A stretch of 45,390 bases of DNA from Verrucomicrobiales bacterium (GCA_046075565.1 JBJTQJ010000046.1:1-45390); one strand, 5' to 3'. Shown: positions 1 through 45,390, numbered from the stretch's first letter. Program-made: numbers and translations. Notes: a model not told the origin generated them from the sequence alone.

Positions 1-572
1 ACCTTGATGGAGACATCCACATTGGCATTCCATGGATGACCGTCGAAGTATGCCCCGATCATGAATCCGAATTCCGGCCATTCATAGAACGTATCGGTCG
101 CGGCATGGATACCAACGAAGCCTTTGCCGGAACGGATGAAGGTAAGCAGGTTGGCCCGCAAGCGAAGTTCGCGTTCCTTCACTTCCGCACGGGCCGCTTC
201 GTCCATCTTCTCCCACTCTTCTTTCGCGGGCATAAAGACATTCTGCGTCGTGTTGTTGAAAACCACGACGTCAAAGGCATCGAGTTTGTCCTTCTCGAAA
301 TTCGCGAGGTCATCACTGGTCACGGCGGTAAAGGCCCCGGTTTTTTTGCCCATTTCTTCAAGCGCGGCGACGCCCCAGGGGATCGACTGGTGGCGGAATC
401 CGCGCGTCACACTGAAAACGAGAATTTTCCGGGCTTGTTTCGGCTCGGCGAAGGCTTTTTCCGGGATGGCGGCTGCGATTTTGGCCCGGTCCAGTTTTTC
501 GGACGCCGTAAGCGGAATTATGGGGACCGAGGCAAGGACCAACGCATGAAGAATGAGGAAGCGACGGAGCAT
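1..572 (-). CDS. ThuA-like (trehalose utilisation / class I glutamine amidotransferase-like) domain secreted protein, 3' end runs off the window
   Basis: Not in the ORF track because it has no stop in the window. Manual translation from ATG at 572: [23 protein letters not shown] (signal peptide)...[20 protein letters not shown]...[10 protein letters not shown]...[31 protein letters not shown], typical ThuA-family motifs. Confidence 0.85.
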
Positions 573-727
573 AGGGGGAAAATTTCGCATCCGGCACCCG
601 GCTTGCAAGACCTCTTTCTGAGGGGCATTTCGGGGGAGGAATTCGGGATTGCGCCTCCCCCATGGTTGGCCTAATTATCTTCCGGCGATTCGTCGACCCA
701 ACCCCGAGCACCCAAACATCGTTTCAA

Positions 728-1975
728 ATGGACCGTCGTGTTGTGATTACAGGCATGGGCGTGGTTTCCCCGCTGGGGAACGACGCGGATACTTTTTGGC
801 AGAATCTCTCGGCGGGCCGCAGCGGCATTGGTCTGATCCAGCAGATGGACACCACCCAGTATGATTGCAAAATCGGGGGCGAGGTGCGGGATTTCGACCC
901 GGCGGCGCATTTCAATAACCCGAAGGACGCGCGCCGGACCGACCGGAACATCCAACTCGGCATGGCAGCGGCGAGAATGGCCTGGAAAAATGCCGGACTG
1001 ACGGCCGATGCCATCGACCCGACCCGCTTCGGGGTCATGGTTGGCAGCGGCATCGGCGGGCTCAGCACCCTCGAAGACCAGCACAGCAACCTGATTTTGA
1101 AGAGCCCGGCCCGGGTTTCGCCATTCACCATTCCGATGCTCATCGCGAACATGTGCAGTGGTTTGGTTTCCATCGAATTGGGCCTATCCGGGCCGAACAT
1201 GGCCATCGTCACGGCCTGCGCGACCTCGAACCACAGCATCGGGGAAGCATGGCGGATCATCAAATTCGGGGACGCCGACGCTTTCCTCGCCGGGGGCTGC
1301 GAGGCGACCATCCTGCCCATGGGCCTGGCCGGTTTCGGAAACATGCGGGCTTTGAGCCTCCGCAACGACGATCCGCAAGCGGCCTCACGACCCTTCGACA
1401 AACACCGCGATGGCTTTGTCATGGGCGAAGGTTCCGGCGTTTTGGTGATCGAAGAGTTGGAACAGGCTCGCAAACGCGGTGCCAACATTCTTGCCGAACT
1501 GGTCGGCTATGGCATGTCGGCGGATGCCTACCACCTTTCCGCACCGCATCCCGATGGTTCGGGAGCCACGCGCTGTATGGAAATGGCCCTTCGCCACGCG
1601 AAACTCGCGCCCGAGCAGGTGCAATACGTCAATGCCCATGGCACGTCGACACCGCTCGGCGACATCGGCGAAACAAAAGCCATCAAGAAAGTTTTCGGCG
1701 CCCATGCCAAATCCGGACTCGTGGTCTCCTCGACCAAGTCCATGACCGGCCACCTTCTCGGCGCAGCGGGCGGAGTTGAAGCCATCGCATGTATCAATGC
1801 CATCCGCCACGGACTCGTCCCGCCCACCATCAATCAGGTCGAGGCCGATCCGGAATGTGATCTCGATTACGTGCCGAATGTGGCGCGCGAGATGAAGGTC
1901 GATGCCGCCTTGAGCAACTCCTTCGGATTCGGCGGCCACAATGCCTCTTTGTTGATCCAACGATTCAACGGCTGA
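728..1975 (+). CDS. fabF: 3-oxoacyl-[ACP] synthase II (beta-ketoacyl-ACP synthase II)
   Basis: RRVVITGMGVVSPLG start, catalytic TACATS, NAHGTST, KSMTGHLLGAAG and SNSFGFGGHN motifs. ATG at 728 chosen over the longer ORF start at 662. Confidence 0.96.
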   Translation: MDRRVVITGMGVVSPLGNDADTFWQNLSAGRSGIGLIQQMDTTQYDCKIGGEVRDFDPAAHFNNPKDARRTDRNIQLGMAAARMAWKNAGLTADAIDPTRFGVMVGSGIGGLSTLEDQHSNLILKSPARVSPFTIPMLIANMCSGLVSIELGLSGPNMAIVTACATSNHSIGEAWRIIKFGDADAFLAGGCEATILPMGLAGFGNMRALSLRNDDPQAASRPFDKHRDGFVMGEGSGVLVIEELEQARKRGANILAELVGYGMSADAYHLSAPHPDGSGATRCMEMALRHAKLAPEQVQYVNAHGTSTPLGDIGETKAIKKVFGAHAKSGLVVSSTKSMTGHLLGAAGGVEAIACINAIRHGLVPPTINQVEADPECDLDYVPNVAREMKVDAALSNSFGFGGHNASLLIQRFNG

Positions 1976-2580
1976 TGAAGTCCCGCCGCCGCCACCTCGC
2001 GCTTGTTTTGGCTCTGGCCACGGGCTTGTCCGGGGTACTCACCTTCACCGGGTGCGAGTCATTACGGGGAGCGGGAAAGAAAAAGGTTCCGGTTCTGGTC
2101 GTACCACCGGAGCTCGCCTTGCCGGGCACCATGGTGGTGTATATGCCGAAGATCGTCTCGGCCGCCAAACAACAGAGCGGCGACCCGATTTACGGGAACT
2201 GGGCGAATGCCCTCATGGGCTACGTGGACGAAAGCACCTTCGTGCAGACCATCCTCGACCGCGGGCGCATCCTTAATTCGAGCACGCACCTTTCGTCAAA
2301 GTCCATCCCTTCTTCGGATTACTCCGTCCTGCTGGTCGGTGCCGAAGGAAGGGCCGTTCATGTCCAGGAGCCCTGGCAATCGACCCAGCTTTTCCTCATG
2401 GTTGACGAATACCTACGTGGCAAAGCGTCTCTGAAGAATCTCCCACCGGGGAGCGAGGCCGTGCGCGTGACGACCAAACGTTTGGAAGAAAAGAAGGAAC
2501 AACCGGACGATCTGGCCCCGGCCCCTGAAGGCAATCCACCGGCCCCGGCGGCGAAGCCGGAAGAAAAATCCGAGGGGTGA
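1975..2580 (+). CDS. Hypothetical lipoprotein
   Basis: Start overlaps the fabF stop (TGATG). Basic N-terminus, hydrophobic stretch and lipobox-like LTFTGC; Pro/Glu-rich tail. Confidence 0.7.
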   Translation: MKSRRRHLALVLALATGLSGVLTFTGCESLRGAGKKKVPVLVVPPELALPGTMVVYMPKIVSAAKQQSGDPIYGNWANALMGYVDESTFVQTILDRGRILNSSTHLSSKSIPSSDYSVLLVGAEGRAVHVQEPWQSTQLFLMVDEYLRGKASLKNLPPGSEAVRVTTKRLEEKKEQPDDLAPAPEGNPPAPAAKPEEKSEG

Positions 2581-2668
2581 GAGAGCAGGAACTCCGGGAG
2601 AGTGGAACGTTTTTCTTTCCGTCTTACGGGATCCGTGTTAGACTTCCCCTTCCCCGCGTTACTCCGCC

Positions 2669-3583
2669 ATGAAGAATCTTCTCGGGCTCCGCCACCTCAC
2701 CGCAGCACAAATCGAACACCTGGTTGACCGGGGACTCGCCGCCAAGGCGGATCGAGGACGCGCGAACTCCCCCACCCCGCTGGCCGGACAGTGCTGGGCG
2801 ATGATCTTCTCCAAATCCTCGACCCGCACGCGGGTGAGTTTCGAAGTCGGCGTGCGTGAACTCGGCGGCAATGCCATGTATCTTTCCGCCCGCGACCTGC
2901 AACTCGGACGCGGGGAACCCATCGAGGACACCGCACGTGTCATGGGACGTATGGTCCATGGTGCCATCATCCGGACCTACGCGCAAAGCGAGGTCGATGA
3001 CTTCGCGCGCTTCAGCTGCGTCCCGACCATCAACGCCCTAACAGACGAAGAGCACCCATGCCAGGTCCTGGCCGACCTCATGACCATCAAAGAGCTCATC
3101 GGAGGATGGGAGGGCCGCAGGGTGGCCTTCCTCGGCGACGGGGACAACAACATGGCGCGCTCGTGGATGTGGGCCTCGGCCCGCCTCGGATTCCCGCTCG
3201 TCATCGCCGCCCCGCCGGGTTGCCAGCCCAAAGCGGAAGACATGAAAAATTTCCAAGGCACATCCGTTTCGGTCACCGATGATGTGGAATCCGCCGTGGC
3301 GGGCGCGGATGTTCTTTACACCGATGTCTGGGTGAGCATGGGCCAAGAGTCCAACAGCGATCAGGCGCGCGAGGATTCCTTGTTGCCATATCAAATCAAC
3401 CGGCAACTCGTCGCCAAAGCCAACCCAGGGGCGCTCGTCCTCCACTGCCTGCCCGCCTACCGTGGAAAAGAAATCACCGCTGAAACCCTCGAGGCACATG
3501 CGGAGACGATCTTCACCGAAGCGGAAAACCGACTGCACGTCCAGAAAGCCGTAATGGCAGAACTGGCCCGCTCCCGGGGATGA
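2669..3583 (+). CDS. argF: Ornithine carbamoyltransferase
   Basis: FSKSSTRTRVSFE, HPCQ, DVWVSMG and HCLP motifs. Confidence 0.95.
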   Translation: MKNLLGLRHLTAAQIEHLVDRGLAAKADRGRANSPTPLAGQCWAMIFSKSSTRTRVSFEVGVRELGGNAMYLSARDLQLGRGEPIEDTARVMGRMVHGAIIRTYAQSEVDDFARFSCVPTINALTDEEHPCQVLADLMTIKELIGGWEGRRVAFLGDGDNNMARSWMWASARLGFPLVIAAPPGCQPKAEDMKNFQGTSVSVTDDVESAVAGADVLYTDVWVSMGQESNSDQAREDSLLPYQINRQLVAKANPGALVLHCLPAYRGKEITAETLEAHAETIFTEAENRLHVQKAVMAELARSRG

Positions 3584-3589
3584 CCGCCA

Positions 3590-3767
3590 AGCCCGCATAT
3601 CTCACACCTTTCGTAACGAGGCGCGGGGATTTCCCGGTGTGGCAAGGCGCGCGCGGCGAGCGACGATGGGCTGTATGGGAACATACTGCCCGAGGCGCGA
3701 GCAAACGCAACGCCGCCACGACGGGAAAGAACAAGCCGCAGTAGAACGGGTGTGAGATATGCGGGCT
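3590..3767. mobile_element. MITE-like non-autonomous element with perfect 19-bp terminal inverted repeats
   Basis: AGCCCGCATATCTCACACC (3590-3608) and its exact reverse complement GGTGTGAGATATGCGGGCT (3749-3767). 178 bp, no credible ORF, lies between convergent genes. Confidence 0.7.
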
Positions 3768-3827
3768 AGGGCCTTTCGTTCCCTGCTCTACTGAGCGGAT
3801 CATTGGCTGCCGGGCCGCACCTTCGGG

Positions 3828-4904
3828 CTACTGCGCGTCGCCACCCGCTAGATCCTCATCCGTGCCCTTCCGGAAAAGGAGGGAGACAACAACAGCGAGC
3901 GCCAGTGTGCCAAGGATGAGTGCCAGAGAAATACCGATGGGGAATTTCCCTCCCGCCAGATGATTGAGCAGGAGCATCTTCAATCCCACGAACGAAAGGA
4001 TGAGGCCGAGTCCGTATTTGAGGGCCCAGAAGCGGTTCATCAGCTCGGCCAGCAGGAAGTAGAGTGAACGCAGGCCGAGAATGGCGAACAAGTTCGAGGT
4101 GAAAACAATCAACGGCTCGCTCGTGATGGCGAAAATCGCGGGAACGGAATCCACGGCAAACACGATGTCCGTGACTTCCATACACGCGAGACAAACGAGA
4201 AGCGGAGTCGCGTGCCGGATCCCGTGGATGTGCACGATGAATTTTTGTCCGTGCAGTTCAGGGGTCACCGGCATCCATCGCTTCAGGAGCCCGATGATCG
4301 GATTCTTCTCCGGTTCCGGATGGTTATCTCCCCCGAAAAGGATTTTACCTCCCGTGTAAATCAGGAAAGCACCGAAGACCCACTGGACCCAGTGGAATTG
4401 CATGAGCCCGGCGCCGATGGCAATGAAGATACCTCGGAAAACCAGCGCTCCAAGGATACCGAAAAAAAGCACGCGATGCTGATAGGCCCGCGGAATGCCG
4501 AAATACCCGAAGATTAGGATGAAAACAAAGAGGTTGTCCACGGACAGGCTCTGCTCGATGACATACCCCGTGAGGAATTCCAAGGCGCACTGATCAGCAA
4601 CCTGCAAGGACGCTTCCTTCCATCCGCTTTCGGGAATTCCCATCGAAGCGAAGTGGGCGAGCAGCCCGTCGTGGTGGGCGAGGTTGGCCCGGCAAAATTG
4701 CCAGAAACCGAACGCGAAAACCATGGCGAGACTAATCCATATCACTGACCAGACGGCGGCTTCCTTGAATTTTACCTCGTGGGCCTTGCGGTGGAAGACA
4801 CCGAGGTCGAGCACCAGCACACCAATGACAAACGCGATAAAGACAAGGTAAAACCACCAATAGGTGGCAAAGGGAAACAACGCGAGACCGGGTGTGATAT
4901 GCAC
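3828..4904 (-). CDS. TerC/Alx family membrane protein (Mn2+/metal homeostasis)
   Basis: LDLGVFHRKAHEV, EFLTGYVIEQSLSVDNLFVF, QHRVLFFGILGALVFRG, DIVFAVDSVPAIFAIT and FTSNLFAILGLRSLYF motifs. Start (GTG 4904) uncertain; the ORF extends to 4973. Confidence 0.92.
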   Translation of the reverse strand: MHITPGLALFPFATYWWFYLVFIAFVIGVLVLDLGVFHRKAHEVKFKEAAVWSVIWISLAMVFAFGFWQFCRANLAHHDGLLAHFASMGIPESGWKEASLQVADQCALEFLTGYVIEQSLSVDNLFVFILIFGYFGIPRAYQHRVLFFGILGALVFRGIFIAIGAGLMQFHWVQWVFGAFLIYTGGKILFGGDNHPEPEKNPIIGLLKRWMPVTPELHGQKFIVHIHGIRHATPLLVCLACMEVTDIVFAVDSVPAIFAITSEPLIVFTSNLFAILGLRSLYFLLAELMNRFWALKYGLGLILSFVGLKMLLLNHLAGGKFPIGISLALILGTLALAVVVSLLFRKGTDEDLAGGDAQ

Positions 4905-4971
4905 GGGGACCGACTTATAAGGCGTCTGAAGGCCGGGCGCAACGCGGAAGAATGAAGCCCCTGACCCGCGC

Positions 4972-5009
4972 AAACCAAAACGCCCTCTCCGCGCGGGCAG
5001 AGAGGGCGT
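4972..5009 (-). terminator. Intrinsic terminator of the 5041-6285 gene
   Basis: 10-bp stem ACGCCCTCTC/GAGAGGGCGT (4980-5009) followed on the minus strand by TTTGGTTT, about 30 bp after the stop. Confidence 0.7.
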
Positions 5010-5040
5010 CGGCTTGTAGGGAGTGTCTCAGGCTCCTTTT

Positions 5041-6285
5041 TCAATTCGGGCTTGGAACAACCAGGCGCGCGAAATTCTCGTCTCCGGCGGATGGGATGGT
5101 GACATTCACCCGATCCGTTGTCGCATTGAAATAGTCCGTATCCACGGTGATAACGACTCCTCCGGAGCCATGGACCGCCGTGGTCCATGGTCCGACGAGA
5201 TCGGCATCATGCTGGACGAACGGGTTTAGGTAAGAGGATGCATCGGTGCGGCGGAAGCGGAAGATGAGATTGCCGCCGCTCCGCTCGATGGTCGGAAGTT
5301 TGCCAGCCTCGGTCGCGAGATTGGGATTGCCGCCGATCACGAACTCCACTCCATTGGGGATTCCGTCCTTCTCCATATCGGCATTACCGGCGCGATCCGC
5401 ACCGACGAGCGAGTTGGTATTCGCCCACGTCTCGTAGGCGCTGGTGGCACCCGAACTGGTTAGGAATGAAACCTTGCCGTTTTGATCAACGACGATGGTT
5501 CCTTCGAGCGTACCCAGACGGACAGTTTGGCCTTGCCCTACTTGGCCAGGGATAGTGCTACGCGCCTGGATGCGGTAGAGATCGAGAGCGAATTCCACGT
5601 TGCTCACCGGTCCGAAAGTCCCGAGACCGACCGCACCGCCCTGTTGCTGCACACCGCCGGAGAAAACACCGAAGGCGGTATTCTGAAATGTCGTCGCCCC
5701 GACGGTGAGGAAAGGATTCTTATCGTCGATCTCCGAAACGGACTTCGGCGATTCCGCCACGGCCACGCTGTAGCTGTTGTCAAAGGGTAGACCCATGGAG
5801 AAAATCGCACTGGCGGCCGTGCTCATCCCGGTATCGGTATTCAACGATGGCGTGCTGGACCCGGCTTGACCGAGCGTGCCGACGGACGAACGAGGCTGGC
5901 TGATGTACAGGGTGCGGTGGGGGTCACCGTTCTGCAAGGTGCTATTCGTTGCTGAAGTCCCCCAGACGGCGGCCAGACCGGCGTAGATATCGGTGCGGTC
6001 TTTCCAATTGGAGCCAAAGGTGCTGGTCAACTGTACCCCGAGATTGGCAATGTCGATGGCATTGGGCTTGTCCGCGGCGCCGGTTGCGGTGCCACGGAAG
6101 TTGTTAGCCGAAGAACCCAGGGAAACGTAGATGGTTTTACTGGCACCAGATGCGTCCTGCTCCTGGAAGTAGAGCATGAGATCTCCGGCGGCGAAAGATG
6201 GGTTGGCTTGGATTGCACATGGTGCCGAGATCAGCAAAGCCGCTGCGGCCACGGATTTCAAAAGAGGGAAGCAGGAATTCGTCAT
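5041..6285 (-). CDS. Secreted/surface protein with a verrucomicrobial-type C-terminal domain
   Basis: Signal peptide MTNSCFPLLKSVAAAALLISAPCAIQA; Ser/Thr/Gly-rich beta-type body; C-terminal module AYETWA...DMEKDGIPNGVEFVIGGNP...FRFRR...FARLVV. ATG 6285 preferred over 6486. Confidence 0.8.
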   Translation of the reverse strand: MTNSCFPLLKSVAAAALLISAPCAIQANPSFAAGDLMLYFQEQDASGASKTIYVSLGSSANNFRGTATGAADKPNAIDIANLGVQLTSTFGSNWKDRTDIYAGLAAVWGTSATNSTLQNGDPHRTLYISQPRSSVGTLGQAGSSTPSLNTDTGMSTAASAIFSMGLPFDNSYSVAVAESPKSVSEIDDKNPFLTVGATTFQNTAFGVFSGGVQQQGGAVGLGTFGPVSNVEFALDLYRIQARSTIPGQVGQGQTVRLGTLEGTIVVDQNGKVSFLTSSGATSAYETWANTNSLVGADRAGNADMEKDGIPNGVEFVIGGNPNLATEAGKLPTIERSGGNLIFRFRRTDASSYLNPFVQHDADLVGPWTTAVHGSGGVVITVDTDYFNATTDRVNVTIPSAGDENFARLVVPSPN

Positions 6286-6397
6286 GGGATTGATGATTTT
6301 TTGTTTATTCGTCAAAACCGGAATCTGGCACGACTTCGGGCATTCCGGTTTCAGCATGGGAAGATTATGCGACGAACAAACAGCCGACCATTTCCTT

Positions 6398-6454
6398 TTG
6401 GTTACGTTGTTGTCACACGGGAACGACGAGCAGCGAATGTCACGAAATCGGCAC
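6398..6454 (+). promoter_or_regulatory. Candidate OmpR/PhoB-family operator sites (GTNAC-N6-GNCAC direct repeats) in the divergent promoter region
   Basis: GTTAC-gttgtt-GTCAC (6401-6416) and GTCAC-gaaatc-GGCAC (6439-6454), each with an 11-bp period, in a relatively AT-rich 319-bp intergenic region. Confidence 0.45.
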
Positions 6455-6604
6455 ATGATTGTTGTGGCCATTTCCTGAATCTCCATGCGATAATCACGGT
6501 GCTCTTATCCGGCATTATCATCATGATGGAATGAGCGAAAAATGTGACCACAGGAAAGCCCTAGTTGCAATACACATCCAATACATTTGCCATCCAAACA
6601 TCCC

Positions 6605-7963
6605 ATGAAACTGACCAAAATCGCCACCAGCGCTTTCGCGCTCACCCTCACCACCGCCGCCCTCCGGGCCGATGTCTCCGTTGAAATCACCGGTGCCACC
6701 GCTTACCGCCAGGCCGTGCTCAACACCATCAAGGCCCGCTTTGATGCATCAGGCGTGGCCTACCGCTACGCGCACGATCAGGCCGCGGGCAGCTTCAACC
6801 TTTCCACCCGCGCAATTTTCAAGGGCACATTCCCCGGTATCAGCGGTGTCACGACCATCCGCACTTCCTTCAATGGATCGGTGGAGGGCATCGACGCACT
6901 CGTGAACAGCCCATCCGCCAACCCGACCTATTACACCGATATTGCGGGCAATCTGGTCACTCCGGCGGCCATCAACGGCGGCGAGACCCATACCTCGACC
7001 CCAGGATTCGCGAAAACCACGGCTGCGGCCCAATCCGATATCGCATTTTCCGATGTTTCCAAAGCCGTAACGCCCTTCGCCGCAGCGCCACTGGTCACGC
7101 CGACCGGTGGCTCATCGGTGGGTGTGGTCGTCTTCACCATGATTGCGAACGAAGGTAGCCCGTTAACCAACATCTCCAGTCAGCAATTCCGTGCCCTCTT
7201 TACCAAGGGTTTCCAGCCCCTGAGTCTCTTCACCGGCGTGTCCGCCGATGATCCGGCCGCCCCGGCCCCGAGCACGAACGCCCAGTATATCTTTGCCACC
7301 GGACGAAATGATGGCTCTGGAACCCGCACCACGTATCTAGCGGAAACCGGTTATGGAGTCACCGAATTGGTCAACCAGTATATAGCCACCGCCACTTCCG
7401 GCGACACCATCACCACGCTCCGCCTGGTGCCTGCGGGAAATGGTGCCAACGCCTCCACGGTGTGGGGACAAGATGTGGATGGCAACGGGGGATACAGCAG
7501 TGGCTCGACCCTGCGCGGCGACATGGCCAGGGAAACCGGATCGGTCACAGTGCTCGATGCCACTGACACGGATGCCTTCGCAGGCCCCATCAAACTCTCA
7601 CTGGTCACCTTCCTTTCGCTAGGCGACGCCGTGAGCTCGCGCGGCACGGTTCTGAACGAAGGAGGAAAGTTCCTTTCCTTCAATGGTGTTGGCCTAACCA
7701 CCATGTCTTCGGTCACCGCCAATAATGACATCAACCATGCCACCAATGCCGCCGACAAGGCCAAGGTGACCAGCGGTGCCTACACCGCATGGAGCTACCA
7801 GAACATGTATTTGCGCGCCGGCCTCAGCAGCGGCGACGAATTCAGCATCGCCAACAGCCTTAAGACGAATCTCAACACCGGAACAACCCTCGGCTCCGCC
7901 GGGATCAAGATTGGCGATATGGCCGCCGGTCGGGAAACCGATGGCGGTACGGTCGCGCCTTGA
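6605..7963 (+). CDS. Secreted PstS/DING-like (periplasmic binding protein type 2 fold) protein
   Basis: Signal peptide MKLTKIATSAFALTLTTAALRA. Collinear PstS-like motifs ITGATAY, DIAFSDV, GVVVFTMIAN, LTNISSQQFRALF, GRNDGSGTRTTY and GAYTAWSYQNMY. Confidence 0.7.
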   Translation: MKLTKIATSAFALTLTTAALRADVSVEITGATAYRQAVLNTIKARFDASGVAYRYAHDQAAGSFNLSTRAIFKGTFPGISGVTTIRTSFNGSVEGIDALVNSPSANPTYYTDIAGNLVTPAAINGGETHTSTPGFAKTTAAAQSDIAFSDVSKAVTPFAAAPLVTPTGGSSVGVVVFTMIANEGSPLTNISSQQFRALFTKGFQPLSLFTGVSADDPAAPAPSTNAQYIFATGRNDGSGTRTTYLAETGYGVTELVNQYIATATSGDTITTLRLVPAGNGANASTVWGQDVDGNGGYSSGSTLRGDMARETGSVTVLDATDTDAFAGPIKLSLVTFLSLGDAVSSRGTVLNEGGKFLSFNGVGLTTMSSVTANNDINHATNAADKAKVTSGAYTAWSYQNMYLRAGLSSGDEFSIANSLKTNLNTGTTLGSAGIKIGDMAAGRETDGGTVAP

Positions 7964-8023
7964 GGCCGATGCCTGTTGTTCCCCGGCTCACCCGCACGTT
8001 TGAGATTACTCAACAATCAACAC

Positions 8024-8062
8024 GCTGGCACCGGAGCGCATCCTCCGGTGCCAGCTTCATTT
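8024..8062 (+). terminator. Strong hairpin downstream of the PstS-like gene (terminator or mRNA-stabilising stem)
   Basis: Perfect 13-bp stem GCTGGCACCGGAG/CTCCGGTGCCAGC (8024-8055) followed by TTCATTT. Confidence 0.65.
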
Positions 8063-8078
8063 CCAATCAAGGAGACTC

Positions 8079-8810
8079 ATGAATCGAAGGAAGATCCTCC
8101 TCTGCCTCTTGTTCGTCGCACTGCTCGCAGCCATCTGGCACGCGGTCCATCCCGGTGGCGGCACCGGAGCAACCGACCAGCGGTTTGTGGCAAGCTTGCC
8201 ACCCCATTCGCCAGATCCCGTCGAATCACCCGAGGGGTTTCGTAAAAATGGAGCTATCTCCAAGGAGAAAAATCCCGCCGCCACCGCCATGAACACCTCC
8301 GGGACAACTTCACAACCCGCAGTGGAGTCTTTCCAAGCCAAGCCAGCACACCAGGAGCCATTCAAGACGTTTATGACTCATGTCCAGGTCAACCGGGAGA
8401 ATCCGGTGGTGCCTGAGGGCGTGGCCACAGGAACGATGGGGAGTTCCGTGGCGAGAGCGAGTGTGGATGAAGCACCGGGGAGACAGTTCCTTGAACTCGC
8501 CCCAGGAGTCCAGCTTCCGGCGATACTTGTGGATGAGACTCCCGGACGCACACCGCAGATCCAAGAGGCGAAGGAGAATCTGGCCCGTTCGTTCGAGAAA
8601 GAACTGACCGAAGCCCTTGTCTCGATTCCTGCCGGGGAAGAAAAACAATTGGCCAGGGCCTACCACCAGGCCCGCAAGCGCTCCGATGAACTTTACCGGG
8701 CCTTGTTCGGTGATGCCGCCTACAACAATCTGGGAATCCGCAAGGCCACCGAGGCGATCACCGCGGATGCCGCAACTGAACCACCTTCCGAAGCCCCGTC
8801 CAACCGCTGA
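8079..8810 (+). CDS. Hypothetical N-terminally membrane-anchored protein
   Basis: AGGAG RBS before the ATG; MNRRKILLCLLFVALLAAIW anchor, low-complexity linker, helical C-terminal region (ARKRSDELYRALFGDAAYN). Confidence 0.7.
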   Translation: MNRRKILLCLLFVALLAAIWHAVHPGGGTGATDQRFVASLPPHSPDPVESPEGFRKNGAISKEKNPAATAMNTSGTTSQPAVESFQAKPAHQEPFKTFMTHVQVNRENPVVPEGVATGTMGSSVARASVDEAPGRQFLELAPGVQLPAILVDETPGRTPQIQEAKENLARSFEKELTEALVSIPAGEEKQLARAYHQARKRSDELYRALFGDAAYNNLGIRKATEAITADAATEPPSEAPSNR

Positions 8811-8827
8811 GGTGATCTGTTGCCCGA

Positions 8828-9733
8828 TTAAAGTTCGCCCGCCTTGCTCCGCTGGATTTCCGTCTGAAGGTTTTCCGCCCTTCTAGCAGCAGCGGGGAAA
8901 TCCCCGGTCGCACCACCGATTCGCAGAGGCGACAAGAGTTTCTCGGCCGGGACCGAACCGCTTTGCTCGGCGAGGAGCAACCAAGCGATGGCTTCTACGC
9001 GCTTGTTCTGATCATTCGACTCGGGGTCCAGCATCCGACCGTAGTTCATTTGCCCGAGGGTATGACCGAGAAGCGCGGCCTTGTGGAATAGCCTGATTGC
9101 CTCAGCGTCTTCCGCTTGCACGCCGATGCCACTTTCATACATGGTGCCAAGGGTATTGCACGCTCCCGGAATCCCTGCATCGGCGGCCACCTTGTAAAAG
9201 GGGAAGGCGGCGGCTCGGTCGACGGTAGCACCATGATTGCCATGGAAAAGCGCCTCCGCCCATTCAAGGTTCGCCTCGGGCAAACCCGTCGCGGCGGCCT
9301 TGCGGATCCACTCGCGCCCGTCCGCCGCATTCGCGGCGATTCCTTTGCCTTGGCAAAGCATAAGGCCATAATTGAGCATCGCCTTGGCCGATCCGAGTTC
9401 GGCCCCTTTGCGGAACCACCGCACCGCTTCGGCTTCGTCCTTGGGTGTCCCGATTCCGTTGGCCAGATAGTGGCCAATCGCCCCGACGGCATCGGGATAT
9501 CCCGCATCGGCGGCTTCTTTCATCAGGGCAAAAGACTCCTCGGGATTCCCACGCTTGAGCTCCTTGGGCAGAAGCGCGCGCGCCGCTTCGAATTTCGCGG
9601 CGGCATCGGAAAGCAGCGGCGCACCCGCGACCGGGATTTGTTCTTTCAGGTTTTTCCCTTCCACTCCCTCCGAACGAAGGCCGGAGAGAGAAAGGACGAA
9701 CCCAAAGCAAAAAATAGAATTCAAGGTTTTCAT
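8828..9733 (-). CDS. SEL1-like repeat (TPR-like) exported protein
   Basis: Repeated units such as GIGTPKDEAEAVRWFRKGAELG, AMLNYGLMLCQGKG and ACNTLGTMYESGIGV; N-terminal signal. ATG 9733 is 13 bp after the exoprotein stop. Confidence 0.9.
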   Translation of the reverse strand: MKTLNSIFCFGFVLSLSGLRSEGVEGKNLKEQIPVAGAPLLSDAAAKFEAARALLPKELKRGNPEESFALMKEAADAGYPDAVGAIGHYLANGIGTPKDEAEAVRWFRKGAELGSAKAMLNYGLMLCQGKGIAANAADGREWIRKAAATGLPEANLEWAEALFHGNHGATVDRAAAFPFYKVAADAGIPGACNTLGTMYESGIGVQAEDAEAIRLFHKAALLGHTLGQMNYGRMLDPESNDQNKRVEAIAWLLLAEQSGSVPAEKLLSPLRIGGATGDFPAAARRAENLQTEIQRSKAGEL

Positions 9734-9746
9734 GGCGGTATTCGTG

Positions 9747-12700
9747 TCAGGGAATCGCCTCCTCCCCACCTCCGTAACCGAGCACTTCGACCTCGATGAT
9801 GGAAGGAGCCTCTTCTTTTTCATCTTCTTCTTCTTCCTTTTTGGGCTGGGCCATTTGTGTCGCGGTGTTGGTGGTGGCGGCGGCGGCCGATGAGGCGGCG
9901 GTCAACCCGCCGATGTTCGGAGCGGCCACGGCGGGCGCGGAAGGCACGCCGGCCGTGCCGCCGGCGACCTGGATATTCGAAGCATTGAGCACGGCGGTGG
10001 CGGCGATGGTGAGGTTGCCGGTCGCCCGAATGCCTGCGTCGCCAGCATCGACCACACCCTGCGGCGCGATCAGTGCGACATTGCCTGCTTCCACTCCTTC
10101 GACAGCGGCGAGCACACCGATGCCGCCGCCCGTGGCCAAGCCGCCGAGATCCGTCTGGATATTGGCGCTCGTCACATCCACGAGAACCCGGGTGGGCGGA
10201 GCCGTGACCACGGTCCGCGGCGAGGAGCCGGCCGCGATGTCTCCCGTGGAAGACCACATGGTGATGTCGCCGCCACGCAGCGTGAAAATCCGAGCCTGAC
10301 CGATGTCCACGCTGCCGTCGGTAAACATGGAAATGCCACCGCCATATTCGGTCACCACTCCCGGCGGGGTAAGCGGATTGCCGAAGATGTCGGAGGCCAT
10401 GGTCAGGCCACCTCCGGGAGCGGCAAGCGAGATGTTTCCTCCGGTGCTGGTGCGGATGTCCCTGGCGCGCGTGAAGATATCGCCCGCGCCGCCAGCTCTG
10501 CCAAAAAGCACCTCGATGGCCGCGTATCCCTCGTCGTAGTTGCCGGTCGTGGCAGCCGTTTCACCGGCGGCGGCGAGGATCCGGTAGAATTCCTCCAGGG
10601 CGACGATGGCCTGTTGTTCGGGGTTAAGCGAAGCGAACGACGCTGCGCCGATGGATTCCATATAGGCCGAGGTTCCTTCGGGCCCTCCCGCGAGGTATTG
10701 GGCGATGAAGGCATCGAAGTCGAGGTTGCTGCCGGAGAGTCCGAGCGCCGGTCCGCCCGAGGTACCTCCGACACCGGCGAGGGCTAGGATATCGGCACCT
10801 GCAAAAGGTAGGAAAGGATTGCGGGCGTTTCCAATGCTCGTGATGCCGACCCCACGTCCATCAGTAAAGTTCGGTCCAGTGCCGAGGTCGATGTTCCTCC
10901 CGGCTAACACCTCGAGCACGCCCGGACCATTGATCTGGATGTCCCCGGCCATCGCGCTCGTGCCACGGCCGTCGGCTGTGGCCGCCGCTGGATCCCCGAC
11001 AGCGTTGCCAAGCGCGAGATTGTTGGCGATGGATCGCACCGGGGCGTTCGTGTTGAATGGGATGACATCGCGCCCTGACGAAACAATTGTGATGTCATCG
11101 CCCGCGATGTTTTGCAGGTAAAACGCGATATCGGTGATGTCCCGACCGGCATGAAGGCGCGAGGCCTTCGGAGAGAAGAGTGTGAATCCGGTGATATCCC
11201 CGTCCACGGCGCTTACGCGGAGAGGATTTAGAGCCCCGGCATGCAACAGTCCGGGGGCGTGAAGAGCCTGTTTGACTTGGATAGAGGCCGAGGCACCTGC
11301 ATACGAACCCGTCTCGACAATCGAAAGTCCGATTTGATCGAGCGCGTCGATGTTGCCTTGCAGGGCGGCGATCCGATTGCGACCGGTGAAAGTCTGGTAA
11401 CCGAGCGGACTGGTGATGGCCGGGAAGGCGGCCGGATCCGCATCGGAAAGATTGAGGGTGGCGGAGGTCCAGACCTGCACATTCCGGCCACCAACGCTTC
11501 CCGTTCCCGTGGGTTGCAGTCCGACAACCGATCCGGAAGCGAGGAGTTCCACTTGCCCCTTCGCGGAAGGGAAAAGCGTGAGGTCGCCGACCAGATTGAC
11601 ATCTCCGGCGAAGGCCGTGCTGCGGAGATTCGGCGCGCCCAGCGTGAACACCTCGCTGTATTGACCTAGGCCAAGTTCATTCAACCTCAGCCACGGTTGG
11701 AAATTCGAGGAAACGAAGGCCGACTCCACACCGGTGAAAAGGTTCTGCGTTTCGAACCAGGCCCCGACAATGGAACGAGCGGAGGAACTGCCCGGCAAGG
11801 TCACGGAATGACGGTGCGTGACACTTCCACCGAACGAAGCCGCGTCGATCCCGGAATTCTCACCGTAGGTCTGGAAGAATGTTTTATACCAATACCGGTT
11901 GTTCAATCCCTGGGGCAGAAGAAAAGGATTGATCGCCGGACCGAGAAGCACGTCTCCCCGCGCGGCGACGCGGAAATCCGATTTCCCGGTGAACAAAGTG
12001 GTCGGCATCCAGGTGACTTCCTCCAGCACGGCGGGAGTGGACGTGTCGAGGATACCCAGGGACAAGGTGCGGGCGGCATTGGTGGTGATTTCGCCTCCGG
12101 CGAAGAGTTCGCCATTTCCACGCTCCGTGTAATAGACACCACCGCTGATGTCGCGGCCCGCGATCACAGAGAGGTCCCCGCCCCCCCACTCAAGCAACCG
12201 CTCCGCCGATGGCGCGAGGTTCCCACCCGTGGAAGGATCAATACCGGCCATTCGCGCGTTTGTCGGAATGACGGCATCCAGATTGACCACATCACGACCG
12301 GCCGAGATGGAAACATCCCCACCACCGAGTGCACCCACCCCTTGGAAGAAATTGCTGAAATCGATCCACCAGGTTGTTGATGTCGATGGATCCGTGATGG
12401 AACTGATGATCGGCGTGGAGTCAACTCCACCATCGCTGGCGAAAAGTCCCGTGGCCGGATCCACATAACCGCGCCGGTAGAGCCAGTTCGTCGGCATCTG
12501 GCGGCTGCTGTCCGCGATGATGTTCCCGTTGAGCCGGGTGAAACGGCCGATATCCCCTTGCGCGCGGAGGTTCAGGTTCCCCCCGGCGAGCGTCCATGCC
12601 GGTTGGTAGAGCTGCTGGATGGCCCCCAAGGTGGAGCCCGCGCCACCAGCCTGGCTGGGATGGCGGTTGAGTGCGGTTGGGATCACGGGAACGGCGAAGT

Positions 12701-15700
12701 CATTCGCCTGGAACACCGTGGTGGGCACGGGCACGGCCACACCGGCCGTGTAGATGGTGGCGAACTGGTTGCGCAACTGCACGTCGCGCCCGGCATTCAC
12801 ATCGATCCCACCGGTGCCCGTGCGGATGACCTCGAAGCGCGTGCCGAGGTTGGTATTCGACGTCGAGATGCGGATGGTGTCGGCGGTTTGCCCGTTCGAT
12901 CCAATGGCCGCCGCCGTGCCGGTCGTCGCCGTGTTCGGAATGGCGGAGTAAAACTCACCCACCAGCACCGATCCTTTGCCCGCGGCCAGGGCGGATTGCG
13001 GCAAAACGGTCCCCCGACCGGCCGACGAGAAATCCGCTCCCGCCGTGATGCCATACGACCATGACTGGGTATTCATCGGCAGGTTCGGGTTGAGGGTCAT
13101 CAGCGTGGCGAGCCACATGGCCGAATGGCCGTTGTCGGCGGTCACCGCCACCGGATTGAAGCCATCGCTCAGGGTGTTGTTGAAAACGATATCCCCCGCC
13201 GCGCGCAGGGTCAGCACGCCAGGCGCGCCCTTGCTTCCATAACGGAAGGTGCTGAGATCCCAGTCTCCGGTGGAGAGGGTGGTCGCGTTTCCATTGTCCG
13301 CGTTGGGCGTGCCGAGATTCAAATCACCCGTGCGGTTGATGATTTCCACACCCGGAGCGAGCACGAGCGAGGCGCCTAGCATGGCCGCACCGGGAGCACC
13401 GACCAGCAGTCGTGTCGTGATGGCGGCTTCATTGGCATTGATGAATGCCTGCGCTTGGGTGTTCATGGTCCCGCGCAAAGTCGTTGTCAAGTTGCCACTG
13501 CCGGTGATGTCGTAAAGCCGGTATCCCTCGACAACAATCGAAGATGCGCCGCGGATGTCGCCGAGCAAGCTGGAGATGCCCACATCATTCGCCGTGCGGG
13601 GGGCCCGCAGATGCAGGGTGCCCGTGAGCTGGCCGCGCGACGCGCTGCTGCCGGGCGTGAGATAACCACCGGCCACGAATTCATCCACCCGGAGATCGAG
13701 CACGGCGCCCGTGGCGATATCCACGATCGCGGAAGAATTCACCGTGCCATTGATTTGATTGCCAGCCTCAAGACGAATCTCCCCTCCCTTGCCGGCGGAA
13801 TTGAATTCGGACGCCCGAGCCGTGAGCACGGCGTTGCCCGTGAGTTTGACGTTGTCGCGCGCGCCGAGTTGGATAAGCCCTCCGGTCAGGCCCGACGCGT
13901 CAATCTGAGCATCAACGGTGATCGATCCCGCGTCCGCCAAAAGAGTGAAGGATCGCGCCGTGATCGGACCACCGATGGTGATATCGCCAGTGCGCAACCT
14001 GAACTGCCTCGATTCGGTGAATCCTCCGGCATTGAGAGAGGCGGAAAGCGTGTCGAATCCGGGAATGGTGGCCGCGTCGAGTTGGAAAGAACCATCGCGT
14101 CCGCCCGTGCCACCATCGCCTAACAGAACACCATTGTTTCCAAAGGCGCCGCCCGGAGAGCGGATGACCAGCGAACCCGCGTTTCCTCCACCGGGCTGGG
14201 CGGCCACCGAGACGCGACTGCCCGCTTCGAGATTGACCGAGCCGCTGTCGGCCGCGAGCAGGATGGAACCGGCATCGGCGTAACGCGTGAGGTCGTGGAA
14301 GCCCTGGGCCACACCCTCGACATTCAGATTGCCTGCCACCCGGAGGTTGCCGGTCCTCGCCACGGCTTCAAGTTTGCCGCTCGGCAGCAGGATATCGGAC
14401 CGGAGATCCACGGCAGCGGCATTGATGACGAGAGCGGCACCAATACCAGGGACGATGCCTCCCGGGCCACCGGGATCGAGCAAGGTGAAATCGCCACCCG
14501 TCGTGATGGTCCGCGTGGACCCACGCTCACCGGTGAGCACCGGGGTGCGGAAAATGAGATCTCCGGTCACGCCCAGCCGGCCCGTTCCCGTGCTCGTGAT
14601 CGCGGATGTCGCCCCCAGGGTCGTGGTCGAATACCCCGCGATGGCGAAATCGTTCGCACCGAGCGTGGTGCGGGTGGTCTCAAGGACCAGGCTTCCCCCG
14701 CTCACCGGGGGCGCCGCCACGGCGGCGACCGCGCTCTCGTTGCCGAGGAAAAGTTCGCCCGCGCGTATCGTCACGGGACCACCGCTGTTTCTATATCCAC
14801 GAATCCCCGCGCCGGAAATCGAGAGATGCGCGAGGTCAGGACGCCCGAAGGTCCCGTCTCCATAGATATCCAGCGTGCGGTAGCTGCGCAGGTTCAAGCT
14901 TTCCAGCAATTGCACTTCCTGCAAGGTCGCGCCGGACAAGACAAGATGCGGATTGACCAGGGATCCTGCCAACGAACCACTCGCCCCCGGCAACACGATG
15001 CTGATTTGACCGCTGCCGAGCGTCAAGGCCCGGGCATCGAGAACGGCCGTGCTCGACAACGATGTCCCATAGCTTGAATCGAGAATCAAACCGGCTGCGG
15101 TGAAACTCGCTCCATCGCCGATTTCGAGCAGGGCGCTGGTCCCGGAACCGAGGTTCGAACGGAGAATGCCCGCTCCGGCATCACCGCTCGCGCGCACCAA
15201 TGCGCCATCACCGTTGACCGTGAGCATCTCGGCACCACCGACCGGAGCGGCGGTGGCTCGGAGATTCGAACCACCTGTCACCTCCAATTTCTCCCGAGCC
15301 GTCAGGATGATATCGGGTCCCGAAAACACGGAACCTGGATTGTCCAAGGTAAGATTGGTCGCGCGGGTATCCACCACGATGCCGGTGGGGGTATTCCGGC
15401 GCGCGCCACCGATGAGCAGGCTCTCGATACCCCAGGAGGCCAACTGTTCGGCGCGCAAGTTGAGCGCGGCTGGATCATCACTGCCCGTTCCTCCGACGAT
15501 GCGGATGTTCCCGCTGGCATTGATATCGGCGCGGGCCCCTTTGCCGCCGGCGGCGGGAGCGGCGCTGATGCTACCCAGCAGGCTCATCGTGCCGGTGGTT
15601 CCGAAGGAAAGATAACCGGCATCGGCAGGCAAGGTCTGCACCGTGGTCGCATTCACACGTCTGGCCGCCTCCGGCATGAAGGACCCCGCCTCGAACAATT

Positions 15701-18700
15701 CGTATTCAGCCCGTGCCAACACCACGTCCCTCGGGGCAACCTCGTAGCGGGACCAAATCGGGGGCAGCCTCTCCGGGCGTTGGAATGAATTGTAGCGCAT
15801 CCCGGCAACCAGGCTGGCTCCATCGGGCAGGTTGAAGGTTCCCACCGGCATACCCGCTTGCGGCGTGACGAGGAAAGATCCCGGCAACAAGGCGTAACGG
15901 CGTGGCAACAAGGTATAGGTCCCGGCGGAAAGACCCGGGCTGGCTCCGAGCTGAATCACATCACCGATGCGCAGGGAACCGGAACCGTAGCCGGGATCAC
16001 CCCCGAGCGCGGCGGCATTCGGTCCGCTGTTGAATGGCGCGTAGGGCGCGAAATTCCTCCCGAAGCCGGGCAAGATCGCCCAGGAGTCGCTGACCCTGGT
16101 CCAGTAGAGATTCGTGGCCGGACGCACGCCGGAATGAGCGAGGCGCGCGGACCACGTTTCACCATTGAGGGTGACAAGATCACCCGCCTCGTATTCGGTG
16201 CCGCCCGTCCATTCGGAGGAGGCGGTTCCTAACAAATCCACGCTTCCTCCAGGACCCGGCAACCAGCGGAAGGCCAGAAGTTCACCACCACCCCGGAGGT
16301 CGATGAGCGAGCCGGCCTCGGTGGTCACGTTGGTGCCGCCGATGAGCACATTGCGCGTCGGCAATCCATTCAAGGTCACGTCCACGCCCCGCGGATCGAT
16401 CCAGGTCAGGCCGTCCGGACTGAGACCGAAGGGGATGAGCAGGGATCGCCCACCTTCCATGGCGGCCACGGAAGTCACGCTGCCTGTTCCGAGAGTGACG
16501 GAAGCGGTCGCGGTCACGGGCGCGAGCGATCCGGCGATGGGGTTGACGGGGCGATCGAGATCCGCATCCGACAAATCCAGATCCGTGCCATCCCAACCGA
16601 GACGGATGGTGCCCATGGGCGCGCGCAGGATGCCATCCTGGCGGATGGTCGTTGCGTAAAGCGAAAGCTCGCCTCCGGCCGAATACGGCACCGGAGCGGC
16701 GCTGCCATTTCCGAGCACGGTGATGCTTCCGGGTCCGGCGGCCGAGTCGTGGGCGAAGATGGAGAATTTCGCTAGGGTGGTCGGATAGATTTGCGCGGCA
16801 TCAAGAGTGAGATTGCCGGCCATGCTCACGATGCCATTGCCGCGAATATCGCCCGTGGAGCGGAACTTCGCCGTTCCGATGTTTTGCATGGACAAGGTGC
16901 CGATGTCGATCAAATCGGCGAACAAGCTCAGGCTGCCCGGGCCATTCGTGGGAGCGAAGGTGAATTCCGAACCCGTGAGGGCGGGGTCGATTTTAAAATA
17001 GGAAATCGTGTCACTCGGATGATCCGGGGCTCGGAATGGCTGGCCGATGGCAATGTAGGAAGCGCGCAAATTGACGGCGGAATCCGCTTCGATGACCCCA
17101 CCGGCCGCCACTCTTAGCATACCGTCGGCATTGATATTGACCGGCCCGACGAATTTCACATTGCCGCCGTAAGGTATCGGGCTGGCGGACGAAAGGTATT
17201 TGGCCCCGAGGTCGAGCGAGGCGAAGCCACCGCGGTGGAATGAATCCGCCGCGAAGTAACCCATGCCGGACATCGGCGCTCCGGAGCCATTGAGCACAAA
17301 GCGCCCGATGCCGGGATTCGTGTTCGTCGCCGCGATGGTTTGCCCGTTTTGCGTGACCACGAGATTGATGTCGGCACCAGTGCGCGTCGCGCCCTGCGGG
17401 TAGAACCGTCCCGAGAAGATGGAAAGGGTTCCCCCGGTCGCGGTCGGTCCACCCGCTTTGCCGAGCAGGGTGGCATCCGTGAAGAGCATTTCCGACCCCT
17501 GTAAATCGAGCGTGCCGCCGCTGCTATCGATGCGGGTGGCGATGGCCCGGCGTGACCACAACGGGGAGTTGAGCCCGCTGTTGTAGGGAACAATCGGGTC
17601 TTCGAAAATACCCAGCCACGAGGGATGGATGTCGAGGATGCCGCTGGTTCCGGAAACATCGAGCAAAGCCCCGCGTTCGGCGATGATGTTGCCGAAAACG
17701 GAAATACTGCCTCCTCCGAAGACCGTGCCCAGGCGGCGTCCGAAGGCATCGGGCACGTATTGCACGACTCCCGCCGTGGAGAGCACTGAACCGGCCGCCA
17801 GATGCACGGTCGGACGGGCGGCCGTCACGAGTGGCGCTTGCGATGGTGGAATGGGAAACGAGGAAGCCCCGCGCACGGTGATCGAACCGCCCGGTGCGAA
17901 AACCGATCCAAAAACCGAAACCGTTTGTCCCGACAAGGCGACCGAGGCCCCGGGCTCCACGCTGATGCGGGAGCCGCGCCCGAGCACGAGGTCGCCACGA
18001 ACCTCGAGCTTGTCGATGGTGAAGTTGTCATCCGCGCCCAGCGCTCCGAGACTCAGACTGACCGGTTTGCGCAATCCTTCCGGCTTGAGGATCCGGCGGA
18101 TTTCCAATCCGGGATTGCCCCACTGGTTGCCCACGGCGAGCAGGCTTTCCGCACGCGGTTCGATGATGGTCCCCGGCGCGACGAGCAGGCCGGGCACATA
18201 GGTGTCGGGTTCGCCCGGTGCGGCGACCTCGTCGGAGTCCATCCCGATTCCATTCAATGTGTATTTGGTAAAGCCTCCCCGCTGGAAGAAGTCCGGCTGG
18301 AGCAGGAGCGTGCCGGGGAACCGCGCGCCGCCGCCGATCTGGATGAGATTCGCCTGCAAGGTCAGGCTGCCTCCGGTCGCGCCGGAGTAGCCGGAAAGTT
18401 CCGAACCGAGCAGCATCCTCCCGCCCGTGACATTCGTCATGGTCACGTCGCGCCCGCTGAGGATGGAAATGCTGCCGCCATCACCGTAGGTGATTCCCTC
18501 GCGGGTGGCGCGCAGACCTCCCGAGACATCGATGGCGCTACCCGGAGACAGAAGGGCGTCGAAAGTGGCGATGGAAATATTGCCTCCCTTGATGACGATC
18601 GGGTCCTTCAGCATGGTCGGGCTGCCCGGACGGTCATTCACGATCAATCCGGCCGTGCTCAACCTGCCGCCGCCGCCGAGCGAGAAGATGCCGCGCCCGG

Positions 18701-21458
18701 GAATGGGAGCGGGCAACAAGGCACCGGCGGGATTCAGGATGGGGAACTCGGCCGCAAAGGTCGGCGAGATGTTGTAGGTGGTGAAGGAAAGATTACCACC
18801 CGGCGCGGTGATGGAACCAGCGATGGAAAGATTGGCGGCTTCGAAGTTCACCTCACCCAGCGGCGAGGCCGCGAGATTCATGCCGGATTGAACATGGATG
18901 TTCCCATCGGGGTTGCGCACCTTGAGTTTTCCGAAGCCATCTTCGTCGAGCAGGGCGGCGGGCAAGAACACCTTGGCCACACGATCCGCCGGCAGCAACG
19001 AGGCCGCGCCGCTGGCGAAATCGAAGCTCGGAACCGGGCTTCCACCTCCGCTGCCGAAAATGACGTCCGGAGGAAAGGGCGAGTAGGAGAGAAAACGGAA
19101 ATCCGAAGGACTGATGTCGAGGCGTTTCTCGCCCTCGAAAGCGATGGTCAGCGAGGACGGATCCGGCAGGCTGTCGCGCTGGCGCGGCCCCGGCACCGTG
19201 CGGCCGCGGAGGATACCATCGAGCGCCATGGACGGGGCCTTCAGGCTCAGGTTGCCGCCATTGGCGCCCGCGACATACGACTGTTCGTAGTGGGGCTGGC
19301 CGATGAGCGGAATGGAGAAGGTTTTGGTCACGCCCCAGCGAGCGTGGGTTTCATCGCGTTTGCCGGTGAAGATGCTGCTGTAGATGCGGTTGGGGGTGGC
19401 CTGCTCGATGGGAATGATCTGGCCGAGGTAGGTGAGCCAGGTGGTTTTCACCATCCCCGCCTCGTGCGCGTAGGTGCCGCCGGAAACATCCAGCACGGAA
19501 CCGGGCTGCGTGACGATGGAGCCACCGGAGGAAAACGAGATGTCTCCGCCCCGCGCGGTCAACTGGGCGGCGTTACGTTCGATCAAGCCGGCCAGACCGG
19601 TCGCATCACCGAGCGGCGTGCCAACCCAGAAGCGACCATTGAAGACTCCAGTCCGCCGGATATCCACGGTCAAGGGAATGCCGCGAAGGATACTCCCGCG
19701 TTGCAGGACGGCATCGGCGAGTTCCGCGCCGCGCAATTCGATATCGAGGATGCTGTGGGCCAACGGCACGAAGACGTCCGTGCTGCCGGAGACATTGACC
19801 ATGGCCTCGCGGCCGACATGGATCTGTCCGCTGGAAAGGAAGAACCGTTGCTTTCCGCCGGTCAATTGGTTGGGGAGACCGGGTTCGACATCACCATTGG
19901 CGTCGAAAATGGTGCGGTTGCCATCGGCATCGGTGTAAGGCCAGGTTCCGGCGCGCACGCTAACAAGACCGTTCGGCGCGAAGATGGTCGAGCGATCGCC
20001 AAGATGCACGACGGAACCCTCCATATTGATGCGCGAGCGTTCAGGCAAGGCAGTGCCGGGCACGGCCTTCGTGCTGGCATAATCGGGAAGAATGGCCGTC
20101 ACGGTGCCCGCGCCGGTGGTCACTAGGCCGGTATGCTGATAAAGGAAAGGCGGACCGCCACCACCAACGGCGCTTGGATTGTCGAAGTTCGGGTTTCCGA
20201 CCGCACCGTAACTGGCGATCAGGTCGATGCGTCCGTTGAGATTGACGGTGGTGGTGCTGCCGATGGCCCCGAGTTGTTCGACCCTGCGTCCGGTCATCAA
20301 CGCGCTTCCGGTCGGCACTTCGATCAATCCGCGGTTGGTCACGGTGCCGCCATACGTCCCGACAGCACCCACCCAGACGTCCAGACCGCGCAGACTCGGG
20401 TCTGCGCTGTCATGGGCGGCGATACCGACTTGCAAACCCGCCGCGAGAATCGTTTGTCCTGATTCGGTCGAGATGTGGCCTTCATTGACCACGTTCGGCG
20501 CAACCAGCATCATCCTGCCGCCGCTGCCGCCCTCGCCCGCCGGCGCGGTGAGTTTCGCTCCCGGTAAAACGCGGATATCGCCGAAGCGCCCGAGGGCGAC
20601 CGGAGGAACAGGTGGAGTGAACGGCGGCGTGCCATCCGATCCGCCGGGCACGGACAAACCGGAGAAAAGGAATTGCGCGTCCCTGTTGTTTAATAAACCT
20701 GATTGGACAAGATTGTCATTAATGGGCAGCGAGGAGGCGACCAGTGTGTGCAAGTTGATCTGGCTGGCACCGCCGAACAGGATGCCATTCGGGTTGATGA
20801 TATAAACCTGTCCCTGACCCTGGATGGAGCCGAGAATCTGGCTCGGGTTTCCCGTGGGATCGGTAACGCGGTTGAAAGCGATCCATTTGCCCGCGTCGAT
20901 TCCCCCCGCCGACTGGTCGAAGTTGACCGTAGTTTCCTTGCCGACATTGAACGTGCGCCACGACAACAGGGCCTGCTGCTGGGTCTGGCGGATGTTGACA
21001 TTGGTCCGTCCCCCCGATTGGGTCTGGGTGGGCAGATTGGCCCCCGCCCACTGGGCCGTGCCGAGACCGACGCCGGGATCGACCTGCAAGCCTCCGATGC
21101 CCAGTCCATTGGGAACATCGGGCAAGGGAGTGCCCGGGAAATTCGGATTCTCGCCGAGGTTGTTGCCTTGGCGGGCGGCGGCGGCGGCCCGTGCGGCCGC
21201 CTGCATGTTGCGGACGGAATCGAGGGCCTGGCTGGTGCGCTTGAGCGCGTCCTGGCTGTTGCGGCGAGCTTCGGCGGCGGCAGCCGATATGGCGGCGTTG
21301 GCTTCCGCCGACCGTTTCCCGTTCTCCTGATACGCGGCTCCTCCCCGGAGGATGTCACCGGCCAAAACGCGGATCGGAGATACGATGGTACCGCCGATCA
21401 CGCCGAGGGCGACCAGACTCCGGTAGAGAAGGCGTTGGCGCAAGGACGTCCGGGCCAT
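9747..21458 (-). CDS. Giant filamentous-haemagglutinin-family (TpsA-like) exoprotein with TPS secretion domain and DUF3739-like C-terminus, 3903 aa
   Basis: Signal peptide; TPS domain (ALLSWRTFNVG...NRVTD...SQILGSI...VYIINPNGILFG); Gly-rich beta-helical repeats; C-terminal TLRGGDITMWSSTGDIAAG...LIAPQGVVDAGDAGIRATGNL block. Confidence 0.92.
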   Translation of the reverse strand: MARTSLRQRLLYRSLVALGVIGGTIVSPIRVLAGDILRGGAAYQENGKRSAEANAAISAAAAEARRNSQDALKRTSQALDSVRNMQAAARAAAAARQGNNLGENPNFPGTPLPDVPNGLGIGGLQVDPGVGLGTAQWAGANLPTQTQSGGRTNVNIRQTQQQALLSWRTFNVGKETTVNFDQSAGGIDAGKWIAFNRVTDPTGNPSQILGSIQGQGQVYIINPNGILFGGASQINLHTLVASSLPINDNLVQSGLLNNRDAQFLFSGLSVPGGSDGTPPFTPPVPPVALGRFGDIRVLPGAKLTAPAGEGGSGGRMMLVAPNVVNEGHISTESGQTILAAGLQVGIAAHDSADPSLRGLDVWVGAVGTYGGTVTNRGLIEVPTGSALMTGRRVEQLGAIGSTTTVNLNGRIDLIASYGAVGNPNFDNPSAVGGGGPPFLYQHTGLVTTGAGTVTAILPDYASTKAVPGTALPERSRINMEGSVVHLGDRSTIFAPNGLVSVRAGTWPYTDADGNRTIFDANGDVEPGLPNQLTGGKQRFFLSSGQIHVGREAMVNVSGSTDVFVPLAHSILDIELRGAELADAVLQRGSILRGIPLTVDIRRTGVFNGRFWVGTPLGDATGLAGLIERNAAQLTARGGDISFSSGGSIVTQPGSVLDVSGGTYAHEAGMVKTTWLTYLGQIIPIEQATPNRIYSSIFTGKRDETHARWGVTKTFSIPLIGQPHYEQSYVAGANGGNLSLKAPSMALDGILRGRTVPGPRQRDSLPDPSSLTIAFEGEKRLDISPSDFRFLSYSPFPPDVIFGSGGGSPVPSFDFASGAASLLPADRVAKVFLPAALLDEDGFGKLKVRNPDGNIHVQSGMNLAASPLGEVNFEAANLSIAGSITAPGGNLSFTTYNISPTFAAEFPILNPAGALLPAPIPGRGIFSLGGGGRLSTAGLIVNDRPGSPTMLKDPIVIKGGNISIATFDALLSPGSAIDVSGGLRATREGITYGDGGSISILSGRDVTMTNVTGGRMLLGSELSGYSGATGGSLTLQANLIQIGGGARFPGTLLLQPDFFQRGGFTKYTLNGIGMDSDEVAAPGEPDTYVPGLLVAPGTIIEPRAESLLAVGNQWGNPGLEIRRILKPEGLRKPVSLSLGALGADDNFTIDKLEVRGDLVLGRGSRISVEPGASVALSGQTVSVFGSVFAPGGSITVRGASSFPIPPSQAPLVTAARPTVHLAAGSVLSTAGVVQYVPDAFGRRLGTVFGGGSISVFGNIIAERGALLDVSGTSGILDIHPSWLGIFEDPIVPYNSGLNSPLWSRRAIATRIDSSGGTLDLQGSEMLFTDATLLGKAGGPTATGGTLSIFSGRFYPQGATRTGADINLVVTQNGQTIAATNTNPGIGRFVLNGSGAPMSGMGYFAADSFHRGGFASLDLGAKYLSSASPIPYGGNVKFVGPVNINADGMLRVAAGGVIEADSAVNLRASYIAIGQPFRAPDHPSDTISYFKIDPALTGSEFTFAPTNGPGSLSLFADLIDIGTLSMQNIGTAKFRSTGDIRGNGIVSMAGNLTLDAAQIYPTTLAKFSIFAHDSAAGPGSITVLGNGSAAPVPYSAGGELSLYATTIRQDGILRAPMGTIRLGWDGTDLDLSDADLDRPVNPIAGSLAPVTATASVTLGTGSVTSVAAMEGGRSLLIPFGLSPDGLTWIDPRGVDVTLNGLPTRNVLIGGTNVTTEAGSLIDLRGGGELLAFRWLPGPGGSVDLLGTASSEWTGGTEYEAGDLVTLNGETWSARLAHSGVRPATNLYWTRVSDSWAILPGFGRNFAPYAPFNSGPNAAALGGDPGYGSGSLRIGDVIQLGASPGLSAGTYTLLPRRYALLPGSFLVTPQAGMPVGTFNLPDGASLVAGMRYNSFQRPERLPPIWSRYEVAPRDVVLARAEYELFEAGSFMPEAARRVNATTVQTLPADAGYLSFGTTGTMSLLGSISAAPAAGGKGARADINASGNIRIVGGTGSDDPAALNLRAEQLASWGIESLLIGGARRNTPTGIVVDTRATNLTLDNPGSVFSGPDIILTAREKLEVTGGSNLRATAAPVGGAEMLTVNGDGALVRASGDAGAGILRSNLGSGTSALLEIGDGASFTAAGLILDSSYGTSLSSTAVLDARALTLGSGQISIVLPGASGSLAGSLVNPHLVLSGATLQEVQLLESLNLRSYRTLDIYGDGTFGRPDLAHLSISGAGIRGYRNSGGPVTIRAGELFLGNESAVAAVAAPPVSGGSLVLETTRTTLGANDFAIAGYSTTTLGATSAITSTGTGRLGVTGDLIFRTPVLTGERGSTRTITTGGDFTLLDPGGPGGIVPGIGAALVINAAAVDLRSDILLPSGKLEAVARTGNLRVAGNLNVEGVAQGFHDLTRYADAGSILLAADSGSVNLEAGSRVSVAAQPGGGNAGSLVIRSPGGAFGNNGVLLGDGGTGGRDGSFQLDAATIPGFDTLSASLNAGGFTESRQFRLRTGDITIGGPITARSFTLLADAGSITVDAQIDASGLTGGLIQLGARDNVKLTGNAVLTARASEFNSAGKGGEIRLEAGNQINGTVNSSAIVDIATGAVLDLRVDEFVAGGYLTPGSSASRGQLTGTLHLRAPRTANDVGISSLLGDIRGASSIVVEGYRLYDITGSGNLTTTLRGTMNTQAQAFINANEAAITTRLLVGAPGAAMLGASLVLAPGVEIINRTGDLNLGTPNADNGNATTLSTGDWDLSTFRYGSKGAPGVLTLRAAGDIVFNNTLSDGFNPVAVTADNGHSAMWLATLMTLNPNLPMNTQSWSYGITAGADFSSAGRGTVLPQSALAAGKGSVLVGEFYSAIPNTATTGTAAAIGSNGQTADTIRISTSNTNLGTRFEVIRTGTGGIDVNAGRDVQLRNQFATIYTAGVAVPVPTTVFQANDFAVPVIPTALNRHPSQAGGAGSTLGAIQQLYQPAWTLAGGNLNLRAQGDIGRFTRLNGNIIADSSRQMPTNWLYRRGYVDPATGLFASDGGVDSTPIISSITDPSTSTTWWIDFSNFFQGVGALGGGDVSISAGRDVVNLDAVIPTNARMAGIDPSTGGNLAPSAERLLEWGGGDLSVIAGRDISGGVYYTERGNGELFAGGEITTNAARTLSLGILDTSTPAVLEEVTWMPTTLFTGKSDFRVAARGDVLLGPAINPFLLPQGLNNRYWYKTFFQTYGENSGIDAASFGGSVTHRHSVTLPGSSSARSIVGAWFETQNLFTGVESAFVSSNFQPWLRLNELGLGQYSEVFTLGAPNLRSTAFAGDVNLVGDLTLFPSAKGQVELLASGSVVGLQPTGTGSVGGRNVQVWTSATLNLSDADPAAFPAITSPLGYQTFTGRNRIAALQGNIDALDQIGLSIVETGSYAGASASIQVKQALHAPGLLHAGALNPLRVSAVDGDITGFTLFSPKASRLHAGRDITDIAFYLQNIAGDDITIVSSGRDVIPFNTNAPVRSIANNLALGNAVGDPAAATADGRGTSAMAGDIQINGPGVLEVLAGRNIDLGTGPNFTDGRGVGITSIGNARNPFLPFAGADILALAGVGGTSGGPALGLSGSNLDFDAFIAQYLAGGPEGTSAYMESIGAASFASLNPEQQAIVALEEFYRILAAAGETAATTGNYDEGYAAIEVLFGRAGGAGDIFTRARDIRTSTGGNISLAAPGGGLTMASDIFGNPLTPPGVVTEYGGGISMFTDGSVDIGQARIFTLRGGDITMWSSTGDIAAGSSPRTVVTAPPTRVLVDVTSANIQTDLGGLATGGGIGVLAAVEGVEAGNVALIAPQGVVDAGDAGIRATGNLTIAATAVLNASNIQVAGGTAGVPSAPAVAAPNIGGLTAASSAAAATTNTATQMAQPKKEEEEDEKEEAPSIIEVEVLGYGGGEEAIP

Positions 21459-21465
21459 GGGAGAA

Positions 21466-22371
21466 TCACTTTGCGGGCGGTGCCGCCGGGAGCACTTTGG
21501 ACAAGATCATTTCGTTGATGGCGATAGGATTGTCCTGAAGCAGCTTGGCCAAGTATTCCTGGGCCAACATCCGCTCGCGCTCCGCTTTCAGGCGGGCGGA
21601 TAGCTGCGGTCGGATTTGGTCCAAAGTGGGTGTGTAGGGTTCGCGCGAATCGAGCAGCTTGAGGATGTGCCAGCCGCCATCGAGACGGATCGCTTCGGAA
21701 ACCTGACCCAAGGCGAGCTTGGGCAGCACATCGCGGATGCCCGGTTGAATCTGTTCTTCGGTTAGCCACCCGATCTCTCCGCCCCGTGCGGCGCTGCCCG
21801 CCTCTTCGCTGTTGGCGGTGGCGATGGCGGAAAAGTCTGCATCTTTGGCAGCGAGCGAAGCCTGCACTTTCGCCAACTTTTCCTTCGCTCCTCCGGCAGG
21901 AGCAGCCTTCGGATCCGCGATGAAGACTTGGGCAAGGCGATAGGACTTGGTCACGCGGAGCGCGGCCTTGTTAGATTCATAGGCGGCCTGCAACTCCGCT
22001 TCCCCGGGATACCCGGCCGCGGTCTGGCTTTTCGATTCGAGGAATGTGCTGGTCACAATGGTCTCGCGGAGTTTTTCGAGCCGCTCGGTGACCACGGCTT
22101 GTTTTTCCCAGCCGACAGCCTTGGCTTCGCGGAGGAGAAGTTGCTGCGTGAGAACAGAGCGGACAAACTGCCCGAGCGCTCCGGGATCCCGGCGCAGGCT
22201 CTCTTTTTCAACATCAGTCAGCGCGGCCACTTTCGCGCGCACTTCCTCGAGACTCACGGAGGCTTCGCCCACGGAGGCAATGGTTTCCTTGCCATTCTCC
22301 TGGGCAATCAGGGAAAGGGAGGCGAGTTGGCTGGCGCAGACAATCAATCGGATCGAATGGGGAATTTTCAT
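21466..22371 (-). CDS. Periplasmic parvulin (PpiC-type) peptidyl-prolyl isomerase / SurA-like chaperone
   Basis: YRLAQVFI...ADFSAIATANSEEAGSAARGGEIGW...GQVSEAIRLDGGWHILKL rotamase pattern; signal peptide. Start 22371 (ATG) or 22395 (TTG). Confidence 0.88.
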   Translation of the reverse strand: MKIPHSIRLIVCASQLASLSLIAQENGKETIASVGEASVSLEEVRAKVAALTDVEKESLRRDPGALGQFVRSVLTQQLLLREAKAVGWEKQAVVTERLEKLRETIVTSTFLESKSQTAAGYPGEAELQAAYESNKAALRVTKSYRLAQVFIADPKAAPAGGAKEKLAKVQASLAAKDADFSAIATANSEEAGSAARGGEIGWLTEEQIQPGIRDVLPKLALGQVSEAIRLDGGWHILKLLDSREPYTPTLDQIRPQLSARLKAERERMLAQEYLAKLLQDNPIAINEMILSKVLPAAPPAK

Positions 22372-22391
22372 TGCGGATGGGATGGGGAGTT

Positions 22392-23135
22392 TCAAGGTTG
22401 GGTCGGTGCGGAAGGCACGACCTTTTCTAGGTCGGCAGGTTGCGACAGGGCCGCAGGACTGGACGGACTGGCCGGAACGGATGGTTTTGCGGGATCACCG
22501 GTGCGGATGAGTCCGTCGGCGAGTTTGTCGCGGTAGTCTTGGATTTGTTCCTCCAGTTTCACACGGGCGAGTCCCGTGAAGGGCTCGCGCGCGGCGAGGG
22601 CGCGCCCGAGGGAGAACTTCTCGTAACGTCCGAGGATTTCCTTCGCGGTCTGAAAGAGTTCCAGATTGCGGCGTTCACGGTCAGCCACCTTCTGTTCCAG
22701 CACCGACGCTTTGGAGGCGAGGCCAGCTCGTTCTTCTTCCTTCACGCGCGCCACTTTCGCCAACTCGGCATGGGATGCCTGCCATTTGGTAAGCGATGCG
22801 GCAAGGGCTTCGAGCCGGGCCGCACGTTGACCGAGTTCTTTCTCCTGCTCTGCGATCTTTTTCGCCGACTCCTCGCGTTCGTTGGTCGTGCGCGTGGTCA
22901 ATTCGGCGAAGCGCGCTTCGGCTGCTTTCTTCTCTTTTTCACTCGAGGCTTTCAATAGCTCGAGATCGGCGAGAGCCTGGGCCTTCTCGGTCTGGGCCGC
23001 ACGCAATTGCTGCGTGGTGGCGCGAAGGGAATCGCGCAGCTTCGCTTCCACCGCGCTGGCTTCAGCCGCATCTTGAGCGAGCAGGGCGCAGGATCCAAAG
23101 GCAAGGGTGATGAGGATAGTGGTGATGGAACGCAT
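22392..23135 (-). CDS. Exported coiled-coil protein of unknown function
   Basis: Signal peptide MRSITTILITLAFGSCALLA; long heptad-rich helix; conserved-looking end EPFTGLARVKLEEQIQDYRDKL. Tightly packed in the operon. Confidence 0.8.
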   Translation of the reverse strand: MRSITTILITLAFGSCALLAQDAAEASAVEAKLRDSLRATTQQLRAAQTEKAQALADLELLKASSEKEKKAAEARFAELTTRTTNEREESAKKIAEQEKELGQRAARLEALAASLTKWQASHAELAKVARVKEEERAGLASKASVLEQKVADRERRNLELFQTAKEILGRYEKFSLGRALAAREPFTGLARVKLEEQIQDYRDKLADGLIRTGDPAKPSVPASPSSPAALSQPADLEKVVPSAPTQP

Positions 23136-23140
23136 GGGAA

Positions 23141-25042
23141 TCAGAAGCTGGCATTGAGATCGATGAGCAGGAGATCCGACTTGAGGGGCGGTCCGGCGAT
23201 TTCGTTGCCCGACATCCAGCGGAGACGGAAGACGACATCCTGGCTCACGGCAAGCGAACCGCCGAGCATGAACCCCTCGGTGTTGGTGCCACCGAACCAG
23301 TCGGAATCCACCAGGGCATCAAGGAGAGCGTCGCTCTCGATATAGCGGTATCCGAATTCCATGTTCCAATCCCATTTCTCCTTGGGTTTCGGTTCTCCGA
23401 ATTGGATACCGACATTCCAGGCGGTGTCGCCGCCGGCGTAATTGCCGACACTCGCGCCTTCGGCCACCGGACCGCGGTTGTTGACGGCCGTTGCTCCGAT
23501 GTCAACAGGGTCATGGGCGAGGTTGACTGCGTATTCACCGAACAGGCCGATGCGCACGGGTTCAAAATGGTCGAGGTCGATACGACCCGTGTAATTGAGC
23601 ACGCGGAATTCGGAAGCGAGGCCGAAATACTGCCACTGCTTGGATGTTCCAAAATCGTTCAAAGGATCGGCGATGATGTCGCGCAAGGCCATGTAGGTGT
23701 TTCCGCGCTGGGCAAAGCCGGGCCGGCGCGCGTCGGTATCCCCAGCATCCTTGGTGCTGAGGGGCAGATATGGAGTCGAGCGTTCTCCCTGAATGTTGTC
23801 GAAATCAAAATAACCGACGCCGAACTTGGCCGAGACATCTTTGGCGGGCTTGAAGCCAACGCCACCCTGCGCTCCATAGAGCCAGCGGTCGGTGCTCTCG
23901 AACTTGTCGGGATTATTGGTCGAGAAGTTGAGCGAGGTATTGAAGATGGGGAACATCCCGGCGTTGAGGAAGGGCATGACACCTGGAGCGATTTCGCGGC
24001 GGGCCTGCAAGCTGAGCCCGTCAAAGCCGAGATCGTCATCCCAAATCATGCTGCTGGTGCTGTAAAACGGGTTGTCGAATCTCCCGGCCTGGAAAGTGAC
24101 ACCGTAATCCGGTTGCCAGGGAAGCGGTGCTTTGTCATCGGAAACCGGTGCCACCGCATCAGGCAGGATTTCGTAACGAATGTAGCCCCGATCCAGCCAG
24201 AGCGAGTATTTGCTGAAGTTTCCACCGCCGGCACCCAGACGCTGGTTCGGGCTAACCGGGCTGGCGTCATTGCCCGTGGCCGCCCTCAGGCCGAGGCTCC
24301 ACCCGTCTCCGAGCAATGCCTCGACTCCCAAACGGGCGCGCAATTGCATGGAAGTGCGATCTTCGTCCACATTCAATTGAGGAGAGAAGTCGGTCCCCGC
24401 CACATCAAACGGCTCGCCGGTATTGATGGCATTAAAATCGGGAAAGGCCCCGGTGTTGTCATTCGCATTCTCGGGGAAATACTGGCCGGTGAAGCGGGCA
24501 CGCACATCGCCGGAGAAGGTGAAATTCTCCGAACCAGATTTATTGAATTGGAAGGAGCCTTCCTTGGCCTCGCGCAGAAGGTCCGCCTTGATCTCCTCCT
24601 GAAGACGCTGGCGCACGGGATCGGGCACATGCGTGACGACGACATCTCCATCCGTGGCCATCGAAGCGTCGGCGGCGATGAGTGCGGCGGCAGCGGAAGC
24701 CTGTCTGGCCATGGCGGCCTCCTGCTCCGCTTGCGCCATCATGGTCTCGGCTTCGGCTTTGGTGAGCACTCCCTTGCTGACAAGGATGCGGATCAGATTG
24801 ACCACGGCGGTTTCCGAAGGCAGCGCGCCGGCATCCGGTTGTTCGGGCGGCAGGAGGTTCTCCGCAAGCATGGGAGGTTCGGCCAGCAACTTTTCCAGTT
24901 CTTCCTCGGCTGGCGGCTCACCGAAGCCGGGCAAAGCACCGGGAGGCGGTGAGGGCGGAGATTCTTCCGCGGGAAGAGCGAGGCCGGGCCATCCGGCGGC
25001 AAGGAGCAGGAGCGGCAGTTGGTGACGGAGGATTGATGTCAT
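23141..25042 (-). CDS. Putative outer-membrane porin (Porin_5-like beta-barrel)
   Basis: Signal peptide; N-terminal LIRILVSKGVLTKAEA helix; barrel begins FSGDVRARF; LWLDRGYIRY, WDDDLGFDG; C-terminal IDLNASF with terminal Phe. Confidence 0.82.
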   Translation of the reverse strand: MTSILRHQLPLLLLAAGWPGLALPAEESPPSPPPGALPGFGEPPAEEELEKLLAEPPMLAENLLPPEQPDAGALPSETAVVNLIRILVSKGVLTKAEAETMMAQAEQEAAMARQASAAAALIAADASMATDGDVVVTHVPDPVRQRLQEEIKADLLREAKEGSFQFNKSGSENFTFSGDVRARFTGQYFPENANDNTGAFPDFNAINTGEPFDVAGTDFSPQLNVDEDRTSMQLRARLGVEALLGDGWSLGLRAATGNDASPVSPNQRLGAGGGNFSKYSLWLDRGYIRYEILPDAVAPVSDDKAPLPWQPDYGVTFQAGRFDNPFYSTSSMIWDDDLGFDGLSLQARREIAPGVMPFLNAGMFPIFNTSLNFSTNNPDKFESTDRWLYGAQGGVGFKPAKDVSAKFGVGYFDFDNIQGERSTPYLPLSTKDAGDTDARRPGFAQRGNTYMALRDIIADPLNDFGTSKQWQYFGLASEFRVLNYTGRIDLDHFEPVRIGLFGEYAVNLAHDPVDIGATAVNNRGPVAEGASVGNYAGGDTAWNVGIQFGEPKPKEKWDWNMEFGYRYIESDALLDALVDSDWFGGTNTEGFMLGGSLAVSQDVVFRLRWMSGNEIAGPPLKSDLLLIDLNASF

Positions 25043-25049
25043 GGGGAAT

Positions 25050-25772
25050 TTAATTCGAGGGACGGGCGGTGATGCGCAGGTGGATGGGCATGGGCATGTC
25101 TGAAGGCGGCGGCTCGGGAAGTTGAAGACCCGGCAGAATATCCTCTCGGAGGGCGGCGTCGAGGTCGGAGCGGCCGGTGCTTCCGACGAGTTGCGCGCGG
25201 GTGACTCGACCGATGGAATCGGCCCAAATGCGCACTTGCAGCGTCATCCGCGCGGAGCGGGTGCGGGGATCTCCGCGCAAGGCCTGGGCAATGGTCGTTT
25301 GCACGCGGGCGGCGTAGGACCCGTATTTCGTGCCGGAACGGCGCGAGGGCCCGCCGATGCCTTTGCCTCCGAGGCTGCCTCCTCCTCCTTTGCCCGCTTT
25401 CAATCCGAATCCATCGTCCCCATCACCTGCGACGGTGGTCGTCATCGCCTCGGGCTCCGCCGCGGGAGCGTCTTCGGGAGGAGCTTCGACGGGAGCTTCT
25501 TCCTGCACAAACTCCTCGACTTTCTGTTCGGCCACATCCGGCGGTGGGGGAGGTTCTTCCTTCGGCGGCGGAGGAGGTGGTGGGGGGGGAGGTGGGGGAG
25601 CCAAATCCACCATCTGGATCCGCTTGGCCGGCTTTTTTGGGGCTTCCTTGGGACCGGAGGCAAATTTCATGTACGCTCCGATGCCGGCTCCGCAGAGCAG
25701 TAACGCGATGAGCCATCCGCGATGGCGGGCGAAAAACCCGCGGTCGTCGTTGTCGTCGTAAGGATCGTTCAT
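25050..25772 (-). CDS. TonB/TolA-family energy transducer
   Basis: Single N-terminal TM helix, poly-Pro spacer, Gly-rich linker, TonB/TolA-type C-terminal domain (LQVRIWADSIGRVTRAQLVGSTGRSDLDAAL). Confidence 0.88.
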   Translation of the reverse strand: MNDPYDDNDDRGFFARHRGWLIALLLCGAGIGAYMKFASGPKEAPKKPAKRIQMVDLAPPPPPPPPPPPPKEEPPPPPDVAEQKVEEFVQEEAPVEAPPEDAPAAEPEAMTTTVAGDGDDGFGLKAGKGGGGSLGGKGIGGPSRRSGTKYGSYAARVQTTIAQALRGDPRTRSARMTLQVRIWADSIGRVTRAQLVGSTGRSDLDAALREDILPGLQLPEPPPSDMPMPIHLRITARPSN

Positions 25773-25790
25773 CGTTTCAGGAAGGGTGGA

Positions 25791-26192
25791 TTATTTCGGC
25801 GCCTGGGTGGCGAGGCCGATTTTCGTGATGCCGACACGTCCGATGACATCGAGCACGTCCATGATGCCCTGGTACTGCGTCCCCCGGTCGCCGCGCACCA
25901 CGACGGGAAACTCCGGGTTCTTCGTCTTATGCTCGGAGAGACGTTGTTCGAGTTCCTGCAAGGTCACCGGCACGGTATCGAGGAAGATTTTGCCTTCATT
26001 GTTGACGGTGATGGCGCGTCCCTTCGGACCGCTGATTTCCGGAGCCTTGGCGCTACCCCGGGGAAGGTCCACCTTCATTCCCTGCACACCGGCCGTGGTC
26101 ATGATGATGAAGATCAGCAACAGCACGAGGTAGAGATCCACCATCGGTGTGACATTGATGTCGTCGTAGGATTTGTCGTCGCCGGCCTGCAT
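25791..26192 (-). CDS. exbD: ExbD/TolR family biopolymer transport protein
   Basis: DINVTPMVDLYLVLLLIFII with the essential Asp; VVVRGDRGTQYQGIMDVLD...KIGL. ATG at 26192 immediately follows the exbB stop. Confidence 0.93.
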   Translation of the reverse strand: MQAGDDKSYDDINVTPMVDLYLVLLLIFIIMTTAGVQGMKVDLPRGSAKAPEISGPKGRAITVNNEGKIFLDTVPVTLQELEQRLSEHKTKNPEFPVVVRGDRGTQYQGIMDVLDVIGRVGITKIGLATQAPK

Positions 26193-26193
26193 G

Positions 26194-28017
26194 TTATTTT
26201 GCCTCCTTGTAGAACTCGGCCATCTTGGTGATGAACTCGTCGATGAACATCTGCAACTCACTCATCACCTGCTTGATGCGCGAGGACAGGTAGCTATAAA
26301 TGAAGAGCGCGGGGATGGCGACGACCAGCCCGGCCACCGTGGCGAGCAGGGCGCTGGCGATACCGGGGGCAATGGAATTCACCTCAACCTCCCCGCTCTT
26401 GGCGATGATGGCGAAGGTGATCATCACGCCCATGACCGTGCCGAGAAGTCCGACGTATGGCCCGCCCGCGATGCTGATGGTCAGGAAAACAAGCCCGCCA
26501 TTGAGTTTATGCTGTTCCTTGAGCGCCCCTGAATCCAGGCTGGCCTTGATAGCCTGGATGGAACGCCCCGAAAGCCCGTCGAATCCGCGTTTAGTCTTCT
26601 GGGTCCGGTGGCTGATCTCCTCGGAACCAATGTGGTAAAGGTGGTAAAGGGGCGACTGGTTGATCAACTTCCTCCGTTCGACTTCGATCGCGGGCACTCC
26701 GTCGGTTTCCTGATCGAGGGCGGTGAGGTCGGCGGCCAATTTGCGCCATTCTCTCAGGAAAGCCTTGTTGGCTTTATCGACGCGATTGAGATAGAAGAGC
26801 TTTTTCAAGGCGACCGTCCAGCCCACGATGATCATGAGGACACACAAGGCGACGGCGATCCATCCGTCGAACATCATGTTTTCGGCGATGTCTCCGAAGA
26901 GCATGATATGCTCGAGTGTCTCACTTTTTTTCTCCGGTCCGGTGGAGCTTTCCTCCCCGCCGAGCACGACGAGTTTCTGGGCGGCTTCCGTTCCGGACTG
27001 ATTGGCGATCTGGAAGAGCAAATCGGCGGCGGCCAAGGTCCGCCCGACGATGCGGAATTCATCAACCTCGCCCGCAAAAGCCGGGTATTGGGAGGATTTG
27101 CCACCCAGCCAGGAAGCTCCGGCGAGCGCGGGCAGCGTCTTGGCCACCTCGGCCACCTGATTGCCATCAACGAACAGACGCAAGTTCCCTTGGCCCGTTG
27201 TGGCCGCAAGATGACGCCACGCGCCATCGGCGATCGCTTCCGGGGCATCGGCGCGTGCCGTGCCGGCGGCATCGCCGATCTCGACGTAGGGTTTGCCCCC
27301 ATCGAGACCGATGGTGAAAAAGGCCCCTCCCTCCTCGCGATGGAAAATGACGGCATTGCCCGGTTTAACAACCGGTTTGATCCAGAGCGAAACCGTGAGT
27401 TCCTGGCCGGCGTTCCATCGAAGCGGTTCGGCGGCGGCGATTTCAAGTCCGTTGTTGCCGAAAAACCTCAGGCCACCACCTATGAGCGCTCCTTCGACGG
27501 GCGTGGGCGTGCCGACAATTGTCACTCCTTTGCCGGTAGCGTCGGCGGGCGTTCCTCCCTTGTCGCTGAACGGCAGCACGAGCATGGCCTCCGGTGGATA
27601 AAGACCCTCGGCCTTCGCGGATGGTGCCTCGGGATTGCCATGATAGAGCCAGATTCGGGTGGAGGAAGATGGTTTCAGATCTCCCGCGTTCACCCAGACA
27701 ATGGCTTCGTTCATCAAGGCATCGATTTTCTCGACGCGATGGGGCAACACGGTCTTGTTATCGGCCGCCAGAAAACGCAGGTCCCCACCGTCCTCCCGGA
27801 CACTGGCGAAATTGAAATTTCCCTCGTGCAAGCGCACGGCGACGAGCGCTCCCGCCACCGGTTCTTTGGCGGGAGAATCACCACCAATGACGATATCGAT
27901 CGGCTTGCGGGCGCTCCAGGCCTGGTCCCACCAGGGCGTTGTGGACGCGGCATCATCCGCGCGGAGAAGAGATGCGAATGAAATGAGGGTGAGGAAGATG
28001 GCACGGGTCGTGGACAT
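26194..28017 (-). CDS. exbB: ExbB/MotA/TolQ proton channel fused to N-terminal DUF2341 and LamG (concanavalin-like) domains
   Basis: WWDQAWSARKPI...DGGDLRFLAAD...IWLYHGNP (DUF2341-like); TVSLWIKP...WRHLA...LFVDG...FAGEVDEFRI (LamG); GPYVGLLGTVMGVMITF...IAPGIASALLATVAGLVVAIPALFIY (ExbB). Confidence 0.9.
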   Translation of the reverse strand: MSTTRAIFLTLISFASLLRADDAASTTPWWDQAWSARKPIDIVIGGDSPAKEPVAGALVAVRLHEGNFNFASVREDGGDLRFLAADNKTVLPHRVEKIDALMNEAIVWVNAGDLKPSSSTRIWLYHGNPEAPSAKAEGLYPPEAMLVLPFSDKGGTPADATGKGVTIVGTPTPVEGALIGGGLRFFGNNGLEIAAAEPLRWNAGQELTVSLWIKPVVKPGNAVIFHREEGGAFFTIGLDGGKPYVEIGDAAGTARADAPEAIADGAWRHLAATTGQGNLRLFVDGNQVAEVAKTLPALAGASWLGGKSSQYPAFAGEVDEFRIVGRTLAAADLLFQIANQSGTEAAQKLVVLGGEESSTGPEKKSETLEHIMLFGDIAENMMFDGWIAVALCVLMIIVGWTVALKKLFYLNRVDKANKAFLREWRKLAADLTALDQETDGVPAIEVERRKLINQSPLYHLYHIGSEEISHRTQKTKRGFDGLSGRSIQAIKASLDSGALKEQHKLNGGLVFLTISIAGGPYVGLLGTVMGVMITFAIIAKSGEVEVNSIAPGIASALLATVAGLVVAIPALFIYSYLSSRIKQVMSELQMFIDEFITKMAEFYKEAK

Positions 28018-28034
28018 GGGAAAGTATCGTAAAG

Positions 28035-29708
28035 TCAGAAATCGGCCCAGAGACGGAAGCTGAGGAACGGGTCGCCGGCGGTAGTGTAAGTCTGGTCCTC
28101 GAGCGGCCAGGCCACATCGACGGCTCCATTCCAGTGTTTCCAAGCGAGAAGACGGGTCCCAACACCGACGCTGGAGAGGTCGAAGGCTTTCTTCTGCGTG
28201 GGCAGGGGTCTGTTAAGAAGGACCCGCCCGCCATCGACGAAGGCATGGAATCTCCACTCGTGTCTGGGATTGTTGTTGCGCTCTTCCGGCGGAACCCATT
28301 TCTGGAGCAGTGAAGGGGTTCGGATCTCCATCGTTCCGAAATACCCTTTGTCGCCCAGAGTTTCGCTTTCTAGGTAACCGCGCACCGTGCCCTGCCCGCC
28401 GCCAGCGAATTGTTCGCTGTTGATGAGGGCGTCCGCGGTGGCCTGGCCCTGGAGTTTCATGAAGGCCTGAAATCCTCCCGGCAAATCATGGGTGTGGGAA
28501 AGATCGCCGCGCAGGAAGATGTATTTGCCGTCCGCCTCGAAACGTTTTGCATCGAACTCGAAAGTGTCGCTGCCCAGACCGCGGGTGTGGAGATTGACCG
28601 AGGCATTGAGAGTGGTGAAGGTCTTCTTCCCGTCCCAAGATGCGCTGTAGGAAAGATTGAATGGATAGTATTCGATGGGAGTGGAGAAAGACTCTGCACC
28701 GACCACCACATCCTCGTCGAATTGTTTCCAGTCGAAACCCGTGGAAAGGCTGTGGAAAAATCCATCGCCGCCCGGAAGGGTCCGGTTGATGCGCAGCCCG
28801 AGAATCTGACCGCGTCCCGCCACGGCCGCGCCACCAAGCGTCGAAACATCGCTGTCCTGTTTGGTACCATTCAACATGACACTCCATTCCGGGGCGGAAG
28901 CGAAGCGAGCGATATAATAAGCAGAATAGACAAGGGCGTCTTCGGGCCGTTCCGGCGCGATTTGCAATGCTCCTCCGACGGAGTGTCCGACTTGCCAGAG
29001 ATTGTCGTAAGAAAGCGAGGTATTGAGACGCAGTTCGGTGGTGTCAGGACTGTAGCGGTTGTTCAACTCAACACTGCCATGCAGAGGGAACTTGTCTTCC
29101 ACATTCAGGTCCACATCCACCGTGCCGGGCTCAACCCCGGGGCGCAGGACGGGGGTGACTCGTCGGTCCGGCCACGCATTGACAGCCACGATTTCCTTCT
29201 GCACTTGATCAAAATCCGGCACCTCGCCCTCGGCCAGAGAGGGCACAGACTTGACGACGCGCGATGGCAGGAAATATTTCGCTCCACGCACGCGAAGACG
29301 ACCGACTTTGTTCTCTACCGCATCCAGGTAGATGATGCCCCGGGTTCCATTCTGCTGGGGGATTTCGACCGCCACCGTCTGATAACCTTCGTCTCGGTAG
29401 GCTTTCTCCAAGGCGGCGCGGGCCTGCTCGAGATCTTCGAGCGTGCGCCCCGGCCCGACATAGGGATACACCGCTTTCTCAACGCTAGCGGGAGGAAGCT
29501 TTTTCGCCCCGCGCACCCGGAATTGACGCACAAGGAATCGCAATTCAGGTTCGGTCTTTGCCGTATCATCCAGTTCCGGCAACGGTTCCACGAACGGCGG
29601 GAGAGCTTCGCTGCTCTCGCTCGTCCGCTCCTCGCCACGCACGATGGCGCACACCAGTAACAGGCTGGCGAGGGTCTGGCGGAACTTGGTCTGAAACGGA
29701 ATCGACAC
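28035..29708 (-). CDS. ShlB/FhaC/HecB family (TpsB, Omp85) outer-membrane secretion/activation protein
   Basis: POTRA domains (LEQARAALEKAYRDEGY...IPQQ), beta-barrel with the loop-6 motif TVRGY, C-terminal Phe (LWADF). Confidence 0.92.
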   Translation of the reverse strand: MSIPFQTKFRQTLASLLLVCAIVRGEERTSESSEALPPFVEPLPELDDTAKTEPELRFLVRQFRVRGAKKLPPASVEKAVYPYVGPGRTLEDLEQARAALEKAYRDEGYQTVAVEIPQQNGTRGIIYLDAVENKVGRLRVRGAKYFLPSRVVKSVPSLAEGEVPDFDQVQKEIVAVNAWPDRRVTPVLRPGVEPGTVDVDLNVEDKFPLHGSVELNNRYSPDTTELRLNTSLSYDNLWQVGHSVGGALQIAPERPEDALVYSAYYIARFASAPEWSVMLNGTKQDSDVSTLGGAAVAGRGQILGLRINRTLPGGDGFFHSLSTGFDWKQFDEDVVVGAESFSTPIEYYPFNLSYSASWDGKKTFTTLNASVNLHTRGLGSDTFEFDAKRFEADGKYIFLRGDLSHTHDLPGGFQAFMKLQGQATADALINSEQFAGGGQGTVRGYLESETLGDKGYFGTMEIRTPSLLQKWVPPEERNNNPRHEWRFHAFVDGGRVLLNRPLPTQKKAFDLSSVGVGTRLLAWKHWNGAVDVAWPLEDQTYTTAGDPFLSFRLWADF

Positions 29709-29765
29709 GAGGAGATGGCCTTAGCCAACCTTTCAGCCACCCGACCATCACGGCAACCTGACTTG

Positions 29766-29785
29766 GGTGACAATACTGTCACCAA
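29766..29785 (-). promoter_or_regulatory. Candidate operator upstream of the secretion operon
   Basis: GGTGACA-atac-TGTCACC palindrome (29766-29783) about 60 bp before the tpsB start. On the minus strand it reads TTGGTGACAGTATTGTCAC, 15/19 identical to 6398-6416. Confidence 0.5.
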
Positions 29786-29794
29786 CCCGCCCCC

Positions 29795-30184
29795 TCACTT
29801 TATGATGACCAACTCCCGGTAGCCGGTTTTCTCATCGAGTTTGCGGCCGAATTTCACATTGGGGATCTCGCAAATCACGATTTCCGCGGTGGTGTGCACG
29901 AGGCAGCCTTCAAGAATGTGACCACCGATGCAGCGACCATCGCCGTCCGCCAGGGAGATGTGCAAATGGGGTCCGTCGGGCGAAAGGGTGCCGGACAAGG
30001 CAAGGATTTCCATTTTCTGGTGGAAGCGGCTGCCGGAGTCGCGGTTGGCGAGGCGCAAGTGCGCCTGGCTGACACTGCCGACACATGTGACGATGGCGGC
30101 GGCCTGGATGTTGTTGGCGACGGTCCATTCCTTGAGTGTGATGCTCAAATCCTGGCCGGGAACGAGTCGAAGGGCGTGGAACAT
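29795..30184 (-). CDS. PPC/DUF296 domain protein
   Basis: ALRLVPGQDL...TCVGSV...EILALSGTLSPDGPHLHISLADGDGRCIGGHILEGCLVHTTAEIV...DEKTGYREL. Confidence 0.9.
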   Translation of the reverse strand: MFHALRLVPGQDLSITLKEWTVANNIQAAAIVTCVGSVSQAHLRLANRDSGSRFHQKMEILALSGTLSPDGPHLHISLADGDGRCIGGHILEGCLVHTTAEIVICEIPNVKFGRKLDEKTGYRELVIIK

Positions 30185-30214
30185 GGGGAAAGAGGCAATA
30201 CAGGCTCGACACAC

Positions 30215-31798
30215 TCAGGGTTGAAGGAACTTGACGAGGTCCACGCGCATCTTCGCGGAGGCCTCGCGGTTCGTGTAGAACATGTGGCCGCCCTCGTAAT
30301 GTTCCGTCGAGATGTTCTTACGGAGTGTTTCAGGCAGATCGAGTCGTCCGACGGAATATCCGATGGCGTCGGGCGGGGTTGCGAGATCGTAGTGGCCGCA
30401 TTGCACGAGCACACGCAGGTGCGGGTTCGAACGCATGGCTGAGACGAGCCGCTCATCAACCCTCATGTAGGAATTCTCGGTTCCATACTTCCATGGTTGC
30501 ACGTTGCGGCTGAGCACCTCGTATCCACGCGGCGTGCTCGCCTTGAGGTCACGGCGGAGGTAATCATTGATGGTCGTCGAGAATACACCGATGGCCAAAT
30601 CGAAGGATGGATCGGAGGAGGCCACCGGCGAAAGCGGATTCGCGGCATTTGCCTTCACCCGCGCATCGAAGCGGCCGATTTCGTCGTTGTTGTCGGTGAG
30701 CAGCAGTTTCCTGAAGACAGACGGATCGAGGCGGAGGTCCGCTTTTATCCAGGTCGCGGCGGGGATGGATGTCAGTTTTTCCAAGCGGGCGGCGATGTTC
30801 TTGCGTTTGGCCTCCGGAAGTCCGGAACCGGCCAGCAGCGCGACCGCATACTCGCCGAAAGCGAAGTCGCGGGCTTCCGTCATCAACTTCTCAACAGCCG
30901 GCGAACTAGGAAGTTTGCCATGAAATTTGGCGGTGGCCGCCATGGCGGGAAGGAAACACACGTAAGGCAGATCATTCCCCTCTCCGCCGATGAGGGTTTT
31001 GAAGTCGAGCAGTCCGCTCAAGAGCACGACGCCGTTGAGATACATGCCGGTTCTTTCCTGCAACGAATCGGCGAGGGCCGCGACACGCAAGGCGCCATAA
31101 CTTTCCCCGAGCAGGTATTTGGGCGACGCCCAGCGATCATGGTCGCTGACAAAGCGCCGGATGAAATCGGTCAGGTATCCGACATCTTCCTGATAGCCGA
31201 AAAATTGTTTCGGATCCTTGTCTTTGGCGGCGCGGCTGAATCCGGTGTTGACCGGATCGACAAAGACCAGATCGGCGGCATCGAGCAGACAGTCGGGGTT
31301 TTCTTCCAGGGCGAAGGGCGGTTTGGGCCAGACGGTCCCGTCGCCGGGCAGGACGACGCGCTGGGGACCGAGTCCGCCGATGTGCAGCCAAACCGCTGAG
31401 GAACCCGGACCGCCGTTGAAGCAGAAAAGCAGGGGCCGCTTCTCCGGAGAGTCCACGCCGGTGCGCCGGTAGTGCACATAGAAGACAGCGGCCGTCGGCT
31501 CGTCCTTGTCGTTGAGCAGCTCGATGGTGTTGGTCTCGGCTTCGAAGGTGATTTCCTTGCCGCCCAGGGTGATTTTCCCCTTGGTGATTGATTTGAGGTC
31601 CGCCTCACCGGGCTTGGATTTCTTCTCTTCCTTGTCTTTTATCTCGGGCGCGGATTCGCCATCGGGCTTTTCTTCGGTCTTCTCGGCGGGGTTTTCTTCG
31701 GGCGCGGGTTTTTCCTCCTTGGCTTGGGCGGGAAGGAAATCCGGGCAGGCGAGCCCAAGGGCGCCGGCCGCGAGAAGTGGGAGATGGCGGAAAAGCAT
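30215..31798 (-). CDS. Serine carboxypeptidase, peptidase family S10, exported
   Basis: FCFNGGPGSS, DLVFVDPVNTGFS, LGESYG nucleophile, GHYDLATP and YEGGHMFY motifs; signal peptide. Confidence 0.92.
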   Translation of the reverse strand: MLFRHLPLLAAGALGLACPDFLPAQAKEEKPAPEENPAEKTEEKPDGESAPEIKDKEEKKSKPGEADLKSITKGKITLGGKEITFEAETNTIELLNDKDEPTAAVFYVHYRRTGVDSPEKRPLLFCFNGGPGSSAVWLHIGGLGPQRVVLPGDGTVWPKPPFALEENPDCLLDAADLVFVDPVNTGFSRAAKDKDPKQFFGYQEDVGYLTDFIRRFVSDHDRWASPKYLLGESYGALRVAALADSLQERTGMYLNGVVLLSGLLDFKTLIGGEGNDLPYVCFLPAMAATAKFHGKLPSSPAVEKLMTEARDFAFGEYAVALLAGSGLPEAKRKNIAARLEKLTSIPAATWIKADLRLDPSVFRKLLLTDNNDEIGRFDARVKANAANPLSPVASSDPSFDLAIGVFSTTINDYLRRDLKASTPRGYEVLSRNVQPWKYGTENSYMRVDERLVSAMRSNPHLRVLVQCGHYDLATPPDAIGYSVGRLDLPETLRKNISTEHYEGGHMFYTNREASAKMRVDLVKFLQP

Positions 31799-31879
31799 GG
31801 CAAATGGAGCATCAGGGGGCGGGGGTCGTCAATAGGGAAAGGGGTTGCGGCGGGGAATGGGCGCGGGTAAAATGGCCCC

Positions 31880-32311
31880 ATGTCAACCACCGTCGAATCC
31901 CCCGCCCTGAACTCGAAAATCCGCGACCTTTGCGAGGCCATTCTTGCCGACCCCGGTTACCAGAGCCTCATGGGCCGCGTGGACGCCTTCCTCGACAACG
32001 AGGCCGCGAAGGAACAATACCGCTCGGTCACCGAACTCAGCCACGAACTCCAGCAAAAGCAACGCGCCGGAATCGAACTCGAGGACGCCGAAGTGATGCT
32101 GTTTGAAAAACAACGCGATGCCCTTTTCGATAATTCGACCATCCGCGAGTTCATCAGCGCCCAGCGCGAACTTGGCGACATGCAGAGCAGTCTGACCGCC
32201 TGGATTGGGAAAACCATCGAACTCGGTCGTTTGCCCGAGCCCGAGGAACTCGCTGACAGTGGTGGATGCTGCGGCGGCGGTGGATGCAGCAGTGGCGGTT
32301 GTGGTTGCTGA
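31880..32311 (+). CDS. YlbF/YmcA (Com_YlbF)-like protein with Cys/Gly-rich tail
   Basis: Helical body (ELQQKQRAG...NSTIREFISAQRELGDM) ending GGCCGGGGCSSGGCGC. Confidence 0.7.
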   Translation: MSTTVESPALNSKIRDLCEAILADPGYQSLMGRVDAFLDNEAAKEQYRSVTELSHELQQKQRAGIELEDAEVMLFEKQRDALFDNSTIREFISAQRELGDMQSSLTAWIGKTIELGRLPEPEELADSGGCCGGGGCSSGGCGC

Positions 32312-32354
32312 TTTGGGCTCTCCGCCCCGACTTTGAATCCACAAGGATCACGAC

Positions 32355-32843
32355 ATGGCAGGAATGTTCGAGAAACCGCGCCCATGGTGGCATGGCACTC
32401 ACATGCTGCGCGCGGGTCTCGGATTGATTTTCCTCTTCGCGGGAATCTTCAAACTGGTGGACCTCGATGCCTTCCAGAAGGATGTCTTGTCCTACCAGAT
32501 CCTGCTCAAACAGCCGGCCGGCTGGATTGCCCTCCTGCTTCCGGTTCTGGAGGTGATTGTGGGTTTCTTCCTCATCGTCGGCTGGGCGAGAGCGGGCTCA
32601 TTGGCCGCGGTGATTCTCATGAGCATCGGTTTCGCCTTCGTGCATATCTACACCATCCAGCGCAACCTTGATGTGAAGTGCGGATGCTTCGGTCGCTTCT
32701 CTCCGGGCACCAGCCTCATGCTTGTGATCAATACCCTCATGTTGGGGACCGCTTTCTGGCTGCTCATCGATGATCTCCGCCGCAACGTGATCGAGAAACC
32801 GAAATACCGTCTCTCGAACGACTTGATGCGCCGACGTCGGTGA
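32355..32843 (+). CDS. MauE/DoxX family membrane protein
   Basis: RAGLGLIFLFAGIFKL...LPVLEVIVG...LDVKCGCFG motifs; about four TM helices. Confidence 0.85.
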   Translation: MAGMFEKPRPWWHGTHMLRAGLGLIFLFAGIFKLVDLDAFQKDVLSYQILLKQPAGWIALLLPVLEVIVGFFLIVGWARAGSLAAVILMSIGFAFVHIYTIQRNLDVKCGCFGRFSPGTSLMLVINTLMLGTAFWLLIDDLRRNVIEKPKYRLSNDLMRRRR

Positions 32844-32860
32844 AGGAGCGGGTGAAAACC

Positions 32861-32940
32861 GCAGGGACACGATCCCGAAGGGTCGGGTCCGTGATCTGTG
32901 CAGGAGCGGACTTGTCGAACGGGCTTCGACGACCACTCCC
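32861..32940 (+). repeat. Two GCAG-preceded imperfect hairpins (REP-like) between convergent genes
   Basis: GCAG-GGACACGATCC-cgaa-GGGTCGGGTCC-G (32861-32891) and GCAG-GAGCGG..GTCGAA..TTCGAC..CCACTCC (32900-32939). Confidence 0.4.
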
Positions 32941-32952
32941 GGGCATCCGCCA

Positions 32953-35900
32953 TCAGAACTCCGCTTCCGCGTCGAAAAGGAACTTCAGGTCGTCCACGGT
33001 CAGGGTTTGGGCGAAGCCTTCCTGGCCGAGCACGCCGGTGACGAGTCCTTGTTTCTGGTGCTGGAGCACGCGGATCTTTTGTTCGACGCTATCGCGCATG
33101 AGCAGGCGGTAAGCCATGACATTCTGGGTCTGGCCGATCCGGTGGGTCCGGTCGATGGCCTGGTTTTCTACGGCGGGATTCCACCACGGATCATAGAGAA
33201 TAACGTAAGAAGCGGCGGTCAGATTCAAGCCACTGCCCCCGGCTTTGAGCGAGAGCAGGAAGACATTCGGGTCGGTGGTGCGCTGGAAATGATCGACTAC
33301 CCCGCGGCGATCCTTTGTTTGCCCGGTGAGATAAGAGGACGGGCGTTTCTCTTCGATCAGGCGGGCGCGGATGATGTCGAGCATGGTGACAAACTGCGAG
33401 AAGACGAGGACCTTGTGCCCTTCCTCGCGCAGTTGGTCGAGCAGATAGAAGAGGGCATTCATCTTCGCGCTTTCTTCCGACGCATGGGCCGGATCGATGA
33501 GCGCGGGATGGCAGCAGATTTGCCGGAGGCGCATGAGGCCCTGCAGGATAACAAAACTATTCTTCTGCAAATCAGCCGGGCGCTCGATGCCGAGCAGCAC
33601 GTTCTGGATGCGTTTGAGTTCCGCGTCGTAGAGTTCCTTCTGTTTTCCTTCCATGCGGCAGAAAACATCTTCCTCGGTGCGCGGCGGCAGATCGCGGGCG
33701 ACCTGGCGTTTGGTGCGGCGGATCAGGAAGGGACGCAAACGCGAGGCGAGGCGCACTTGCGCTTCGGGGTCCTTGCGGCGGTCGAAATTCTTGCTGAAAT
33801 AGGCGCGCGGCCCGAGCACGCCCGGCATGGCAAAGGCCATAAGTGACCAGAGGTCGAGCAGGCGGTTTTCGATGGGCGTGCCGGTAAGCACGAGCCGGTG
33901 GTCCGCTTTGACGGCGCGGGAAACCCGGGCCGCCTTGCTGTCGGGGTTCTTGATCTGCTGACCTTCGTCGAGAATCATGGCGAGCCAACGGACTTGCTGG
34001 AGTGATTCACCATGGATGCGCATCTGCGCGTAGTTCATCACGACCAGATCAACGGAAGCGAATCCATTGAGCGAGGTGACCATTTCGGATGACGTCTCGG
34101 CGGTTTCAGCGGTTTCTCCGTTTTCGCAGGCATCATCGTTGCCTGCGCGCAGCACTTTCACTTTCAACACGGGTGCGAACTTCTTCACTTCAGCAACCCA
34201 CACATCGATCACCGATTTCGGACACACGACCAGCACCGGCAGATCCTTGTTGCCGGGCAGGGAGCGCAGCCAGAGCAGCCAGCAGATGCTCTGGACGGTT
34301 TTGCCGAGACCCATGTCGTCGGCAAGAATCCCACCGAAGCGGTTGGTGGCGAGGTAGGCGAGGAAATGGAAGCCTTCGATTTGATAAGGCCGGAGCGTGG
34401 CCTGCAAATCCGCTGGGGGTTCCGGCGTGACGGCAGCCTGCAAAGCGGTCGCACGTTCGCAGATTTTCTGCCAAGCCAAGGGGTCGAAGACTTCCGCCAT
34501 GGCGGGGTCGGCAAGTTGGGCCGCGTGCAGTCGATGCTCGGATCCTGTTAGATCGAACGGATCAAGCCCGAGGCGGTGCACCGCTTCCTTCTGCTCGTCG
34601 TCCATGTCGATCTCGAGCCGCATCCATTTGCCGCCGGTGAGGCGAACGAATCCGCCACGCGCGGCCACCAAAGCGCGGATTTGTTCCTGGCTCAGGTCAA
34701 TCCCTTCGACGTTGAAGACGATGCGCAGGTCAAACCAGTCGATGCCGTTTTCCTGAACCTCGAAACGGATGGTCGCCTTGACCGGATCAGCGAGCAGGCT
34801 CTCGACCACCTCATCGCCCTCGATGGAGATGGCGGTCGGCAAAGAACGCGCCCAGGCATGAAAACGATCCGGAAAGGCCTTGGTCATACGGGCGCGGAAG
34901 GCACCCAATGCAGGATCGAAGGCGAACCCGGTTTCTTCCAGCCGCCGTTGCATCGAATCCACCAGCATCCGGTCGTAGCGCACGATACAACCATCGGGGC
35001 TTGTCCCCGTCTCCTGCACCTGCCAGCCGTCGCGTCCGAGTTTCTCGACTCTTCCGGTGCGATTGGCGGTCGCGCTGATCTCGGCCACGATGTGTTCACT
35101 GTCGGCGGTCGTGATGTTGCGCGTGGAACGGCAAATCATACGGATGGAAAAATCCTCATCGACAACCCGTGAAGCGAGCGATGGAGGAAGCCCTGCCCCG
35201 ATGGTGGCGAGGAATCCGACACCTTCGGGGGTTTCGAGGGCGGCGTGGGGGATATCGTGGTGCGGTTCGACCTCCGTCGTATCGGCCCAGTGTGGCGGAC
35301 CGGAGAAAAGCGTGTCGTCGGCAATATAGATGACCTCCGCGCCGGGAAGCACACGCACCGAGTGCGGAAGCTCCTCACCGTCCGGTCCTAACAAACTCAA
35401 GCCATACGCACCGGGAATACCCGCGTCGTCGTGGCATTTCCAACCCACCGAGCCCTCGCCCCGATGGAATGGTGTTTCATCCAGCGTGACCATGAGCGGA
35501 GATAAACCGTCATGGTGGAAGAGACGGTTGAGCAAGCGGCAGGCGGCCGGTTGATCGAGATCGAAGACTTCGGCATCCTGCCCGCGCAGGTATTCGGCGA
35601 ATTGCGCGAGGAGCAAGGCCCCGGCCGCGCCCGGACGCCATTGGCCGCTATGCACTTTTTTCTCCAAATCCCCCACCCCGTGGCGACCATTGGCGGTGTG
35701 GTAATCACCGGTTCCACCGAGCCTCCATTGCAGGCGCGCGTCGGACGGTCCGACAAGCAACCGCAGGTCGAGGGTTTCAACAGCCGCCGATGCGGTGGTC
35801 ACCGTCGTGGCAGCAATGCGCGATTTCCAAGCCCGCAGGTTTTCGCGTTCTTCCATCTCGCGGAGACGGTTTCCAATGGAAGCGGTGTCGGTGACCACCT

Positions 35901-36474
35901 GCATGAACGCGGGCAAAGAAATGGCACGCCGCTCAAAGGCGTAGGCGATGTGATTCCAAAACGCGAGGATATCCGCCGGGCGTTCTTCCCAAAGCCGGAG
36001 GGGTTCGAGGGAATCGACCGACCAACGCGGGCTCAAGCGCACCAGATCGGTATCACGCACCACGCCTTCGATTTCGAAGCGACGGTAACGTTTCTCCAGT
36101 TTCTCGATGAACATTTCCTCGCGGCTTTCCAAGGCGCGCCCGAGCTTCTGCTCGATGATCATGGCCAAGGATTCCTGCCCGACCTCGTTCGGATTCTCCG
36201 GAATATCTCCTCCACGCTTCAGGAATTCGAGCATGGTCGCGACCATGGCCGGTCCGGCATTGGCATCCTCCGGCTGCACTTCCCCATCCCATCTTCCCTG
36301 CCGGAGATACAATCCGGTGCGATACACTTTGTTGATTTCGACCTGCGCGCGGATAAACACGCTGTTGCCGAAAATCTGGGTCACGGCGCCGTCGCGTTGG
36401 ATCAACTCGCCCTCACGACGATCGTGTTTGGGAAATCCGTTGAGAAAGTCAAGGGTCGGTCGGTCGGGGGCCAT
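32953..36474 (-). CDS. SNF2/SWI2 family helicase-like ATPase
   Basis: LRPYQ, [54 protein letters not shown] and [21 protein letters not shown] motifs. Start 36474 (ATG) or 36480. Confidence 0.95.
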   Translation of the reverse strand: [1173 protein letters not shown]

Positions 36475-36595
36475 GGGCAAGCGGGCACAGTAGCACGTTT
36501 CATTCCGTCTGCCAGATTCGTTTGCTTATTCTCGAGATATTTCCGTGGCAATGACATGTTGATTGCCCCCATCATCCGTGGTTTGTTTCCCGTTT

Positions 36596-37165
36596 ATGAA
36601 AACCCCCGCCGAACCCGCCCCGGACGCCTTCACCGTGGATTCTCCCATGGACGGGCTCATGGCGGCTTGGCCGGGAGCGCGCCGCGCCCTTTTTGCGCGT
36701 TACCACATCGGTGGTTGCTCGAGTTGCGGCTTCCAGCCCGGTGAATCACTGGCCGAGGTTTGTGCCCGGCACGAGGTTGACCCTGCCGAATCCCTCGACC
36801 ACCTCCGGGAAGCGGCCGTCGCCGATGCCGCCCTCCTGATTTCCCCCGCCGAGGCAAAGACCCTGCTCGATGGGGAAAATGCCCCCGTCCTCATCGACCT
36901 CCGCACCCGGGAGGAACACGATGCCGTCCGCCTGCCCGGCAGCCTGTTTTTCACCGAAGATCTCCAGCGCGAGGCCTTTGCCACCTGGGACAAAAACCGC
37001 TCCATTATCCTTTACGACCACTCGGGCGGCCGTTCGCTCGACATGGCTGCCTGGTTCGCGGGTCACGGGCTCCGCGCCACGCGAGCTCTTGCCGGCGGCA
37101 TCGACGCCTGGAGCCGCGAGGTGGACCGCACCGTCCCCCGCTATCGTATAGAAATGGAAAGCTGA
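36596..37165 (+). CDS. DUF1858-like CxxC domain fused to a rhodanese-like domain (catalytic Cys replaced by Asp)
   Basis: ALFARYHIGGCSSCGF...ESLAEVC N-domain; LIDLRTREEHDAVRLPGS...IILYDHSGGRS...LAGGIDAWSREVD rhodanese fold. Confidence 0.8.
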   Translation: MKTPAEPAPDAFTVDSPMDGLMAAWPGARRALFARYHIGGCSSCGFQPGESLAEVCARHEVDPAESLDHLREAAVADAALLISPAEAKTLLDGENAPVLIDLRTREEHDAVRLPGSLFFTEDLQREAFATWDKNRSIILYDHSGGRSLDMAAWFAGHGLRATRALAGGIDAWSREVDRTVPRYRIEMES

Positions 37166-37172
37166 GACCACC

Positions 37173-37646
37173 ATGGACGAACAAAAATTCCAGGACGCCC
37201 TTGCCAACCCGCGCAATTTGGGGGAAATGACCGACGCCGACGCGGTCGGCACGGTGGGAAATCCCGATTGTGGCGACATGCTGCGGATGTGGATTAAATT
37301 TAAAGAGGAAAACGGACGCAAGGTCATCGATCGCGCCTCGTTCCAGTCCTTCGGCTGCCAAACCGCCATCGCCGTTGCCTCCATGGCCACCGAACTGCTA
37401 CGGGGAAAATCCGTAGAGGAAGCCCGCCAGCTCGATGCCGCCTCGCTCAGCGGCGAGCTCGGACCACTTCCCCCGATGAAAATCCACTGCGGCCAGCTCG
37501 TCGAAGGGGCGTTGCGCTCGGCCCTCGGCCAAGCACCTGCTGCGGCGCCCGGCGCCGGCTCCGCCTCGACCCTTTCCGCCTCCTTGCATCGCACCGCGCC
37601 TTCTGGCAAAGTGAAGGTCATTCCCCTTGAAGATGACGCCGGTTGA
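37173..37646 (+). CDS. IscU/NifU-N Fe-S cluster scaffold protein
   Basis: NPRNLGE, GNPDCGDML, FGCQTAIA and MKIHC: three conserved Cys ligands. Confidence 0.9.
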   Translation: MDEQKFQDALANPRNLGEMTDADAVGTVGNPDCGDMLRMWIKFKEENGRKVIDRASFQSFGCQTAIAVASMATELLRGKSVEEARQLDAASLSGELGPLPPMKIHCGQLVEGALRSALGQAPAAAPGAGSASTLSASLHRTAPSGKVKVIPLEDDAG

Positions 37647-37671
37647 CCGGCCCAACCTTAGAAAATACGCC

Positions 37672-38202
37672 ATGTCCTCGAAAATCACCCTCTCCCGCGA
37701 CGTCACCGCCGTGCAAATCCCCAGCGGTGAAACCATCGCCCTGCCCGTCGGCACCGAAGTCTTCATCACCCAATCCCTCGGTGGCACCTACACCGTCGCC
37801 ACCGACTTCGGACTCGCCCGCATCGGCTCGAAAGACGCCGACGCCCTCGGCATCGAACCGGAGAAACAATCCGCTGAAGCCATCCCCGAAGGCGACCTCG
37901 AAGGCCAGGTCTGGGCGCAATTGAAGAATGTTTACGACCCGGAAATCCCCGTCAATATCGTGGACCTCGGTCTCGTCTATGATTGCGAACTGGTGGAGAA
38001 AGATGGGAAACAATCCGCGCTGGTCAAAATGACCCTCACCGCCCCCGGTTGCGGCATGGGCCCTGTCATCGCCGCCGACGCGCAGGCCCGCATCATGACC
38101 ATCCCCGGCATCAACGACGCCTCCGTCGATATCGTTTGGGACCCGCCCTGGAACCAGGAAATGATTTCCGAGGAAGGCAAGATGAAACTCGGGATGATTT
38201 GA
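37672..38202 (+). CDS. sufT: Fe-S cluster assembly protein SufT (DUF59/MIP18 family)
   Basis: ITQSLGGTYTV N-domain; YDPEIPVNIVDLGLVY, MTLTAPGCGMGP and VWDPPW motifs. Confidence 0.9.
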   Translation: MSSKITLSRDVTAVQIPSGETIALPVGTEVFITQSLGGTYTVATDFGLARIGSKDADALGIEPEKQSAEAIPEGDLEGQVWAQLKNVYDPEIPVNIVDLGLVYDCELVEKDGKQSALVKMTLTAPGCGMGPVIAADAQARIMTIPGINDASVDIVWDPPWNQEMISEEGKMKLGMI

Positions 38203-38421
38203 GCGGACAGGAAGAGGATTTCCACGAAATCAACAAACTCCCCGCTCCCATGACCAAAGCTGATACCGCACTTCCTGAAAAGAAGTGGCTTTGGATAGAG
38301 AGCGAGAGCTTTTTGGGCCGTCGGTTCCCTTGGCTTATTGGGATCATCGCGTTAAAGCGCCGATGACGACACCTCGCTCATCGCGTAAACTTTTTATACA
38401 TCTCTGACTCGAGCCAACGCG

Positions 38422-39018
38422 ATGACCTACGCCGAATTCAGCTCACTGGTGACGCAAGCCCCCTGTGGAGTCGTTTTACTCGAAGGACGACGGGCCATTT
38501 CCGACGAATATGCGATTCTGGCGGAGAATCTGGCCCGACATCTGGCGTCAGAGTTTCCATCACTCCGTTTCCGCTCTGGCAATGCGGAAGGAGCTGATGC
38601 TGCATTTTCCCGCGGCATTGCTGCCATCGACCCGCGCCGTCTCCAAGTGGTGGCGCCGTATTCTTCCCATCGCAAAAGCCTGCGCTACTCCGAGGCCGAG
38701 TATGACTCCCCCGACTCTCTTCTCCTGTCCCAAGAAGAGGAAATTGCCACCAAGACGATCTGGGCCAGCCCGAAAAGCAAAGGAATGATCGCAAAACGCG
38801 GTCAAAGCAGCGCAGCGGGGGCCAAAGCTCTCTATCTGCTGCGCGACACGATGAAAGTGACTGGACATTCCGATTCGTTTCCAAAACCAATCTGCGCGCT
38901 TTTTTATGTGAACCTCGAAGACCCCATGGATGGCGGCACCGGTCACACCATCCGGGTTTGCCGCCAAGAAGGTGTGCCCGCGGTATTCCAAGACTCCTGG
39001 GCCGGGTGGCTTGGTTGA
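38422..39018 (+). CDS. Stand-alone SLOG (DprA/Smf/LOG) superfamily protein
   Basis: VLLEGRR, FRSGNAEGADAAF, LLRD and GGTGHTIRVC...GVP motifs matching the SLOG Rossmannoid pattern. Confidence 0.65.
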   Translation: MTYAEFSSLVTQAPCGVVLLEGRRAISDEYAILAENLARHLASEFPSLRFRSGNAEGADAAFSRGIAAIDPRRLQVVAPYSSHRKSLRYSEAEYDSPDSLLLSQEEEIATKTIWASPKSKGMIAKRGQSSAAGAKALYLLRDTMKVTGHSDSFPKPICALFYVNLEDPMDGGTGHTIRVCRQEGVPAVFQDSWAGWLG

Positions 39019-39081
39019 GGCCGTCGGCCCATCGTCTGGGGCTTGCAGGGCCCCGCGAATGGGGCAAAGTGCCCGATTCCC

Positions 39082-40608
39082 ATGAATCCGTTCCGCGAAG
39101 ACCTCGTCACTCGCCAGCGCCCGGCCCCGTGCACGGTGGTCATCTTTGGCGCAACCGGGGATTTGACGCACCGGAAGCTAGTCCCGGCGCTCTACAATAT
39201 CGCAGTGGATGGAGAACTCCCTCCGGACCTCGCCATCGTGGGTTTCGCAAGGAGGGAAAAATCCGACGAGGATTTCCGGCGTGATCTCGAGGCTATGAAC
39301 CCGAAGGTCTCGCGCCAACCCCACGACCCGGCGGTTTGGGATCCTTTCGCCCGCTCCATTTCCTATCATCGCAGTGATTTCAATGATCCGGCAGGTTACG
39401 AAGGGCTGCAAACCCGGCTCGCGGAAATCGAAGCCGCACGCGGCGGATGCGGCAACCGGCTCTTCTATCTTGCTTCCGCTCCGGAGAGTTTCAGTGAGAT
39501 TCTCGGCCAACTTCGCGCCGCCGGGTTGAACCAACCCTGCGCCGGAGGATGGTCGCGGATCATCGTGGAGAAACCTTTTGGCACGGATCTTCCGAGCGCC
39601 CGCGCCCTCAATGAGGAACTGGCCCGCACTTTCGCGGAAGCCGACACCTTCCGCATCGATCACTATCTGGGCAAAGAGACCGCGCAGAATCTCATGGTCC
39701 TGCGCTTCGCCAACGCCATTTTCGAACCCCTCTGGCGCAACCGCTTCATCGATCACGTGCAAATCACCTGCTCGGAAGACCTCGGCATGGAAGGCGGACG
39801 CGGCGGCTACTACGACAAAGCCGGCGCGCTGCGCGACATGGTGCAAAACCACCTGCTCCAGCTCCTCAGCCTCATCGCGATGGAGCCACCCGTCGACCTT
39901 TCGGCCGATGGCGTGCGCGACGCGAAGGTCAATGTCTTGCGAGCTCTCCGCCCGATGCCGACCGCCGCCGATGTAAACGAAAATGTAATCCGCGCGCAAT
40001 ACACATCCGGCACCATCGCCGGCGCACCGGTGCCGGGGTACCGCGAGGAAGACCGCATTCCGGAGAATTCCCTGACCGAGCCGTATGTCGCCCTGCGGCT
40101 GTTCATCGACTCCTGGCGTTGGGTCGGTGTTCCCTTCTACATCCGGATGGGAAAACGGTTGCCGAAGAAAGCGACTGAAATTTCCGTGCATTTCAAACTG
40201 CCTCCGGCGGTGCTCTTCAACAAGACACCCGATCCGGCGCACGAAAATACACTCGTCATCCGCATCCAACCCGATGAAGGTCATTCCCTGCGAATGGTGT
40301 CGAAACTTCCGGGCGTGAGCCTGCGCATGGAGAGTGTGAAGATGGATTTCCGCTATGCGACCAGCTTTGGCAAAGCTAGCCCCGAGGCCTACGAGCGACT
40401 TTTGCTCGATGCCATGGCCGGAGACGCCACGCTTTTCGCCCGTCGGGACGAGGTCGAAACCGCCTGGGCTTTCATCGACGCCATCGAACACGCATGGCAT
40501 CAATCCGACACACCTCCGCCGATGGCGGAATACTCCGCCGGCTCATGGGGCCCGGTGGAAGCCGACGAGTTGCTCGCCCGCGAAGGCCGGGTCTGGCGCA
40601 GGCTCTGA
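39082..40608 (+). CDS. zwf: Glucose-6-phosphate 1-dehydrogenase
   Basis: IFGATGDL, EKPFG, RIDHYLGKE, RDMVQNHLLQ and EAYERLLLD motifs. Confidence 0.97.
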   Translation: MNPFREDLVTRQRPAPCTVVIFGATGDLTHRKLVPALYNIAVDGELPPDLAIVGFARREKSDEDFRRDLEAMNPKVSRQPHDPAVWDPFARSISYHRSDFNDPAGYEGLQTRLAEIEAARGGCGNRLFYLASAPESFSEILGQLRAAGLNQPCAGGWSRIIVEKPFGTDLPSARALNEELARTFAEADTFRIDHYLGKETAQNLMVLRFANAIFEPLWRNRFIDHVQITCSEDLGMEGGRGGYYDKAGALRDMVQNHLLQLLSLIAMEPPVDLSADGVRDAKVNVLRALRPMPTAADVNENVIRAQYTSGTIAGAPVPGYREEDRIPENSLTEPYVALRLFIDSWRWVGVPFYIRMGKRLPKKATEISVHFKLPPAVLFNKTPDPAHENTLVIRIQPDEGHSLRMVSKLPGVSLRMESVKMDFRYATSFGKASPEAYERLLLDAMAGDATLFARRDEVETAWAFIDAIEHAWHQSDTPPPMAEYSAGSWGPVEADELLAREGRVWRRL

Positions 40609-40644
40609 TTTTCCACTCACTTGACCGACAACCAATCCAACATC

Positions 40645-41175
40645 ATGGAACCCACGCCGCTTGAATCAATCCGCGCCGCCGTCCGCGACGTGCCCGACTT
40701 TCCGAAACCCGGAATCGTCTTCAAGGACATCACACCTGTCCTCGCCGACCCCGATTTGTTCCGCTTTTCCATTGATGCCTTTTGTGATCTGGCTGCCGAA
40801 CTGAAAGTGGAAAAGGTGGTTGGCATCGATGCGCGCGGCTTCATCTTTGGTGGCGCGGTTGCCCTCTGCCTCGGAGCCGGCTTTGTGCCCATGCGCAAAC
40901 GCGGCAAACTCCCTTGGGCCACCGAGTCCGCCAGTTATGCCCTCGAATACGGGGAAGCCGTGCTTGAGGTCCACAAGGATGCCATCGCTCCGGGAGAAAA
41001 AGTCCTGCTTGTCGATGATCTACTGGCCACCGGAGGAACAAGCGCGGCCGCACTTCAATTGGTCCACCGCCTTGGTGGAGAAGTTGTCGGGGCACACTTC
41101 CTCGTCGAACTCGCTTTTCTCGAAGGCCGGAAAAACCTGTCCTGCCAAGGAGTCGAAGCGCTGGTGGTGTATTGA
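40645..41175 (+). CDS. apt: Adenine phosphoribosyltransferase
   Basis: VPDFPKPGIVFKDITP, GIDARGF, RKRGKLP, YALEYG and VDDLLATGGT motifs. Confidence 0.95.
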   Translation: MEPTPLESIRAAVRDVPDFPKPGIVFKDITPVLADPDLFRFSIDAFCDLAAELKVEKVVGIDARGFIFGGAVALCLGAGFVPMRKRGKLPWATESASYALEYGEAVLEVHKDAIAPGEKVLLVDDLLATGGTSAAALQLVHRLGGEVVGAHFLVELAFLEGRKNLSCQGVEALVVY

Positions 41176-41322
41176 TTCGGGTGGTGACCGTGCCGGGGCA
41201 CGTCGGGAATCGAGGCTATGTTTGGGATTGATCGATGCTACCCGGACAGAACCCCTTCAGGGTCAATAACCGGTAGATGCTGGAACAATGCTACTGGGAA
41301 GGGCGATATATGATCTTACCCC

Positions 41323-41352
41323 AGTGCGGTGGAGGAACCACCGCACTCCAGA
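41323..41352 (-). repeat. GGAG-type REP-like hairpin
   Basis: Perfect 10-bp stem AGTGCGGTGG/CCACCGCACT (41323-41347); the minus strand reads CTGGAGTGCGGTGG-ttcct-CCACCGCACT. Confidence 0.55.
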
Positions 41353-41500
41353 GCCTCCGGCGGATGATCCGTGGCTCTATGGAAAAGGGAGAGCGTGGCT
41401 CTCGGGGTTGGCTTACCGTAGGGCCGCAGGCTCTTGGACTGCTGGGATTCTTCCCAGCTCTTGGGGGGGGTGACGCGGCGGCCCAGCGAGTCGGGACCAT

Positions 41501-41790
41501 TCCCGGGGTAGGCCATGCGGACCAACCCCCGGGCTTTGGGACGGAACCCCGTTGGGGTTCACGAGCACGGAAGTGCCTTGTCATCGCGGACCCAAGTTTT
41601 CCAAGTGAGCGTTGTCCCGATGTCCGATTGCCGTCAATCGCAACGGGATCGCGCCCAAATCCGTGCCTCTTGCCGACAATTGTCTCTGCCCCAATCCCAG
41701 CGGGATTATGTCCCAGAGCCCGGGGTTGTCCCGCAATGCGGGGCTAGCCTGGGACCCGGAAAAAAGAAGATGAAAACCCTGCAAGGGTTT
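41501..41790. repeat. Inverted pair of ~60-bp composite palindromic (REP-like) units plus degenerate hairpins
   Basis: 41501-41559 TCCCGGGGTAGGCC..CAACCCCCGGGCTTTGGGACGGAACCCCGTTGGGGTT aligns with the reverse complement of 41693-41754. Additional AAAACCCT-gca-AGGGTTTT hairpin at about 41773-41791. Confidence 0.6.
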
Positions 41791-41890
41791 TGTCCCGTTT
41801 GCTGGAGGACGTAACAGAATTGCTTGATTGGTCACGGTCAGCTCAATGGGATCTGCCGCCACCAAGCAACTCGCCGCTCCGAACGACAAA

Positions 41891-41996
41891 GGCAGGGACG
41901 TTTGTCCTCAAACGTCCGCGGCGGAAGACCTACAACGCTTTGGCGGTCTCTTTGGCCTCACGATCTCACGGACCGCTGGGGACAGCGGTCCCTGCC
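41891..41996. repeat. REPIN-like inverted doublet of GCAG-REP palindromes
   Basis: GGCAG-GGACGTTTG-tcct-CAAACGTCC-G (41891-41918) and, on the opposite strand, GGCAG-GGACCGCTG-tccc-CAGCGGTCC-G (41996-41969). Confidence 0.7.
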
Positions 41997-42123
41997 TGTC
42001 GGTTGATCTGTCTCGTTGATTGGTCGTGGTCGGATCCGAGAGCTTTCGCTTCACGGCGGCGACCTTAAGCGCGATACGAAGCGCCGGGCGGATGAGATGG
42101 TGGGCCAATGCGACCATGGCGGC

Positions 42124-43401
42124 TCACACGAGGTCCACAATACTCCCGAAATCGGGGTCGGTGAGGCGTCTGCAGGTCCGGGAGGCGAATCCATCGGTCA
42201 TGCCGGCCAGATAATCACAGAGCACCCGAGCTCGCCGCGATGTCCCGGCTTCGGATTGGAGCAGGGCGGAGGTATCGGGCGGAAGGAGATTGAAGGACGG
42301 TTCCTCCCGATCGAGGTATTGGCCGGCGAAAATGGCGAAGACTTCGGTAAGCATCCGCTCGCCCTTGTATTCCAGTTGCTTGAGTTGGTGAGTGAGGAAG
42401 ACGCGTTCGAAGGCGAGTTTCTTGTATGTCCGGCACTCGACGAGGATATCCGGGTCGAGTTCGAGGGCATAGCGATGGCGGTTGGTCAGGTCGGCCAGGT
42501 GGCCGGGGCGCTCGACGAGGGTGACACTGCGGATGAAGTCCCCGATGCGTCGCTCCATGCGGGGTTCCGCCTTCCCATCCCGGATGGCCTGGAGCAAATT
42601 CTCGATGACCTTGCCCGCCGTGCCGGCAAGTGACTTCTCGGTCGCCCATTTTTCGATGGCTGTGCTTCCGAGAAAACCGGCATGAATGCCATCGACAATG
42701 TCGTGGATGGAATAAGCGGTGTCGTCGGCCCAGTCCATGACCTGGCATTCGATCGAACGCACAGCATCGCGTGCCGAACCCGGAACGGCGGCAGCGGGAA
42801 ATTCCCTCCCTCCCATCACGAAGCCCAGCGTTTCGGCCTGCTCGTCGTAAAGAAAATGGTTTTCCGGTGCGGCGGAAACGGAGTCCATCAATTCCCGGCG
42901 GAGAGTCTTGTATTTCAGCACGCCATCGAGAAAGGCGCGGGTCGGATTCATGCCGCGGCGTCCTTGGTAGATCGTATTTGTTAGGAGCCGCAAGGTTTGC
43001 GCGTTGCCCTCGAAGCCACCGTGCTTTTCCATGAGGCGGTTGAGCGTGCGCTCGCCCGCATGGCCGAAGGGCGGGTGGCCCAGATCATGGGCAAGACAGA
43101 TGGCTTCGACGAGATCGGAATCGATGTGATAATTATCCCCGAGCAGGGGCGAAACCCTCTGGAGATGGCGGCAAATGGAACGCCCGATTTGCGCCACCTC
43201 GATGGAATGGGTGAGCCGCGTGCGGTAGAAGTCGTATTCGCCCGCGAGGAAAACCTGGGTCTTGCTCTGAAGACGGCGGAAGGCGGAACTGTGGATGACC
43301 CGATCACGATCGACCTCGAAGGGTGTGCGAGAATCATCAGTGCCGGCCCCGCCCGGCTGGAGGCGCTCGCCGTCGAAGGCTTGGTAAAACTGATTTTCCA
43401 T
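42124..43401 (-). CDS. dgt: Deoxyguanosinetriphosphate triphosphohydrolase (dGTPase, HD family)
   Basis: DRDRVIHSSAFRRLQSKTQV, RTRLTHSIEV, AHDLGHPPFGHAGE, FEGNAQ, ADDTAYSIHD and DYLAGMTD motifs. Confidence 0.93.
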   Translation of the reverse strand: MENQFYQAFDGERLQPGGAGTDDSRTPFEVDRDRVIHSSAFRRLQSKTQVFLAGEYDFYRTRLTHSIEVAQIGRSICRHLQRVSPLLGDNYHIDSDLVEAICLAHDLGHPPFGHAGERTLNRLMEKHGGFEGNAQTLRLLTNTIYQGRRGMNPTRAFLDGVLKYKTLRRELMDSVSAAPENHFLYDEQAETLGFVMGGREFPAAAVPGSARDAVRSIECQVMDWADDTAYSIHDIVDGIHAGFLGSTAIEKWATEKSLAGTAGKVIENLLQAIRDGKAEPRMERRIGDFIRSVTLVERPGHLADLTNRHRYALELDPDILVECRTYKKLAFERVFLTHQLKQLEYKGERMLTEVFAIFAGQYLDREEPSFNLLPPDTSALLQSEAGTSRRARVLCDYLAGMTDGFASRTCRRLTDPDFGSIVDLV

Positions 43402-43434
43402 GGGCGGGGGAGACGAACCGGAAGGAGCAGGAGA

Positions 43435-44499
43435 TCAACCGGCTTTCACCTCATCCCATGTTTTTGTCCAGAGCGGCAAACTTTCGCCGAGATCGTCGAG
43501 CACCTCACATTTGGCGAACACATCGGCGGGCGGAAACAGCACCTCGTTTTTCCGGAAATCTTCCGGCAAGAGAGCGTAGCCCGAAGTGTTCGGCGCCCGG
43601 TAACTGACCTCCGTCATGTTGTCGGCGGCCGATTGCGGATCACACATGAAGTTGATGAAAGCGAGGGCGAGTTCCGGTTTGGGAGCATTCTTGAGCACGA
43701 CGAAATCATCGCACGAGAATGCCGCTCCTTCCTCCGGGATGAAGAGTTCGATATCCTCGTTCTCTTCCGCCACCTGCATTATATCGCCGGCATATCCATG
43801 GACGAGCCAGAATTCACCGGAGGCGAGACCGGTCTTGTATTGTTCGTTCTCGAACTTGGCGATATTCTTTTTCCAAACGATGGCGACGTCGCGGGCGGCG
43901 GCGAGTTGGGCCGGATCGGATGAGTTCAGCGGGTGACCTAGGGTCTTGAGGGCCGCTCCGAGCACCTCGCGCATGTCGTTGAGCATGGTGGCCCGGCCCT
44001 TGATCTCGGGTTTTTCAAGCAAGCGCCAGGTGTGCGGGGCCTCGGCAATCTTCGATTTGAGGTAAGCGAGACAGGTGGGTGCCATCATGTAAGGCACGGA
44101 GTGTTTCATCGCCGGATCGAGGGCGGACTTGAGATATTCGCGGTCGATATGGGAAAGATTCGGCAGTTTGTCATGGGGAAGGTCCATCAACATCCCCTCG
44201 CGGACAAGGGTCCGCACCATGTAGCTGGATGGCGTGATCACATCGTAACCGGTGGCACCGGCCTTGAGTTTGGCATACATGGCCTCGTTGGCGTCGAAAA
44301 GGTCGATCTCGACCTTGCAGGAATGAGCGGCCTCGAATCGTTTGATGACCTCGGCGTTGAAGTAGTCGGCCCAGGTGTAGAGGTGGAGCACGGTCTGCCC
44401 GGAGGTCTTTTTCGTGCAGGAAGGCGCGAAGCCGGCCAGCCCGGCGGCTGCGGAGGCCGCAAGGAACCGGCGGCGGGAATAGCGAGGATCGTTGGTCAT
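43435..44499 (-). CDS. Spermidine/putrescine ABC transporter substrate-binding protein (PotD/PotF family), Tat lipoprotein-type signal
   Basis: SRRRFLAASAAAGLAGFAPSC signal; LYTWADY, NEAMYAKL, GYDVITPSSY, REVLGAALKTLG, FIPEEG and ALAFINF motifs. Start 44499 or 44508. Confidence 0.9.
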   Translation of the reverse strand: MTNDPRYSRRRFLAASAAAGLAGFAPSCTKKTSGQTVLHLYTWADYFNAEVIKRFEAAHSCKVEIDLFDANEAMYAKLKAGATGYDVITPSSYMVRTLVREGMLMDLPHDKLPNLSHIDREYLKSALDPAMKHSVPYMMAPTCLAYLKSKIAEAPHTWRLLEKPEIKGRATMLNDMREVLGAALKTLGHPLNSSDPAQLAAARDVAIVWKKNIAKFENEQYKTGLASGEFWLVHGYAGDIMQVAEENEDIELFIPEEGAAFSCDDFVVLKNAPKPELALAFINFMCDPQSAADNMTEVSYRAPNTSGYALLPEDFRKNEVLFPPADVFAKCEVLDDLGESLPLWTKTWDEVKAG

Positions 44500-44589
44500 G
44501 ACGTTCATTTTGTGGCATGCAGGGCGGGGGATAAAGGAAATTTTTGCCCCGACACGCGATTCCCTCGAAAAATCCGGCATAATACGGCC

Positions 44590-44618
44590 TTGCATCAGGC
44601 CCTCCCCTACCCCATCGT
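44590..44618 (+). promoter_or_regulatory. Possible sigma70 promoter of the tRNA
   Basis: TTGCAT-17 bp-CATCGT ending 12 bp before the tRNA. Confidence 0.35.
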
Positions 44619-44630
44619 AAATGCCCAGTC

Positions 44631-44713
44631 GCCGGCGTGGCGGAATGGTAGACGCGACGGATTCAAAATCCGTTGTCCGAGAGGTCGTGTGGGTTCGAGT
44701 CCCACCGCCGGTA
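44631..44713 (+). tRNA. tRNA-Leu(CAA)
   Basis: Acceptor stem GCCGGCG/CGCCGGT, D-loop GGAATGGTAGAC, anticodon arm ACGGA-TTCAAAA-TCCGT, long variable arm, GGTTCGAGTCC T-arm, discriminator A; CCA not encoded. Confidence 0.95.
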
Positions 44714-44811
44714 CTGGCTGGAAATCAAAGGGTTGCAGGGCTTAGGCCAGGTTTAAAAACGACTAGCTGCGGATGTTAGCGAAAGCATGGTGCCCTTATA
44801 GTGCCTCATAT

Positions 44812-44886
44812 ACGGCATCAACGAGCACGGCATCAACGAGCACGGCATCAACGAGCACGGCATCAGCGAGCACGGCCTCCACGACC
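44812..44886 (+). repeat. 15-bp tandem repeat (ACGGCATCAACGAGC x3, then one 1-mismatch copy and one degenerate copy)
   Basis: Read directly: units start at 44812, 44827, 44842, 44857 and 44872. Confidence 0.9.
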
Positions 44887-45105
44887 GCTCCATCGCCGAG
44901 GCGCGGTGCCCTCCGGCCTGGTCGTCTCTCCACCCTCAGGTGCGCGACTGTCGCCCTCGATGTGGCCGGCAGCATCGCCAGGAGCTGGACGCGCACCACT
45001 CCGTTCTCCACGAGCATGGCATCAGCGAGCACGGCCTCCACGACCGCTCCATCGCCGAGGCGCGGTGCCCTTCGCCCTGGTCGTCTCTCCACCCTCAGGT
45101 GCGCG
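44851..45105 (+). repeat. 96-bp direct repeat, two near-identical copies 159 bp apart
   Basis: 44851-44946 versus 45010-45105, with only about 3 substitutions. Confidence 0.9.
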
Positions 45106-45390
45106 GCCTTCTCATTTTTGACCGTGTTGTCCGGTGATTTACCGCATAAATTGTCGGGCGACGGTGCGGACGGTGGAAAGTGAACGTTTGATTTCAGCTT
45201 TTGCAGTCGCAACAAGCTGCGATTTTCGGGGCCAAAGCGGGGCGGAAATCGCAGAATGCCAACACCCGATCAAACATTTTCGGCCAATAACTACGCCTAT
45301 TGTCTTATAATCCAAAGTAGGAACGAGGAATCGCCGAGCACACATGGTGACGCTCACCATCAGCGGCCGGCGCTGGCCGGTTGTGGCGAA

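Follow-up and report, generated by a model that had tools for sequence, protein, structure and literature searches.

A conserved gene block joining two-partner secretion, an ExbB/ExbD/TonB-like motor and a stalked porin in a freshwater Verrucomicrobiales bacterium

Two-partner secretion (TPS) is taught as a two-gene, energy-free process, and TonB systems are taught as importers acting on plugged receptors. The TPS exoproteins FhaB and CdiA are giant β-helical proteins whose C-terminal part may remain in the periplasm. The FhaB/FhaC pair, a type Vb system, comprises two genes and lacks an energy input, and type V secretion proceeds in vitro without an energy source (PMC5422565); a motor is thus not required for export as such. 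A TPS pair linked to TonB-dependent transport has been described for Haemophilus influenzae, where the exoprotein of the HxuA/HxuB/HxuC system captures a nutrient (PMC5422565, PMC4873976); HxuC is a plugged TonB-dependent transporter which relies on the general TonB of the cell. Non-import roles of Exb/Tol-type motors have precedents in Myxococcus: the Oar/PopC system indicates that a TonB system can serve protein export (PMC6434023), and in the Agl-Glt machinery a Tol/Exb-type motor, proteins with TonB C-terminal domains, barrels, TPR-type proteins and an adhesin form a force chain (PMC11761067).

The closest described gene cluster is PA0690–PA0699 of Pseudomonas aeruginosa, which comprises pdtA, (phdA), pdtB, exbB2, exbD2, tonB4, and the genes of the putative porin PA0696, PA0697, PA0698 (YbjN) and PA0699 (a PpiC PPIase), and which belongs to the VreI/PhoB regulon (PMC7035377, PMC2729926). 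Llamas et al. reported in 2009 that homologues of the TPS genes, exbBD and PA0696 co-occur in a number of proteobacteria (PMC2729926), and the TonB system of the cluster was still termed uncharacterised in 2020 (PMC7035377). Transposon mutants in tpsA, tpsB, the tonB homologue and PA0696 showed wild-type virulence towards zebrafish embryos in a background overexpressing vreI (PMC2729926).

The window analyzed here, a stretch of 45,390 nt from a freshwater Verrucomicrobiales bacterium, contains nine genes coding for TpsB, a DUF2341/LamG-ExbB fusion, ExbD, a TonB-like protein, a Porin_5 barrel, a coiled-coil protein, a parvulin, TpsA and a Sel1-repeat protein, in this order (Table 1). An earlier note on this DNA had described them as a co-directional operon with spacings of about 1–20 bp; all nine were indeed found at those positions on the minus strand, and with the likeliest start codons (for ExbB, ExbD and Sel1, those given in Table 1) the gaps amount to 17, 1, 18, 7, 5, –4, 7, and 13 nt.

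Table 1. Features of the window and the matches or properties on which their assignment is based
Feature	Position	Strand	Matches and properties
Source DNA, Verrucomicrobiales bacterium, freshwater	GCA_046075565.1 JBJTQJ010000046.1:1-45390		45,390 nt window
Possible accessory gene, secreted protein of a family without name, predicted PstS-like fold	6587..7963	(+)	ESM Atlas structure search
Gene block	8828-29708	(-)	nine co-directional genes
Sel1-repeat protein, accessory	8828..9733	(-)	Sel1 2.2e-24; signal peptide; true start 9733
TpsA, 3903-aa exoprotein	9747..21458	(-)	N-terminal TPS 7.1e-19; C-terminal DUF3739 9.2e-30
TpsA tail motif P-S-I-I-E-V-E-V-L-G-Y-G-G	9768..9806	(-)	low-complexity C-terminal tail, acidic flanks
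Parvulin-type peptidyl-prolyl isomerase, SurA/PpiD-like, accessory	21466..22395	(-)	Rotamase 3.1e-16
Secreted coiled-coil protein, PA0697 position	22392..23135	(-)	conserved C-terminal R-E-P-F-x-G module
Porin_5 barrel with N-terminal periplasmic helical stalk	23141..25042	(-)	Pfam Porin_5 2.5e-167
Extended segment G-D-V-x-V-x-[YH]-V-P-[DE], porin stalk residues 132-141	24620..24649	(-)	candidate TonB-box-like strand
TonB-like protein	25050..25772	(-)	N-terminal TM helix, poly-proline spacer, divergent C-terminal domain
ExbD	25791..26192	(-)	Pfam ExbD 2.3e-27 (96 bits); likely start ATG 26192
ExbB with N-terminal periplasmic DUF2341 and LamG domains	26194..28017	(-)	~607 aa from ATG 28017; ORF open to 28143
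TpsB, FhaC/ShlB-type Omp85 exporter, 557 aa	28035..29708	(-)	ShlB 2.1e-16; POTRA_2 5.6e-15

Judged by its gene content, the block is of the pdtA/pdtB-exbB2-exbD2-tonB4-PA0696-PA0699 type. From TpsB through to the PPIase, the P. aeruginosa cluster agrees with the window in both its components and their order (PMC7035377, PMC2729926), a match which is based on the annotation of strain PAO1 and on a plasmid-borne Klebsiella block as intermediate that has exactly the published order. The locus of the window differs from it in belonging to another phylum, the Verrucomicrobiota, in the position of TpsA, which is located downstream of the block rather than upstream, and in the additional Sel1 gene, while YbjN, phdA and VreA/VreI/VreR are lacking. 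A counterpart of the VreA/VreI/VreR and PhoB control of P. aeruginosa was not found when 22 flanking ORFs were scanned, none of which matched sigma factor or FecR families. The earlier note's mention of a similar gene order in proteobacteria was thus correct, and its estimate of novelty was too high, since the association was published in 2009 (PMC2729926). As the P. aeruginosa cluster was noted at that time and was uncharacterised in 2020, the locus presented here is a further instance of a known, unexplained block; what the present analysis adds are the TpsA tail motif, the porin stalk segment, the absence of plugs from the barrels, the separate motor of the classical receptor, and the recurring phosphate-scavenging neighbourhood.

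The block is strongly conserved. Upstream DNA was sufficient at 56 verrucomicrobial loci, of which 55 retain each of the motor genes (ExbB N-domain, ExbB channel, ExbD and TonB) and 54 have TpsB 5' of the porin. In the set of 60 loci used for the genes on the other side, the coiled-coil gene follows the porin in 59, TpsA is located 3' of the block in 56, and a parvulin gene is present in 20; no TpsA gene lies within reach in the remaining 4, and one locus (L059) consists of the porin alone. Across the order, 121 genomes were compared: 38 have both the TpsA C-terminus and Porin_5 and 78 have neither, leaving 3 genomes with TpsA only (two of the three matches are at contig ends) and 2 with the porin only, both of which are fragmented assemblies. 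In 27 genomes, among them G000, a single contig carries both genes at a distance of 12–15 kb. All eight core proteins are moreover homologous to those of blocks of like order in Methylosinus, Klebsiella, and Cupriavidus, so that the homologues span the Alpha-, Beta-, and Gammaproteobacteria. Chance cannot account for an arrangement whose order and strand recur at 54–55 of 56 loci in other species; at the level of gene order, such linkage shows a common pathway and no mechanism.

The co-occurrence anticipated in the earlier note therefore holds, as do the presence and order of the nine genes, with the small correction that two of them are accessory. A Sel1 gene is found 3' of TpsA in 8 of 29 relatives and 5' of TpsB at one locus; the parvulin gene, present in a third of the verrucomicrobial loci, also occurs in all three proteobacterial blocks. 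The coiled-coil protein, for which Pfam gives no family, is homologous to the "hypothetical protein" encoded after the porin in the three proteobacteria (E 5e-20 to 2e-12); signal peptides were predicted for 78 ORFs of this family, and a lipobox-like site in just 2.

With a TPS-domain exoprotein and a POTRA/ShlB-type TpsB encoded in the same operon, the locus has the gene content of a type Vb system. It shares with FhaB/FhaC a giant β-helical exoprotein, the TPS domain with an NPNG motif and an Omp85 exporter with POTRA_2 and a VRGY loop; it departs from it by the motor, the additional barrel and the periplasmic helpers that regularly accompany the pair. TpsB matches ShlB (60.7 bits) and POTRA_2 (55.4 bits) above the Pfam cut-offs, the VRGY loop-6 motif is seen in its translation, and it is 40–47% identical to the ShlB proteins of the proteobacterial blocks. 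TpsB N-termini showed no conservation when compared across homologues. An FhaC-like H1 plug helix is doubtful, because the N-terminus is short and unconserved, and the FhaC barrel as target of the motor, proposed in the earlier note, finds no backing in this region.

The ExbB protein combines DUF2341 (4.7e-11), Laminin_G_3 (1.2e-22) and MotA_ExbB (1.8e-27, 96 bits) matches. In 58 of 58 readable loci the signal peptide, a "WW-x-x-x-W-T-x-R" start and the channel share one frame, and the N-domain has homologues in Methylosinus, Klebsiella and Cupriavidus (E 1e-50 to 1e-67). The motor residues appear intact, as had been claimed: ExbD contains the transmembrane aspartate in TPMVD, and the ExbB threonines in GTV and ATV, T527 and T560, are invariant in 49 orthologues. 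All scores of the NCBIfam equivalog models exbB, tolQ, exbD and tolR for the motor of the window were below the cut-offs, indicating that ExbB and ExbD represent a paralogous subfamily. The TonB-like protein exceeds the cut-off of Pfam TonB_2 (2e-07, 31.4 bits versus 22) and falls short of that of NCBIfam tonB_Cterm (24.8 bits versus 27.1); a profile of 43 orthologues gave marginal matches to HasB (E 0.15) and TolA (0.27) in the PDB, where solved structures of TonB, TolA and HasB were reached only at E 0.15–0.27. Compared with classical ExbB-ExbD-TonB systems, the block shares the MotA_ExbB channel and the ExbD aspartate, along with a TonB-like protein whose transmembrane anchor and poly-proline region are visible in the translation and whose C-terminal domain is a borderline candidate for a TonB domain; it differs from them by an ExbB extension of about 400 aa, the very divergent TonB_2-type domain, and the lack of a Plug client. 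The C-terminal domain of the TonB-like protein is, as judged from 42% sequence identity to the Methylosinus protein, paralogous to that of the VreA-like signalling protein flanking the proteobacterial block, suggesting that both may read a cluster-specific ligand; VreA itself has been described in P. aeruginosa (PMC2729926).

A plugged client was not found in the block, as Plug and TonB_dep_Rec were unmatched across its nine proteins. It differs in this from HxuA/HxuB/HxuC, and also in that it encodes a motor of its own. The genome contains 11 MotA/ExbB-family matches versus just 2 Plug matches; of the two Plug-family receptors, one is split into at least three ORFs, and the intact one is directly followed by its own TonB_C-type TonB, ExbB and ExbD. 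The TonB-like protein of the block is hence not needed for ordinary receptors; service to such receptors elsewhere was an outcome that the earlier note had named as speaking against its proposal, which therefore withstands this check.

TpsA, the product of the only TPS-domain gene of the genome, scores well above the cut-offs of Pfam TPS (69.2 versus 33.5 bits) and NCBIfam adhes_NPXG (70.6 versus 29.1). Its tail contains an invariant motif with the consensus PS-x-x-T-V-E-V-L-G-Y-G-G; the core, V-[EQ]-[VL]-[LI]-G-Y-G-G, was seen in every one of 30 verrucomicrobial TpsA tails. The motif also occurs in Methylosinus sp. C49, Klebsiella and M. trichosporium, and as the variant ...T-V-R-V-L-G-F-G-N in Cupriavidus and Variovorax. 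It is retained even in TpsA genes located away from the block, which fits a docking signal for a common machine, and it may resemble a TonB box. A degenerate DNA pattern of the motif has one occurrence in the genome; export of other surface proteins in the manner of a type IX secretion system, as envisaged in the earlier note, is not supported by a tail signal that is single.

The porin, encoded by a single-copy gene, matches PF16930 over its full length (558 bits, model positions 3–535 of 535). Its AlphaFold2 model (pLDDT 73.9) consists of helices at residues 78–160, followed by about 16–18 strands, and in a Foldseek search with this model the stalked porin OmpM1 of Veillonella came first (8bym, E 2.5e-14, TM 0.71 by target); DcaP of Acinetobacter ranks ninth (6eus, E 7.9e-10), and OprB, AlgE and OmpF were also matched, while TonB-dependent receptors were not among the Foldseek matches. 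In accordance with the earlier note, neither TpsB nor the porin matches the Plug family, and the porin model resembles general porins. Helices precede the barrel N-terminally in OmpM1 and DcaP likewise, yet identity to these proteins is just 11–14%, and the stalk of the porin in the window has no SLH domain match and carries conserved motifs found solely in this block. One of them is the extended segment listed in Table 1, which is conserved in the window, Methylosinus, Klebsiella and Cupriavidus, as is the mature N-terminus across phyla. P140 is invariant in 83 sequences; residues 128–140 were modelled without regular secondary structure, with pLDDT <50 at positions 129–136. The D-V-x-V-x-Y/H-V-P part of the segment may, like the TpsA tail, be compared to a TonB box.

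Dedication of the motor to a TPS/porin complex is well supported by these data; we infer all physical contacts and the direction of work. The reading we prefer, at a probability of roughly 0.55, is that a proton-driven motor reserved for the cluster acts on the outer-membrane components encoded there, instead of on a plugged receptor, by a grip on the TpsA tail and/or the porin stalk. The motor would consist of an ExbB pentamer with periplasmic DUF2341/LamG domains, ExbD and the divergent TonB-like arm, and would face TpsB, the plug-less stalked Porin_5 barrel and the giant TpsA filament on the outer-membrane side. TpsA would leave through TpsB with its N-terminal TPS domain leading, while its disordered C-terminal tail would remain periplasmic. 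The C-terminal domain of the TonB-like protein could then grip a strand of this tail, and/or the D-V-x-V-x-Y-V-P strand of the porin, by strand addition, and proton-motive force might allow the filament at the TpsB-porin station to be finished, held, put under tension or set free, presumably with the coiled-coil protein and the parvulin as periplasmic helpers. The gene neighbourhood described below suggests a use of the module in phosphate scavenging or in attachment to surfaces. Against this reading stand the energy-independence of type V secretion in vitro, the wild-type virulence of the P. aeruginosa mutants, the distance of the TonB-like domain from solved TonB, TolA and HasB structures, and the loci in which TpsA is missing. 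The motor-powered TPS machine of the earlier note thus stands with respect to co-occurrence and the separate classical TonB, and not with respect to the FhaC barrel as target or to export resembling type IX secretion. A bolder version, which we regard as speculative, holds that the dedicated motor grips the TpsA tail, that proton-motive force completes, retracts or releases the filament at the station formed by TpsB and the stalked porin, and that in proteobacteria VreA, through its paralogous domain, signals the condition of this tail to an ECF sigma factor.

An alternative, which we consider possible though unlikely, is energised import, with Porin_5 as the true client of the motor, that is, a plug-less, stalk-gated TonB-dependent channel, and with TpsA merely capturing or degrading a probably phosphate-containing cargo. 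It follows the logic of HxuA/HxuB/HxuC, a TPS system serving TonB-dependent uptake (PMC5422565), and would account for the conservation of the stalk segment and of the mature N-terminus of the porin across phyla. In P. aeruginosa, phosphate starvation induces the block via PhoB and VreI, and the adjoining genes encode a secreted alkaline phosphatase and the type II secretion system of this enzyme (PMC7035377, PMC2729926, PMC5422565); in plant-associated Pseudomonas, the block is located beside alkaline phosphatase or phosphate-binding proteins (PMC7204214). A PBP_like_2 gene directly follows TpsA in Methylosinus (27.1 bits versus a cut-off of 27), and the Cupriavidus blocks adjoin a type II secretion system and secreted nucleases. 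In the window, the predicted PstS-like gene lies 865 nt from the operon end, and a member of its family adjoins TpsB in 8 of 80 loci. The likeness of its product to PstS/PBP_like_2 clusters (TM 0.71–0.75, normalised by hit) stems from one predicted-structure search in the ESM Atlas, and sequence-level searches gave no match, so that this putative accessory part of the module is a lead only; phosphate-binding neighbours, moreover, occur in a minority of loci. Against import as the work of the motor, a barrel lacking both a plug and similarity to TonB-dependent receptors would require a new gating mechanism, and the invariant TpsA tail motif stays unaccounted for.

In another account, the motor and the TonB-like arm would pull on the surface filament through the barrels without any transport, moving the cell or exposing, retracting or tensioning an adhesin. 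The parts list recalls Agl-Glt, TPR/Sel1-type proteins included (PMC11761067, PMC9946355), a chitin-binding-type insert in some TpsA orthologues suggests attachment to particles, and the TonB-like protein weakly matches the NCBIfam model of GltJ. However, this match (E 0.001, 18 bits) is far below the cut-off of 450, homology to Agl-Glt is limited to generic motor and TonB-like domains, the adhesin is a TPS exoprotein rather than a lipoprotein, Sel1 is accessory, and a cytoplasmic platform, an MglA-type switch or other Glt components are not found in or beside the block; we therefore judge this account very improbable. Bacteria often hold several TonB/Tol paralogues without known clients. The TPS pair, the porin and the Exb/TonB proteins might accordingly be independent functions that share one regulon, the TonB-like protein serving ordinary receptors or envelope integrity. 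The number of MotA/ExbB-family matches in this genome would agree with such mere co-regulation, as would the lack, as far as the 2009 report goes, of a phenotype linking the genes, motor and TpsA included (PMC2729926). Yet two phyla preserve the order, the strand and the close spacing of the genes, the LamG extension is always part of ExbB, the phyletic pattern is near all-or-none, the sole intact receptor has its own motor, and the TonB-like domain is unlike classical TonB, which makes this the least probable of the accounts considered.

The fixed association of TPS genes with a motor, seen in Verrucomicrobiota as well as in three proteobacterial classes, suggests that proton-motive force is put to a use at the outer membrane that has so far gone unrecognised. 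The tail motif, the porin strand, the LamG-bearing ExbB, the TonB-like domain shared with VreA, and the phosphate-scavenging neighbourhood provide experimental handles. Should the TpsA tail prove to be gripped by the dedicated motor, two-partner secretion would gain its first energy-coupled example, and TonB systems a client of a new class. If the motor acts on either TpsA or the porin, type V secretion and TonB function would need to be redescribed, and the orphan TonB system of P. aeruginosa would be explained.

The window contains nine consecutive genes reading in one direction (see table), which, at the most plausible start codons, are separated by 17, 1, 18, 7, 5, −4, 7 and 13 nt. The transmembrane aspartate of ExbD and two ExbB threonines, the latter invariant in 49 orthologues, are present; open reading frames (ORFs), Pfam, start codons and alignments thus confirm the tightly spaced, co-directional block with intact motor residues described in the earlier note. 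In an NCBIfam scan of the block, the matches to the exbB/tolQ, exbD/tolR and tonB models all stayed below their cut-offs, the adhes_NPXG domain of TpsA being the exception that scored above; the motor is therefore regarded as a paralogous subfamily. The operon is flanked by housekeeping genes, among which a sigma/anti-sigma pair was not found, and promoter and terminator scans at both of its ends yielded nothing above shuffled expectation that would be useful for setting boundaries. Two ORFs without family match adjoin the operon, the 243-aa product having a signal-anchor-like N-terminus; other loci showed no link between either ORF and the block. By the names of its homologues, the source organism belongs to Verrucomicrobiota. 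The window DNA is matched by DNA runs only, four in number and all of a single freshwater-metagenome study; no RNA run is listed.

Features of the window and of related loci (positions refer to the window unless a locus is named; G000, genome of the window; L091, plasmid of Methylosinus sp. C49)
Feature	Strand	Position	Annotation
Gene block	minus	8828–29708	nine genes, TpsB to Sel1
TpsB	minus		Pfam ShlB barrel and POTRA_2
ExbB, long	minus	start 28017	Pfam DUF2341 and Laminin_G_3 ahead of MotA_ExbB channel
ExbD	minus	start 26192	Pfam ExbD
TonB-like protein	minus		Pfam TonB_2
Porin_5 barrel, full-length	minus		Pfam, E 2.5e-167
Coiled-coil protein	minus		no Pfam family
Parvulin-type isomerase	minus		Pfam
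TpsA, 3903 aa	minus		Pfam N-terminal TPS domain, C-terminal DUF3739
Chitin-binding-type insert of TpsA, 44 residues	minus	~16130–16260	TpsA residues ~1749–1792
Sel1-repeat protein	minus	start 9733	Pfam Sel1
ORF, 481 aa	minus	5041–6486	no family match
ORF, 458 aa	plus	6587–7963	secreted; no Pfam or NCBIfam family
ORF, 243 aa	plus	8079–8810	no family match
Receptor locus		G000:C119:76668–81443	Plug-domain match
Receptor locus		G000:C124:46939–48977	Plug-domain match
Second ShlB-family barrel		G000:C81:8356–9156	
VreA-like protein, C-terminal domain		L091 7872–8603	

Conservation of the block was assessed by scanning one genome per species with the porin alignment, which gave 579 places encoding a relative; the best 80 were retained, and the window proteins were placed on them by tblastn. 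All but two of these best 80 of 579 loci bear verrucomicrobial titles. The remaining two, titled as ‘Enterobacteriaceae’ (L035) and ‘Chloroflexia’ (L052) bins, carry a typical verrucomicrobial block and may well stem from contigs that were mis-binned or mislabelled. Upstream of the porin, TpsB was matched in 54 of the 56 loci that extend at least 5.6 kb in this direction, and the LamG and channel parts of ExbB, as well as ExbD and TonB, in 55 of 56 each; downstream, the 60 loci with at least 4.5 kb of sequence contained the coiled-coil gene in 59 and TpsA in 56 cases, the parvulin gene merely in 20. Gene order and strand are identical throughout the loci compared. Exceptions are L059, which has the porin alone, and L027, which lacks a TpsB match; in L017, L067 and L081, tblastn did not find TpsA within reach. 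A Sel1 gene lies 3′ of TpsA in 8 of 29 relatives. In 109 loci, no homologue of the PCC-domain and S10-peptidase genes that lie upstream of TpsB occurs near the block, so that these genes were not counted as part of the operon.

In a set of 121 genomes from the same order, 41 had a match to the TpsA C-terminus and 40 to a full-length Porin_5; the denominators being identical for both families, the tallies were taken as one sample, with both proteins in 38 genomes, TpsA only in 3, the porin only in 2, and neither in 78. The TpsA-only genomes comprise G371 and G382, in which the matches lie at contig ends, and G384, while the assemblies of both porin-only genomes (G358, G368) are fragmented. A single contig carries the two matches, 12–15 kb apart, in 27 genomes. 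The co-occurrence of the genes across genomes, on which the earlier proposal depended, therefore holds, and synteny and co-occurrence counts together define a core of TpsB, LamG-ExbB, ExbD, the TonB-like protein, Porin_5, the coiled-coil protein and TpsA. A phylum-wide scan with Porin_5 matched 72 of 301 genomes, just 9 of which encode full-length orthologues (10 places); it was left out of the co-occurrence tally because most matches are partial and belong to another subfamily. The 63 verrucomicrobial genomes with partial matches only encode porins of about 400 aa covering model positions ~155–330 and 430–535, a separate and much commoner Porin_5 subfamily.

Outside the Verrucomicrobiota, a search with the window porin gave 13 records of Proteobacteria, which are plasmids or secondary replicons. 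The block of Methylosinus sp. C49 starts with a VreA-like protein, an ECF sigma factor and FecR, followed by ShlB, a 604-aa ExbB, ExbD, TonB, a ‘putative porin’, a hypothetical protein, a PPIase, YbjN and a 4128-aa haemagglutinin-family protein. In Klebsiella quasipneumoniae, the order is TpsA, ShlB, a 612-aa ExbB, ExbD, TonB, porin, hypothetical protein, YbjN, PPIase, hypothetical protein and LysR; the Cupriavidus block adjoins a type II secretion system as well as a secreted nuclease. The core proteins of the window and their counterparts in these three blocks are all homologous, with E values of 1e-122 to 1e-149 for TpsB, 1e-50 to 1e-67 for the ExbB N-domain, 1e-36 to 1e-57 for ExbD, 3e-15 and 7e-11 for the TonB domain, 1e-79 to 1e-137 for the porin and 2e-12 to 5e-20 for the coiled-coil protein. 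By the published gene list, P. aeruginosa PA0690–PA0701 has exactly the order of the Klebsiella block: pdtA, phdA, pdtB, exbB2, exbD2, tonB4, PA0696 (‘putative outer membrane porin’), PA0697, PA0698 (YbjN family), PA0699 (PpiC isomerase) and PA0701 (LysR) (PMC7035377). The earlier note was thus right in pointing to a similar gene order in Proteobacteria. The novelty it stated was too high, since in Llamas et al. 2009 (PMC2729926) homologues of the TPS genes, exbBD and PA0696 are already described as travelling with the PUMA3 signalling system in several proteobacteria; there, the P. aeruginosa cluster genes are reported to be VreI-induced, and tpsA, tpsB, tonB-homologue and PA0696 mutants to show no change in virulence. 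A 2017 review of two-partner secretion lists PdtAB for regulation and virulence only, and states that type V secretion is driven by no energy source (PMC5422565). Our literature search found no paper on the function of exbB2/tonB4/PA0696, on bacterial DUF3739 or on the TpsA tail motif described below. The gene association is already known, and the locus adds a member from a further phylum to the PdtAB/ExbB2D2/TonB4/PA0696 kind.

The genome of the window (3.9 Mb; completeness by marker genes, 100%) has 11 MotA/ExbB-family matches as against two Plug-domain matches. An intact TonB-dependent receptor of 757 aa is directly followed by genes of a TonB_C-type TonB, ExbB and ExbD; the second receptor is broken over at least three ORFs. 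As the sole intact receptor has its own motor, the TonB-like protein of the block is not needed for ordinary receptors elsewhere, a role that had been considered as an objection to a dedicated machine. With 11 such matches and one intact receptor, most Exb/Tol-type motors of the organism must have non-plugged clients. Pfam detected no Plug domain in either barrel of the block, TpsB or porin. The genome also encodes a second ShlB-family barrel, with just one TPS-domain gene.

The TonB-like domain is divergent: a 43-orthologue profile gave marginal matches to the PDB (HasB, E 0.15; TolA, 0.27). The C-terminal domain of the TonB-like protein shares 42% identity over 72 residues (E 3.6e-10) with that of the Methylosinus VreA-like protein. 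In this domain, the latter, a ‘secretin and TonB N-terminal domain’ protein, is nearer to the window TonB-like protein than is the TonB of the Klebsiella block. In VreA, as described by Llamas et al., a signalling domain is linked with a TonB/TolA-like one (PMC2729926). The occurrence of one domain in both proteins suggests that sensor and motor arm may read a common, cluster-specific ligand. The LamG/DUF2341-ExbB fusion is kept in all 58 readable loci, and the extension should be periplasmic, since it sits after the signal peptide; a 2025 survey of MotAB relatives lists DUF2341 as an appendage of ExbB-like subunits with unknown function (PMC12505986). The coiled-coil protein is secreted, mostly not a lipoprotein (lipobox-like site in 2 of 78 sequences), and has a conserved C-terminal module; its ESM Atlas matches are unnamed families only, from both phyla.

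As to the outer-membrane partner, an action of the motor on the FhaC-type barrel had been proposed, but TpsB is a poor candidate for its grip, as orthologue comparison showed the N-termini to be short and unconserved. An AlphaFold2 model of the porin, built from 83 sequences (mean pLDDT 73.9, pTM 0.68), predicts helices at 78–89, 95–127 and 141–160, followed by about 16–18 strands. The top Foldseek match was OmpM1, a stalked attachment porin (E 2.5e-14), followed by MOMP, OprB, OmpK36, DcaP, AlgE and OmpF; TonB-dependent receptors were absent among the matches. Conserved from Verrucomicrobiota to Klebsiella are two segments of the stalk, the mature N-terminus, S-x-N-x-T-x-N-L-I-x-L-L-V-x-x-G-V-L-T, and the stretch G-D-V-x-V-x-Y/H-V-P-E, which is unstructured in the model.

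In the window TpsA, the stretch P-S-I-I-E-V-E-V-L-G-Y-G-G lies within low-complexity sequence about 45 residues past DUF3739. Its core is present in 30 of 30 verrucomicrobial TpsA tails examined, in Methylosinus and Klebsiella, and in block-detached TpsA proteins of M. trichosporium, Cupriavidus basilensis and Variovorax, the last two having T-V-R-V-L-G-F-G-N. It looks like a short, invariant, strand-like docking signal in a disordered tail, and may be likened to a TonB box. The corresponding DNA pattern occurs once in the genome of the window, other carriers not being found by this exact-pattern search, which could miss variants; a T9SS-like export of other surface proteins, as envisaged in the earlier note, is therefore not supported here. 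TpsA also contains a CBM_5_12-like insert (22.2 bits, cut-off 26.2), found in about 17 orthologues, twice in L060 and L078, and precisely absent from most others; this patchy, clean distribution marks it as a mobile binding module of the filament. A Cupriavidus basilensis plasmid (L127) and a Variovorax paradoxus replicon (L128) carry giant DUF3739 TpsA genes detached from any TpsB/motor/porin block. The neighbours of these genes code for type II secretion, for a substrate-binding protein and a secreted nuclease, and for an ECF sigma factor.

We favour, at a probability of about 0.55, a dedicated motor and outer-membrane module of the PdtAB/ExbB2D2/TonB4/PA0696 kind, whose TonB-like arm serves cluster-encoded parts. 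The arm would dock on the TpsA tail and/or the porin stalk, and the proton motive force might be used for completion, holding or release of the filament. Of the earlier interpretation, the linkage and the dedicated motor are supported; the grip on TpsB and the T9SS-like export are not. That the components form an Agl-Glt-like force chain appears improbable, and mere co-regulation of otherwise independent genes hardly probable.

The main rival, which we consider possible but rather unlikely, holds that the stalked porin carries out energised import, for which TpsA serves as capture device. It is favoured by the phosphate context. In Proteobacteria, phosphate-starvation functions accompany the block: genes for nucleases and for type II secretion occur nearby, a PBP_like_2 gene lies directly 3′ of the Methylosinus TpsA, and substrate-binding proteins adjoin block-detached TpsA genes. 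In plant-associated Pseudomonas, the neighbours of the same gene set are a type II secretion system plus either alkaline phosphatase or phosphate-binding proteins (PMC7204214), and in P. aeruginosa, the block is under PhoB and VreI control and is found with the Hxc secretion system and its alkaline phosphatase (PMC2729926, PMC7035377, PMC5422565). In the window, the ESM Atlas model of the 458-aa protein resembles PstS-type phosphate-binding proteins (TM 0.71–0.75, normalised by hit). The protein belongs to a large family of verrucomicrobial ‘hypothetical proteins’ (817 matches at E ≤ 0.001), members of which lie beside TpsB in 8 of 80 loci, in several other species directly upstream of it. Pfam, NCBIfam, phmmer against the PDB and a 30-sequence profile against the PDB gave no PstS identity, so that this reading, coming from structure search with sequence methods silent, is a lead only. 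As the whole story, import is opposed by the tail motif, which the dedicated motor module would accommodate as a docking site. Together, the tail and stalk motifs turn energy-coupled two-partner secretion, and a TonB that works without a plug, into directly testable questions.
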